A DNA stretch of 42,812 nucleotides from Candidatus Woesearchaeota archaeon (lineage in GTDB: Archaea; Nanobdellota; Nanobdellia; Woesearchaeales; UBA10216). This document shows positions 1 through 42,812 of this stretch, in pieces. The stretch is taken from positions 1-42,812 of the forward strand of contig JAGVYT010000013.1 in NCBI GenBank assembly GCA_018303115.1, read 5' to 3'. The notes under the pieces are model-generated. The model was given only the letters and a program-made list of their open reading frames with translations, was not told the DNA's origin and did no database searches. A program made the position numbers and the translations under genes. Positions within the stretch are counted from its first letter, which is position 1. Each line of letters starts with the position of its first letter.

Positions 1-84
1 ACTTAGTGTCTAGTTAAAACGTGATAGCACAGCCTCATTACATTAACCAAATACTTTATATAGAGTAATTAGTTACTTTTTTAA

Positions 85-429
85 ATGACTAAAGACGAAA
101 ATCCATATGAAAATCCATATAAGGCAGTGGGATATTCTTTTAATGAAATTCAGGGTGGTAAGCGAGGACCGCTAATTATGGAGTTGGTACATTTTGCAAA
201 TGACGGGTTACTATTTAGAAGGGATGGAAACGGTCCGCTATACCCTGTAGGGTTACCTGATGTTGGTTGTGAAATGATGAGAGCAGAAGAGATGTTACAA
301 AATCCTTTGATTATGGGAACTAAAATAGAAGCTGGTTATAGTGCTGAAACCGGTAGAATGGCATGGGAAATGCGTTTTGCTGCTGAACGTCGAAGTGAAA
401 GCATAGATAAATTAGCAGGAATGCAGTAA
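85..429 (+). CDS. hypothetical protein (AT-rich)
   Basis: 114-aa ORF; TATA-like TTTATATA at 55-62; 12-bp tandem duplication GAAAATCCATAT (97-120); no recognised motif. Confidence 0.6.
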   Translation: MTKDENPYENPYKAVGYSFNEIQGGKRGPLIMELVHFANDGLLFRRDGNGPLYPVGLPDVGCEMMRAEEMLQNPLIMGTKIEAGYSAETGRMAWEMRFAAERRSESIDKLAGMQ

Positions 430-473
430 TTCTGAATAATTAACGTTTTCTTTGAAAAATTTTCGATAATTAC

Positions 474-577
474 CACTGGACAACGAGAAGCAAGTCTCAG
501 AAGCAAAGCTTCTGATGATGCTCAGAAATAGCGATTTCTGACACTTCTGAGCCCAGTGTCCCATTGGACACTGGACA
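474..577. repeat. REP-like multi-hairpin element, copy 1
   Basis: Hairpins TCAGAAGC-AAA-GCTTCTGA (497-515), TCAGAAAT-AGCG-ATTTCTGA (522-541), CCAGTGTCC-CATT-GGACACTGG (553-574); homologous to 26069-26122 in reverse orientation. Confidence 0.8.
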
Positions 578-630
578 TGTGCGGGCAACTTATTTAAATA
601 GGGACGCCAATTGCTGCTACTGCGCAAAAA

Positions 631-1479
631 ATGGAAAATAATGGCAAACTAATCAGCGTCACAGATTTGTCTTCTTACAGCTTTTGCAGGCGAGGCCTTT
701 ATTTAAGGCTGGTTTTGGGCTTGAAAGAGCCTGTCAAGCCTGTAATGGTGCTTGGGGGGATAAGGCACCGGGTATATGACGAGGCTAACAAAAAGGAGGA
801 GTTTCTTGTAAGTCAGATTGGCAGCGATGTGAAACGTGAGGAAGTCCTGCAGATGTTCGCAAATGCCTATAATGCAGTCCTGAATAAAAGCGTCTACAGC
901 TATTCTCCGCAGATTGAAGCGCTGAAAATGGATAAGAATGAGGTGGCAGAGCAATTAAAGCAGATTGTCTTAGTGCAGTCCCGGTCAAGGGCAGACGAGG
1001 TATTAAGCTTTTCCTCAAAAACAGGGCTGTTTGGAAAGGAGTTGTGGAGCAAGCTTACTCCAAAGGTGATAACAGAGCTTGGTGTTCGCTCTCAAAAACT
1101 GCGCCTTAAGGGGGTTGTTGACAGGGTTGAAGTTTATGGCGACGAGTATGTTCCTGTTGAGATAAAGACCGGCCGCGCTCCTCATGAAGGCGTTTGGCCT
1201 GACCACAGGATGCAGCTTGCCGCTTATATGCTGCTTCTGAATGACAGTCTTAATGTCAATATCAAAGAGGGGGTAGTAAAGTATGTCGCTGCAAATCAAA
1301 CCAGGCAAGTGGTTATGAATCCGTTCATGGAGTATGAGGTAACGTCAGCGGTTGATAATGTTTTCAGCTTAATGGAACAGAGGCAGGTTCCGGGTTTCTG
1401 CGGCAAAGGCTACTGCAGCATTTGCGCCCTTGGCGAGGATTATGGGAAGCGCCTGATAAAGCTGCCTGCCCGCTCATAG
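631..1479 (+). CDS. cas4: solo Cas4-family PD-(D/E)XK nuclease with Fe-S cluster ligands
   Basis: N-terminal Cys (SYSFCRR), GVVD..EIKTG, QLAAY and C-terminal CGKGYCSIC; TATA at ~590-600; no cas1/cas2 or array nearby. Confidence 0.85.
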   Translation: MENNGKLISVTDLSSYSFCRRGLYLRLVLGLKEPVKPVMVLGGIRHRVYDEANKKEEFLVSQIGSDVKREEVLQMFANAYNAVLNKSVYSYSPQIEALKMDKNEVAEQLKQIVLVQSRSRADEVLSFSSKTGLFGKELWSKLTPKVITELGVRSQKLRLKGVVDRVEVYGDEYVPVEIKTGRAPHEGVWPDHRMQLAAYMLLLNDSLNVNIKEGVVKYVAANQTRQVVMNPFMEYEVTSAVDNVFSLMEQRQVPGFCGKGYCSICALGEDYGKRLIKLPARS

Positions 1480-1590
1480 GGTAATGTCAACTTACGCGCG
1501 TTTCGTTTTCTTTTCACTTCATTTCTCTACTCCTTGCAAAGTCAGGGAGGAGAAGAAATGAAGCGGCATGCCACTGAACTTGAGATTATC
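1480..1590. mobile_element. MITE A (111 bp)
   Basis: Imperfect TIR GGTAATGTCAA / TTGAGATTATC; perfect 9-bp flanking duplication CGCTCATAG (1471-1479, 1591-1599); internal hairpin 1517-1563. Confidence 0.8.
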
Positions 1591-1634
1591 CGCTCATAGA
1601 AGGGTTTAAATATAATCAAAAAATTCTTTCTGGA

Positions 1635-2699
1635 ATGGCGTATGACATTGGTTATCTTTTAAATTACCAAATCTGGGGCAATTCCGGGAAGGACTACCTT
1701 ACTGCGTTACTGATGGTGCTTGTGGGGGTGGCTGTTCTAAAGCTTTTCAAGAACATCGTCCTGTTAAGGCTTAAGAAAGTAGCCGCAAGGACAAAGACGG
1801 AATTTGACGACCTCCTTGTCAAGATACTCCGTGACATACAATGGCCTCTGTATTTCCTCATTTCTGTCTACATTGCCCTGCAGACGCTTGCACTGCCTGC
1901 TTTGGTAGTCAAGCTGTTCAATTACGCATTGATTGTAGGGGTTGCTTATTACATCGTCAGAGCAATTCAGGACTTTATAGACTTTGGAGCTGGCAGGATA
2001 GTCCACCGTCGTGAAAAGGCTGAAAAAACTCAGGAAGCGGCCCTGATCAAAACGCTTAGCCGCATAGCAAAAGGTATCTTGTGGGCTGTTGCTGTGCTTA
2101 TGGTTCTGTCAAACTTTGGCTATAATGTCTCCACGCTTGTGGCTGGTTTTGGAATCGGGGGAATAGCGGTTGCGTTTGCGCTGCAGAACATCCTGGGAGA
2201 CGTATTCAGCTCTGTTTCCATATACCTTGACAAGCCTTTTGAGATAGGCGACTTCATTATAATTGGCGACCAGATGGGGGTGGTAAAGAAAATCGGGATA
2301 AAATCCACGAGGATAGAGGCGTTGCAGGGAGAGGAAATTGTTGTCTCTAACCGAGAGCTTACCAGCACAAGGATTCAGAACTTCAAGAAAATGGAGAAGA
2401 GACGGGTTGTTTTTAAGTTTGGTGTTGTTTATGGAACTACTGTTTCAAAGCTTAAGAAGGCGAAGGAAATAGTGGCTGAGATTGTAAAGAAAGCCAAGCT
2501 TGCCGACCTTGACCGGGTTCATTTCAAGGAGTTCGGCGATTTCAGCCTTAACTTTGAGGTTGTTTATTACCTGAATTCCAGCGACTATAATGACTACATG
2601 AATACTCAGGAGGAAATCAATTTTGGGATAAAAGATGGTTTTGAGAAGGAGAAGATAGAGTTTGCCTATCCGACGCAGACCATTTTTGTGAACAGATGA
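1635..2699 (+). CDS. mscS: small-conductance mechanosensitive channel
   Basis: Several TM helices, GIGGIAVAFALQNILGD, KPFEIGDFI, terminal FAYPTQT. Confidence 0.95.
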   Translation: MAYDIGYLLNYQIWGNSGKDYLTALLMVLVGVAVLKLFKNIVLLRLKKVAARTKTEFDDLLVKILRDIQWPLYFLISVYIALQTLALPALVVKLFNYALIVGVAYYIVRAIQDFIDFGAGRIVHRREKAEKTQEAALIKTLSRIAKGILWAVAVLMVLSNFGYNVSTLVAGFGIGGIAVAFALQNILGDVFSSVSIYLDKPFEIGDFIIIGDQMGVVKKIGIKSTRIEALQGEEIVVSNRELTSTRIQNFKKMEKRRVVFKFGVVYGTTVSKLKKAKEIVAEIVKKAKLADLDRVHFKEFGDFSLNFEVVYYLNSSDYNDYMNTQEEINFGIKDGFEKEKIEFAYPTQTIFVNR

Positions 2700-2703
2700 A
2701 AGC

Positions 2704-3276
2704 ATGATGATAGCTGACTTCTTGGTGCCGTTCGTAACCATTGCAGTTGCAGAGCTTGGCGACAAGACGCAAATTGCAATGATGGCGTTTGCTGCAAGGC
2801 ACAGGCACACTCTGCAGATATTTCTCGGTGCAATGGCTGCTTCTTTGATTGTTGACGGCTCTGCGGTGCTGCTTGGAGCTTACGTTTTTGTTTATCTTCC
2901 TAAAGTTCTGCTGTCTGCAGTGGCTGGCAGCATTTTCATTCTCTTCGGGATTTACACGCTCTTAAAAAGGGAGAAAGAGAAAGGCGGCGGGGCAGCTACA
3001 AAAAAATCCGTGCTTGCCATGGCTTTCCTGCTGTTTTTCACAAGCGAATTCGGGGATAAGTCTCAACTTGCAGCCCTTCTTTTCGGAACCCAGTATAACA
3101 TGCTCCTTACGCTGCTTGGCACTCTTGGCGGTATAGCGGCTGTTCTGGTTGCTATGCTCCTTGCTGGCAAATACATTAGAGAGCACTTCAGGGAGAAGCG
3201 TGTGCGGCTCTTTTCTTCATTGCTGTTCTTGGCCGTAGGCGCATGGCTGCTCATTGGCGCTGCTGTCAAAGGATAA
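2704..3276 (+). CDS. GDT1/TMEM165 (UPF0016) Mn2+/Ca2+ transporter
   Basis: Two E-x-G-D-K-[TS]-Q motifs (ELGDKTQ, EFGDKSQ); ~6 TM helices. Confidence 0.92.
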   Translation: MMIADFLVPFVTIAVAELGDKTQIAMMAFAARHRHTLQIFLGAMAASLIVDGSAVLLGAYVFVYLPKVLLSAVAGSIFILFGIYTLLKREKEKGGGAATKKSVLAMAFLLFFTSEFGDKSQLAALLFGTQYNMLLTLLGTLGGIAAVLVAMLLAGKYIREHFREKRVRLFSSLLFLAVGAWLLIGAAVKG

Positions 3277-3309
3277 ACTTATTAAACTTTGTTTTCTGTA
3301 AAGGGCTGC

Positions 3310-4788
3310 ATGGAAATTAACAGGGTAAAGGAATCAGGAATCTTCGTCATTTTCGGGGTTACAGGAGACTTGGCAAAGCGCAAGTTAATACCTGCGCTAT
3401 ACAGGCTCAAGTCCAAAAGGTTGCTGCCTGAAAATTATTTTGTAGTAGGTGTTGGGCGGCGCGTTCTTACGGAAAGCGGTTTTGACAGGATGCTTGAGGA
3501 ATCAAGGAATAGCTTTATAGGACGTGTTAACAGAAGGGCTTGGTCTGAATTCAAAAAGCAAGTCAGCTATTACTCTATTAATTTTAAAAGTGTTAAGTCT
3601 TTCAGGAAACTGGCAAACTACATGGAAAGAACCGGCAGGGAAAGCAAATGCGGCGGCAACAGGGTTTTCTATCTGGCTATGCCCCCCGACGTGTTTGGAC
3701 CGGTAGCCAGGAATATGAAAAAAGCAGGATTGCTGAAAGGAAAGGGCTGGAAAAGGGTTGTGTTCGAGAAGCCTTTCGGGTTTGACCTGGAATCTGCCAG
3801 AGGGGTTAACAGGCAGGTGTCGTCTGTTTTTAGTGAGAGGCAGGTTTACCGCATAGACCATTATCTCGCCAAGGAGTTTGTGCAGAACATACTTTTTTTC
3901 AGGTTCGCAAACCCGATGTTTGAGCAGATATGGAATAATAATTTCATTGACAACGTGCAGATAACCATAGCAGAGCAGGATGGAATTGGCTCGAGGGGCA
4001 GGTATTACGAGAAAGCAGGCGCTGTTCGCGACATGGTTCAGAACCATGCCTTGCAGATACTGTCTTTTGTAGCAATGGAAGCCCCGAAGTCTGCAAAGTC
4101 TGCCGATACCTGTCCTGAAAAGGTGAGGGTTTTGAAGTCAATAAGGAAAGTTCTCCCAAGCGAGGTTGTTACAGGCCAGTATGGAAGCGGTAAAGTTAAT
4201 GGGAAGAACGTTGTTGCCTATAGAAAAGAGTCTGGCGTTGCCCCAGGCTCACTGACAGAGACATACGCTGCTATCAGGTTTTATGTTGACAATCCTCGGT
4301 GGGAGGGAGTTCCCTTTTATGTAAGGACGGGAAAGAGGCTTGCTAAGAGCTATGCTGAAGTCAACATTATGATAAAGGATGTTGTTTGCACTGTGTTCTG
4401 TGATGAAAGAATGGAGCACCCGAACATAATCACTGTGAGAATCCAGCCTGACGAGGGAATCTCCATTAAGTTTAATGTCAAATCCCACGAATCTGTATAC
4501 CCAATTAATCCTGTTATCATGGATTTCAGGCATAAGGCGGTTTTTGGGATGAACGCTCCTGAAGCTTATGAGACGCTTATCGCAGGGGTGATGCAGGGCG
4601 ATAAAGCGTTGTTTACAGACTGGGAGGAAACTGAGCAGAGCTGGAAGGTTATTGAGCCTGTGCTCAAGTCAATGGATAAAATGAGGAAGAAATTCCCAAA
4701 TTACAGGGCAGGCAGTTTTGGCCCGGAAGAGGCTGATAAATTGCTTGAGGGTAAAAAATGGGTGATGCCGCAGGGGGTGGGCGAATGA
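3310..4788 (+). CDS. zwf: glucose-6-phosphate dehydrogenase (bacterial/eukaryotic type)
   Basis: [43 protein letters not shown]; ATG at 3310 preferred. Confidence 0.97.
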
Positions 4789-5678
4789 AACTTGGCTTTA
4801 TCGGATTGGGCAGGATGGGGCATAATGTCGTTCTAAACCTGCTGTCAAAAAAACACGAAGTAGTTGCGTATAATCGTTCTGCTGACAAGGTTAGGAAGAT
4901 AGTGAAAAAGGGTGCGATAGGCGCATACTCGGCTGGAGAGCTTGCACGGAAACTGGCAAGGCCAAGGACGATTATAATCATGATTTCTGCGGGAAAGCCT
5001 GTTGACGCTGTTATTAGGCAGTTGCTGCCTCTGCTTTCAAAAGGTGATACGTTAGTTGAGGCAGGCAACTCTTGGTTTGAGGACTCAATCAGGCGCTATA
5101 AACTGTGCAAGGGAAAAGGCGTTAATTTCCTTGACATGGGAACTTCCGGAGGCTTGAAAGGCGCAAGATACGGCGCTTCATTAATGATAGGGGGGGACAA
5201 GCAGGCATTCAAGCGCCTTGAAAAGCTTTTCACTGACATGGCAGCAAGGGACGGCTATGCTTACGTGGGCGCTTCAGGAGCAGGGCATTTTGTGAAGATG
5301 GTTCACAACGGCATAGAGTATGCCCTTGAGGAAGCGTATGGAGAAGGGTTTGAAGTGCTGAAAAAATGCCCTTACAAGCTTGATCTCGCGAAAGTTGCGA
5401 GAGTCTGGAGCAGCGGCTCTATAATAAGGTCTTTCCTCAGCGAGCTTGCAGAGCAGGCATTCAGAAAGGACCCTGAACTAAGAAAGTTTAAGGGAGCGAT
5501 AGGCGGTGGCGAGACGGGAGCCTGGGCGTTAAAGGTTGCAAAAAAGGAAATGGTTGAGATGGAAACCCTTGCCCACGCACTAAGGGTAAGAAAGCAGTCG
5601 CTGAAAAAACAAACATTTGCCACAAAGCTTGTGTCTGCCTTAAGGGCTGAATTCGGCGGCCATAAGGAAGCCAAATAA
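4785..5678 (+). CDS. gnd: 6-phosphogluconate dehydrogenase (short type)
   Basis: [26 protein letters not shown]; ATGA overlap with the zwf stop. Confidence 0.96.
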
Positions 5679-6364
5679 TGACGGTAACTACCATTTTTAA
5701 GAAAAGCAATGATGAATTAAGTAAAGCTGCCGTTAATATTTTAGTGGAAGTTGTTAACAAATTACTGCAGCAGCAGAAACAAGTTGTATTGGCTATTCCC
5801 GGAGGAAGAAGTGTTGCGGCCATCTGGAAATTGCTTGCTTCCGACCACAGAATACCTTGGAGAAAAATTCAGGTTTTAATGGCTGATGAGAGGGTTGTTC
5901 CGATAACAAGTGGGCAAAGCAATTACCGCTTAGCTTATGATACTTTTCTGAAGAAATTAATTGAAGCAGGAGAGCTGCCTGAGGAAAACCTGCATCCGTT
6001 TATTGCTGATAAAGGCAGCAGCAACTACAATAAAGAATTAAAAAAATACGGAGGAAAGCCGGACATGATAATCCTTAGCATCGGCGAGGACGGGCACGTA
6101 GGCGCGCTATATCCCAACCATCATTCTGTAAAAGACAGTTCAGAAGGTTACATAGCAGTGGACGACTCCCCCAAGCCGCCTCTGGAACGCATCACAATGT
6201 CAAGGAAAACAATGCTGAAGGCGAAAACTGCACTGCTGCTCTTCATTGGAGAGGCGAAAAGGGAAGCTTACGAGAAATTCAAGGCAGGTGACGATATTAT
6301 CGAATGCCCTGCAAGGCTTGCAAAGCAGATTAAGGACTCTTATGTGCTGACAGACCTTAAATGA
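5678..6364 (+). CDS. pgl: 6-phosphogluconolactonase
   Basis: PGGRS, DERVVP, IGEDGHVGALYP, PKPP..RIT; TAATG overlap with gnd. Confidence 0.92.
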   Translation: MTVTTIFKKSNDELSKAAVNILVEVVNKLLQQQKQVVLAIPGGRSVAAIWKLLASDHRIPWRKIQVLMADERVVPITSGQSNYRLAYDTFLKKLIEAGELPEENLHPFIADKGSSNYNKELKKYGGKPDMIILSIGEDGHVGALYPNHHSVKDSSEGYIAVDDSPKPPLERITMSRKTMLKAKTALLLFIGEAKREAYEKFKAGDDIIECPARLAKQIKDSYVLTDLK

Positions 6365-7064
6365 AGAGCTGCTGCAGGGAAAGTCTGTCATTAGGCATTG
6401 TTGAAAGTCTTGCCCGCTCTCTTATTCGCCCTTTCCTTTTTTCCTTCTCCCCTTAACTTGTTAGAGGGGGGAAGGAAAATTGGAGGAAGAAGCGACAGCA
6501 GCAAAACAGGCAAATAACGACTTTTTCAACAGAGCCCGGTCATTAAAAAAATACTTAAACTCTGATAAACTCCCGGCAGGAATGACTGGCATAGCCCAAA
6601 TAATCAGTGAACTTGACAGCTTGCCATTAAAATCAGCCGATGAAAGACATGAGGAATACATGCTTACAGGAGATCTCACAAAGCTAAACAATCATAGACT
6701 GACAGCCACCCCAAAAAGGATTATTGAATCTTCTGGAAGTCTCTCTGGTGAGCAATTCTCGGCTTTTTTGCAGCACGCTATTTCGATGTTTCCAAATCCG
6801 CAATTACCGAGTGGAATAACCGGATACGCATTCGATACTTTCTATGGCCGGAGTGTTTTATGCACAGTTGCCGTAGAGGCCTTTTTAAGCCGGGATAACC
6901 GCTCAGAAGCTGACAGGCTGACTCTAAGAAACGCATTGGCCCAGGTTAAGGGATATGAGATGGAAATACTTGTATTCGATAAGTTTGATGAATCCGGGGT
7001 AGCTGATGCAGAAATAACCATTGACAAGTTACTTATGCGTTTGTCAGAATTGCCTGTCCCTTAA
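6361..7064 (+). pseudogene. hypothetical gene apparently interrupted by MITE B (3' part still open, 6546-7064)
   Basis: Removing the MITE and one TSD joins ATG 6361 (ATGA overlap with pgl) in frame to the ORF ending at 7064, giving 183 aa; the listed TTG start at 6480 lies inside the MITE. Confidence 0.55.
6394..6536. mobile_element. MITE B (143 bp), IS903-like ends
   Basis: TIR GGCATTGTTGAAAGTC / GACTTTTTCAACAGAGCC; 9-bp TSD CTGTCATTA / CGGTCATTA; hairpin 6439-6479; left end identical to 24791. Confidence 0.9.
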
Positions 7065-7149
7065 CCTTGATTCCGTTCTAGTATAACTGCGCATTTATTG
7101 TCTGTTTTCCAAAGAATGCCTCGTTATCTCAAGGCTGCAGCTGCCATAC

Positions 7150-7488
7150 TTAAGACGTTACAATAATTCTCTTTTTTCGCAGCTCCTTATCAGCAACATT
7201 CAGGGAAAACTGTTTTAAAAAATCCTCAATTAGGGAAACATCCGGGTTTTTCCTATCCAGCCTGTATAAAACCGCCTTTCCTATTTTTCTCGACACTTTT
7301 ATAATTCCAAAATTCAACATCTGCTTAACATACTTGTAAACGGTTAACTTGCTCATTCCCAACTCTTTAACCAGTTCTTCCCTCGTAAAATCAAAATATG
7401 AATTTTCTAAAAATACGTTCAGGAGCCTTAGCTTTGGGGAGTCGCCAAACAGCTGTAATAATACAGAGCCTTCTTCAGGATATGCCAT
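7150..7488 (-). CDS. winged-helix transcriptional regulator
   Basis: LFGDSPKLRLL..FTREELVKELGMSKLTVYK..RKIGKAVLYRL; ATG at 7488 preferred. Confidence 0.8.
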   Translation of the reverse strand: MAYPEEGSVLLQLFGDSPKLRLLNVFLENSYFDFTREELVKELGMSKLTVYKYVKQMLNFGIIKVSRKIGKAVLYRLDRKNPDVSLIEDFLKQFSLNVADKELRKKRIIVTS

Positions 7489-7549
7489 TTTTACCACATG
7501 CCTTAGCGACATAGCAAAGTTTAAATACTTTACCATATAAAGTATTGTT

Positions 7550-7807
7550 ATGATACTTTCTGATTCAGAAATAAAAAAGGCTATTTTGGAATTTTTGGTA
7601 AAGAAAGCAAGGTGGGGCTCTAATTACTTTCCGTTGCAGACATTGACAAGCTGGTTTGGCAGGAAGTTGGAAAGCAACGGGAAAAGGTCGAAAAAAGCTG
7701 TTAAAGAACTTTTGAAAGAAGAACTGCTGCTCATTCACAAAAGGGGAGAAACTATTTCCTTAAACCCACACAAAAAAGAGGGGGTAATAGGGTTAATTGG
7801 AAAGTGA
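7550..7807 (+). CDS. small basic wHTH-like hypothetical protein
   Basis: 85 aa, divergent from the regulator, shared TTTAAATA at ~7520. Confidence 0.7.
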   Translation: MILSDSEIKKAILEFLVKKARWGSNYFPLQTLTSWFGRKLESNGKRSKKAVKELLKEELLLIHKRGETISLNPHKKEGVIGLIGK

Positions 7808-7821
7808 ACTAAGCTTTGAAC

Positions 7822-7965
7822 TTAAATGCTTCCTTTGTTTTCCAGCGCATGCTTAGTTATCTCCAAACTACAGCTGCTGTGCTTCCTGCAGAAGTCTTCG
7901 CATTCCTTCGCCCATTTTTCCTCCGTGTAGTGGAAGTTGCACACTGAGCATTGGTAGGTTTTCAT
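7822..7965 (-). CDS. 47-aa Cys-rich metal-binding protein (missing from ORF track)
   Basis: MKTYQCSVCNFHYTEEKWAKECEDFCRKHSSCSLEITKHALENKGSI; starts 1 nt after the copA stop. Confidence 0.85.
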   Translation of the reverse strand: MKTYQCSVCNFHYTEEKWAKECEDFCRKHSSCSLEITKHALENKGSI

Positions 7966-7966
7966 T

Positions 7967-10645
7967 TTATAGCTCATTTAATTCCGCCCTGTCCTTCTTT
8001 TTCTTTTTCCATTTGAAGCCTTTTACAGCCCCTAACAGGGAAACATGTGGTGAAGTTTTGCTCGCCTTGAACCTTTTCATCAGCAGCGAGTTTGTAAGCA
8101 CGCTCACAGAGCTGAAAGCCATTGCTATCCCCGCTATTATCGGGTTAAGGAGAAAGCCGGTGAATGGGAACAGTATGCCTGCTGCTATGGGAATCCCGGC
8201 AGAATTGTAGAAGAAAGCCCAGAAGAGGTTTTGCTTTACCTTCCTTAAGGTGTAGCGGCTTAGCTCTATTGCGGTTATGACGTCCCGCAGGTCATTCTTT
8301 ACCAAAACAATATCGCCAGTTTCTATCGCAACGTCAGTTCCTGAGCCGATGGCTATTCCGATGTCTGCCTGCGCAAGGGCAGGGGCATCGTTTATTCCGT
8401 CTCCGACCATTGCCACTTTCAGCCCTTTCTGCTGCAGCTTCTTTATCTCATTTTCCTTCTCCTCTGGAAGCACTTCTGCAAGCGCCTCGTCTATTCCGAG
8501 CTGCTTTGCAATGGCAGCTGCTGTTTTCCTGTTATCGCCTGTCATCATCATTACCTTTTTTCCCATTCTGTGCAGCTGCTCAACAGCTTCTTTGGAATAG
8601 TCGCTAACAGTGTCGGCTACAGCTATGATTCCGGAAGTCTTTTTCCCGGCTGCAACCAGCATTACGGTTTTTCCTTCGCTTTCAAGCTTTTGCAGAGAGC
8701 CCTCAACGTTCTTGGTTTCCACTCCGAACTGCTCCATAAGCTTCCTGTTCCCCACAAGCACCTTTTTACCATTTATGACTGCGCTAACGCCTTTTCCTGT
8801 AATGGAGTTAAAATTTGTAATGCGGGGCAGCTTTAGCTTTTCCTTTTCAGCCGCCTTTACAATAGCGGCGCTTAATGGGTGCTCTGACTTTTTCTCGACA
8901 GCCGCTGCCAGCTTTAGTATTTCATTCCTGCTGCCATTGAATGCTGCCACGTCAGTGACTTCGGGCATTCCCCTTGTAAGTGTCCCTGTCTTGTCGAATA
9001 CTACCGCATCTACTTTTCCTGTTTTTTGCAGCGCCTCTGCGGTCTTGAAAAGTATCCCGTTTTGCGCTCCAAGCCCTGAACCAACCATTATCGCGGTTGG
9101 GGTTGCCAGACCGAGGGCGCATGGACAGGCAATGATTAAAACTGCAATGAATATTGTTAAGGCAAAGACAAATCCGAATCCCATGAAGTACCACACTAAG
9201 AAAGAAACTATTGCGATGACAACCACTGCCGGAACAAAGTAGGAAGAGATTGCATCTGCAAGTTTCTGGATAGGGGCTTTGCTTCCCTGCGCCTCCTCAA
9301 CGAGTTTTATTATCTGGGCAAGAACAGTGTCTTTCCCTACTTTCGTTGCCTTGAACATGAAGCTTCCTGTCTTGTTTATTGTAGCGCCGATTACAGCGCT
9401 GCCTTTTGCTTTCTCTACAGGGATGCTCTCCCCGGTAACCATTGACTCGTCAACAGATGAGTGGCCTTCCGTTACAGTGCCGTCAACAGGTATTTTCTGG
9501 CCAGGCTTGGCTATGACAATGTCTCCAACAATGACTTCGTCAATACCCACTTCAACCTCCTTTCCTTTCCTTAAAACAACTGCCTTTTTTGCCTGCAATC
9601 CGAGAAGCTTCTTTATCGCTTCTGAAGTTCTGCCTTTTGCTATGGCTTCTAAATATCTGCCGAGCAGGATGAACGCTATGAGAAGTCCTGCAATTTCGTA
9701 ATAGAGGTTGCTGTGGCCGTAGCCTGTGCTGCCGCTCCACATAATGATTGAGAGAACGAGGCTGTAAAGGTATGCTGCTCCTGTTCCAACTGCTATGAGC
9801 GTGTCCATGTTTGCAGTTCTGGTGCGGATAACTGAGGAAATTCCTTTGGTGAAGAATTCGTAACCTGCAAGCATTATCGGGGTTGTGAGGAGGAACTGGA
9901 TTAAGGCGATGTTTTCCTCAACAAATACGGGTATTGGCATGCCGAATACTGAACCCATGGCAAAGTAGAGCAGCGGCAGGCCGAAAACTATTGCCGCAGT
10001 CAAACGGAGGCGGAGCGAGCGCAGCTCTTTTTCCCGTGCTTTTTTTTCAACATCAGCGTCCTCGGAATATTCCTCCGGCTCATAACCGGCATTCCTTATT
10101 GCTTGCATTATTTTTTCAATTGTTGTCTGTTTCGGGTCATAAATTACAATGGCTCTTTCGATGGCAAAGCTTGCCTCAACGTTCAGAACTCCAGCTTGCT
10201 TTTTCAGGCTTGACTCAATGATTCCTGCGCAGTGCTGCGAATTCATCCCCCTTACTTTGAGGGTTATTTCAGAACCTTTCCCGCTGCTCTTGATTATGTC
10301 ATAGCCTGCTTTCTTAACAGCCGCCTCAATTGCCTGCTCGCCGGTTTTTGCAGCATCGTATTCAACGGATGCCTTTTCAGAAGCGTAGTTGACATTGGCA
10401 TTCACTACTCCGGGAACTTTTTTCAGTTCCTTCTCTATTCTTACGGCGCATGAAGCGCAGTGCATCCCTTCTATGGGCAGTATTTTTTTGGTCGCGGTTT
10501 TAGTTTCCTTACCGAGAAATTTATCGTGGCAGCTTTTGCTGCAGAAATAATGCTTCTTTCCATTCTTTACAGCAGAAAACTTGGCTGTCTTATCATCAAC
10601 CTCCATTCCGCAGCTCGGGTCTTTTGATTTCATTTTCACTTTCAT
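7967..10645 (-). CDS. copA: Cu(I)-translocating P1B-1 ATPase with YHS/TRASH domain and two HMA domains
   Basis: DPSCGM..FCSKSC, GMHCASC, degenerate GMNSQHC, TGES, CPC, DKTGT, HP, GDGIND, YN and MAFSS. Confidence 0.97.
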
Positions 10646-11533
10646 TTATACTCCGCAACTTCCCCCTCCCTCGGCTTTTGGCAGCAGTCCCTGCTGCCGT
10701 AAAGGCTCGTAAACATTAGCGCTCCAGCCGGAAGAGCTGGAGTATTTGCCGCCCATTATTTCTTCAGCATTGCTGAAATAATCCTTGCCGTTCAGGTTGT
10801 ATAAAGTTGCAGTTAACAGATACTGCTGCGGGAACCAGAGTGTGTTCGCCTGCAGTGCCAGGGTATAGAGTTCTTCCTCACTCATTCCCTGAGATGCTCC
10901 AAGCTCAAGAAGGGCAAGCATCGCTGCCCCGTGATTGCAGTCAGGGAAAGCGCTTGGGTTATTGCAGCACGGCCTGTAGCTGTTTTTTGATACTTTTTCC
11001 ACAAGTGATTGCTGCTGCGGGGTAAGCTTTATCAGCTCAAGCTTATTAAAGTAAGTCATTGCATCCTTCTTGCCAAGCGTCCAGCCGCCTGTTGCTGCAA
11101 GGTTTGCAACGCCCTGGTATTGTGCAGTCTCGTCAAGTATGGGGTTCTTGTTTGCAATGCCCAGCGGCCAAAGGATATTAAGGAGGAAATTTGCGTTTGC
11201 AGGGGTTAAAATAAGCTGCTCGCTGCTATGTTCTGTCAGCAGCTTGAGCTGCTCCACTGTAAGGCCGCCCCTTGCCCCGTAAAGCTGCCTGAATTTCTCA
11301 AAGTCTATTGCGCCGCTTTCAACGAGCTTCGGAATCACGTTTCCAAGCGCTATTTCAGTCTCAAAACCGTCCTCAGGGAAGATTCTGGATTTCAGTCCTG
11401 CAACGTCATCTGAAGCCTGCGCTTCCGAAGGGCTTTTTTCAAGATTTAAAAGAAAAGCTGCGGCAATAATAAAAAAAAGCGCTGCCGCATAATAGGGGCT
11501 TTTTTTAATTAGTGCAAAGGTAGAACGTTTCAT
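10646..11533 (-). CDS. membrane-anchored Cys-motif protein (CcmH-like helical domain)
   Basis: N-terminal TM; RPCCNNPSAFPDCNHG; C-terminal GGGSCGV; abuts copA. Confidence 0.8.
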   Translation of the reverse strand: MKRSTFALIKKSPYYAAALFFIIAAAFLLNLEKSPSEAQASDDVAGLKSRIFPEDGFETEIALGNVIPKLVESGAIDFEKFRQLYGARGGLTVEQLKLLTEHSSEQLILTPANANFLLNILWPLGIANKNPILDETAQYQGVANLAATGGWTLGKKDAMTYFNKLELIKLTPQQQSLVEKVSKNSYRPCCNNPSAFPDCNHGAAMLALLELGASQGMSEEELYTLALQANTLWFPQQYLLTATLYNLNGKDYFSNAEEIMGGKYSSSSGWSANVYEPLRQQGLLPKAEGGGSCGV

Positions 11534-11619
11534 TATTCAAGGCTCAATGCAGCTTCTTTTTAAGTTTTTTTATATGCTGCCAACTCCAAGGCTTGTCAGC
11601 AGCCCGAGCAGAATTTTGC

Positions 11620-11655
11620 CTACTTTCCTCCGTCATCTCCGCAGCATCCCATCAT
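11620..11655 (-). CDS. candidate micropeptide (M)MGCCGDDGGK
   Basis: Strong SD GGGGGTGA directly upstream, CC motif, co-oriented in the cop operon. Confidence 0.4.
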   Translation of the reverse strand: MMGCCGDDGGK

Positions 11656-11672
11656 TCTCACCCCCGCATACT

Positions 11673-12062
11673 TTATAGGGAATTGTCAATGATTTCCTTA
11701 ACATCTTTCTCAGCTTCAAATGATTCTTCTTTGCCGACTTCCGGAAAGAATTGCGACATAATAGCAGGTTTCATCCCTGCAATCTTTACTTTCCCTTTCT
11801 CCTCAATGACATTTATTTTGCATGGCATGCACAGGGATGTTAACCTGTTCTTGTTCAGGAAATGGTTTGCATGCCTGCCCGAACAAATTTCTATTATCTT
11901 CAACGGCTTTTGTTCAAATCCTTTTGCAGCCAGCCTTTCCTTAACGTCATAAATCTGGAATATAGACCAGCCTTTTTGTTCAGCTGCTTTCAAAACAGAC
12001 ACGACTGCGTTATCAAAACTTTTATCAGTTTCAACAATGTATGCAAAATCTTCTACTTTCAT
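11673..12062 (-). CDS. DUF302 domain protein
   Basis: ETDKSFD..GW..IIEICS..MPCKINV pattern; typical of copper gene neighbourhoods. Confidence 0.88.
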   Translation of the reverse strand: MKVEDFAYIVETDKSFDNAVVSVLKAAEQKGWSIFQIYDVKERLAAKGFEQKPLKIIEICSGRHANHFLNKNRLTSLCMPCKINVIEEKGKVKIAGMKPAIMSQFFPEVGKEESFEAEKDVKEIIDNSL

Positions 12063-12066
12063 GTTT

Positions 12067-12600
12067 TTACCTTTTCTTTTTAGACAAGCCCCTCCACATT
12101 TTTATTGCCCATAGGTAAACCAGTATTATCAACCCAACCAGCAGCATTACATAAAGGACATTTACAAAATTCCCGTATCCGTAACCGTATCCCCAGCTTC
12201 CCATCACGCCCTGCATCATGTTATTCATCCCCCCACTGCCTTTTATTGAGGAAGCGCCCATCATTCCGCCATTCCTTCCCATCATCATGTTCATCATTCC
12301 AGAGGACATTGCTGTTCTATCGCCGCAATAAAATGACTGTGCCATTCTCATGTGCATAAGCCTTAAAGTCTCAGAGCCTTCCCCCCCCATTAGCTCATCC
12401 ATTGCCTCATGCTCCTCTCCGGGGTGCATCTGCTCCATGTAATACTCGCCGATAAGTTCGAGCTGCTGCTCTGTAAGCTCGCTGCAGGGGGCCTTGCCTG
12501 CTATGATTTCCTCCGCTTTTTCAAAATCCCCATCAGAATGGGCTATTGCGGCAGCCGCCATCAGCAACAGCGCCAGTGCAACAGCCAATATTTTCATCAT
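12067..12600 (-). CDS. exported Met/His-rich membrane-anchored protein
   Basis: Signal peptide, MEQMHPGEEHEAMDELMGG, Met-Gly-rich tract, C-terminal TM. Confidence 0.8.
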   Translation of the reverse strand: MMKILAVALALLLMAAAAIAHSDGDFEKAEEIIAGKAPCSELTEQQLELIGEYYMEQMHPGEEHEAMDELMGGEGSETLRLMHMRMAQSFYCGDRTAMSSGMMNMMMGRNGGMMGASSIKGSGGMNNMMQGVMGSWGYGYGYGNFVNVLYVMLLVGLIILVYLWAIKMWRGLSKKKR

Positions 12601-12622
12601 GTTTCCTCATTACGTATCCGTT

Positions 12623-12636
12623 TATGATATATCGTA
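12623..12636. promoter_or_regulatory. candidate PadR operator in divergent promoter
   Basis: Near-palindrome TATGATATATCGTA next to TTTAAAT at ~12650. Confidence 0.45.
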
Positions 12637-12677
12637 TTATGCAAAACTATTTAAATGTTTCTGTATTTCCAGCCGTC

Positions 12678-13094
12678 ATGGAGGAAATAAAGGTCACTAA
12701 TCTTGTAAAGTTTTATACGCTGCTTCTTCTGAAAAGAAGGCCCATGCACGGCTACGAGCTGATTAAGGAGCTTGAAAGATGCATGACAAAAAACATAAGC
12801 GCCAGCCACGTCTACCCTTTCCTCAAGACGCTGCAAAAAAACATGCTGATAGCCCTTAAGGAATCGGGCAAGAGGAAAAAAAAGCAGTATAAACTGACTA
12901 AAGAAGGTGAAAAGCTTGCGCATAAGCTAATTAATAGGTTTACAGAGATGGTGGAGATAAGCATAAACCCAAGGATAAGGGCATGCGCTCACTGCGGCTG
13001 CAAGATAGCTTCAGGAGGCCATAGGGAAAGAATTAAAAACGTGCTGCTTACCTTCTGTTGCAGCAGGTGTGCAGCTTCGTATAGGAAAAAATGA
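12678..13094 (+). CDS. PadR-family regulator with C-terminal TRASH-like metal sensor
   Basis: PMHGYELIK..VYPFL..KKQYKLTKEG; CAHC...FCCSRC; ATG at 12678. Confidence 0.88.
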   Translation: MEEIKVTNLVKFYTLLLLKRRPMHGYELIKELERCMTKNISASHVYPFLKTLQKNMLIALKESGKRKKKQYKLTKEGEKLAHKLINRFTEMVEISINPRIRACAHCGCKIASGGHRERIKNVLLTFCCSRCAASYRKK

Positions 13095-13576
13095 AAAAGC
13101 AACAGCAGATAGGATACGGGCTAATAGGGCTTTCAATAGTGCTGCTTGTTGTTTTATCATTTGTAAAGGCAGATGTCGACAGACAGGGCGCTTTCCTGTG
13201 CGAAGCGGCAAGGGACAACCCGTCAGTTGACATGGGAGAATGCCCTGCGCACAAGAGCAGCACGTCCTGGTTTATAGTGGCTGCTTTCGGATTAGCTTTT
13301 CTTGTATTGGGTGCAGGCATCTACACGCTTTTTACTTCAAAAGAAATTGAAGCTAAAAAGGAATTTAAGGAAATAGATGAGTCAAAGCTCGGCGAGGAGG
13401 AAAAGAGGGTTTACGGGCTGCTTAAAAGCGGTAATGGCGCGAGCTACCAGACAGACCTTATAAAAGAGACCGGCTACAGCAAGGTCAAAATAACGCGAGT
13501 CCTTGACAAGATGGAGTCCAAGGATATTGTTGAGAGGAAAAGACGGGGCATGACAAACATAATAGTTCTTAAGTGA
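13091..13576 (+). CDS. membrane-anchored winged-helix regulator
   Basis: Two TM helices flanking a C..CPAH loop; C-terminal YQTDL..SKVKITRVLDKME..RKRRGMTN. Confidence 0.85.
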   Translation: MKKQQQIGYGLIGLSIVLLVVLSFVKADVDRQGAFLCEAARDNPSVDMGECPAHKSSTSWFIVAAFGLAFLVLGAGIYTLFTSKEIEAKKEFKEIDESKLGEEEKRVYGLLKSGNGASYQTDLIKETGYSKVKITRVLDKMESKDIVERKRRGMTNIIVLK

Positions 13577-13588
13577 AACTAGTTTCAC
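13573..13588. promoter_or_regulatory. perfect 16-bp palindrome, candidate operator
   Basis: GTGAAACTAGTTTCAC upstream of an AT-rich box and the GGAGGT SD of 13652. Confidence 0.55.
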
Positions 13589-13651
13589 CGTTACTTAATA
13601 AAGGGGTTTCAGGTTTTCTACCAGTAATTAAGCGTTTTGGAGGTAATAATT

Positions 13652-14281
13652 ATGAAAATTGAAAGACTAAGCATGTTGCTGCTGGTTGCGGCTTTGGCGG
13701 TTGTTTTGTTCAATTCCTTCCAGATAAGCCAGATGAAAGGAAGCAGCAGCATAACTGGTGCTGCGGTAATAAAAGTGAGTGAACAGGACGTTATACCGAA
13801 AGGGGTTCCAAAAATATACGGGAGCGAGCTGGGCGTAAGTTTTGATGACATTAGTTCTTTGAACCAGCAGCTTGCTGATGCCACTATAAACAAGCTTGGC
13901 GCCCTTGACCGCTCTATAGAGCTTCGGGGCGGGCAACTGCAGCGCTACATAGCAATTGCCTCAAAGATATCGTGCGAATACTGCTGTGGCGCCGCATCTA
14001 TAATATTCAGCAACGGGCAGGCAGCCTGCGGCTGCGCTCACAGCTATGCAATGAGGGGGGTTGCCAAATACCTTATTGAAAACCATGGTGATGAATACAG
14101 CGATGATGAAGTGCTTGAGGAGCTTGGGAAGTGGAAAACCCTGTTCTTTCCCTCCCAGTTGAGCCAGAAGGCAGAGGTGCTTTCCGAGAACGGGATTGAG
14201 CTGAATTACATCAATCTTGCCTCAAACAAATACCGCGGCATAGAACAGGGTGCAGGCGGCGGAATGGTTGGAGGTTGCTAA
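13652..14281 (+). CDS. exported CcmH-like Cys protein ending GMVGGC
   Basis: SD GGAGGT, N-terminal TM, CEYCC..CGCAH. Confidence 0.82.
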   Translation: MKIERLSMLLLVAALAVVLFNSFQISQMKGSSSITGAAVIKVSEQDVIPKGVPKIYGSELGVSFDDISSLNQQLADATINKLGALDRSIELRGGQLQRYIAIASKISCEYCCGAASIIFSNGQAACGCAHSYAMRGVAKYLIENHGDEYSDDEVLEELGKWKTLFFPSQLSQKAEVLSENGIELNYINLASNKYRGIEQGAGGGMVGGC

Positions 14282-14282
14282 A

Positions 14283-14558
14283 ATGGAGAAAGAATCAGGG
14301 ATAAAAATAAGCGGGAAGGGGCTGGCCAGCTACGCGATGCTGATAGTTGCGGTGTTGCTGCTTGTTGTTTCTGTTGTGCAGGCATACCAGATTGCAAGTA
14401 TCGGGAAAGCTGAAAACACTGACGCGAGCAGTGTGCTTGATACTGCTGGCTGGACAGAAGATGAGAAAATGAATTACGAAATGCACGGGATAATACCGGC
14501 GCGTGTTAAGAGCAGCTCGTCCAGCGCATCATCAGCAGGTATGGTCGGAGGCTGCTGA
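14283..14558 (+). CDS. small membrane-anchored protein ending GMVGGC
   Basis: ATG 1 nt after the previous stop; TM; EMHG; Ser linker. Confidence 0.8.
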   Translation: MEKESGIKISGKGLASYAMLIVAVLLLVVSVVQAYQIASIGKAENTDASSVLDTAGWTEDEKMNYEMHGIIPARVKSSSSSASSAGMVGGC

Positions 14559-14559
14559 T

Positions 14560-15036
14560 GTGAGGCTTTTACTTTTTTTGCTGATAACAACAATTGTAGC
14601 AGTGGCTGGCTGCGCTTCTAAAACAGCGACTGATGGGGGAGAGTTCGGAGAGATTGAATTCAAAAGCGCAGAAAACAAGGCCACAATCTTCAAATCTGCA
14701 AGTTGCGGCTGCTGCACAAATTATGTTGCTGGGCTTGAAAGAAAGGGCTTTGAAGTTGAGACAAGGAACATGAATGATTTGTCATCAATCAAGGCCAGGT
14801 ATGATATTCCCAGAACTATGGAAAGCTGCCACACAACAGTTGTAGGCGATTATTTCATAGAGGGGCATGTCCCTTTTGAGGCTGTCAGCAAGCTTCTTCA
14901 GGAAATGCCTGCTGTTGACGGAATAGCGCTGCCTGGCATGCCGGAAGGCTCTCCGGGAATGGTTGGCAAAAAGAGGGGTGCGTTTATAGTTTATTCGTTG
15001 TCAAACGGCAAGCATTCTGAGTTCATAAGAATTTAA
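14560..15036 (+). CDS. DUF411 (CopG-like) metal-binding lipoprotein
   Basis: VAGC lipobox, SCGCC, SCHT, EGHVP, PGMPEGSPGM; GTG start inferred. Confidence 0.9.
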   Translation: MRLLLFLLITTIVAVAGCASKTATDGGEFGEIEFKSAENKATIFKSASCGCCTNYVAGLERKGFEVETRNMNDLSSIKARYDIPRTMESCHTTVVGDYFIEGHVPFEAVSKLLQEMPAVDGIALPGMPEGSPGMVGKKRGAFIVYSLSNGKHSEFIRI

Positions 15037-15045
15037 GCGGGTCGA

Positions 15046-15582
15046 ATGAAAAAAACTGCTGTTATAATCGGGATTGTTTTAAGCTTGTTAACATCAATAG
15101 AAGGGGCTGTGGCTCATTGCCCTTTATGCACTGCCGGCATAGGCGCTGCAGCAGTTTCAGCAAGGTATTTCGGGCTTGATGCAAGCATCATAGGGGTGTT
15201 TGTCGGCGCTTTTGGGGTTTCGACAGGGCTTTGGATTGGAAGAAAAATAAAAAAGAAGTATATACGGTTTCAGCTGCCGCTCATAGTGTTGTCGTCTTTC
15301 GCATTAACGGTTCTGCCTTTGATGGGCCTGATAGACGAGCAGCTGGCCTTGCGCATGCTATGGGTTGGTTCGCCAGACACAGTTCTTAACAGGGTTTACT
15401 TTATTGACAAGATGTTGTTCGGCAGTGTTCTGGGGGCTGTAGTGTCGCTGGCTGCATTTTGGCTTCATCTTTATATTAAAAAAGCAAAAGGCAGGGTGGT
15501 TGTTCCTTTTCAGGGGGTTATCTTTACTCTTCTTTTGTTAGTTTTAACAGGAGCGGCTTTATTCTTTGCTGTAGGTGATTGA
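15046..15582 (+). CDS. membrane protein with HCPLC motif
   Basis: Signal-like N-terminus then AHCPLC and ~4 TM helices. Confidence 0.8.
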   Translation: MKKTAVIIGIVLSLLTSIEGAVAHCPLCTAGIGAAAVSARYFGLDASIIGVFVGAFGVSTGLWIGRKIKKKYIRFQLPLIVLSSFALTVLPLMGLIDEQLALRMLWVGSPDTVLNRVYFIDKMLFGSVLGAVVSLAAFWLHLYIKKAKGRVVVPFQGVIFTLLLLVLTGAALFFAVGD

Positions 15583-15583
15583 G

Positions 15584-16084
15584 ATGGAAAAAGACGTTGA
15601 AAAATGGCTGAAAAAGGTTGAGGAAGTGAAGAAAGGGAATGTTGATTTGTCAAGGGATGAGGACTTGAGCCTGGCTCTGATGAATCTGATAAGCCTGGAA
15701 GAGCACTTTTATTTTACAGCGATGAAAACGGATAACTCAAAATATCTGGAAATGCTTGATTCTGTGAGAGCCCTAAGAAAAAAATTGTTGAGAAAAATTG
15801 TTACCAACCCAAAGGGTGAGGAGTGGTGCATAAGCAAACATTTGCTGGCTGCAAGCATGCGATTAATGGAGGTTGGCACAAAGGAGCTTGCCAAAAAGAA
15901 TGAAAATGAAGCTAACGTCTTTTTTAAGGCAGCTTTTGACCTGCACTCGCTGTTTTTCGCAATCAACACCAACCTTGTTGAAGCAAGAAAATTGGAGATT
16001 GAAACGGATAAATCTTCTGAAAATAATTTGATGAGCAGCTTTTCACGAATAATGAAAAAGATAATAGACTGCTGCAAGGAGTGA
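15584..16084 (+). CDS. helical cytoplasmic protein ending DCCKE
   Basis: SD AGGTGA; LEEH, WCISKH and CC motifs. Confidence 0.8.
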   Translation: MEKDVEKWLKKVEEVKKGNVDLSRDEDLSLALMNLISLEEHFYFTAMKTDNSKYLEMLDSVRALRKKLLRKIVTNPKGEEWCISKHLLAASMRLMEVGTKELAKKNENEANVFFKAAFDLHSLFFAINTNLVEARKLEIETDKSSENNLMSSFSRIMKKIIDCCKE

Positions 16085-16093
16085 GGTTGATTT

Positions 16094-16663
16094 ATGGAGA
16101 ATAGAAAAAAGGGGGCTGTTGTTAAAGCCGTATTTATTGGTTTACTGGCAGGCATTGCGTTGCTTTCTGTTTATTTCGTAGTAGTTTCACTGGCAAACTC
16201 TGTTGAGCATGCTGTTCAGGAGTTTTTCCGCATATGGCAGTGGATAACCGCCCTGGTGGCTGGTTTTGGAATCCAGGTGGGGCTTTACGCTTATATCCGG
16301 GAAGCTATTAAAATCAGGAAGCTTGCTGGCGCAACGACTTCTATCACCGCTGCTGGAGGCGTATCAACCAGTTCGATGCTTGCCTGCTGCGCACACCACT
16401 TAACAGACGTGCTTCCGATAATTGGAATTTCTGCAGCCAGCATATTCCTGAATAAATACCAGGAATCTTTCTTGTTAACAGGTGTTCTGTCAAATTTAGC
16501 GGGCATTCTCATAATGCTTAGAATAATGCAGACAAACCGCCTCTACAATGAGCAGAAAGGGGCTTTAAGGGCAATATTCAAAGTTAATCTTAGGAAGGTT
16601 TTGTATTTTGCCATACCTGCAAGCTTAATACTGATAGCGATAAGTTTTATCAAGACTCTTTAA
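16094..16663 (+). CDS. membrane protein with intramembrane CCAHH motif
   Basis: ~5 TM helices; MLACCAHH; SD GAGGT. Confidence 0.82.
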   Translation: MENRKKGAVVKAVFIGLLAGIALLSVYFVVVSLANSVEHAVQEFFRIWQWITALVAGFGIQVGLYAYIREAIKIRKLAGATTSITAAGGVSTSSMLACCAHHLTDVLPIIGISAASIFLNKYQESFLLTGVLSNLAGILIMLRIMQTNRLYNEQKGALRAIFKVNLRKVLYFAIPASLILIAISFIKTL

Positions 16664-16673
16664 GGAAGCAAAA

Positions 16674-17096
16674 ATGAACGCAAAAATGTTGGTGTTATCA
16701 TTTATTGTTGTTATCGCTATTAGCGGCTGCAGCTCAATTCGGACAACTTCAGGCCAAAACGTGCAGATAAGCTCGTCAGAGTCTGCTATGGCATTTGAGG
16801 AAAAAACAAGCGAAGGCGAAGTAACGGTAAGTTTAATTCCTAAACATTATCAGGGAGTTCTTAAAGTGGATTACATCATAAACACCCATACCGCTGATTT
16901 GAGCAGAATAAACCTGCAGGAGCAGGTTTCTCTGAATACAAACGGCAAAAATATAAAACCCGTAAATTCGCCGTTGCTGAGCGGCCACCACGATTCTGGA
17001 ACGCTTGAATTTAATGTTGAAAAAATCAGCCTGCCTTTTGAAATAATTATGAAAAACATTCCTGATGTTAAGCTTAGGAAGATTATATGGGAATAA
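16674..17096 (+). CDS. His-motif lipoprotein
   Basis: ISGC lipobox; NTHT, SGHH. Confidence 0.78.
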   Translation: MNAKMLVLSFIVVIAISGCSSIRTTSGQNVQISSSESAMAFEEKTSEGEVTVSLIPKHYQGVLKVDYIINTHTADLSRINLQEQVSLNTNGKNIKPVNSPLLSGHHDSGTLEFNVEKISLPFEIIMKNIPDVKLRKIIWE

Positions 17097-17151
17097 TCAG
17101 TAATTAAAACATAAATTATTTAACAGGTAACTTTTGCCATAACAGGCATTA

Positions 17152-17757
17152 ATGGTTGCTTGCAAGGATTGCGGAAAGGAATTTGGGCAGCGCGAAAGCA
17201 TGGAGCAGCACTATGCTGCCAAGCATGATAAAGCCCCGTCTAACATTCCGCATTCTGCTCATAAAAAATCAAATAAAAAGCTTAGCTTCGCAGCAGTTGC
17301 CGTTGCAGCTGTTTTAATTATTGGCTATTTTGTATTTTTCAGTGACGGTGGTAGTGAGGCAAAGCCGTTAATTACAGGAAATTCAGACTACGAAATAAAC
17401 CTGGATGAAGTTCCGAAAAGGCCGATTCACTGGCACCCCAAGCTTACGATAATAATTAATGGGGAGCAGCGGCAGATACCAAGAAATCTCGGTGTTGGCA
17501 GTGTGGAGTATCCAGTGCATACGCATGAAGACGTTCCAATACTTCACTACGAAAGCAACAGGCCGACACCTGAAACAATGGTTTTAGGGTATTTTTTCCA
17601 TACAGTGTGGAGAAAGACGTTTGACAACAATTGCATCTTTGAATACTGCAACGGCCAGGATGGCAACCTTACAATGAGCGTGAATGGCGAGCCGAATCTT
17701 CAGTTTGACAAGTACATACCAAAGGATGGGGACGACATAGTAATCAGGTTTGAATAG
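17152..17757 (+). CDS. C2H2 zinc finger + TM + extracellular His-rich domain
   Basis: CKDC-x12-H-x4-H; TM; IHWH, VHTHE..LHYE; C..EYC. Confidence 0.82.
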   Translation: MVACKDCGKEFGQRESMEQHYAAKHDKAPSNIPHSAHKKSNKKLSFAAVAVAAVLIIGYFVFFSDGGSEAKPLITGNSDYEINLDEVPKRPIHWHPKLTIIINGEQRQIPRNLGVGSVEYPVHTHEDVPILHYESNRPTPETMVLGYFFHTVWRKTFDNNCIFEYCNGQDGNLTMSVNGEPNLQFDKYIPKDGDDIVIRFE

Positions 17758-18255
17758 TCAGGGCTTTTCCAGAAGGGTGTCCATAATGTTTTCTTTCAGC
17801 ATTACCCTGCGTATCTTCCCATGAGGAATAATTTCCACAAGATTCTTATTGCGCATGTTTCGCAGCAGCCTGAATGCCTTCACTCTGTTCATTCCTGGCA
17901 ATCGTGATATTTCTGCCTGCGTGATTAAGCCTTTTTTCTGCATGAGAAACTGGATTATGCCCTTTTCAGCAGGGCTCAGGAACAGGAACACAGTCTCAAG
18001 TATGCTTTTTGAGGTTTTTTTCTTTTTCATTATTTCATGGTAGGAGAGGCTTGACCACAGGAAGCCGTAAAGAACGGATATGAGTATGAGCGCAATAAGT
18101 ATTACCATGTGATACTGTATTGCAAAGTTTACTATCAGGTTTGGGTTTGATATGTTCTTGTTGGCATCTACAGTTGCCGCAACCCAGAACACTGAAAGCA
18201 GCAGTACCGAGAGAATAACAAATCCAGTCTTTGTGTAAAAGCGTATATTTCGCAT
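17758..18255 (-). CDS. membrane-anchored winged-helix regulator (paralog of 13091)
   Basis: Two TM helices then ITQAEISR..NRVKAFRLL..HGKIRRV. Confidence 0.82.
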   Translation of the reverse strand: MRNIRFYTKTGFVILSVLLLSVFWVAATVDANKNISNPNLIVNFAIQYHMVILIALILISVLYGFLWSSLSYHEIMKKKKTSKSILETVFLFLSPAEKGIIQFLMQKKGLITQAEISRLPGMNRVKAFRLLRNMRNKNLVEIIPHGKIRRVMLKENIMDTLLEKP

Positions 18256-18258
18256 TTT

Positions 18259-18309
18259 TGAAATAATGTTTCAGTAGTATTTAAATATTGTTTCATCTAC
18301 TGAAACAAT
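18259..18309. promoter_or_regulatory. TGAAAY/GTTTCA inverted-repeat cluster around a TATA box
   Basis: TGTTTCAGTAG (18267-18277) / CTACTGAAACA (18297-18307); ATTGTTTCA-N5-TGAAACAAT; TATTTAAATA between. Confidence 0.6.
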
Positions 18310-18381
18310 CAGGTTTAAAGGAAAACTTTTTAAAACACAGGAGAACAGCGTGAAGGATTCGGAAAACGGAGGAGATGTTGA

Positions 18382-19137
18382 ATGGCTGAACATGAAAAGC
18401 ACCAGCATGAAAAGCGGGTAGATGATGAAGAAAGCTTTAAGATAAAGAAGGTTACGTTATGGCAGGCAATCTCAGGTGTTCTGGGGGTTCTGCTCATTAT
18501 TTCCATATATACAGGGGGTTTTTGGTTTGGCAGCGAAGGCAGCGCAGCCAATGCCCCGCCTGCCGCAGCTGCGCCTAGCGCTCCTAGCGGCGAGCAGGCA
18601 GCCCCTGCAGGGGCAGAGGTTGAGGTTGGCGATGCGCCTACAATGGGCAGGGAGGATGCCCCGGTTACGTTGATTGAGTTTTCAGACTTCCAGTGCCCGT
18701 TCTGCGGCAGGCATTTTTCGCAGACACATCCGCAGATAAAACAGTATTACATTGACACCGGAAAGGTAAGGTTTGTCTACAAGCACTTCCCGCTTGATAG
18801 CATCCACCCGCAGGCTACGCCTGCTGCGCTTGCTTCAGAGTGCGCAAAGGAGCAGGGCAAGTTCTGGGAATACCACGACATTATTTTCCAGAACCAGCAA
18901 TCGCTTGGGGATGCCAGCTATAAGCAGTGGGCTGCCCAGCTTAGCCTTGACACCGCACAGTTTAACGACTGCTATGACAGCCAAAAATACCTTTCAGATG
19001 TGAGAAGCGACTTGCAGGAAGGCTCAGCCGCCGGTGTTAGAGGAACGCCTGGCTTTTTCCTTAATGGCCAGCCAATAAGCGGGGCGCAGCCCTTCAGCGT
19101 TTTCCAGCAGGCCATTGAAGCTGAGCTTTCAGGCTGA
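18382..19137 (+). CDS. DsbA/BdbD-family thioredoxin-fold protein
   Basis: EFSDFQCPFC, HFPL..HP.A, GVRGTP, GAQP; N-terminal TM. Confidence 0.93.
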   Translation: MAEHEKHQHEKRVDDEESFKIKKVTLWQAISGVLGVLLIISIYTGGFWFGSEGSAANAPPAAAAPSAPSGEQAAPAGAEVEVGDAPTMGREDAPVTLIEFSDFQCPFCGRHFSQTHPQIKQYYIDTGKVRFVYKHFPLDSIHPQATPAALASECAKEQGKFWEYHDIIFQNQQSLGDASYKQWAAQLSLDTAQFNDCYDSQKYLSDVRSDLQEGSAAGVRGTPGFFLNGQPISGAQPFSVFQQAIEAELSG

Positions 19138-19160
19138 ATTTAGGTATACGGAGGGATGGA

Positions 19161-19682
19161 ATGCTGGGCAAAGAGGATTTCAGGCTGCGTTGGAATTTTG
19201 TTAAAGGCGTGTTTGCAGGCAGGGGCTATGCGCTGCTTTTCGTTGTTTTGCTTGCGTCATATCTCGGATTTAACTTCTGGATTAACAGATTTTACGAGAC
19301 ACTGCCCACACTTCTCAGCTTAAGGCTTTCTGTGATTGCTCCTTACGCGGCAGGCACAGTCCTAATTAGCCTTCTTGTTGCGCTTAACATTACTGTAATA
19401 ATTTACAAGCTGAGGCAGGTCATGGTGTTTGGGAAAGAGGTTGGCGTTACCGCTGTTGGCATGTTTGGAGGGACGCTTGGAGGAGCCTGCCCCGGATGCT
19501 TTGTAGGGGTTTTTCCTGCAGTGGCAGGGCTGTTTGGAGTTACAGCAACCCTCAGTTCGCTGCCATTCCTTGGCTTTGAGATTCTGATTCCAACTCTGCT
19601 GGTAGCTCTGGTTGCGCTTTACCTTGTTGCAAAGCCCCTGACGTGCGCTCCGGATAACGCTTCAAAGAAGAAAAACAACTGA
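19161..19682 (+). CDS. membrane protein with intramembrane CPGC
   Basis: ~4 TM helices; GGACPGC; SD GGAGG. Confidence 0.8.
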   Translation: MLGKEDFRLRWNFVKGVFAGRGYALLFVVLLASYLGFNFWINRFYETLPTLLSLRLSVIAPYAAGTVLISLLVALNITVIIYKLRQVMVFGKEVGVTAVGMFGGTLGGACPGCFVGVFPAVAGLFGVTATLSSLPFLGFEILIPTLLVALVALYLVAKPLTCAPDNASKKKNN

Positions 19683-19686
19683 TTCC

Positions 19687-20286
19687 ATGGAGTCCATCGA
19701 AATTAGGAAATCACACTTTTACGTCCTTGTTTCAGTGGTCGCTGTAGTTTCATTGGCTGCGCTTTTCTTTTTCAGTGGCAGTAATTCGCAAGAGCTGGGA
19801 GCTATAAGTTCCGGAATAACTCTTGATGAAAGGTTTGAAGTTCTCAGCAATTCAAGGACAAGCTTGTGCGCTGGCCCGGAGTTCATAAATGGTAAACAGG
19901 ATGATGAGAGCTTGCAGGGCGCTTGCTGCTCTGCCATGGACTTCCACCGCTATTCCGAGCAGGTTGAGGGGCTTAAGAAGTATGCGTCTTTTGATGCAAT
20001 ACCGCCTGACCCTTACGATATTCCTGTGCCTCTTGCAAATAGGTTGCTTGACTACCAGAAAACGATTTCGCTGACTATTGAGCAGCAGGAAATATATGAC
20101 GGAGCTGTTAAGCTCTCGCATGAAGGCGGCCCCTGCTGCTGCAAGTGCTGGAGATGGTATGCGTTTGAGGGGCTTGCCAAATACCTCATTACCGAGCACG
20201 GCTTTAACGCCTGGCAGATTGCTGAGGTGTGGGATTTGGAAGATGGCTGTGGGGGGGAGGCTCATGCTGGGGAAGCGCACGCATAG
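19687..20286 (+). CDS. membrane-anchored Cys-rich protein
   Basis: TM; GACCS; GPCCCKC; GLAKYLITEHG; DGCGG and His tail. Confidence 0.82.
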   Translation: MESIEIRKSHFYVLVSVVAVVSLAALFFFSGSNSQELGAISSGITLDERFEVLSNSRTSLCAGPEFINGKQDDESLQGACCSAMDFHRYSEQVEGLKKYASFDAIPPDPYDIPVPLANRLLDYQKTISLTIEQQEIYDGAVKLSHEGGPCCCKCWRWYAFEGLAKYLITEHGFNAWQIAEVWDLEDGCGGEAHAGEAHA

Positions 20287-20391
20287 GGCTGACGGCATTG
20301 GGATACTGGAAGTCCGTGATGGCAAGATTGCCAAAATTCCGAAAGAATTAAATAAGATTGGCTTGTGATGTTTCAGGAAGGTGGTGCTAAA

Positions 20392-20914
20392 ATGAAAAGT
20401 TACCTGTATATTTTAGGATTGCTTGCGGTTCGCTGGTTGCACTTATGCGGCCCAAGAAACCGGTAAATCTGCTGAAGCGGTAAATGAAATTGTGACTGAA
20501 GATTCTACTACTGATGTTTCTGAAGCTCCTAAGGATAATGATGTCGGAGCTGCTGAAGGAACTACGGAAACTGAAACAGACGCCACAGCAACAGACGTTA
20601 ATCCGGAAACCGTGCAGGGGGTTGTTGGCGCTCAGCCAGAAGTGAAGGAATTTACAATGACAGCGAAGCGATGGGAGTTTGAACCGGAAGTGATAAGGGT
20701 TAACGAGGGCGACACTGTCAGGTTATTCATAAAAAGCATTGACGTTGCTCACGGCTTTGCAGTCCCTGATTTTGGTGTTAACGAGCGCCTTAACCCGGGA
20801 CAAACTGTTAAAGTAGAATTTGTTGCAGACAAAACGGGAATATTCACTTTCTTTTGCTCTGTGCAGTGCGGCTCAGGGCACAGCAGCATGAATGGGCAGC
20901 TGATAGTGGAATGA
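20392..20914 (+). CDS. CuA-type cupredoxin lipoprotein, frameshifted near 20428
   Basis: DVAHG..CSVQCGSGH..M CuA ligands; signal MKSYLYILGLLAV (ATG 20392 with SD) is out of frame with FAGC. Confidence 0.85.
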
Positions 20915-21363
20915 TGAAAGCAGTTGACAGCTGCAAAAGTTACGCTCCGGCGCTTGTAAGAATAGCAGTCAGCCTTGTTTTCCTCTGGTTTGGGGTAAGC
21001 CAGCTTGTTAACCCTGAATCTTTTCTTGGCTATATCCCTGGCTGGTTATACCCGCACCCCTCGGAAATGCAGCACGCCCATCCACTGCAGTTTCTCCACA
21101 ACATTTCAGGGCTGGCTCACTGGGTGATAATGGGCAATGGCTTCTTTGAGACTTTTTTCGGAGCCTTTTTACTTCTCGGCTTTTTTACAAGAATCGCCGC
21201 TTTTTTGCTGTCGTTCCATCTGGTTGCAATAGCCCTCGTCCTTGGCTACAATGACATAGCTGTGAGGGATTTGGGGTTGTCTGCCGTGACATTTTCGGTT
21301 TTTCTAAACGGCCCTGACAGGCTTTGCACTGGTAAAAGGTTAAGGAAGTTAAACGTTTTTTAA
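20911..21363 (+). CDS. DoxX-family membrane protein
   Basis: RIAVSLVFLWFG, E..LLLGFFTR, RDLGL; His-rich loop; ATGA overlap. Confidence 0.88.
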   Translation: MMKAVDSCKSYAPALVRIAVSLVFLWFGVSQLVNPESFLGYIPGWLYPHPSEMQHAHPLQFLHNISGLAHWVIMGNGFFETFFGAFLLLGFFTRIAAFLLSFHLVAIALVLGYNDIAVRDLGLSAVTFSVFLNGPDRLCTGKRLRKLNVF

Positions 21364-21385
21364 GGAATGCGGCGTGTGCCTTTTA

Positions 21386-21649
21386 CTAAACAATATCCTC
21401 TTCAGACACCACTAGGAAATCTCCTATTGCAAGCACTGAGCTGAATGGTATCAGGATGGAGCCTTCCTCATCCTTTTCCAGCTCCAGCTTCTGGATGTAG
21501 GGAGTGGGGTTTGAAAGCACGAGGTGTATGAGCTCGCCTGAGCGCGTTTCAAACACTATATCGCCAACTTCTCCAAAGCGCCTGCCGCTCTTGCTCACGA
21601 CAGTTTTTCCTATAAGCTTTCTAGAATAATTCTTTTCTTCTTCAGCCAT
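21386..21649 (-). CDS. archaeal PRC-barrel protein (CdpB-like)
   Basis: LIGKTVV..G..FGEVGDIVF..SGEL..IPFSSV.AIGDFLVV. Confidence 0.9.
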   Translation of the reverse strand: MAEEEKNYSRKLIGKTVVSKSGRRFGEVGDIVFETRSGELIHLVLSNPTPYIQKLELEKDEEGSILIPFSSVLAIGDFLVVSEEDIV

Positions 21650-21859
21650 AAACCCACCCAGTTACCATTTGAAAATGCTAATTTTTCCCCTTTTCAAGAC
21701 GCTTTTAATTGGTAGCTAATATATAAATTTTGTGGAAAACCGCTTTAGCGGCGGTTGATGCAACTGCTGCAGCTAAAAATTGTCGTTGCAACCCCCTCGC
21801 GAAACTTACTTCAGATTCCTGTAGAAACCTTTATATTAGCTCTGGCTATCCCGCAATTC

Positions 21860-22819
21860 ATGGAAAGCATGATATGGACTGAGAAATACCGTCCGAATGA
21901 TTTTTCTGAGATAATGGGGCAGGATGAGATAGTGGCAAGGGCGAAGGCATTTGTGAAAAAGGGTAACATGCCTCACCTGCTTCTGGCAGGCCCTCCCGGA
22001 GTTGGCAAGACAACGCTTTCCCTTGTTATTGCGAAGCAGCTTTACAGGGATGAATGGCGCCGGAACATTCTGGAACTGAACGCTTCTTCCGAAAGGGGCA
22101 TAGACGTCATAAGGAACACTGTTAAGGACTTTGCCAGGACAAAGTCCATCGGGGATGTTCCTTTTAAGATTTGCCTCTTGGATGAGGCAGACTCCCTTAC
22201 AAAAGAGGCGCAGCAGGCCCTTCGCAGGACGATGGAGAATTACACTGCAACCTGCAGGTTTATACTTCTTGCGAACTATTCCTCTAAGATTATTGAGCCT
22301 ATTCAAAGCAGGTGCGCGGTTTTCAGGTTCAAGCCGCTTGGCAAAGCTCAGTTACTCAGGATAATTGATAAGATAGCAGTTAATGAAAAAATAAAGGTGG
22401 ATGAAAAGGGAAAGAATGCCATAATGGAAGTTAGCGAGGGAGACTGCCGCAGACTGGAAAACGTAATGCAGAGCTGCGCTGCCGTAAGCGATTCAATAAC
22501 AGAGGAAACTGTTTATTCCGTAGCCAGCGCTGCAAAACCAAAAGAAATAAAAGAGGTAATTGCCTTAGCACTAGGCAACCGGTTCACAGAAGCCAGAAAC
22601 AAGCTTCTGGAAACCATGCTAAACCATGGTTTGGCAGGACTCGATATAATAAAGCACATACAAAATGAGGTGCTAAGCCTGGATATTGAAAGCAGGAAAA
22701 AGATGCGCCTTATTGAAAGCTGCGGTGAAATCGAGTTCAGGATGTCGGAAGGCGCTGACGAGTTCGTGCAGCTTGAGGCGCTGCTGAGCCGTTTTGCCAT
22801 AGTTGGTGAAAAATCTTGA
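21860..22819 (+). CDS. rfcS: replication factor C small subunit
   Basis: WTEKYRP, GPPGVGKT, LELNAS, LDEAD, SRC; ATG at 21860. Confidence 0.97.
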   Translation: MESMIWTEKYRPNDFSEIMGQDEIVARAKAFVKKGNMPHLLLAGPPGVGKTTLSLVIAKQLYRDEWRRNILELNASSERGIDVIRNTVKDFARTKSIGDVPFKICLLDEADSLTKEAQQALRRTMENYTATCRFILLANYSSKIIEPIQSRCAVFRFKPLGKAQLLRIIDKIAVNEKIKVDEKGKNAIMEVSEGDCRRLENVMQSCAAVSDSITEETVYSVASAAKPKEIKEVIALALGNRFTEARNKLLETMLNHGLAGLDIIKHIQNEVLSLDIESRKKMRLIESCGEIEFRMSEGADEFVQLEALLSRFAIVGEKS

Positions 22820-24759
22820 CGCTACAAGAAATATCAGAGTTCTACAGCAGGCGGGTGCATTCCAAAGAGCAGGAAATAGAAAAATTAAGGCGCCACATAT
22901 CGCAGCTTGAAAGTTCTGAAAGCAGGCTTAGCGGAGAGTTTGAAAGGCAGCTTAGGGAAAAGGACGGGCAGGTTAAAAAGCTTTTACGCATGCTAAAGCC
23001 AGGCGATGGCAAAGGCGACCATGACGAGATTGCAGAAGCCTACAAAATTCAGCTGTTTTCCAGTAAAAAGGAGGTAGAAAGGCTGAGAAGGTGTATTTCA
23101 GAAATAAAGGCATCTGAAAAAAACCTGATTCACTCGGAAGAGCTTGCTGGCAGGGAAGTGAAGATAAAAAAGCTCTTAAGCCTGCTAAAGTCACGGGAAG
23201 AGGAAAACCGGAAGCTGTCAGAACAGCTTGATGACAGGATAATAACAGAAAGGGACTACGCCGGAAAAATAAAAGATGCGCTGGAAAAGAAGGAAAGGTC
23301 TGACAGGAACCTGTTTGAAAGCTTAAAAGAGGACCTTGACAGGAAGAATGAAGAGGCAGAAAGGCTTAGGGCTCTTGCATTTTCCCAGGAAAGGGTGGTG
23401 AAACAGCTTAACAACCAGGTTATTGAATATAAAAAGCGCATAAGCCGCTTCGAAACGTTTCTTGAGGAAAAAGAGCTCATGATGGACAAGCTTGAGAGGA
23501 ACTTCTCCCAGCAGTTGAAAAACAAGGATTATGAAATAGGGAAGCTTAGCGGGGAAACAAGCAAGCAGGTTGGCAGAAAGGACTTAAGATTGCAGGAAGA
23601 GATTGTAAAGCTGAAAACAAAACTGGAAGCGAAGGAAGAAGGGCTCAGTGAGCTTGCTGAAAGCTTTGCAAACCTGAAAGAGAAGAACAGGATTCTTGGA
23701 AGAAGGCTTGAAGAGAGGCAAAAGCTGTTTGTGGAAAGCGAAAACACCTACAACAGGCTTGTGCATTCCCTGAGGGAGCAGCATGAACGCAGAATAAAAG
23801 AGATTATTCACAGGAGCACTCACCAGGAAATAATATTGAGAACAGAGCTGGACAAACTAAAAGCAGAGCAAAATGGAAAAGAGGCCGAAGTTGCTGAAAA
23901 GCAGAAGGAGATAGACGATACGTTGCTGCAGTTTGCTGAAACGTCAAAGAAGCTCCTTGCAATAAAAGGGCTGGAGGGCTTTTCGGATTTAGACATCAGC
24001 GCTGCCCAATTAAAGGAAAAGGAAGATTATCTGAAGAAGAAGGGGGCAGAGCTTGCCTCGCTTCTGGAAGAAGCGGCTGAAAAGGTAAGCGAGGCTAACA
24101 GGAAGGAGGCTGAAATCGCGAAGCGCGAGGAAATGCTTCTGAAAGAGCAGGAAGCTGTTAATAACGAGCTTGCCATACTAAAGAGCGCAGGAATATCCAT
24201 AGGAATGGACAGGAGATACTTAAAGGAAAAGATAGAAGAGTATGCTGCTCCGAGGGCTGTTGAGCAGCCGCGGGCTTTCAGGGAAGAGTCTCTTCCTGAA
24301 ATGCCTGAGATTGTTGAAGAAAAACCTGCTGATGAGCTAGAAGCGGTAGAAGCTCCTGCACTAACCGCTGTGTCAGAAAAGGAGGAAAAGGCTGATGTTC
24401 TTGGAATCCTCAGAAAACAGCCTTCTGGAATTGCCAAGGCTGAAAAGCCTTTGCCAAAGAAAAATGGCATGGTGTTCAGGCAGGCTGAAACAAAGGCAAG
24501 GCTTCTGCCAAAGCCGCCTTCCCGCATAATGAAGGCAAGGATTGAGCGCCCGAAGCTTAAGGAGGCTTTGATAAAGCAGGCTGAAAGGCAGGACGCTTTC
24601 CCTGAAGAAAGCGGCTACGGCGAAGTTGAGGAGATAAAGTCAATAATAGGCATCGGACTCCAGCACGGCGATTCCCTGGAAAGAATAGAGGAATCGCTGA
24701 TATCTTCAGGATACTCAAAGAAGAACATAGAAAAGGCGGTTCAGGAAGCTAAGGGGTAA
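22816..24759 (+). CDS. long coiled-coil protein
   Basis: ~470 aa E/K/L/R heptad-rich region, no Walker motifs, small helical C-terminal domain; TTGA overlap with rfcS. Confidence 0.8.
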   Translation: MTLQEISEFYSRRVHSKEQEIEKLRRHISQLESSESRLSGEFERQLREKDGQVKKLLRMLKPGDGKGDHDEIAEAYKIQLFSSKKEVERLRRCISEIKASEKNLIHSEELAGREVKIKKLLSLLKSREEENRKLSEQLDDRIITERDYAGKIKDALEKKERSDRNLFESLKEDLDRKNEEAERLRALAFSQERVVKQLNNQVIEYKKRISRFETFLEEKELMMDKLERNFSQQLKNKDYEIGKLSGETSKQVGRKDLRLQEEIVKLKTKLEAKEEGLSELAESFANLKEKNRILGRRLEERQKLFVESENTYNRLVHSLREQHERRIKEIIHRSTHQEIILRTELDKLKAEQNGKEAEVAEKQKEIDDTLLQFAETSKKLLAIKGLEGFSDLDISAAQLKEKEDYLKKKGAELASLLEEAAEKVSEANRKEAEIAKREEMLLKEQEAVNNELAILKSAGISIGMDRRYLKEKIEEYAAPRAVEQPRAFREESLPEMPEIVEEKPADELEAVEAPALTAVSEKEEKADVLGILRKQPSGIAKAEKPLPKKNGMVFRQAETKARLLPKPPSRIMKARIERPKLKEALIKQAERQDAFPEESGYGEVEEIKSIIGIGLQHGDSLERIEESLISSGYSKKNIEKAVQEAKG

Positions 24760-24790
24760 AACTGATTCTTTAATAGGCTAAAGTTTAGAT

Positions 24791-25013
24791 GGCATTGTTG
24801 AAAGTCTTGCCTGTTTGCTTCTTTGGCTTGCCCTGTTTTATCTCTCCCCTTAACATTTTAGAGGGGGGAGATAAAATTAAAGGCGGCAGGAACAGAATCA
24901 AAACAGGCAAAAAAGTTTAGCGACACTGAGCTTATTTTCTCTCCTCCTTGCATAGTTATGGAGGAGAGAAAATAAGCGGCTGACAGGCAAAACACGCGAT
25001 AGTTTACTTTGCC
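24791..25013. mobile_element. MITE C (223 bp), chimera of B-type and A-type
   Basis: Perfect TSD AGTTTAGAT (24782-24790, 25014-25022); ends GGCATTGTTG / TTTACTTTGCC; hairpins 24836-24876 and 24930-24977. Confidence 0.9.
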
Positions 25014-25016
25014 AGT

Positions 25017-26027
25017 TTAGATTAAGTGCTTTACAAGAACATTTGTAGTAACCGAATCCCGCGCATAATAAGCAAGTGTCACATCAAAGGTCTTAATGCT
25101 GTCCCTATCAATATTTGACAATGTCTGAATGCATGTGAATGAGCCGCTGCCTCCTGAGAGCAGAAGCTCTCCAGTGAAACCCTTAGCCGTGGTAGAATCT
25201 TCTGTCTCATAATCAAGTGCCTCCCCACCGACCAAACCAACGCAATTCAGGCCCGGAATGCCTGTGTTAACCTCTACTTCTATCCTGTTTTTATTCTTGA
25301 AGTCATCATTGCAGGTTTCAGTTGGTTCGTTTTTGAAAATGTCGCTGGAGCCAACCTTTTGGACGTCAAAATTGAGCAAAAGCTTGTTTCTGCCGCCAAC
25401 ACTCTGGGTAATAGAAGTCACTTGCACCGGAGCGCCTGAGTTGCTTACAGTCCTTGAGCCTGTAGGGTTGCAGACAGGTCGCTCTTTCTTTGTAAGGTCT
25501 TCCATCAGGCAAACTTGCGAAAGGACTTTGGTATTGTAAGGGTAGCACGCCTCTGCCCTGAAAGGGAACGCCTGACTGCCTGTCAATTCTTTTTGGTATG
25601 CAAATTTTTCAATAACAGATTTTGGAAAAGTGAACTGGTCTACGGCTCCCTGAATTCTGTTTCCGTCAGGGTCTTTGCTCACACCATTGACTGTGCCGGC
25701 ATTCGCAGCCTTTAGTTCTTGAGTGTCAGTTATGCCAAAGTCTCCGGGGAAAAACCCGGACATAGTAACAACCAAAGCTTCTTGAGGAATGTCGTGTTCA
25801 CCGACGTTTTCTATGGTCACAGTAGCATCAAATTCAAAAGCTTCATTAGCTTCTGTTTTGTCAGTGACTTCTGAAGGGGGGGAGTTCTCAACAAAAGACA
25901 TTTTAATTGCAGATGTGCCGCCGACAAAAGCGTCGCCCGGCGAAACACCAGCTCCCTTGTCAGCCTGGCATCCGGCAGCGATTAAAAGAATCCCCAGAAA
26001 AGATAACAATATAGTTATGTTTCTCAT
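25017..26027 (-). CDS. beta-rich surface lipoprotein
   Basis: AAGC lipobox; ACYPY, GAPV motifs shared with 29133. Confidence 0.82.
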   Translation of the reverse strand: MRNITILLSFLGILLIAAGCQADKGAGVSPGDAFVGGTSAIKMSFVENSPPSEVTDKTEANEAFEFDATVTIENVGEHDIPQEALVVTMSGFFPGDFGITDTQELKAANAGTVNGVSKDPDGNRIQGAVDQFTFPKSVIEKFAYQKELTGSQAFPFRAEACYPYNTKVLSQVCLMEDLTKKERPVCNPTGSRTVSNSGAPVQVTSITQSVGGRNKLLLNFDVQKVGSSDIFKNEPTETCNDDFKNKNRIEVEVNTGIPGLNCVGLVGGEALDYETEDSTTAKGFTGELLLSGGSGSFTCIQTLSNIDRDSIKTFDVTLAYYARDSVTTNVLVKHLI

Positions 26028-26068
26028 ACCGCTGCTTTTTGTAAAATCTTTATATAAATCTTTCTATT

Positions 26069-26122
26069 TGTCAGAAATCCTGGAGATTTCTGAGCATGCT
26101 CAGAACGCTTTGCGTTCTGACA
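26069..26122. repeat. REP-like double hairpin, copy 2
   Basis: TCAGAAATC-CTGGA-GATTTCTGA GCATGC TCAGAACGC-TTT-GCGTTCTGA between divergent promoters. Confidence 0.8.
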
Positions 26123-26183
26123 TTTCATATATGAAACTTTAGGCAAAGTATTAAATATGGAAAGGACAGGAATAGCGTAGTAA

Positions 26184-28070
26184 ATGAAAGAGTATGCTGC
26201 TTTGATAGTGTTGGTTCTTGTGATGCTTGGAGGCATTTACAGCCTTGACCATGCTTACAGTTACAGCGAGGATGCTGTTTTTGGAAAGCAAATAACAGGA
26301 GCGATAACTGCAACAACAGAACAATGCGCAATAGAAGGGGGAAAGGCAATCTGCATAGAAGACGGCCGGAGAACAGAATACAGCAGCAGGATAACATGCA
26401 GAGAAAAATGCGGAAAACAAATAGGAGCCAGGGAAGGGGCAGGGCAGACAGGCACTGCAGTCACCACGTGCACAGATAATGATGGCGATGGTTTTGGGGA
26501 AGGCTGCGAGCAAGGTCCGGATTGCAATGATGCAAAGGAAGAATTGACAAATAACTGCAATGTTTGCGGGAATGCGGTTGTGGAAAAATCCAGTAAGGAA
26601 GAGTGTGATATGGGAGAGGAAAACAATTTGTGGAGGAGCGATGTTTCCAAAATTTGCAGTAGTGGAACTGTGGTGCATGGGCAGTCCCGTTGCACAACCG
26701 AATGCAAGCTCGAGCGCAAATTCCCTGACTGCCCTGAAGGGGAAGGGGGCATGATTGAAGAAGTGGAAGTCGTAGAAGTAAAAGAAGAGTTATGCAGGCT
26801 GGACAGAAGCAGGGGTAAAGTTGTCTGCACGTTAGACGAAAAAGAATTTAGCAGTAGGATAAGGTGTAAAGAAAAATGCGTCCCGGAACTAATAGAAGTA
26901 ATAGAGGTAGGTGAAGGGGTTGATGTGGGTAAAGAAGCTCAGGAAAAGGCTGACTTGATTGTCAGGATAACTGAAGCGCCTGATGAAATGATTAGGGGAA
27001 ATTTCTACAGGGTGAAAGTGCGGGTGACAAACAGGGGTGGTGCTAGCACACTGGCAAGCAGGTTTGACAAAACTGAGACGCCAGCGTTTTCAACAGGTCT
27101 TCAACTGGTAAATGAAGGAAGGAACTTCCGGATAATGTTGGGAGGAAAACGCGAGATTACAAACCTTAATCATGGCGAGAGTAAGACCAGAACCTTTGGC
27201 TTCAGAGTGCCTGAAACAGTGAGTTTAAGAGATTACAAGTTTGAGGTGTTTACGGATTCAGAGGGGGGTAAGCCAGGCGAAATACAGGAGTCGGATGAGG
27301 ACAACAACGCCGATTCCAAGGATGTAAGGGTGAGGGTAAGAAGGGCTGCTGAGCCTGTTATTGAGCCTGAAATGTGCATTGAGGAAGAAATTGGGAAAGT
27401 AGTATGCCTTTCAGCGACTCCCCAGGAAAATTACGGGACAGACTTTGACCTTTGCGAGCGGGAATGCAGTGAAGAGGTAGGGGCAGAAGGGCCTGACTTG
27501 GAAGTGGAGATAGTTGACCCGCCGGGAGAGGTTGTCACAGGCCAGTTTCACGACGTAACAGTAAAGGTAACTAACGTAGGAAGGGAAAGAGTTACGACAA
27601 GCTTTTCAACAGCGCTTGACTTTGTTAATGCGGAAGACTCAAGCCAGCGCAGCAGGGTAGGCGATTTTGGTGTTAGCCTGTTAAGCCCTGGCAGGTCTAT
27701 TGAGCATACGTTTGAAAGGTGGGGCGTACCGGCAACAGCCAGTGAACAATACAAGTTTGAGGCAAGGGCAGACACAGAAAACAGGGTTAGCGGTGATGTG
27801 AACAGGGAGAACAACCATGACGAAAATTCTGTTACGGTTAGGGAAGGCATTGGACAGCCACAAAGTTGTTTTGGTGAGGGCAGAGAGGTTCATCAGATTG
27901 GAACAAGGACAGACAACAGGTATTGCGGTTCAGACGGAAATTTTAAGGTTCAAAAGGCCAGTAAAATAGCTTGCCAGAATTCTTTTGAATGCCGCACTAA
28001 CATATGCGCGGCAGGCGTGTGCATTGACAGCACAACGCTGAATAATGCGCTTGCTAGAATTCAACAATAA
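26184..28070 (+). CDS. Cys-rich surface protein with two CARDB-like domains
   Basis: Signal peptide; DNDGDGFG..DCND; CGN.VVE..EECD; ADL..VTNRG..ESDEDNN and PDL..VTNVG..NRENN; Cys-rich C-terminus. Confidence 0.85.
   Translation: MKEYAALIVLVLVMLGGIYSLDHAYSYSEDAVFGKQITGAITATTEQCAIEGGKAICIEDGRRTEYSSRITCREKCGKQIGAREGAGQTGTAVTTCTDNDGDGFGEGCEQGPDCNDAKEELTNNCNVCGNAVVEKSSKEECDMGEENNLWRSDVSKICSSGTVVHGQSRCTTECKLERKFPDCPEGEGGMIEEVEVVEVKEELCRLDRSRGKVVCTLDEKEFSSRIRCKEKCVPELIEVIEVGEGVDVGKEAQEKADLIVRITEAPDEMIRGNFYRVKVRVTNRGGASTLASRFDKTETPAFSTGLQLVNEGRNFRIMLGGKREITNLNHGESKTRTFGFRVPETVSLRDYKFEVFTDSEGGKPGEIQESDEDNNADSKDVRVRVRRAAEPVIEPEMCIEEEIGKVVCLSATPQENYGTDFDLCERECSEEVGAEGPDLEVEIVDPPGEVVTGQFHDVTVKVTNVGRERVTTSFSTALDFVNAEDSSQRSRVGDFGVSLLSPGRSIEHTFERWGVPATASEQYKFEARADTENRVSGDVNRENNHDENSVTVREGIGQPQSCFGEGREVHQIGTRTDNRYCGSDGNFKVQKASKIACQNSFECRTNICAAGVCIDSTTLNNALARIQQ
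26331..26417 (+). repeat. 87-bp exact duplication, copy 1 (copy 2 at 28274-28360)
   Basis: ATAGAAGGGG...TGCGGAAAA identical in both genes, within a ~200-bp similar block. Confidence 0.92.
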
Positions 28071-28126
28071 GGCGTTTTGGATTATACGCAAAGTTTTAAA
28101 TAGAAAAAGCGAGAATAGCAAGAGAG

Positions 28127-29038
28127 ATGAGAACGGATTTCCAGACAGTGGTATTGGTTCTTGTAATGCTGGGGGGCATTTACAGCCTTGACTATGCTTA
28201 CAGTTACAGCGAGGATGCTGTTTTTGGAAAGCACATTACAGGAGCGCAGATAGCAACAATAGAGCAGTGCAGGATAGAAGGGGGAAAGGCAATCTGCATA
28301 GAAGACGGCCGGAGAACAGAATACAGCAGCAGGATAACATGCAGAGAAAAATGCGGAAAAGAAGTTGGAAAGGGGATTATAATTGAAGAGTCTGCTGAGC
28401 TGCCAGCTGAACAGCCTGGAGAGGCTGCGGGGCGTGCTGATTTGGTGGCTATGGTGGATGTTGAAAGCCCGTTGGCAGTTAATGAGACGTATGTGGTGAA
28501 CGTGTTTGTAAAAAACATCGGGAAAGCAAACACAAAAGACAGCGCGGTTGAAGGCAACGCTTACGGCGATTTTACTGCAAAGCTGGACATATTCAAAAAG
28601 GAAGGGGAGGAGCTGGATAGTGTTATAGACACCATGCTTTTCTCCTGGGAAAACGTCAATGACAGGGCAATGGGCATTGCTGCAAATACTGAAAGAACAC
28701 GCCCAATCATAATACAAAGCTGGAAGCCAGAGGAAACTGGAGTATATTTAATAAAAGTTGAGCTTGATGTTTACGGGCAGATTATTGAAGGGGATGAGGG
28801 CAACGTTTTTGGAGAGGAACGGAGTGTATTGCAGAAGCCTGTGCCCTGCAGCCCGGTTGGATTCCGCAACAGCGGCTTTTACTGTAATGGGAAGCGAAGA
28901 AGCGTCAGGCAAAAAGAAGTTGGAAGCTGTAGGAATGGTTACGAGTGCCTGAGCAATGTCTGCAGCTCTGGGAAGTGCGTGAGCGAGCCTGCGTTTAGAA
29001 GCGCGCTTTGCGATTTGGGAGCCATTACGAATTGTTAG
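28127..29038 (+). CDS. shorter paralog with one CARDB-like domain
   Basis: Near-identical N-terminus to 26184; ADL..VKNIG..EGDEGN; same C-terminal Cys module. Confidence 0.85.
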   Translation: MRTDFQTVVLVLVMLGGIYSLDYAYSYSEDAVFGKHITGAQIATIEQCRIEGGKAICIEDGRRTEYSSRITCREKCGKEVGKGIIIEESAELPAEQPGEAAGRADLVAMVDVESPLAVNETYVVNVFVKNIGKANTKDSAVEGNAYGDFTAKLDIFKKEGEELDSVIDTMLFSWENVNDRAMGIAANTERTRPIIIQSWKPEETGVYLIKVELDVYGQIIEGDEGNVFGEERSVLQKPVPCSPVGFRNSGFYCNGKRRSVRQKEVGSCRNGYECLSNVCSSGKCVSEPAFRSALCDLGAITNC

Positions 29039-29132
29039 TTAGTTTTACCTGTTCTCAACCTTAGCCCAGCCTAGTCCCTTTAAAGTTTCAGCAAGGTTTT
29101 TCCTTGCCTTGCATGTTTCCACAAATATTCTT

Positions 29133-30191
29133 TTATGTGGCTTCGTCTTCCCTTTCTATGACTGCCACCTCAACCTCTTTTGAGGCAGCTGACTGGTAGC
29201 CGTATGAAAGGACTATGTTAAAAGTGGAAATAAAGTTGTTTTCATAGTCTTTGCGCGCAAAGCCCTGCCCTTCCCTGACTATGCATTCGATAAAGTCCTT
29301 TTTTGAATCTCCTGATAGTGTAAAAAAAGGCCTTCCGTCATTGCACTTCATTTCTTTGCCGGAAACGTCTGCGCTTTCCACGCTGATTTTTCCGATTATC
29401 AGCTTGTCAATGCCTTGTGTTAATGATTCGCTTGTGCACGCCTTATTAAAAGACTCCGGGGAGCGCTCAAGCACTATTCCTTTCCCGGCGTTTTCCACGA
29501 ATATTCTTAAGTGAGGCCTGACAACTTCAACATCCCTGCCGTCAGGGCCTTTTTCAACCGTGATAAAGTTGCTCTGGACGATTTTCCTTATTGCCACTGG
29601 AGCCCCCTGGCTTGTGAGCCTTAAGTCGTCAAGGTTGCATACGCGCTGTTCTTTTGGGAGGATGAACGGTGCGGTGTCAACGCATACAGGAGTGGAGAGT
29701 TTTGTCTTGTAAGGGTAGCATGCTGCTGCGAATATGAGCGAGCTTGTGCTCTTTGAAGGCGTTTCAACGAGTACGTTGCTGATGGAATGCGCTGCCATTC
29801 CTCCTGAAACGTAGGATTCCTTGCCGCTCAACCGCTTATCTAGCTCTTGGACTGCTGTGTCTTGGACTGCTGTGAACAGGCTGTCCTGCTCTGATATTAC
29901 AATGGGTGATTTTGAGAACACAAGGAACTCCCCGCATTCTTCCCTGGTGTTGCATGGTATGGCAACCGCTCCCCTGTTCTCCAGCAGCAGGGCAACCTGG
30001 ATTCGCGAGCCTGGAAAGACCCTGTCAGGCGGGGCTCCGTCAAAAAAGCTGATGACCAGCCCTTCGGTTCCCTTAAAAACGTATGATGTGTCGGGGATGC
30101 CGTCTTCTTTCGCACCGGAAAATGCCTGGCATCCGGATGTAAATACGGCCAGCAGAAGCAACAAAATGAAAATGTTTGTTTTTTTTGGCAT
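29133..30191 (-). CDS. beta-rich surface lipoprotein (paralog of 25017)
   Basis: TSGC lipobox; F.GT.G..ISF....PP..V, ACYPYKT, QGAPV. Confidence 0.82.
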   Translation of the reverse strand: MPKKTNIFILLLLLAVFTSGCQAFSGAKEDGIPDTSYVFKGTEGLVISFFDGAPPDRVFPGSRIQVALLLENRGAVAIPCNTREECGEFLVFSKSPIVISEQDSLFTAVQDTAVQELDKRLSGKESYVSGGMAAHSISNVLVETPSKSTSSLIFAAACYPYKTKLSTPVCVDTAPFILPKEQRVCNLDDLRLTSQGAPVAIRKIVQSNFITVEKGPDGRDVEVVRPHLRIFVENAGKGIVLERSPESFNKACTSESLTQGIDKLIIGKISVESADVSGKEMKCNDGRPFFTLSGDSKKDFIECIVREGQGFARKDYENNFISTFNIVLSYGYQSAASKEVEVAVIEREDEAT

Positions 30192-30196
30192 TCGAA

Positions 30197-31882
30197 TCAG
30201 CTTGATTTTAACCTTACTGTTTTTGTTGTTTCATAAGTGAAAGCCACGGCAACATCAAATTCAACCTCGGCAAAGGATGCGTCTCCCAAGGCGTTGTCAT
30301 TTATTTTCATGTCGCAATTGAAATACCTGCTGCTTTTTATGTTTTCAAACTGGAGTTTGTTTTCTTCCTGCACATCCTCTTTTAAGGAATACGGGTTATT
30401 TCCGGCAAATGCGCACTTAGGGCCTTCCAAAGCAAAACCTTCTGGAAGCGTGATGTCAATTGAGCTGATGCTGTTTATTGCCCCGTTAAAATCAGGTTTG
30501 TTTCCTATGACAAGCTCGAAATCAGGATAAGTCAGACCTGGTCCTATGCCAAAAGGAGGGGTTGTAAGGTCTACCGGGCCTATCCCAATCCTTGCGGGAC
30601 CGTTGTCATAAACAGTGGTCGGGTTTCTTTTGCTTCGGGGCACGGCCATGAAGTCAAGGGGCTCTTCTCCCCTTGATTTGAGTTCTTCGCGAAGGTCTTC
30701 ACGCATTAAATACGTGATTAGCTTTGCATTTTCCTCAAAGTCGTATTTTACAGATAATTCAACGCTAGAAATTGCTTCAAAATCATCCGTGTTTTCTTCT
30801 GTGAAAGTGCATGTTACTGTCATGGGGCTGTTGTAAAATATCCTGATTTTTTCCCCACCGTCAAGCCTTTCTTTCAGTTCATCAGCCCTTACGGGCTTTG
30901 CACCCTTGCCGGCTAAGCACGTAACATCGCTTATTTCAAGAAAGTTCTCGTCAGGAAGGTTTGGCACGAAAAGGACTGCCTTTGCAATCTTTTCGTCTCC
31001 AAGTTTCCTGAGCCCGTAGGGGTGGTCCTGGATGACAATCCCCAGCTTTGGCCGCTCTTTCGGCTCGCCGTAAAGCTCTTCGCCCCCAGCCTCTGCTATT
31101 TGGGCGCTTAAAACCGTGCCAACTGCGTCAGGGATTGAAGTGACTGTTTTTACAGCCCCTTTCCCGACATTTATCACCCCTCCCGCAAGGTTCGCAAAGA
31201 AATCCTCCACAGCCTTGATTTGTTCAGGGCTGGCCTGCTGAACTGCCTCATAGCTGCCAGCGACAATTCCTGTTTGGATGCCCCATCCAAGGAATCCTAA
31301 AAGGAAAAACCAAAACACTATTTTTTGAATCAGGGATTTCTGGGGGTTTCTTAAAAACCCTATGTATATAGTCCAGACTGGAAATATCCCGTTGCCAATA
31401 GTCAGAAGCAGGGGCTTGTATTGCAGCCAGTCAAAATGCGCGTTTACAACGCTTGGAATCATTACAAGAGGGAACAGGTTAAGGACAAACGCCAGGTTTA
31501 GGAGAGTGTCTGAGCCTTTACTGCGCAAATACCAGAAGAAAATTACATGCGCTATCAGAGGCGCCATTGGATTGCCGCCTCTTGAAAAGGCAACGGCACC
31601 TATTATGTCAACTGCAATTGCAAGGAAAATGGTGCTTGAAACCAGTTCCTGTGCAACCTGTCCTGGCTTGTTTCTTCCGAGAATAAATCCCAACCCAGCC
31701 CCCCCTATAGCTCCTGCTGCCATTGCACTTTGGGAGAAACCGGCAGATGCAAGAGGCTTAATTTTGCTTGCTGCTATTTTTGCGCCCCTGCCTGTTTTGA
31801 GAAGCCCGCCAAGAATTTTTGAGCCTCTGCTGGCAGCACCGGCTGCTGCGCCCTGAGCCTTCTTTCCTTTGAAAAACATCAT
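30197..31882 (-). CDS. multi-TM protein with large beta-rich extracellular domain
   Basis: KKAQ N-terminus (class III signal-like), ~5 TM helices, C-terminal domain resembling the neighbouring lipoproteins. Confidence 0.78.
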   Translation of the reverse strand: MMFFKGKKAQGAAAGAASRGSKILGGLLKTGRGAKIAASKIKPLASAGFSQSAMAAGAIGGAGLGFILGRNKPGQVAQELVSSTIFLAIAVDIIGAVAFSRGGNPMAPLIAHVIFFWYLRSKGSDTLLNLAFVLNLFPLVMIPSVVNAHFDWLQYKPLLLTIGNGIFPVWTIYIGFLRNPQKSLIQKIVFWFFLLGFLGWGIQTGIVAGSYEAVQQASPEQIKAVEDFFANLAGGVINVGKGAVKTVTSIPDAVGTVLSAQIAEAGGEELYGEPKERPKLGIVIQDHPYGLRKLGDEKIAKAVLFVPNLPDENFLEISDVTCLAGKGAKPVRADELKERLDGGEKIRIFYNSPMTVTCTFTEENTDDFEAISSVELSVKYDFEENAKLITYLMREDLREELKSRGEEPLDFMAVPRSKRNPTTVYDNGPARIGIGPVDLTTPPFGIGPGLTYPDFELVIGNKPDFNGAINSISSIDITLPEGFALEGPKCAFAGNNPYSLKEDVQEENKLQFENIKSSRYFNCDMKINDNALGDASFAEVEFDVAVAFTYETTKTVRLKSS

Positions 31883-32027
31883 AAGCCTCTTTTAGCTGGT
31901 TGAGTTTATTTTTCCGTTTATTGATACTTAAATGTTTCTAATTGTAACGTTTTCAGGTTAAGTAGCGAAATGGACGTAGCAGCGGCTACTACTGCTACTG
32001 ATTAGCAACCTAAACCCGATATTTTAA

Positions 32028-32660
32028 CTATCCAAGCAATTCAGAAACAGCCTCAACAGATGCCTTGGCATTTGCAGTGTACATTCCAAGCGACAAAAAA
32101 AAGGCTTTCAGGTCGTGAGGCGAGCGCATCCCGTAAGGCTCTGAAGCGAATGATGCTATTGCTGTCTTCACCCTGTATTTTTTGCACAGCATTATGTTCT
32201 GCTTTATCCTTCCCAAAAGCTGCAGCAGATTTTTAGAATTTATTATGCTGGAAAATGAAAATGCAACTATAACATTGTTCTTATTGGCAAACTGGCACGT
32301 CGCCTTGTCCAGGCCGGAGTTTCGAGTTTTGGCAAAGTCTTTCCTTTTGGACAATTCGAGGCTGTAAACTATGTCCGGCTTGTATTTTGCTATTACATCC
32401 CGGCTGCTTTCAGGGGCTTCTGAAATCGCAATTTCCTTCAGGTCGTGTATTTTATAGATTTTGTTTCCGGCAGCTTGAAATACCGCTTTTAATTTTATTT
32501 TAGTAGTCTGCTGCAGTTTATCTATAGCTTCTTTAATGTCAGTAACAGTTTTTTTATCGACAAACCGGTAAGCGAAGCACATGCCTTCTATAGAAAGCTT
32601 TTCAGCTATTGCGATGAAATTGCCCTCATTATTTTCAGGGAATACTATGTCGTAAAACAT
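32028..32660 (-). CDS. rnp3: ribonuclease P protein component 3 (Rpp30)
   Basis: PHP-like; SGLD..A.KNNV..FSFS; LCKKY..ASFASEPYGMRSP.DL. Confidence 0.88.
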   Translation of the reverse strand: MFYDIVFPENNEGNFIAIAEKLSIEGMCFAYRFVDKKTVTDIKEAIDKLQQTTKIKLKAVFQAAGNKIYKIHDLKEIAISEAPESSRDVIAKYKPDIVYSLELSKRKDFAKTRNSGLDKATCQFANKNNVIVAFSFSSIINSKNLLQLLGRIKQNIMLCKKYRVKTAIASFASEPYGMRSPHDLKAFFLSLGMYTANAKASVEAVSELLG

Positions 32661-32705
32661 GGTTTTAGAAGTCGTAAGTGCTTATTTAAATGTTTGTCAC
32701 AGCTG

Positions 32706-32771
32706 CGCTCTGTCCCGAATCCTGTTTCTTGCCTTTGTTACAGGTCAAGCCACGACTCTTAGGACAGATTC
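32706..32771. mobile_element. MITE D (66 bp, decayed)
   Basis: Ends CGCTCTGTCCCGAATCCTGTT / CTCTTAGGACAGATTC match element E; 7/9 TSD TCACAGCTG / TCGCAGTTG. Confidence 0.7.
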
Positions 32772-32794
32772 TCGCAGTTGCTGCTGCAGGTAAG

Positions 32795-33700
32795 CTAGCG
32801 GGCAGCAGGTTTAGCGGTTATCGAATCGACTATGGTGCAGGCTTTGCAAACATCTTTGCTGCACGGCTCTCCGCAGCTGCTGCAGTGGTTTAATTTTAGG
32901 TTTAGCTGCTTGCTTTTCAGTCGCGGAAGAAGCTTAAGAAAATTGTTTATTAAATTCAGCTTGGACCCCTTGTGCTTGGCTTCGTAGTCGTTAAGCGCGT
33001 CTCTTATGCAAGCCCTGAAAGAGCTGTGGGAATAGGGGCATTGCATGAATCGTATCCCAAAGTTTTTGATTACGGCATAGGTTGCCACTTCTTTCTCGCT
33101 GCAGGAGTAAAGCGGCTTAATCCTTGGAATAAAACCGGTATCAGTGACGTTGCCTGTTACCGGTCCTAGGCGCGATAAAAGCGGCAGTTGCGCTTTCGAG
33201 AGGTTCATCATTATTGACTGCGCCTCGTCATCCATGTTGTGTCCTGTTGCTATCCTTGTGAAGCCCTTGGCCTTAGTGTTAAGAAGGTAGCGCCTTAGAA
33301 TGCCGCATATGTGGCAGGGCGACAGGTCTTTTCTCACCTTAAGGACTTCGCTCAGGGAGAATCCGAATTCGTTTTTGTATGAGTAAATGCGCAGAGGTAT
33401 GCTGTTGTTGCTGCAAAACCTTTCCAAGTCTTCTAAAGTAATTGGCCTGTAGCCAGGAATTCCTTCATCAATGGCCAACGCTTCTACATTTTTGTAGTAT
33501 TTGCTGAGGATGTAAAGCAAAGCTGTGGAGTCTTTCCCGCCGCTGCTGCCGACTATTATTTTATCGCTGCTTCCAATTAGGCTAAATTTCTTAATGGTTG
33601 CCAGCACCTTATTTTCAAAATACGCTGTAAAGTGGTTTTTGCAGTAAGCCTTTTCTGCCACTATTGCTGCTTTGCTGCTGCAGTTGCTGCAAGGCATCAT
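32795..33700 (-). CDS. ttuA: tRNA 2-thiolation PP-loop ATPase (TtuA/Ncs6 family)
   Basis: N- and C-terminal Zn fingers, SGGKDS, CHIC, GHNMDD, CPY. Confidence 0.9.
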   Translation of the reverse strand: MMPCSNCSSKAAIVAEKAYCKNHFTAYFENKVLATIKKFSLIGSSDKIIVGSSGGKDSTALLYILSKYYKNVEALAIDEGIPGYRPITLEDLERFCSNNSIPLRIYSYKNEFGFSLSEVLKVRKDLSPCHICGILRRYLLNTKAKGFTRIATGHNMDDEAQSIMMNLSKAQLPLLSRLGPVTGNVTDTGFIPRIKPLYSCSEKEVATYAVIKNFGIRFMQCPYSHSSFRACIRDALNDYEAKHKGSKLNLINNFLKLLPRLKSKQLNLKLNHCSSCGEPCSKDVCKACTIVDSITAKPAAR

Positions 33701-33774
33701 ATTTAACAGGGGAAGTGGTTGTTTTATAATGGTTTTTGAAAAGTTTAAATATAACTGTTAACTTATGTTGGCAG

Positions 33775-33861
33775 ATGGCAAGGAAAAAACAAGAAAAACC
33801 TTTATTCGGAAAATCCAAAAGGTTAGGCAAATTTAAAAGGGAAGAAATTGACAGACTTTAA
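33775..33861 (+). CDS. 28-aa basic peptide upstream of gatB
   Basis: MARKKQEKPLFGKSKRLGKFKREEIDRL; TTTAAATA at 33744 at leaderless spacing; stop abuts the gatB SD. Confidence 0.5.
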   Translation: MARKKQEKPLFGKSKRLGKFKREEIDRL

Positions 33862-33872
33862 GGGAGGATGAT

Positions 33873-35249
33873 ATGGCATCCATAAAGGTAGGGCTGGAAA
33901 TACACGGGTATTTGCATATGGACAGCAAGGCAAAGCTGTTCTGCGACTGCAAAACTGGAGATGCCCCTCCGAACAGCAGCATCTGCCCCATATGCACCGG
34001 AATGCCTGGGAGCAAGCCGATGGCTCCCAACAGGGAAGCTGTTGACAAGATTATCTCCATAGCAGGAATGCTTGACTGCAAGATAAACAAGCGCCTGTTA
34101 TTTCAGAGAAAGCACTACTCATGGCCTGACATGCCAACTGGCTACCAGCGCACGATGTCAGGAAGCTATTCTGTTCCTGTAGGAGAAAACGGGAGTTTCC
34201 TGAATATCAGGATAGCTGATGTTCACCTTGAGGAGGACCCGGCAAGGTGGCAGCCGGAGACAGGCTATGTGGATTATAACAGGAGCGGTTTTCCATTGGT
34301 TGAGATAGTCACAGAGCCGGACTTCACTTCGGCAGTTGATGTTAGGGAATGGCTTAAGAAGCTTGTGACAATGCTTTCCTACATAAAGGCCATTGACCCT
34401 GATGCCGGCATTAAATCAGACGTAAATGTGTCAATAGGCCCGGATTTTAACAGGGTTGAGATAAAGAACGTTAACTCCTTCAAGAGCATAATACAGGCTA
34501 TCGAGTATGAAGTGAGAAGGCAACAGGGCGAAATCAGGGAAGGTAAAAAGATAGGCATGCAGACCAGAGCCTGGAGCGATAATGCCCGCGTAACAGTTTT
34601 TATGAGGAAAAAGGAGCAGGCTATGGACTACATGTTCATACCCGAGCCCGACCTGCCTGTTGTAGGATTAACTGATGCCTGGATTAAGGGGATTGTTTCA
34701 AGGCTTCCTGAAAAGCCTGCGCAGAAAGTTGAGCGCTATGTCAAGAAGTTAAAGATAAACAAGGCAGATGCCGAGGTTTTGAGTTCTGAAATACTTCTGG
34801 CAGAGCTTTTTGAAAAGGTTGCTCGCGAAATAAGTCCGATAGTGGCTGCGCGGTGGCTGAGAAGGGAGCTGCTGCGTGTTTTGAACTACAACAAAAAGGG
34901 GCTGCACGAACTGGAGGCGGACGAGAGGCATATAATACAGTTGCTGAAGCTTGTTGAAGGCAGAAAGATTACTGATGAGACTGCCAAGAAGATGCTTGAA
35001 AAGCTTGTTGAGAAGCCTTTTGATGTTGACAAATACGTGAAAAAGGAGAAATTAGCTGCTGTATCCGACACAGCTACTCTGGAAAAATACTGCATGCAAG
35101 CAATTTCGGAGAACCGGCAGGCAGTGGCTGATTATAAAGCCGGCAATGAAAAGGCGCTTAACTTCATCGTGGGCAATGTAATGCGCAAGTCAAAAGGCAA
35201 GGCAACTCCGCAGCAGGTTAACTATATTCTGAAGAAGCTGATAGGATAA
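33873..35249 (+). CDS. gatB: Asp/Glu-tRNA amidotransferase subunit B
   Basis: VGLEIH, CPICTGMPG, HLEED, EIVTEPD, DVNVS, RVEIKN, Yqey-like tail. Confidence 0.96.
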   Translation: MASIKVGLEIHGYLHMDSKAKLFCDCKTGDAPPNSSICPICTGMPGSKPMAPNREAVDKIISIAGMLDCKINKRLLFQRKHYSWPDMPTGYQRTMSGSYSVPVGENGSFLNIRIADVHLEEDPARWQPETGYVDYNRSGFPLVEIVTEPDFTSAVDVREWLKKLVTMLSYIKAIDPDAGIKSDVNVSIGPDFNRVEIKNVNSFKSIIQAIEYEVRRQQGEIREGKKIGMQTRAWSDNARVTVFMRKKEQAMDYMFIPEPDLPVVGLTDAWIKGIVSRLPEKPAQKVERYVKKLKINKADAEVLSSEILLAELFEKVAREISPIVAARWLRRELLRVLNYNKKGLHELEADERHIIQLLKLVEGRKITDETAKKMLEKLVEKPFDVDKYVKKEKLAAVSDTATLEKYCMQAISENRQAVADYKAGNEKALNFIVGNVMRKSKGKATPQQVNYILKKLIG

Positions 35250-35395
35250 TTTCCGGTGTTTCTGAAAAATTTTTAATGCCTTTATAAGCGCTGCTCTTAT
35301 TTTTTCAGCCGTGTTGTTGTTATTTTCGGTTTTCCCGGAATATTTACGGTTTTTTCCTGCCAAAACGTATTAATTCAGTGGGAACTTAAGTTTGC

Positions 35396-36691
35396 ATGAA
35401 GCGTAACAACAGGCTCGAGTTTCTGAGAAAAAGGGTTTTGAATAAGGAAATAGGCAGCAGAAAAAAGCATAGCAAACCAATAGAGCTCATAGTAAAAACA
35501 GAATTCAAAAAGCGTGACTGGCTTGCAAAAGAGCTTGGCAGGGTTGGAAAAGTAACCCGTGTTTTTAGCGCCATACCTTATCTCAGCTTTTTGTGCGACG
35601 CTGCAGACGCTTATGACCTGAATCAGGTGTTTCGAAGATTGGCTGACGACAGGGCTTACAAGTCTATTGCAGCCGCTATTTCGGTAATTGATGTTTCTAA
35701 CACGTTTAGCATCCCAAGCATCACTAAGAATGCTAACAGAGGTAAAAGCAGTGAATTGTGGAATCTTGGTGATATTGGCGCTTATGAGGCGCAGAGGATT
35801 GCTCTGGGAGAAGGGGTAAAAGTAGCAATAATAGACACTGGCGTTGATTATAACCATCCTGAAGTCAGCGGCAGCTTTGGAAGCGTCAGGGGCTATGATT
35901 TTGTCCGCAATGTTTCCGACCCTATGGATTTTAACGGGCACGGAACCCATGTTGCTGGAATAGCCCTTGGAAGGAATTACGGTATAGCCCGGGCTTCAGT
36001 AGTTTACGCTGTGAGGGTTCTTGATGAGGCTGGCATGGGAAGCGAGGCGGACACCATTGCCGGAATGGACTGGGCAGATAAACAAGATGCAGACGTGGTT
36101 AACCTAAGCTTGGGAAGCCCTTATGCCTCGGCAGCCCTGGAGGACATGTGCTATTACCTTGCAAACAAAGGCACTCTGATAGTCGCAGCTGCCGGCAATT
36201 CTGGTTTTGGGCCAAACTATCCTGCTGCTTTTGGGGAGCCGGTGATAGCGGTAGCGGCCGTGGATGAGCAAAACAGGCATGCTGGCTTCAGCAACGTTTA
36301 CGAGACAAATGACATTTCAGCCCCGGGGGTTGATATAGTATCCTCCTACAACGGGGGGTATGCCAGTCTGTCAGGCACTTCCATGGCAGCACCGCATGTT
36401 ACCGGAAGCCTTGCCCTGGTTCTTTCTGCGCTTAAAAGCAACCGTGACTTAGGGGCTCTCATGGAGGATACAGCGCAAAATCTGGAAGAGGGGAGCTTTC
36501 CTGAGAGGGATGTTTATGGTGCGGGACTGTTAAGGGTTGACTTGATGGCAAAAGCGGTTGTTGAAAACCGGATGAAAAGCCCGTTTCATAGCTATGGAAG
36601 GAAAGTGGTGAACGTCTTGAAAGGGGAAGTGGTGAACGTCTTGAAAGGGGAAGTGGTGAACGTCTTGAAAGAGGTGCTTTGGGGTGAATGA
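35396..36691 (+). CDS. S8 subtilisin-like serine protease, no signal peptide
   Basis: IIDTG, HGTHVAG, AAGN, GTSMAAPH. Confidence 0.95.
   Translation: MKRNNRLEFLRKRVLNKEIGSRKKHSKPIELIVKTEFKKRDWLAKELGRVGKVTRVFSAIPYLSFLCDAADAYDLNQVFRRLADDRAYKSIAAAISVIDVSNTFSIPSITKNANRGKSSELWNLGDIGAYEAQRIALGEGVKVAIIDTGVDYNHPEVSGSFGSVRGYDFVRNVSDPMDFNGHGTHVAGIALGRNYGIARASVVYAVRVLDEAGMGSEADTIAGMDWADKQDADVVNLSLGSPYASAALEDMCYYLANKGTLIVAAAGNSGFGPNYPAAFGEPVIAVAAVDEQNRHAGFSNVYETNDISAPGVDIVSSYNGGYASLSGTSMAAPHVTGSLALVLSALKSNRDLGALMEDTAQNLEEGSFPERDVYGAGLLRVDLMAKAVVENRMKSPFHSYGRKVVNVLKGEVVNVLKGEVVNVLKEVLWGE
36603..36674 (+). repeat. 24-bp tandem repeat x3, in frame
   Basis: AAGTGGTGAACGTCTTGAAAGGGG x3 encoding (VVNVLKGE). 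Confidence 0.95.
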
Positions 36692-36953
36692 CTACGAAAT
36701 AGGGAACCTCTACATCATAAGGGTTATGGAAGATGACGTGTTGCTCAGGGCAGATAAGTTAGTAGAGCTTGAAGAGACGTTAAATAAGGATGCAAGGGCA
36801 AGGCTTGAGCACATAATAGGGCCTATATCCGCAGCTATAGCTTTTTTGTACGACCAGCAGCTGGTGAATGAGCTGGAAAAGAGGGGCTATGAGCTGATAC
36901 CCCAGCAAAGGACGAAGATGATTGAATGGGAAAGGGACAAAAAAGCGGGGTGA
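36684..36953 (+). CDS. hypothetical protein coupled to the protease gene
   Basis: 89 aa, overlaps the protease stop, SD GGGGTGA. Confidence 0.7.
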   Translation: MNDYEIGNLYIIRVMEDDVLLRADKLVELEETLNKDARARLEHIIGPISAAIAFLYDQQLVNELEKRGYELIPQQRTKMIEWERDKKAG

Positions 36954-36967
36954 ACTTTTGATTTATA

Positions 36968-38197
36968 CTATAGCTTAACATTCAGTATCTTTTCAACATC
37001 ATCTTTCAGTCTTTTTTCAAAGGTTGCTGTTGTTTCCCCCTCGCCTTTCTCATTGTTTAAAGCAGCCATGAGCTTTTTTGTGAGTTCAAATTCCGATTCA
37101 GGGCTTAAGTTGTCAACTTTTATTTTTGAAAGGTGCTCCCTTATTATGGCGTCCTCAGTGTCTTCAACAGATTCTGTGCTGATTTTAACTTCCTCAAACT
37201 CGGAGCTTGTTAGTGCAGAGGTATTTTTCATGACAAAATGGGCGCTTTTGTCGTATATTGCGTCAAAAATAGGCTTAAAGCCGATTTCAGAAGGCTTGCC
37301 GATTCTTAACTTTCCGGAAAGGCGTATGGTAACAATTGTGTTGTTGAACTCCTTGTTGGCTATTTGCTCTTTTATTGCTGATTCAACTTCTGCTACGGAT
37401 TTGCGGTTGCAGTCTGCAGAAATGCTGAAAACATTATGAATCATAACCCTCTCAAACAAAACTTCTAAATCAGCAGCTTTTTTTTCAACAATGTAAAAAC
37501 CGCCGCAGCCTAGCTTTTCAATCTCACGGAAGTTGTTGGGAAACAAAGGGCCTGTATTGGCTATGGTTCCGTAACCAGGTTGCTGCTTGACATAAGGCTC
37601 ATGGACATGCCCGCCTGCATAATAGCTGAAATTTTTCGGGAAAGCTGACAGGGGGGTTGAATCCATTTTTTCCAAACCTTGTGGTTTGAACTCTGAAACA
37701 GCTGTATGGAACATGAAAATCTTGAAGCCTTCCTCTGCTTCCAGGTTTTCCTTAATCAGGCTGTCAAAATATTTTCTCTCAAGCATTCCTTTCCTTCCTA
37801 TAATGCCTGTAATTTTTGCCCCTGTTTTTTCATCGGCAGTGAAGCGCAATTGAAGTTTGTTGTCAACAACGCTCCCTTTCATCACGTTGGTCAGAAGCCC
37901 TGCATTTTCAAGGACGTCCAGAATTGTCTTTCCTGTGGGGGAAAAGTCATGGCTTCCGGCAATCGCGTAAACAGGGATTCCCCTGTCATTTGTTTCCTTG
38001 AGCTTCTTGACAACGTCCTTCAGGTTGTCTATGGAAGGGAGTGATGTGTTAAAGAAATCGCCGCTTATAAGGATGAAATCCGCATTTTTTTCAAAGCACA
38101 TATCAGCCGATTTCAGGAAGGCTTCAGTGCTTGCATTAGCCAGCCTCGGGTCTCTCCAAGAGCCTATGTGCACATCAGCAAAATGGGCGAACTTCAT
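36968..38197 (-). CDS. mre11: DNA double-strand break repair nuclease Mre11
   Basis: ADVHIG, SGDFF, GSHD, FMFH, GGHVH metallophosphoesterase motifs; near herA. Confidence 0.9.
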   Translation of the reverse strand: MKFAHFADVHIGSWRDPRLANASTEAFLKSADMCFEKNADFILISGDFFNTSLPSIDNLKDVVKKLKETNDRGIPVYAIAGSHDFSPTGKTILDVLENAGLLTNVMKGSVVDNKLQLRFTADEKTGAKITGIIGRKGMLERKYFDSLIKENLEAEEGFKIFMFHTAVSEFKPQGLEKMDSTPLSAFPKNFSYYAGGHVHEPYVKQQPGYGTIANTGPLFPNNFREIEKLGCGGFYIVEKKAADLEVLFERVMIHNVFSISADCNRKSVAEVESAIKEQIANKEFNNTIVTIRLSGKLRIGKPSEIGFKPIFDAIYDKSAHFVMKNTSALTSSEFEEVKISTESVEDTEDAIIREHLSKIKVDNLSPESEFELTKKLMAALNNEKGEGETTATFEKRLKDDVEKILNVKL

Positions 38198-38250
38198 GCT
38201 GGAAAGGGGATTCCGGGCAGTATAAAATTGTTTTCAAGGCAATGCCATAA

Positions 38251-40833
38251 TCAGGCCAAGGTAGCTTTAGAATGTATCCCCCAAATGGTTGGATCATAAG
38301 ATGCAGAATCCAACGCATAAACAACATTAGCCGGGTCCTGAAAGGCTGCTTTAAACTTGTCCGGCATACCAGAGAAATCAAGTGTAATTTGAGCGCCTTC
38401 AATTCCTCTAAACTTGCCTGTAGCCCTTAAATAAGGATGATATACGCCTGTAACACCGCCTTCCTCAAGCTGCCTGATAAAATCGGGATTTGAAAGGTGA
38501 TAAATAATAACACTGCCTTTATCAAAGGGCGGCATCCCCAGATTCTTTCTTCTGACAGCTCTTTCATATACTGATGATGCAAGATATTCGTCTATTATAA
38601 GTCTCCAGTCGGAATCCCTTTGTTGGCTTGGCTGCAGTAATTCTGCCATAAGTTCGCTGTCAATAATCTTCCAAGCATACAATCGCCCTAATTCAGTCGC
38701 TTTCGACCTTTGCAAAAGGCCTTTTTCTTCCAAATATTCAACAATGGGCTCCAGTTCTGAAGAAACACAGCCTATTGAAAATTGTTTTCCTCTCACACCT
38801 TTAGCGAAGTCCATAAGTGAATTTGCAACTATTCTGTGGTCTGCCCCGGCAAGGATTGCCAGACTAAGCAAATGTTTAACAACGTCTTCAGAAACGCCAA
38901 GTTCTCTTGCTGCGCTACCATAGGAAACTGTTTCAATATAACTCTCTTCAGCAACTGCTGGCGTTTCACCAACTAAATCAGAAATTTCTTCACCACCCAA
39001 ATCAACATCAGGAGGGAATTCCTCATCCGCTATAGAAGCAGAAAAATCGTCCGGGTATATTTTACCATCCGGCTCTACCGGAGCAGCATCATCCTCACGA
39101 AGAACATCTTCCACTGTAGGCAGTGTTTTATGTTTGGCGCCTGCAGGTCTGCTACTTGGTTTAGAAGCCTTTGGTAATTTTCTCTTACCTTGCAGCATAA
39201 TTTCTAAAATGTCTTCTAAATGCTCAACAGAGTAAACAAAAAAGTTAGAGCCGGGAATCTTCTGAACATAACCCGAGCCAATAAGCTCTGGCAGCCGCCT
39301 AGAGAATCTCGCTTTATATCGTAGTATGGAGTTAAAAGCGGGATTACGCTCCGCAAGAGCCTCCTGAAACTCAGATGAAACTATAACTTTTCTGCCGTTC
39401 ATCAAATCCTCAAAACCGGATGTAGTCTTAATAGCGCCATCGTTGACTATAATCAAACTAGACTTGACCAAAGAGGAATATGCACTAGGAGGCAAACCAT
39501 ACTCAGCCATAAAAGAGGCCTTAACAGCGCCTGCTCGGAGTCTTGGAGGTGCTGGCTTGATAGCTGATTTAATAGTTGCAGGAGAAGAGTGCTGTCCTCT
39601 TGAAAGAATCCTTAAAATATCTTCCAAGTGATTGGGAGAATACAGAAAATGAGATGTGTTTCCAATTCTCATGATATGACCTGAAGCTTCAAGAGCATGG
39701 CGTCTATTTGTAAATCTAGTTCTATATGCAGAACTATTTGGGTTTAAACTTGGTTCAATTCTATGAAGAAGTTCACGAAGCTCAGCATGATTCAAAAATC
39801 TCCTCCCTTCCATTAAGCTATCAAAAGCAGGCGTTGTTCTTATTCCGGCAGATGTAACTGCTATCAACTTCGTACAAAGGAAATGTTTATAGGCTCCGGA
39901 AGGCATTCCGTATTTCTTAGTAAATTCAGCTTTAAGCTCAGTAAAGGTAAAGGCATGGCCTCTACGAAGTTGCGGAAATGTTATAGTGTCTGCAGTTATA
40001 ATATCTGCAATACTTTGAAATTTTAAAGGGTTGGAAAAATAAACATTCTGATTGCTTCCTGGAAACCCAAACTCATAAATCAGCCCTTTAGATGTCAGAA
40101 TTGTCAGTCTTTTTCTCCAATGCTGATGAAAATTTACAGATGTAAGCTTTTTACCTTTCCCATTTAGAAATGTTCTTATAGCCAAGGGATGGAGAACCTC
40201 TTTATCCCTGATTCTATTCCAAAAATCTTGGGGTAACAGCAATTCACCGTCATCCCTTGTTCGAATTACTCCCAAATTTACCAGCGTTTCTAAGGCAGCA
40301 CTACTGATTTTTTTCTCTTCTGCAAACTGCTCTCTCGGCAAAACTACCGGCTCTGCCCAGTCGAAAAGATATGCTGATAAAGTTGGAAGAGGCTGCTTCG
40401 TGGAAGGCTCTAATTTCATGATTTCCAAAAAACGGCTCCAGCTCGCATTATCAGTTCTATACAAAGAAAACCAATTTTTTGAATTTTTGCTGCCTATATG
40501 CATAAACAGTCCAGCTTCCTCAAGCAAACCTGTTTTTATGCTAAAGAAGGCATCAAAGGTGAGTCGGCCAGATTCATAACAAACTGCTGCAAATTCTGTT
40601 GGATGAAAAACAGCCCTGCCTTCAATTAACTTATCAAAAGCAGAAGAATCTGTAACTTTGCCATCTTCCCCTCTAACCAATTGATTTTCAAGAAGAATCC
40701 TATATTGACGGGTATTCAAATTGTGTTTAATAAGAAACTCCAATACAGAAAGGGGAGAGGTTCCAGCAGGAGCAGCAGCTTCTTGCAGACCGACAGGTTC
40801 CCCAACGAGAGAATCTATATTGTCAGCCGACAT
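38251..40833 (-). CDS. large AT-rich protein with four ~115-aa repeats and an HTH-like segment
   Basis: Long ORF; repeated F..YG.P..AY..LI..G.I.TT..F..LM.GR..L..SG..I..F.YS..HLEDIL.I; ATG at 40833 preferred. Confidence 0.8.
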   Translation of the reverse strand: MSADNIDSLVGEPVGLQEAAAPAGTSPLSVLEFLIKHNLNTRQYRILLENQLVRGEDGKVTDSSAFDKLIEGRAVFHPTEFAAVCYESGRLTFDAFFSIKTGLLEEAGLFMHIGSKNSKNWFSLYRTDNASWSRFLEIMKLEPSTKQPLPTLSAYLFDWAEPVVLPREQFAEEKKISSAALETLVNLGVIRTRDDGELLLPQDFWNRIRDKEVLHPLAIRTFLNGKGKKLTSVNFHQHWRKRLTILTSKGLIYEFGFPGSNQNVYFSNPLKFQSIADIITADTITFPQLRRGHAFTFTELKAEFTKKYGMPSGAYKHFLCTKLIAVTSAGIRTTPAFDSLMEGRRFLNHAELRELLHRIEPSLNPNSSAYRTRFTNRRHALEASGHIMRIGNTSHFLYSPNHLEDILRILSRGQHSSPATIKSAIKPAPPRLRAGAVKASFMAEYGLPPSAYSSLVKSSLIIVNDGAIKTTSGFEDLMNGRKVIVSSEFQEALAERNPAFNSILRYKARFSRRLPELIGSGYVQKIPGSNFFVYSVEHLEDILEIMLQGKRKLPKASKPSSRPAGAKHKTLPTVEDVLREDDAAPVEPDGKIYPDDFSASIADEEFPPDVDLGGEEISDLVGETPAVAEESYIETVSYGSAARELGVSEDVVKHLLSLAILAGADHRIVANSLMDFAKGVRGKQFSIGCVSSELEPIVEYLEEKGLLQRSKATELGRLYAWKIIDSELMAELLQPSQQRDSDWRLIIDEYLASSVYERAVRRKNLGMPPFDKGSVIIYHLSNPDFIRQLEEGGVTGVYHPYLRATGKFRGIEGAQITLDFSGMPDKFKAAFQDPANVVYALDSASYDPTIWGIHSKATLA

Positions 40834-40983
40834 TATTAGCACGCTAATCAAGCCCAGTATAAAACTTTTATCTATATGTGGTCAACTTCCCAATAATCAA
40901 GTTGAGTTCAGCATCAACAACAGATGTAATCCCGAAAAGTTCCGCTATTTACCCAACTTGATATAACAACTTGGCTTTACACA

Positions 40984-42513
40984 CTAATGCAGCCCTGCAA
41001 ATTCTGTCTTGTATTCAGTCTTTGGCTGTTTCTCAAGCAAATCCTCATACAATGGAACTTTAACAGGAACAGCAAACTTAGAGAATGTGCTTGTTACTAT
41101 TGCCTCGCCTATGTCCAGGGAGGCTATTGCGCGGTCGTCCTGACTTAAGTCCTGTGAAGCTGATTCTATGACTGCTTTTCTCTCAGGGGCCGTTTCAAGT
41201 CCTAAAATTATTTTTGTGCTGATGTTTGCAAGTACCTGCCTTGGCATTAGAGAGGGAAGCTGGGTTATCGCAGTTAAACCAAGCCTGAATTTGCGGCCTT
41301 CTCTTGCGATTCTGGAAAAAATGTTCGGGCCCTGCTCAAGCGCATCCTTCCCAAGAACGCTGGGCGCTTCCTCCAGAACAACAGAGAGAACAGGCTTGTC
41401 TTTGAGCTCGCCTGTCGTTTTGTAGTTCTGGTATCTGTTAAAAAGTTCGGAAGCGACTATGCTTCCCACCAGTATTTCAACCTGGCTGCTTAAGCTGGAA
41501 GTGTCTATTATGACTGCCTTTGATTTTTCCATGTCATCTGCAATGTCGGAAACAGTTGAAATCCCTGATTGGATGTCAAAAATGCCTTTTGAGTAAATCT
41601 CACTGCCAGATATTTCCAGATTAAGAAGCTGCAGCAGCCTTCTTTTGACGACAAGTATGGTTGCCTCATGGAAAAACCCTTCCAGAATTTCATCTTCTTC
41701 AAGAAGAATTGCCGTTATCCATTTAGAGCCGTATTTGCGGTAGTAGGCGTACAGCGCTTCCTTCTGCGGCTCAGACCAGAATACAACACCGTTGAAGTGG
41801 GCAGGTTGTATCTTGCTTATGTTGATTGCGAGGGTTCTTGCTCCGGTAGGGGGAGTGTTTGGGGTGTAGTAAACAACCTTGTCTGAGCAGTCTTTTAGCC
41901 CTGCCTTGTTTCTTCCATAGTATTCATCATGCGGGTCAAGAATAAGAAAACCTGCATATTCCCCTTGTAAAGCGCTGTGGATAATGCATGACATTAAATT
42001 GGATTTCCCTCTCCCTGTTTGCGCAGCTATAAGAACGTGGTGCGAGAACATATCCTCGCCGTTAAGATAGACTTCTGCATCAGCCGCCTTGCTTCCTGTG
42101 CGGAGGTTTCCGATAAACAGGGGGTTTTCAGGCTTTTCAAGAAAGTCATTGCAGGAAGCGTCTAGTTCTTCAACGCTTGAAAAGAAATCCGGCAGGGTTT
42201 TGCACACCCTTAAAGTGCCGTGTTTTAGCAGAAGCAATGGCTTCAGAAACGCCAGAGTGTAGTTGCGAAGTTCTGCGTCCATCAGTTCCAGGTCGTTATC
42301 GCTTTCAAGCTTCATTCCGGAAATCATCTCAAGGTTTTGCTGCGAGAGCTGGGAGCCGTAAACAAGGTCAAACACCTGAAGCAGAACCTTGCCCTGGCTG
42401 GTCTGGGCAGTCAGCAGCTGGCCTATTTCGAGTTTGGCATCGGATTTCTGCCTTACAACAATGCTGTCGAAAGATCCGGAAATGACCTGCCCTGTTGTCT
42501 TCGCCACATACAA
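40984..42513 (-). CDS. herA: HerA bipolar helicase/ATPase
   Basis: HAS-barrel N-terminus, [34 protein letters not shown]. Confidence 0.93.
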
Positions 42514-42553
42514 ATGGTTTTCCGGTTGGTATTTATTGTTTTTGCAACTGCTG

Positions 42554-42711
42554 GGCGTTGCCCCGAATCCTGTTCGTGTAGCTATTGCATGCCCTCAAAC
42601 CTGTTCTCCAAAACTTCTATGACCACTCTATGGCTCACATACGGCAGAGCAGGAGGGAGGAAGTAAAGAGGAAGCGATAAACATTCGAGAAAGCTCTTTT
42701 AGGACAACGCC
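42554..42711. mobile_element. MITE E (158 bp)
   Basis: TIR GGCGTTGCCCCGAA / TTAGGACAACGCC; 8/9 TSD CAACTGCTG / GAACTGCTG. Confidence 0.85.
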
Positions 42712-42748
42712 GAACTGCTGCTAAAATTTATAAACTCGCCGTAACAGC

Positions 42749-42812
42749 ATGGCGAAGCGTGGTGGACATAGAGGCGATAGCCGACCAGGAAAGGACAAGC
42801 ATAAGCTATGCT
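42749..42812 (+). CDS. possible gene start truncated by the window edge
   Basis: TTTATAAA at 42727 then MAKRGGHRGDSRPGKDKHKLC, open to the edge. Confidence 0.3.
   Translation, partial: MAKRGGHRGDSRPGKDKHKLC

Follow-up and report, generated by a model that had tools for sequence, protein, structure and literature searches.

A 9-bp target duplication defines the IS903 group of insertion sequences (IS), of which ISAba12 is a member; the IS of pSC101 is IS102, a relative of IS903. The MITEAba12/ISAba12 pair of Acinetobacter (PMC6382973) resembles the archaeal elements reported here in several ways. Its MITE is likewise short (113 bp, compared with 143 bp for our MITE B) and flanked by 9-bp duplications, its match to a co-resident IS, about 1 kb long, is limited to ends of about 16 nt, and its mobilisation in trans was deduced on grounds of the same sort as those presented below. 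The ends of MITEAba12 start with GGCTTTGTTG and those found here with GGCTCTGTTG or GGCATTGTTG, and ISAba12 has 1,039 bp against 894–902 bp for the ISs of the present genome (PMC6382973). In contrast to the Acinetobacter pair, the present elements reside in a 1-Mb archaeal genome in which several end types coexist, and the phasing to TATA-like boxes and the stacking on shared 9-mers that we observe are both absent from the description of MITEAba12 in the available text of PMC6382973.

The pSC101 IS (NC_002056, 6916-7972; IS903/IS102 type) has the same best NCBIfam protein model, NF033579, as the archaeal IS-1 described below, and the DDE residues and Y-R-E-K spacing of the two align. It likewise starts with GGC and makes a 9-bp duplication, and the target flanks in the archaeon show a partial likeness to WTTYA-N9-TRAAW, the target motif of IS903 as given in Table 1 of PMC2577343. 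It differs in its length (1,057 bp, compared with 894 bp for IS-1) and belongs to another domain of life. The MITEs SM1–SM4 of Sulfolobus and other archaeal MITEs (PMC10969869) likewise occur in tens of copies per genome and are presumed to be moved by resident ISs; going by their descriptions, they are set apart by other phyla and other partner ISs, and the accessible portion of that review describes promoter phasing for no archaeal MITE. A prokaryotic MITE census (PMC11602168) places DPANN among the archaea of highest MITE density and gives 105 MITEs per Mb for 'a Woesearchaea genome', which may or may not be the present one. In general terms, a density such as that seen here has thus been reported before, although the census is automatic and the part of it at hand gives no partner IS, 9-bp duplication, promoter phasing or stacking.

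Short intergenic elements and their flanking 9-mers

The window, a 42,812-nt stretch of DNA from a Candidatus Woesearchaeota archaeon, belongs to an assembly of 993,512 bp that is 95.99% complete and includes RFC, RNase P p30 and HerA/Mre11-type genes, in agreement with the compact archaeal genome proposed in the first-pass annotation. The five elements which that annotation had listed (A to E) are all present at the coordinates claimed, all are intergenic, and their flanking 9-mers, given here in its register, match at 9/9, 8/9, 9/9, 7/9 and 8/9 positions. With lengths of 66–223 nt they are too short to hold a transposase gene, as expected of MITEs. It had also missed a sixth repeat family (40879..40971), which has five other copies in the genome.

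MITE A (111 nt, 1480..1590, plus strand) has the ends GGTAATGTCAAC... and ...GAGATTATC with a hairpin inside and lies between two perfect copies of CGCTCATAG (1471..1479 and 1591..1599). The TAG stop codon of a Cas4-like ORF (631-1479) falls within the left duplication, so that the free spacer is tiny, and a TATA-like TTTAAATA (1605..1612, plus strand) follows 5 nt past the right one, upstream of an MscS-like gene at 1635-2699. MITE B (143 nt, 6394..6536, plus strand), of subfamily B1, carries the ends GGCATTGTTGAAAGTC and GACTTTTTCAACAGAGCC and a strong hairpin, and is flanked by CTGTCATTA (6385..6393) and CGGTCATTA (6537..6545). MITE E (158 nt, 42554..42711, plus strand), with ends GGCGTTGCCCCGAA... 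and ...TTTTAGGACAACGCC, is placed between CAACTGCTG (42545..42553) and GAACTGCTG (42712..42720), 6 nt past which a TATA-like TTTATAAA (42727..42734, plus strand) is located upstream of an ORF starting near 42750. The two TATA-like boxes probably act as promoter elements.

The other two elements are derived. C is a B element joined to an inverted A-like element: its left part (24791..24912, plus strand) belongs to subfamily B2 of MITE B, is 97% identical to C44:2235-2357 and lacks about 20 final nucleotides and hence the right inverted repeat, and its right part (24913..25013, minus strand) is a reversed A-type (A2-like) MITE with the outer end GGCAAAGTAAACTATCGCG intact and the inner tip absent. 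The composite as a whole is bordered by identical copies of AGTTTAGAT (24782..24790 and 25014..25022). D (32706..32771, plus strand) is a decayed E, a 66-nt internally deleted relic whose left side still has ...CTGTCCCGAATCCTGTT and whose right side still has ...CTCTTAGGACAG, between TCACAGCTG (32697..32705) and TCGCAGTTG (32772..32780); in a sequence comparison, D18 is 79% identical to the left end of E.

The terminal inverted repeats are conserved among the genome copies, as seen in copy tables and a motif scan, and comparison of these copies bears out three end types. The A-type end, GGTAAAGTCAAC..., is borne by A and by the reversed right half of C; the B-type ends, GGCATTGTTGAAAGTC and GGCTCTGTTGAAAAAGTC, by B and by C in its left half; and the E-type end, GGCGTTGTCCTAAA, by E and in decayed form by D. 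The proposal of a single family was wrong, since the elements comprise three or more end types whose interiors are unrelated, in addition to subfamilies.

Genome copies, empty sites and candidate partner insertion sequences

All element types are multi-copy in the genome, and their ends are conserved among copies whose flanks have diverged or are unrelated. A has seven near-full copies (87-90% identical), and close copies of B (92-99%) are found on contigs C36, C43, C24 and C11; B gives 22 and E 29 genome matches, which are matches and not copy counts. The idea of several ages holds up, with identities to the window copy of 92-99% for B1, 87-90% for A and 86-96% for E, and with D decayed. The 9-bp duplications recur beyond the window as well, and more often than expected by chance. 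Flanks of the 32 genome copies with both ends were compared with 992 mismatched pairings of left and right flanks, and in strict register at least seven of nine positions match at 18/32 copies and in 1/992 controls. If a one-base slide is allowed, the counts become 23/32 and 11/992; the match falls short of 7/9 at 14 of the 32 copies in strict register and still at nine with the slide.

Related genomes and other sequencing data provide the sites without the elements. In the same-genus genome G001, the orthologous sites of A and E are empty to the nucleotide and the spacer at the D locus is about 106 nt shorter; the spacer at the C locus is about 238 nt shorter in G003. For MITE B, position 6393 is joined to 6545 in contigs of three of four public runs, each from a different study, the joint having a short side of only 25 nt, skipping 151 nt and not 152, and possibly hiding letters between its sides; the contig of the fourth run extends 28 nt into B. 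B and E were each sought in 40 other genomes (3 of the same genus, 21 of the same family, 16 of the same order), which gave one 36-nt hairpin match only. The genome copies and the same-genus empty sites together support the earlier description of non-autonomous, multi-copy elements with inverted ends and 9-bp duplications.

That description also held that there was no transposase. This is true of the window, in which none of the 41 ORFs scanned matches a transposase family at E <= 1e-5, and false for the genome, in which two ISs encode matching enzymes. IS-1 (C1:1-894) is an intact 894-bp IS with B-like ends, an IS5-family transposase and a 9-bp duplication, CCCCCTTTC, that spans the C2-C1 join. 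IS-2 (C27:20316-21217) is its 902-bp relative with near-identical ends and the duplication GATAGATAG. The ends of IS-1, GGCATAGTTGAAAATC and GGCTCTGTTGAAAATC, and the B-type pair have the same left/right asymmetry. IS-1 and MITE B share identity only over about 16 nucleotides at their ends, from which descent of B from IS-1 does not follow. The shared ends suggest that IS-1 moves B.

The transposase of IS-1 (270 aa; no stop codon in its frame within the IS) reaches 150.4 bits with NF033579, for which the cut-off is 140, and 70.4 bits with PF01609; that of IS-2 reaches 112.5 bits with NF033579, under the cut-off, and that of the pSC101 IS 352 bits. BLASTP aligns the IS-1 and pSC101 enzymes over 242 aa with only 23% identity (E = 6e-11); the catalytic D, D and E coincide in the alignment, as does the Y-2-R-3-E-6-K spacing (AVDGTG, GDKAYD, YNRRSIVESVFSALK), which is the signature of IS5-type DDE transposases. 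The 15/18 match proposed between the right end of B and the IS903 end was confirmed against a sequence record, the 18-nt ends of the pSC101 IS (GGCTTTGTTGAATAAATC), and both start with GGC. The IS903 link is direct for B; for E it runs only through an IS of another genome, and for A no such link emerged.

The scan of this assembly for end motifs found no IS bounded by ends of the E or A type. The one autonomous IS found with an E-like end, GGCTCTGTCCTAAAAG, is a multi-copy element of 897 bp in G029, and it encodes a transposase with 50% identity to the IS-1 enzyme. The A-type end differs strongly from the IS903-like end, matching it at about 7/16 positions by eye. G065 has 46 A-type ends, carried by an unrelated 193-nt MITE, and a query with IS-1 found no IS-1-like transposase in that genome; neither this query nor the end scan of the own assembly thus yielded an autonomous partner for A. 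Enzymes related to that of IS-1 may serve the E and the A type. Related GGC-ended ISs of 883-921 bp are found in other archaeal MAGs, and the six with both ends include four with a 9-nt flank repeat (L038 and L043, 9/9; L044, 7/9; L041, 9 nt or more, its IS end being uncertain by one base) and two with none (L042 and L045).

Spacing to TATA-like boxes and stacking of insertions

Across the genome, the first TATA-like hexamer lies 4-8 nt past the duplication on 25/64 element sides, compared with 720/20,000 control sides, the hexamer set and the window of 4-8 nt having been picked after the flanks were inspected and the control relying on a crude gene map built from ORFs. No hexamer was seen at distances of 0-3 or 13-27 nt, while the control was flat, and the related ISs of other genomes have a hexamer at the same 4-8 nt spacing on 6/18 sides. 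The bases R-A-A occupy +2..+4 at 10/33 half-sites against 1285/20,000 controls, with no clear fit of +1 and +5 to WTTYA-N9-TRAAW. Where two ends face each other within 60 nt, they are exactly 9 nt apart in all five independent pairs, and neighbouring elements have exactly one 9-mer in common.

Probable mechanism and competing explanations

The explanation we favour, with a probability of about 85%, is that short non-coding elements are moved by a DDE transposase made elsewhere, with IS-1 as the likely source for B, and are inserted just upstream of promoters. The terminal inverted repeats would be the sole functional parts of the elements. A transposase from elsewhere would bind them, excise or copy the element and join it to a target cut with a 9-nt stagger, the repair of which would give the 9-bp duplication. 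MITEs of the B type would probably receive the enzyme from IS-1, an IS5-family, IS903-like element of the same genome, and IS-2 may supply it too; for the E type, it would come from a sister element in the clade of IS-1, absent from this assembly. The duplication ends about 6 nt before the TATA-like box of an archaeal promoter, and new insertions re-use the 9-mer beside a resident element, producing stacks.

That the repeats are not mobile, being small structured RNA genes or REP-type regulatory palindromes, is very improbable. Their intergenic position would suit such genes, and shuffled sequence folds less well than A or B (z = -2.3 and -4.6), but not less well than E (z = +0.96), and no Rfam family reaches its gathering score within the window. 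Both readings are contradicted by the direct repeats of 9 nt at the element borders, the precisely empty sites in G001 and the presence of a matching IS, and B and E were not recovered as elements from the 40 relatives searched. It also seems unlikely that the A type, and possibly E, is moved by a transposase of another family that makes 9-bp duplications too and is merely co-resident with the IS903-like system. The A end is unlike those of B and the ISs, a partner IS for A or E is absent from this assembly, G065 combines many A-type ends with no detected IS-1-like transposase, and the genome has another DDE transposase, with a SWIM finger (C22:23230-24414; element ends not delimited), all of which would accord with a separate enzyme. 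However, the vicinity of the C22 gene contains neither A-type nor E-type ends, the 9-bp duplication, TATA phasing and stacking are common to A, B and E, and for E in particular the IS of G029 bounded by an E-like end belongs to the IS-1 clade.

The phasing and stacking could also be the product of survival only, if elements land at random and a compact genome tolerates them only in gaps between stop codon and promoter. The coding fraction of 0.88 (a crude estimate), the stop codon inside the duplication of A and the intergenic position of all five window elements agree with this account, which we consider possible but rather doubtful. Selection need not give the same 9-mer in five of five facing pairs, since more than 100 nt of neutral target are available within a resident MITE. 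Nor does it readily account for the empty distances of 0-3 and 13-27 nt against a flat control, for the same spacing at autonomous ISs in other genomes, or for the enrichment of R-A-A, which fits the IS903 motif as given in PMC2577343. The TATA phasing therefore probably reflects a choice of target in addition to survival.

A more specific proposal, which we put forward tentatively and at slightly less than even odds, is that the small IS903-like transposases of DPANN-type archaea, together with their MITEs, pick the promoter itself, cutting a 9-mer about 6 nt upstream of TATA and beside the BRE, with successive insertions stacking in order. Either the purine/A-rich BRE would mimic the TRAAW half-site, or DNA bent by TBP/TFB would be the preferred target. 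Each insertion would use the promoter-proximal copy of the preceding duplication, so that the youngest element would be the one nearest the promoter. If promoters are indeed chosen in this way, such insertions would rewrite the upstream context of a gene while leaving its core promoter intact.

Repeat families in a compact genome

The window is the entire contig C25 of a genome of 993,512 bp in 45 contigs (completeness 95.99%, contamination 0.02%), a genome of 1 Mb with a coding density of ~88%, and is syntenic with three genomes of the same genus at 64–81% nucleotide identity. In a Pfam scan of 41 window ORFs, housekeeping functions typical of archaea are recognised (RFC small subunit, RNase P p30, HerA, Mre11-type phosphoesterase and GatB). 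Two neighbouring ORFs, 26184-28070, which carries CARDB domains, and 28127-29038, have at their 5' ends a 219-nt direct repeat that is 90% identical (26208-26426 and 28151-28369).

The five short elements A (1480-1590), B (6394-6536), C (24791-25013), D (32706-32771) and E (42554-42711) lie where the first-pass annotation had placed them; all five are intergenic, with flanking 9-mers matching at 9/9, 8/9, 9/9, 7/9 and 8/9 positions, respectively. BLASTN of the elements against the genome, together with flank tables, bears out the three proposed end types, A, B and E. The "dense family" of that annotation is repetitive and multi-copy as claimed, but it comprises more than one family. A-type elements are ~110 nt long with ends GGTAAAGTCAAC...GTTGACATTAC, seven near-full copies being 87–90% identical to the window copy; the A-type subfamilies A2 and A3 measure 120–131 nt. 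B-type elements are 143 nt long with ends GGCATTGTTGAAAGTC...GACTTTTTCAACAGAGCC; copies of subfamily B1, which includes the window copy at 6394, are 92–99% identical, and subfamily B2 has ~77% identity to B1. E-type elements, 158 nt long with GGCGTTGTCCTAAA at either end, have 29 matches in the genome, and many copies contain further small inserts. D is a decayed and internally deleted E of 66 nt, while C is a composite of a B2 element without its last ~20 nt and an inverted A2-like element without its inner tip, flanked as a whole by perfect AGTTTAGAT. The reading of the 'AAGTTTAGC' in the middle of C as a third copy of the duplication was rejected, as it is more likely A-type subterminal sequence.

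Self-BLAST of the genome finds 39,736 nt (4.0%) with at least one other copy and 22,802 nt (2.3%) with at least two; 171 blocks of at least 30 nt make up 22,725 nt of sequence in the latter class. A sixth repeat, overlooked in the first-pass annotation, lies at 40879-40971, with the Rad50-like gene on one side and the HerA-like gene on the other. Five further copies occur in the genome (C11, C16, C34 twice and C24), and the repeat has a conserved core of ~75 nt and short inverted ends ATCAAGTTGRG. Short double-hairpin repeats (TCAGAA...TTCTGA) at 497-584 and 26069-26123 have many copies in the genome; in contrast to the MITEs, they have matches in two same-genus genomes as well (G002 and G003), and the motif is nested within some A and E copies (on contigs C13, C7 and C35). 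Within the window no Rfam family reaches the gathering score and ARAGORN finds no tRNA; the reading of the five elements as RNA genes was rejected.

The 9-bp duplications extend genome-wide, as the first-pass reading implied. The table of two-ended copies holds 32 entries (6 A, 4 A2/A3, 9 B and 13 E) and omits copies that lack one end or are interrupted by the edge of a contig; in the control, each left flank is paired with the right flank of a different copy (992 pairs). In strict register, 18/32 copies match at 7/9 positions or better, against 1/992 control pairs; when a slide of one base is allowed the figures are 23/32 and 11/992, nine of the 32 copies then having no duplication. The duplications are beyond chance. 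One E copy without a duplication (C22:5041-5200) has ACACAATTA on one side, and the same 9-mer recurs at a distance of 5 kb beside an E fragment in opposite orientation (C22:10624-10655), which suggests that recombination of E copies caused an inversion.

Transposases and matching ends

The first-pass annotation had reported no transposase, which holds for the 41 ORFs of the window in the Pfam scan but not for the genome, where PF01609 matches at four places; PF13737 (DDE_Tnp_1_5) has no match in the genome. A transposase with matching ends exists for B in the same genome, in two insertion sequences, IS-1 and IS-2. IS-1 is a complete IS (C1:1-894) with a single frame of 270 codons, the transposase gene at C1:810-1, and ends GGCATAGTTGAAAATC and GGCTCTGTTGAAAATC, which are close to those of MITE B and have the same left/right asymmetry (GGCAT... 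vs GGCTCT...). The contigs of this assembly overlap by 99 nt, and the IS-1 duplication, CCCCCTTTC, is visible at the junction between the end of C2 and the start of C1. IS-2 (C27:20316-21217, 902 bp) has ends GGCTCTGTAGAAAGTC and GGCTTAGTAGAAAAAGTC, extends into C37 and has GATAGATAG on either flank. No stop codon interrupts either transposase frame within its IS; both run on through the terminal repeat, and therefore the C-terminus of the protein is set by the insertion site. A third transposase gene (C22:23230-24414), a 395-aa frame with a SWIM zinc finger and DDE_Tnp_1, scores 128 bits on the NCBIfam model NF033579 (transpos_IS5_2), below its cut-off of 140 bits. It was set aside as a partner of A or E, as there are no convincing terminal inverted repeats around it and no A or E end nearby. 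The broken transposase remnant at C19:3075-3269 is followed by no recognisable end.

The IS-1 transposase passes the NF033579 cut-off with 150.4 bits, while that of IS-2, at 112.5 bits, is below it. For comparison, the IS of pSC101 (6916-7972, 1,057 bp), which we take to be IS102, a relative of IS903, has a transposase scoring 352 bits and 18-nt ends GGCTTTGTTGAATAAATC. The IS903 end quoted in the first-pass annotation agrees with this end, and the B right end matches it at 15/18 positions. The IS-1 and pSC101 transposases are 23% identical over 242 residues (E = 6e-11), with both aspartates, the glutamate and the Y-2-R-3-E-6-K spacing in register. The IS5 family assignment of IS-1, its 9-bp duplication, its GGC start and its end sequence are all consistent with the IS903 group, although IS-1, at 0.9 kb, is smaller than the pSC101 IS.

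Almost all relatives of the IS-1 transposase among species-representative genomes (32–95% identity) come from MAGs that carry the label Candidatus Woesearchaeota or Nanoarchaeia. Six related ISs with both ends are 883–921 bp long and start with GGC or GGT. A 9-nt flank repeat is present in four of them, at 9/9 in loci L038 and L043, at 7/9 in L044 and over at least 9 nt in L041, where the IS end is ambiguous by one base; it is absent in the other two (L042 and L045). Among the plasmid matches listed by tblastn with the IS-1 transposase as query, all have <60% identity and most are haloarchaeal and alphaproteobacterial 'IS5 family' genes.

In the assembly itself, no IS is bounded by E or A ends. 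When the E end was searched with up to two mismatches in 151 genomes of the order (this one and 150 others), an E-like end, GGCTCTGTCCTAAAAG, appeared at several contig ends of G029, another genome of the order, where it bounds a multi-copy IS of 897 bp with a transposase 50% identical to that of IS-1. This E-like end makes it very probable that E owes its mobility to a sister IS within the IS-1 clade. The A-type end occurs 46 times in G065 (L084-L089), from another family of the same order, on an unrelated 193-nt MITE with 8–9-nt duplications, the end being kept and the interior not. With the IS-1 transposase as query, no IS-1-like transposase was found in G065 or in three further genomes (G078, G096 and G116).

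Taken together, matching ends and duplications mark the B elements as MITEs and point to small IS903-like transposases of the IS5 family as the likely enzymes that mobilise them in trans; by way of the G029 IS we infer the same mobilisation for E.

Empty sites in relatives and public runs

Separate searches for B and for E in 40 other genomes, of which 3 share the genus, 21 the family and 16 the order, turned up neither element, except for one 36-nt hairpin match. The sites of A and E in the same-genus genome G001 are nucleotide-exact empty sites. At the A site, G001 reads ...GCATATTAG joined directly to AAGAATTTAAATAC, where the window has ...CGCTCATAG-A-CGCTCATAG followed by AAGGGTTTAAATAT; at the E site, ...CTACAACTGCTAAAATTTATTAAAT in G001 corresponds to ...GCAACTGCTG-E-GAACTGCTGCTAAAATTTATAAAC. 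The check for empty sites in relatives is thus exact for these two elements, but yields only shorter spacers for C (~238 nt shorter in G003) and D (~106 nt shorter in G001). The downstream neighbours of B differ in G001 and G002, and the genes between the neighbours of A are missing in G003. At the site orthologous to B, G002 has a different palindromic element of its own, GCTAAGCTGCCCTGATTTTCCC...GGGCAGCTTAGC (L031, C7:11900-13500).

Logan contigs of four public runs from four separate studies were placed on positions 1-20000 of the window. In three of the four, a contig joins 6393 to 6545 and skips B; in the fourth, a contig extends 28 nt into B. Since the short side of the joint is only 25 nt and the skip is 151 rather than 152 nt, the joint is a good indication, short of proof, that an empty allele of B segregates. 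No joint at A is among those listed. Many alternative joints skipping 66–147 nt near 18699-18853 (~18700-18850), inside a thioredoxin/DsbA-like gene, are found in all four runs and probably represent a variable repeat region of this gene across strains or related organisms.

Stacking and spacing to TATA-like boxes

Facing element ends within 60 nt of each other are exactly 9 nt apart in 5/5 independent pairs: A with E, B with an A-like element, E with B1, an E fragment with B2, and IS-2 with E. Composite C is left out because of the probable A-type origin of its middle 'AAGTTTAGC'. In four of the five pairs a B-type element or IS-2 adjoins an older element, and as the flank data are read, it is this B-type element or IS that is TATA-proximal. 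Where B stands beside E (C24:30225-30546 and C22:10505-10799), the repeat beyond B is 11 nt instead of 9 and takes in the CC that ends E; the two cases are independent, with different 9-mers and different B subfamilies.

A TATA-like hexamer, a putative archaeal promoter element, first occurs 4–8 nt beyond the duplication on 25/64 element sides, against 720/20,000 control sides (random 9-mers in ORF-free DNA). By distance, 2, 3, 9, 6 and 5 sides fall at 4, 5, 6, 7 and 8 nt, one at 9, two at 10, one at 12 and one at 28 nt, and the control profile is flat. Counted per element, 24/32 have a hexamer at 3–10 nt, against 560/5,000 controls, and IS-1 and IS-2 have the same spacing. Because the hexamer set and the distance window were picked after the flanks had been seen, on a crude gene map, the related ISs of other genomes, with a hexamer at that spacing on 6/18 sides, are the fairer test. 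The IS903 target motif is given in Table 1 of PMC2577343 as WTTYA-N9-TRAAW. Here, R-A-A is found at +2 to +4 in 10/33 half-sites, against 1285/20,000 controls. The archaeal BRE lies directly upstream of the TATA box and is purine/A-rich. It could act as this half-site.

Phasing and stacking are genuine patterns. They may reflect target choice or else survival, with insertions persisting only where a very compact genome tolerates them; the exact re-use of a single 9-mer argues for target choice.

MITEs moved by IS5/IS903-type transposases are already well known, and the bare finding is ordinary. MITEAba12/ISAba12, with 9-bp duplications and GGCTTTGTTG ends (PMC6382973), is a system of the same kind, and archaeal MITEs are on record since the SM families of Sulfolobus (PMC10969869). 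According to a census (PMC11602168), DPANN genomes are rich in MITEs, a Woesearchaeal genome reaching 105 per Mb, and in the excerpted text of a survey of archaeal ISs from 2026 (PMC13343696) DPANN receive no more than a brief mention. The titles and abstracts searched contain no apparent report of promoter-phased IS/MITE insertion in archaea or of Woesearchaeota ISs. Three results go beyond the known: the autonomous partner is concrete, very small (0.9 kb) and has relatives in further MAGs with a Woesearchaeota label; insertion sites keep a sharply defined distance to archaeal TATA-like boxes; and elements stack on one common 9-mer. IS-1 and its ends form a testable transposase/end pair in a lineage for which we know of no genetic tools, and phasing and stacking are two side observations that deserve a proper test. 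If target choice explains the spacing, this would amount to promoter-guided integration in a prokaryote, and the succession of insertions could be deduced from how the elements of a stack are arranged. Repeats that make up 2–4% of the DNA and lie in front of genes could, in a 1-Mb genome that is ~88% coding, matter for regulation and rearrangements.

Follow-up and report, generated by a model that had tools for sequence, protein, structure and literature searches.

The 21 genes at positions 7822–21363 of the window, by which we mean the complete stretch of 42,812 nucleotides analysed here, probably form a copper-homeostasis supra-operon on the chromosome of a DPANN archaeon of the Woesearchaeota type; it would couple copper binding and thiol-redox maintenance at the envelope to efflux (Table 1). 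The cluster is a mosaic of three recombining modules that are found separately and reordered: an efflux module (g01–g05), a module with sensor, surface Cys proteins and the g11–g12 membrane pair (g06–g15), and a DsbA–g18–cupredoxin module (g16–g21). Alongside an ordinary copper export pump, it encodes about ten unnamed, undescribed surface or membrane families with Cys/His motifs, whose most likely role is extracellular copper handling and thiol repair. We found no published description of the cluster in the literature.

Table 1. Features of the cluster. The last column gives the number of loci with the gene among the best-scoring 80 of 577 g12-centred loci.
Feature	Position	Strand	Description	Loci of 80
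Cluster	7822–21363		21 ORFs, all confirmed
g01	7822–7977	-	51-aa cytoplasmic five-Cys protein adjoining copA	19
g02 CopA	7967–10645	-	Cu(I)-exporting P1B-type ATPase; N-terminal YHS, two HMA	41
g03	10646–11533	-	exported, N-terminal anchor; CC...C-x-H; one TM segment	1
g04 DUF302	11673–12062	-	PF03625, 47.7 bits	6
g05	12067–12600	-	exported Met/His-rich; C-terminal TM anchor	25
g06 PadR	12546–13094	+	Cys-rich TRASH-like C-terminal tail; divergent from g05	25
g07	13091–13576	+	membrane-bound winged-helix regulator; start overlaps g06 stop	40
g08	13637–14281	+	exported helical, N-terminal anchor; Cys cluster; C-terminal MVGGC tail	58
g09	14250–14558	+	small, N-terminal anchor; low-complexity linker; C-terminal MVGGC tail	31
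g10 CopG/DUF411	14503–15036	+	lipoprotein; PF04214, 83.1 bits	38
g11	15046–15582	+	membrane protein; A-H-C-P-L-C after signal-like segment, then ~4 TM helices	79
g12	15575–16084	+	cytoplasmic helical bundle; C-terminal Cys-Cys; start overlaps g11 stop
g13	16094–16663	+	membrane protein; invariant C-C-x-H-H...D..P..G in TM region	24
g14	16674–17096	+	exported lipoprotein-like domain; T-H and G-H-H motifs	27
g15	17152–17757	+	cytoplasmic C2H2 zinc finger, one TM helix, outside domain
g16	17758–18255	-	second membrane-anchored winged-helix regulator; divergent from g17	1
Palindrome	18287–18309		perfect, 9-nt arms, 5-nt spacer; g16/g17 divergent intergenic region
g17	18382–19137	+	membrane-anchored DsbA-like thioredoxin fold; active site C-P-F-C
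g18	19161–19682	+	membrane protein; G-G-A-C-P-(G/S)-C in TM segment; C-terminal Cys
g19	19687–20286	+	exported, N-terminal anchor; CC, CCCKC	0
g20	20392–20914	+	CuA-type cupredoxin lipoprotein; COX2 45.4 bits; NosZ, CoxB CuA-domain matches	4
g21 DoxX	20854–21363	+	membrane protein, DoxX 35.7 bits	3

The preliminary description had counted about 21 genes, nearly all with metal-ligand motifs. The gene count holds, and the motifs quoted are present: HCPLC in g11, CCAHH in g13, HWH in g15, GHH in g14 and a Met content of 13.6% in g05. The density of such motifs exceeds chance, with close Cys pairs (CC, CxC or CxxC) in 13 of the 20 cluster ORFs of at least 80 aa versus 202 of 1019 ORF proxies from the remainder of the 993.5-kb genome (Fisher p 1.8e-5), and no other 13.6-kb segment of the genome reaches this number. 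Every family that could be aligned has invariant Cys/His residues (g01, g05, g07, g08, g10, g11, g12, g13, g14, g15 and g18). The cluster occupies about 1.4% of the genome of this tiny groundwater archaeon. Its gene order does not stem from misassembly, because a 7633-nt contig from a separate study bridges positions 12383–20015 with 7 differences.

Gene neighbourhoods were compared in 80 loci centred on g12, the best-scoring of 577, which stem from other species, mostly Woesearchaeota, and are related to each other, not independent. The refutation that the preliminary description had named did not come about: the hypothetical genes co-occur with copA in 41 of these best 80 of 577 loci and in 13 of the 18 with full 10-kb flanks; by our own estimate, for a genome of ~1 Mb with one or two copA, a random 20-kb segment would contain copA with a chance of ~2–4%. 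At least one recognisable copper gene is present in 62 of the best 80 of 577 loci; the other 18, several of them partial contigs, have none. Conservation differs between the genes of the cluster: g11 (79/80) and g08 (58/80) regularly accompany g12 in the best 80 of 577 loci, while g03, g16, g19 and g21 do so in just 1, 1, 0 and 3. In a genome of the same genus (G003), 16 of the 21 genes are clustered together in a different module order. The earlier view of a single system is not sustained, as the three modules occur apart and in other orders.

In the efflux module, CopA contains the Pfam domains E1-E2 ATPase, HAD, YHS and two HMA, with CPC at C507/C509 in a TM helix, CASC in HMA1 and one Cys only in HMA2. 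The adjoining g01, found mostly beside copA in the loci compared, has no Pfam match and carries five invariant Cys in 21 aligned sequences (C-x2-C-x12-C-x3-C-x5-C); it is a candidate small metal-binding partner or chaperone. g03 is a distant paralogue of g08, whose profile matches it in hhalign with a probability of 76% (E 2.3e-5), pairing the CC and C-N-H of g03 with C116/C117 and C133/H135 of g08. The DUF302 protein g04 has a 78% identical copy in G003. g05 combines a signal-like N-terminus with the motif C...QLE.IGeY.MeQMHPG..H, which is kept among its relatives.

Pfam and NCBIfam support the members that had been named (CopA, DUF302, CopG/DUF411, PadR, DsbA, CuA-type cupredoxin and DoxX), with the exception of the TRASH part of g06: PadR matches at 52.4 bits, but TRASH_HVO_1752_C at 24.7 bits stays under its cut-off of 27. 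The prediction of three regulators proved correct, g06 with its TRASH-like tail being joined by the membrane-anchored winged-helix proteins g07 and g16. g06 likely starts at an internal Met codon at about 12678 and lies nearly always on the strand opposite to g12 in the best 80 of 577 loci. g07 consists of a TM segment, an outside loop with C...C-P-A-H (C37, C51, H54), a second TM segment and a cytoplasmic DUF7343 wHTH (49.7 bits), and its loop motif is conserved among relatives. g16 is related to g07 (blastp E 3e-5), contains no Cys and matches MarR_2/DUF7343 weakly, under cut-off. Regulators resembling g07 also stand upstream of DsbA in 17 of 56 g18 loci. The palindrome upstream of g17 is a candidate operator; it is the sole exact match in the window and is not conserved, recurring in 1 of 203 loci.

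The surface protein g08 belongs to a family of 2086 relatives without a Pfam family. Its Cys cluster C-E-x-C-C ... C-G-C-x-H is invariant in 26 sequences (C113, E114, C116, C117, C131, G132, C133, H135). The top structural match of its AF2 model (pLDDT 88.2) is the periplasmic domain of CcmH with Z 6.0, a value inside the noise range that the tool states for helical folds, and sequence profiles lend the resemblance no support. g19 is by profile comparison a paralogue of g08 (hhalign probability 95.7%, E 8.5e-9), and is as scarce around g18 (1/56 loci) as around g12. g09 likely starts at the ATG at 14283, and its tail, (M/Q)(V/A)G(G/S/A)C, is present on all 29 ORFs of the family in the best 80 of 577 loci. 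The same MVGGC-type tail is found on 28 more unassigned small TM ORFs, many with ETYEEMMxRMHPxQ. The lipoprotein g10 (lipobox AGC) carries C-x-C-C, C-H-T, EGHVP and PGMP..SPGM, which align with the motifs of the solved CopG structure 6WIS (E 7.5e-24). According to PMC8456105, CopG is a Cu-thiol oxidoreductase and contains a Cu4 cluster bridged by Cys.

g12 accompanies g11 as its obligate neighbour. On the other side, directly upstream of g11, stands DUF411, g09 or g08 in 72 of 79 loci from the best 80 of 577. In g11, A23, H24, C25, P26 and C28 are invariant in 19 sequences; an exhaustive search yielded 528 representative clusters, and there is no Pfam match even at E 10. Among the 150 best representatives, 6 from bacteria carry a fusion with exported glutaredoxin-like CxxC domains, and one representative is fused to a rhodanese domain. 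The fused bacterial forms lack the His that precedes CPLC, so this residue is not a ligand throughout the family. g12, with SLEEH and GEeWCiSKHLLA and 49 invariant columns in 9 sequences, has 577 relatives confirmed in genome contigs and occurs in 40 of 301 CPR genomes; its AF2 model (pLDDT 68.4) is a helical bundle that found no specific structural match. By hydropathy g11 has no cytoplasm-facing Cys, which leaves a simple Cys-to-Cys relay from g12 to g11 unexplained.

In CPR bacteria, g11–g12 is not copper-specific: copA adjoins the pair in just 4 of 30 loci. Its neighbours there comprise ArsP permeases (two loci), DUF1573, a DsbD_2 protein, small thioredoxin-like proteins and housekeeping genes. 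Directly upstream of g11, 9 of the 30 loci encode a small CP(H/N)C protein whose profile matches glutaredoxin (E 6.6e-5), and 1 further locus an HMA–DsbA fusion.

The second module continues with g13, in which M95, C98, C99, H101, H102, D105, P108 and G111 are invariant (17 sequences), and g14, in which T71, H72, G104, H105 and H106 are (20 sequences). In most relatives g14 is the C-terminal domain of g13, fused for example in genomes G011 and G012; both form a single protein in 11 of 17 aligned relatives, and 17 of 24 ORFs of the g13 family are 278–327 aa long. No PDB or Pfam relatives of g14 were found. g15 shows 59 invariant columns in 8 sequences, a zinc finger matching a PDB profile (E 3.6e-5) and an outside domain that bears I-H-W-H-P, P-V-H-T-H and L-H-x-E along with two Cys. 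Its Atlas search returned unnamed archaeal clusters only, and 7 of 56 g18 loci have it downstream of g18.

In the third module, g17 (Thioredoxin_4 125.4 bits, DSBA 79.4 bits) precedes g18, which has 66 relatives and no Pfam family; G-G-A-C-P-(G/S)-C is invariant and the C-terminal Cys conserved in the alignment. g18 is a regular partner of DsbA, whose gene immediately precedes it in 42 of 56 metagenome loci, and 13 of the 56 contain copA. This pairing and the glutaredoxin-like fusions of g11 are two independent lines that point to thiol exchange at the membrane and support the membrane thiol partners that had been proposed. g20 contains the full CuA ligand pattern, H110 and C145-x3-C149-x3-H153-x2-M156. 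In this assembly its signal peptide (ATG 20392) does not share the reading frame of the mature domain (ORF 20423–20914); an 8-nt insertion after 20429 unites the frames in contigs of three other populations (X2, X3, X5), relative to which an 8-nt deletion deprives g20 of its signal peptide here. g21, which occurs in 2 of 56 g18 loci, likely starts at the ATG at 20911 and thereby overlaps the stop of g20.

The analysis establishes which genes are present, how their motifs are conserved, their synteny and fusions, and the homology of the named members; we infer that copper is the ligand of the unnamed proteins, that they exchange thiols among each other, and the direction of electron flow. In the efflux module (g05–g01, minus strand), CopA and its five-Cys partner would remove copper from the cytoplasm, complemented by DUF302, the Met/His-rich surface protein and the g08 paralogue. 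The second module would open with PadR as a cytoplasmic sensor and with a regulator, bound to the membrane, that bears Cys-Cys-His in its outside loop. g08, the MVGGC-tailed g09 and CopG/DUF411 would be tethered to the surface and bind or redox-cycle copper outside the membrane. g11, with its outward-facing CPLC, and the cytoplasmic Cys-tailed g12 would form a membrane thiol-redox unit that exchanges thiol and disulfide with the surface Cys proteins, keeping them in a state fit for holding Cu(I); g13–g14 would add a membrane protein with the CCxHH motif and an outside domain rich in His. The third module, with the second regulator, the DsbA-like protein and its CPxC membrane partner g18, the CuA-type cupredoxin and DoxX, most likely acts during copper stress in the repair or control of thiols at the surface, and it may have a part in maturing the cupredoxin as well. 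We favour an outward, reductive electron flow in view of the obligate cytoplasmic Cys partner of g11 and of the DsbB already encoded in the genome.

It is conceivable, if rather doubtful, that the cluster mainly supplies copper to, and readies the Cys ligands of, g20 and other surface cuproproteins. The DsbA–g18 pair would then work like TlpA, which reduces CuA cysteines, CopA would send Cu(I) outside, and g08, g09 and CopG would be metallochaperones. Extracytoplasmic cuproenzyme maturation in Rhodobacter depends on CopA (PMC8456105), and TlpA-type membrane thioredoxins act in aa3 oxidase biogenesis (PMC10907172). The complete CuA ligand set of g20 fits such a role, as does its place directly behind DsbA–g18 here and behind g18 in 9 of 56 loci; its homologues start with a hydrophobic signal-like segment in 13 of 13 ORFs examined, mostly with a G-C lipobox, and so are surface proteins. 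However, only 4 of the best 80 of 577 g12 loci contain a cupredoxin, which makes the second module independent of it, and g20 itself is frame-disrupted in this assembly. With no COX1 in the genome at the thresholds used and just one other cupredoxin-like match, there would be few clients for 20 genes, and resistance loci are where CopG and Met-rich proteins typically occur.

A general envelope thiol-redox system for oxidative folding, or for disulfide reduction or isomerisation, with a loose link to copper is unlikely. Here g11–g12 and DsbA–g18 would be housekeeping stand-ins for DsbB, VKOR or DsbD in quinone-less organisms, and copper genes would lie nearby because copper damages thiols. DPANN and Patescibacteria are reported to be without electron transport chains (PMC7507113). 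VKOR and DsbD_TM were not found in this genome at the thresholds used, glutaredoxin–g11 fusions exist, 26 of 30 CPR g11–g12 loci have no copper neighbour, and a thioredoxin-like partner is often present in CPR bacteria. Yet the archaeal partners upstream of g11 are CopG/DUF411 (35/79) or MVGGC-tailed proteins (37/79; loci from the best 80 of 577) and not plain thioredoxins, and the linkage to copA, to the PadR/TRASH-like regulator and to Met-rich proteins far exceeds our chance estimate. The genome, moreover, already encodes a second DsbA-like protein beside its DsbB. A detoxification relay for other thiophilic metals or metalloids (Hg, As, Cd, Ag) is very improbable. In such a relay g11, g13 and g18, all with Cys pairs at or inside TM segments, would pass metal in or out by ligand exchange as MerT, MerC and MerP do with mercury; the motifs of g18 and g13 presumably resemble Mer transporters, and the two CPR loci with ArsP permeases point the same way. 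Against this, Pfam and NCBIfam searches gave no Mer, Ars or Cad family match to any cluster protein, the pump belongs to the Cu-type P1B-1 ATPases (TIGR01511 632.9 bits, cut-off 397, versus 422.4 for the Cd type), and CopG, the CuA cupredoxin and the Met/His-rich motifs indicate copper.

The copper-homeostasis reading draws support from the Scs system, which demonstrates a role of Dsb-like proteins in copper defence (PMC10907172).

We find that the cluster is real, conserved and copper-linked. It comprises 21 plausible genes in 13.5 kb, about 1.4% of a genome of 993,512 bases in 45 contigs that is estimated to be ~96% complete and in which the window is contig C25. The genes lie in four transcription blocks. 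Two are on the minus strand (g05 to g01, and g16 alone) and two on the plus strand (g06 to g15, and g17 to g21). Within these blocks, genes overlap or are separated by 0-60 nt, with the exception of g04/g03 (139 nt) and of the distance from g19 to the signal-peptide ATG of g20 (~105 nt). The members named in the preliminary description, CopA, DUF302, DUF411/CopG, DsbA, CuA cupredoxin, DoxX and PadR, are all matched by Pfam or NCBIfam models. Its PadR-TRASH assignment for g06 holds in the winged-helix part (PadR, 52.4 bits), while the tail, which contains five Cys, reaches 24.7 bits for TRASH_HVO_1752_C and stays under the cut-off of 27. The wealth of metal-ligand motifs noticed there is also a property of the cluster: CC, CxC or CxxC occurs in 13 of the 20 island ORFs of at least 80 aa and in 202 of 1019 ORF proxies elsewhere (Fisher p 1.8e-5), and the cluster is the 13.6-kb window with the highest close-Cys-pair density in the genome. 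The Cys and His residues of the hypothetical genes, whose conservation had been named as decisive, are invariant in the aligned families of g01, g08, g11-g15 and g18.

A mobile island was considered and rejected. The window contains no tRNA, no integrase is found, and base composition shows no break, with a GC content of 0.42-0.49 within the cluster and 0.39-0.49 outside. The flanks are housekeeping genes, namely pentose-phosphate enzymes and, directly downstream, the archaeal RFC small subunit. Since tRNA, integrase and compositional break are lacking and the flanks are housekeeping genes, we treat the locus as a chromosomal gene cluster. It is present at high identity in contigs of four other studies, and relatives of the proteins in the window carry the labels Woesearchaeota, Nanoarchaeota and Aenigmarchaeota. 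The pentose-phosphate genes form a complete oxidative trio (G6PD, 6PGD-like, 6-phosphogluconolactonase), an NADPH source in a reduced genome. Beyond the RFC gene, a 647-aa highly charged coiled-coil-like protein is encoded that has no Pfam match.

Positions of features in the window, on other contigs of the same genome (C) and in loci of other genomes (L)
Feature	Sequence	Positions	Remark
Oxidative pentose-phosphate trio	window	3289-6364	directly upstream of cluster
Cluster, g01-g21	window	7822-21363	
Six additional letters in CopA gene	window	7995	
Stretch spanned by one 7633-nt contig of another study	window	12383-20015	7 differences
M-V-G-G-C end of g08	window	14267-14281	
M-V-G-G-C end of g09	window	14544-14558	
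Perfect 9-5-9 palindrome	window	18287-18309	g16/g17 divergent promoter region
Start region of g20 with signal-peptide ATG	window	20392-20436	ATG at 20392
Eight extra letters in runs X2, X3 and X5	window	after 20429	
Coiled-coil-like protein	window	22816-24759	after RFC gene
Second cupredoxin-like fragment	C4	251-475	contig end
DsbB-family protein	C15	31071-31343	
Second P-type ATPase	C21	19795-21741	
Second DsbA-like protein	C27	17019-17522	
Rhodanese domain fused to DUF411 protein	L015 (genome G005)	2025-2885	
g12 followed by g13-like protein	L181 (CPR)	1498-2995	copA adjacent

In a genome of the same genus (G003), 16 of the 21 genes are found in one cluster with a different module order. A profile search with g12, the putative cytoplasmic partner of the membrane protein g11, in all species genomes gave 599 matched stretches, of which 577 were confirmed. 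The best 80 of these 577 loci were used to count neighbours by tblastn (E 1e-4), with many contigs ending short; they come mostly from Woesearchaeota, with some from Aenigmatarchaeota and Micrarchaeota and two from Magasanikbacteria. Frequent neighbours in these best 80 are g11 (79), g08 (58), copA (41), g07 (40), DUF411 (38) and g09 (31), followed by g14 (27), g05 and PadR (25 each), g13 (24) and g01 (19). Rarer are DUF302 and DsbA (6 each), g15 and cupredoxin (4 each), g18 and DoxX (3 each), and rarest are g03 and g16 (1 each) and g19 (0). The hypothetical genes thus keep company with copA elsewhere: copA is present in about half of these best-scoring loci and in 13 of the 18 with full 10-kb flanks. 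By our own estimate, one or two copA genes per ~1-Mb genome would place copA in ~2-4% of random 20-kb windows. Because the loci stem from related organisms and are a top-scoring subset, the counts are descriptive and carry no statistical test.

CopA itself (g02) matches PF00122 with 197.5 bits, PF00702 with 148.1 bits and TIGR01511 with 632.9 bits against a cut-off of 397. It also carries a YHS and two HMA domains. The CPC motif (C507-P-C509) is located inside the TM segment 493-511, and HMA1 contains CASC. In HMA2 (residues 125-190) a single Cys (H-C-A-G) replaces the CxxC, so that Cu(I) binding by this domain may be atypical. Six letters in the Lys-rich C-terminal tail, near the overlap with g01, are in frame and absent from all four comparison runs. 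The neighbouring small protein g01 keeps five Cys in its aligned relatives. The membrane regulator g07 has a conserved C...CPAH in an outside loop between two TM helices, after which the DUF7343 winged helix follows. Neither of two candidates for a shared operator was retained. The palindrome between the winged-helix gene g16 and g17 lies beside the TATA-like TTTAAATA, is unique in the window and is missing from 202 of 203 loci. For the 8-mer TGTTTCAG, 9 matches stand against 2.4 expected, yet half of its copies in module 3 (g16-g21) are inside genes.

The anchored surface protein g08 has 2086 relatives and no Pfam family. C113, E114, C116, C117, C131, G132, C133 and H135 are invariant in 26 sequences. 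The proteins g03 and g19 are distant paralogues of g08 (hhalign probability 76% and 95.7%), with Cys/His conservation judged from the paralogue alignments with g08 alone. What all three have in common is CC...C-x-H, and the CxxC of g08 is missing from g03 and g19. The shared motif thus resembles a metal site more than it does a pure redox pair. For the AF2 model of g08 (pLDDT 88.2), Foldseek gave no match in the PDB at E 0.001 or better, and a profile search against the PDB returned nothing usable. The best match by VIA-align is the periplasmic domain of CcmH (2hl7_A), with an rmsd of 2.8 over 76 of 82 residues and a Z of 6.0, which lies below the tool's trust level for helical folds; the next match has a Z of 4.0. 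CcmH, the periplasmic CxxC reductase of System I cytochrome c maturation, is described in the available part of PMC3884852 as a three-helix bundle that is held by one TM anchor and has its CxxC in the loop from helix 1 to helix 2. The protein g08 is single-TM-anchored as well and predicted to be helical, and its CxxC would lie in the corresponding loop of the model. Alignment by hhalign with E. coli CcmH places C113 and C116 on the CxxC, but with a probability of 0.9% and an E of 0.058, and PF03918 (CcmH) does not match g08. Beyond the CxxC, g08 differs from CcmH by four more invariant ligands (C117, C131, C133, H135) and by a tail at its C-terminus. We regard the CcmH resemblance of the model as a lead, with membership in that family not established.

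This tail, M-V-G-G-C, ends both g08 and its neighbour g09. In the 80 g12 loci, the ending (M/Q)(V/A)G(G/S/A)C is found in 93 of 7981 ORFs and at least once in 55 loci, and 77 of the 93 tailed ORFs share the strand of g11 and end no more than 2.5 kb upstream of it. All 29 ORFs of the g09 family carry it. Beyond this family it occurs on 28 more small ORFs that have an N-terminal anchor and a low-complexity linker; many of these ORFs contain ETYEEMMxRMHPxQ, resembling MeQMHPG of the Met/His-rich protein g05. Where g08 is tail-less (genomes G006, G011 and G012), a neighbouring small protein has the tail instead. We infer that the tail is a tethered Met/Cys copper ligand. Taken more broadly, the tail may serve to bind a metal, to be covalently modified or to direct sorting.

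The membrane protein g11 keeps A-H-C-P-L-C in 19 sequences. In g12, 49 columns are invariant in 9 sequences; SLEEH, WC.SKH and the CC at the C-terminus are among them. Both proteins are without a Pfam family or a solved relative. Comparison of g11 and of g18, the CPxC membrane protein of module 3, with DsbB (PF02600), VKOR (PF07884) and DsbD (PF02683) gave no match at E up to 10, and neither has any Pfam match at E 0.01. At the genome level, DsbB has one match only, on contig C15, and DsbD_TM (PF02683) and VKOR have none at the thresholds used. The AF2 model of g12 is a helical bundle of modest confidence; VIA-align finds generic helical-bundle matches only (top Z 6.2, common to unrelated folds), and a profile search against the PDB yields nothing usable. 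In the Atlas, g12 and the ectodomain of the zinc-finger membrane protein g15 fall into clusters labelled 'hypothetical protein' only. The predicted complex of g11 and g12 scores 0.00, which carries no weight either way on binding.

Relatives of g12 are present in 40 of 301 evenly sampled CPR-phylum genomes. In 30 CPR loci, g11 is recognisable in 24 and copA adjacent in 4; the gene directly upstream encodes a small CP(H/N)C protein in nine and an HMA-DsbA fusion in one. Searched against the PDB, a profile built from these nine finds structures of glutaredoxin, thioredoxin and DsbA (best E 6.6e-5), and one of the nine is matched by a Pfam thioredoxin-fold family at E <1e-3. An exhaustive profile search groups the g11 family into 528 representative clusters. 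Among the best 150 of these 528 representatives, six have an N-terminal extension of 150-180 residues and are laid out as an exported glutaredoxin-like CxxC domain, a TM helix and the CPxC domain; the extension has weak Pfam matches in five of the six, one of them above the cut-off. A further representative (P0214) bears a C-terminal rhodanese domain. A rhodanese domain is also fused to a DUF411 protein in one genome, and these two fusions hint that some versions of the module involve sulfur or persulfide chemistry. An N-terminal His brace of g11 after signal cleavage was rejected as a family-wide feature, with Ile, Val or Phe at this position in the fused bacterial forms. One CPR locus has a g13-like CC membrane protein after g12 in place of g11. 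Because of this pairing, g12 may serve more than one membrane partner.

In archaeal loci, the gene directly upstream of g11 (n=79) encodes DUF411 in 35 cases, g09 in 26 and g08 in 11. In the cluster, CopG (g10) occupies the place of the thioredoxin-like partner. The assignment of g10 is clear, with 83.1 bits for PF04214 (cut-off 27) and homology to PDB 6WIS at E 7.5e-24 that aligns CGCC, CHT, EGHVP and PGMP. According to the accessible text of PMC8456105, CopG of P. aeruginosa is a Cu-thiol oxidoreductase with a Cys-bridged tetranuclear (Cu4) cluster. Given the thioredoxin-fold fusions and neighbours of g11, and a Cu-thiol oxidoreductase in the partner position, we read g11, by analogy, as a membrane protein that exchanges thiols with the surface Cys proteins, and g12 as the partner of g11 on the cytoplasmic side. 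For the direction of electron flow we lean towards reductive, outward transfer, because g12 is an obligate cytoplasmic Cys protein, the genome contains DsbB, and DsbD_TM gives no match at the threshold used. Against a simple relay stands the hydropathy topology of g11, which has no cytoplasm-facing Cys.

Further downstream in module 2 (g06-g15), CC.HH..D..P is kept in the membrane protein g13, and TH and GHH in g14. In the cluster each has its own ORF, but 11 of the 17 aligned relatives combine both in one protein. One further family joins the g14 domain to another kind of membrane domain with a Cys motif. Known relatives were not found for g13-g14, with no Pfam match and nothing usable from a PDB profile search for g14. 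The combination of a Cys/His membrane domain with a His-rich outside domain makes g13-g14 a candidate metal conduit or sensor. Next to it, g15 keeps its zinc-finger Cys/His together with IHWHP, PVHTH and two outside Cys. By hhalign, g13 and g18 show no significant homology (probability 1.8%), though they are collinear with matched Cys motifs, and g11 shows none with either g18 or g13. For the 12 unnamed proteins, Pfam at E up to 10 gives nothing credible, the weak match being DUF5714 on g19 (E 0.086).

Module 3 combines DsbA with g18. The DsbA-like protein g17 has one N-terminal TM segment and CPFC and matches PF13462 (Thioredoxin_4, 125.4 bits), presumably also the family of ScsC, and PF01323 (79.4 bits). 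The g18 family is small, with 66 proteins that keep GGACP(G/S)C and a C-terminal Cys. DsbA lies directly upstream of g18 in 42 of 56 confirmed metagenome loci, and g18 is therefore the regular membrane partner of the cluster's DsbA. In 13 of the 14 loci without DsbA, the contig begins no more than ~700 nt before g18 (2.1 kb in L130), which leaves no room for a full DsbA gene; in the 6 kb upstream of g18 in L166, DsbA was not detected. Of the 56 loci, 17 have a g07-like regulator ahead of DsbA and 13 contain copA; after g18, cupredoxin comes next in 9 and g15 in 7. DoxX (g21) matches PF07681 with 35.7 bits (cut-off 23.6).

The cupredoxin g20 (PF00116, 45.4 bits, cut-off 22) has the CuA ligands H110, C145, C149, H153 and M156. 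As COX2 or nitrous-oxide reductase it would require COX1 or a NosZ catalytic domain as partner, and neither is found: COX1 (PF00115) has no match in the 96%-complete genome, and NosZ models match the 163-aa protein by C-terminal segments only. In the assembly, the cupredoxin domain and its signal peptide are in different reading frames. With the eight extra letters of three other runs, the ATG comes into frame and the signal peptide ends in a lipobox. All 13 homologues examined have a signal-like start, most with a lipobox. Thus, g20 is truncated either by a real 8-nt deletion or by an assembly error.

The chance that g11-g12 and g18 represent novel classes of membrane thiol-redox protein is substantial. 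A wider reading, which we consider doubtful as a whole, would have g11-g12 and, separately, g18 found classes of membrane thiol-redox machines unrelated to DsbB, VKOR and DsbD, used by ultra-small archaea and bacteria without quinone-based electron transport. In this archaeon copper would be wired to g11-g12, which would feed electrons to, or drain them from, the CopG-type Cu-thiol oxidoreductase and the surface proteins. The flexible C-terminal Met-x-Gly-Gly-Cys tails would be swinging arms for the transfer of Cu(I) between Cys clusters and the membrane, and g13-g14 would be a further Cys/His copper conduit in the membrane.

Much is known of copper defence and envelope thiol chemistry in model bacteria, but hardly anything in DPANN archaea and CPR bacteria, which are a large share of microbial diversity without cultured genetic models. 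In the open-access literature, searched by word matching that could miss other names, we found no description of these families or of the module. About ten conserved families are without a Pfam family or a solved relative (g01, the g03/g08/g19 superfamily, g05, g09, g11, g12, g13, g14, the g15 ectodomain and g18), and their neighbours CopA, CopG, DsbA and cupredoxin provide a testable hypothesis for each. Should g11-g12 and g18 be membrane thiol-oxidoreductases, they would explain extracytoplasmic thiol chemistry without quinones, VKOR or DsbD, and MVGGC-tailed proteins, if carriers, would form a novel type of tethered metal carrier. In terms of annotation, a block of hypothetical proteins in hundreds of species becomes recognisable as a copper/thiol module.

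Several known systems share parts of this arrangement. As in VKOR-thioredoxin, DsbA-DsbB and CcdA-ResA, where a thioredoxin-fold CxxC domain is fused or adjacent to an outward-CxxC membrane protein, g11 and g18 appear to pair an outward CxxC membrane protein with an exported thioredoxin-fold protein, a likeness that extends to DsbA-VKOR and to CcdA/DsbD with ResA/CcmG. Fusions exist for g11, and DsbA adjacency for g18. Unlike the DsbB, VKOR and DsbD systems, g11 has an obligate cytoplasmic Cys-tailed partner, g12, without counterpart there. With CopG of bacterial cop/cus/cutFOG loci (P. aeruginosa, 6WIS), g10 shares the CxCC, CHT and Met motifs and the copper-locus setting; it differs as a lipoprotein of an archaeon without an outer membrane and in its pairing with g11-g12, which the accessible text of PMC8456105 does not mention for bacterial CopG.

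To our knowledge, archaeal cop loci do not include the ~15 extra, mostly extracytoplasmic genes of the cluster. The cluster also departs from them in its PadR-type regulator with a sub-threshold TRASH match. What it has in common with CopR/CopT/CopA loci, such as that of Pyrococcus furiosus CopR, is a P1B-type CopA beside a divergent metal-sensing HTH regulator with a Cys-rich TRASH-like tail, as far as these loci are covered in the available part of PMC7830388, and a small Cys-rich partner protein beside CopA. For the DsbA-g18 module, the closest functional analogy appears to be Scs, in which Dsb-like proteins are copper-induced and needed for copper resistance, according to the accessible sections of PMC10907172. 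As in ScsABCD of Salmonella, Caulobacter and Proteus and in DsbC/DsbD in copper defence, as portrayed in the same sections, copper-linked Dsb-like proteins with a membrane partner stand beside efflux and envelope-sensing regulation. The DsbD-family ScsB is missing (PF02683, no match in the genome), so that the ScsC-like half, g17, alone is present; no described family includes the membrane partners g18 and g11, and the regulators are one-component membrane wHTH proteins and not CpxRA. The logic of the cluster resembles that of cop loci combined with Scs-type thiol defence, although it is largely built of undescribed families.
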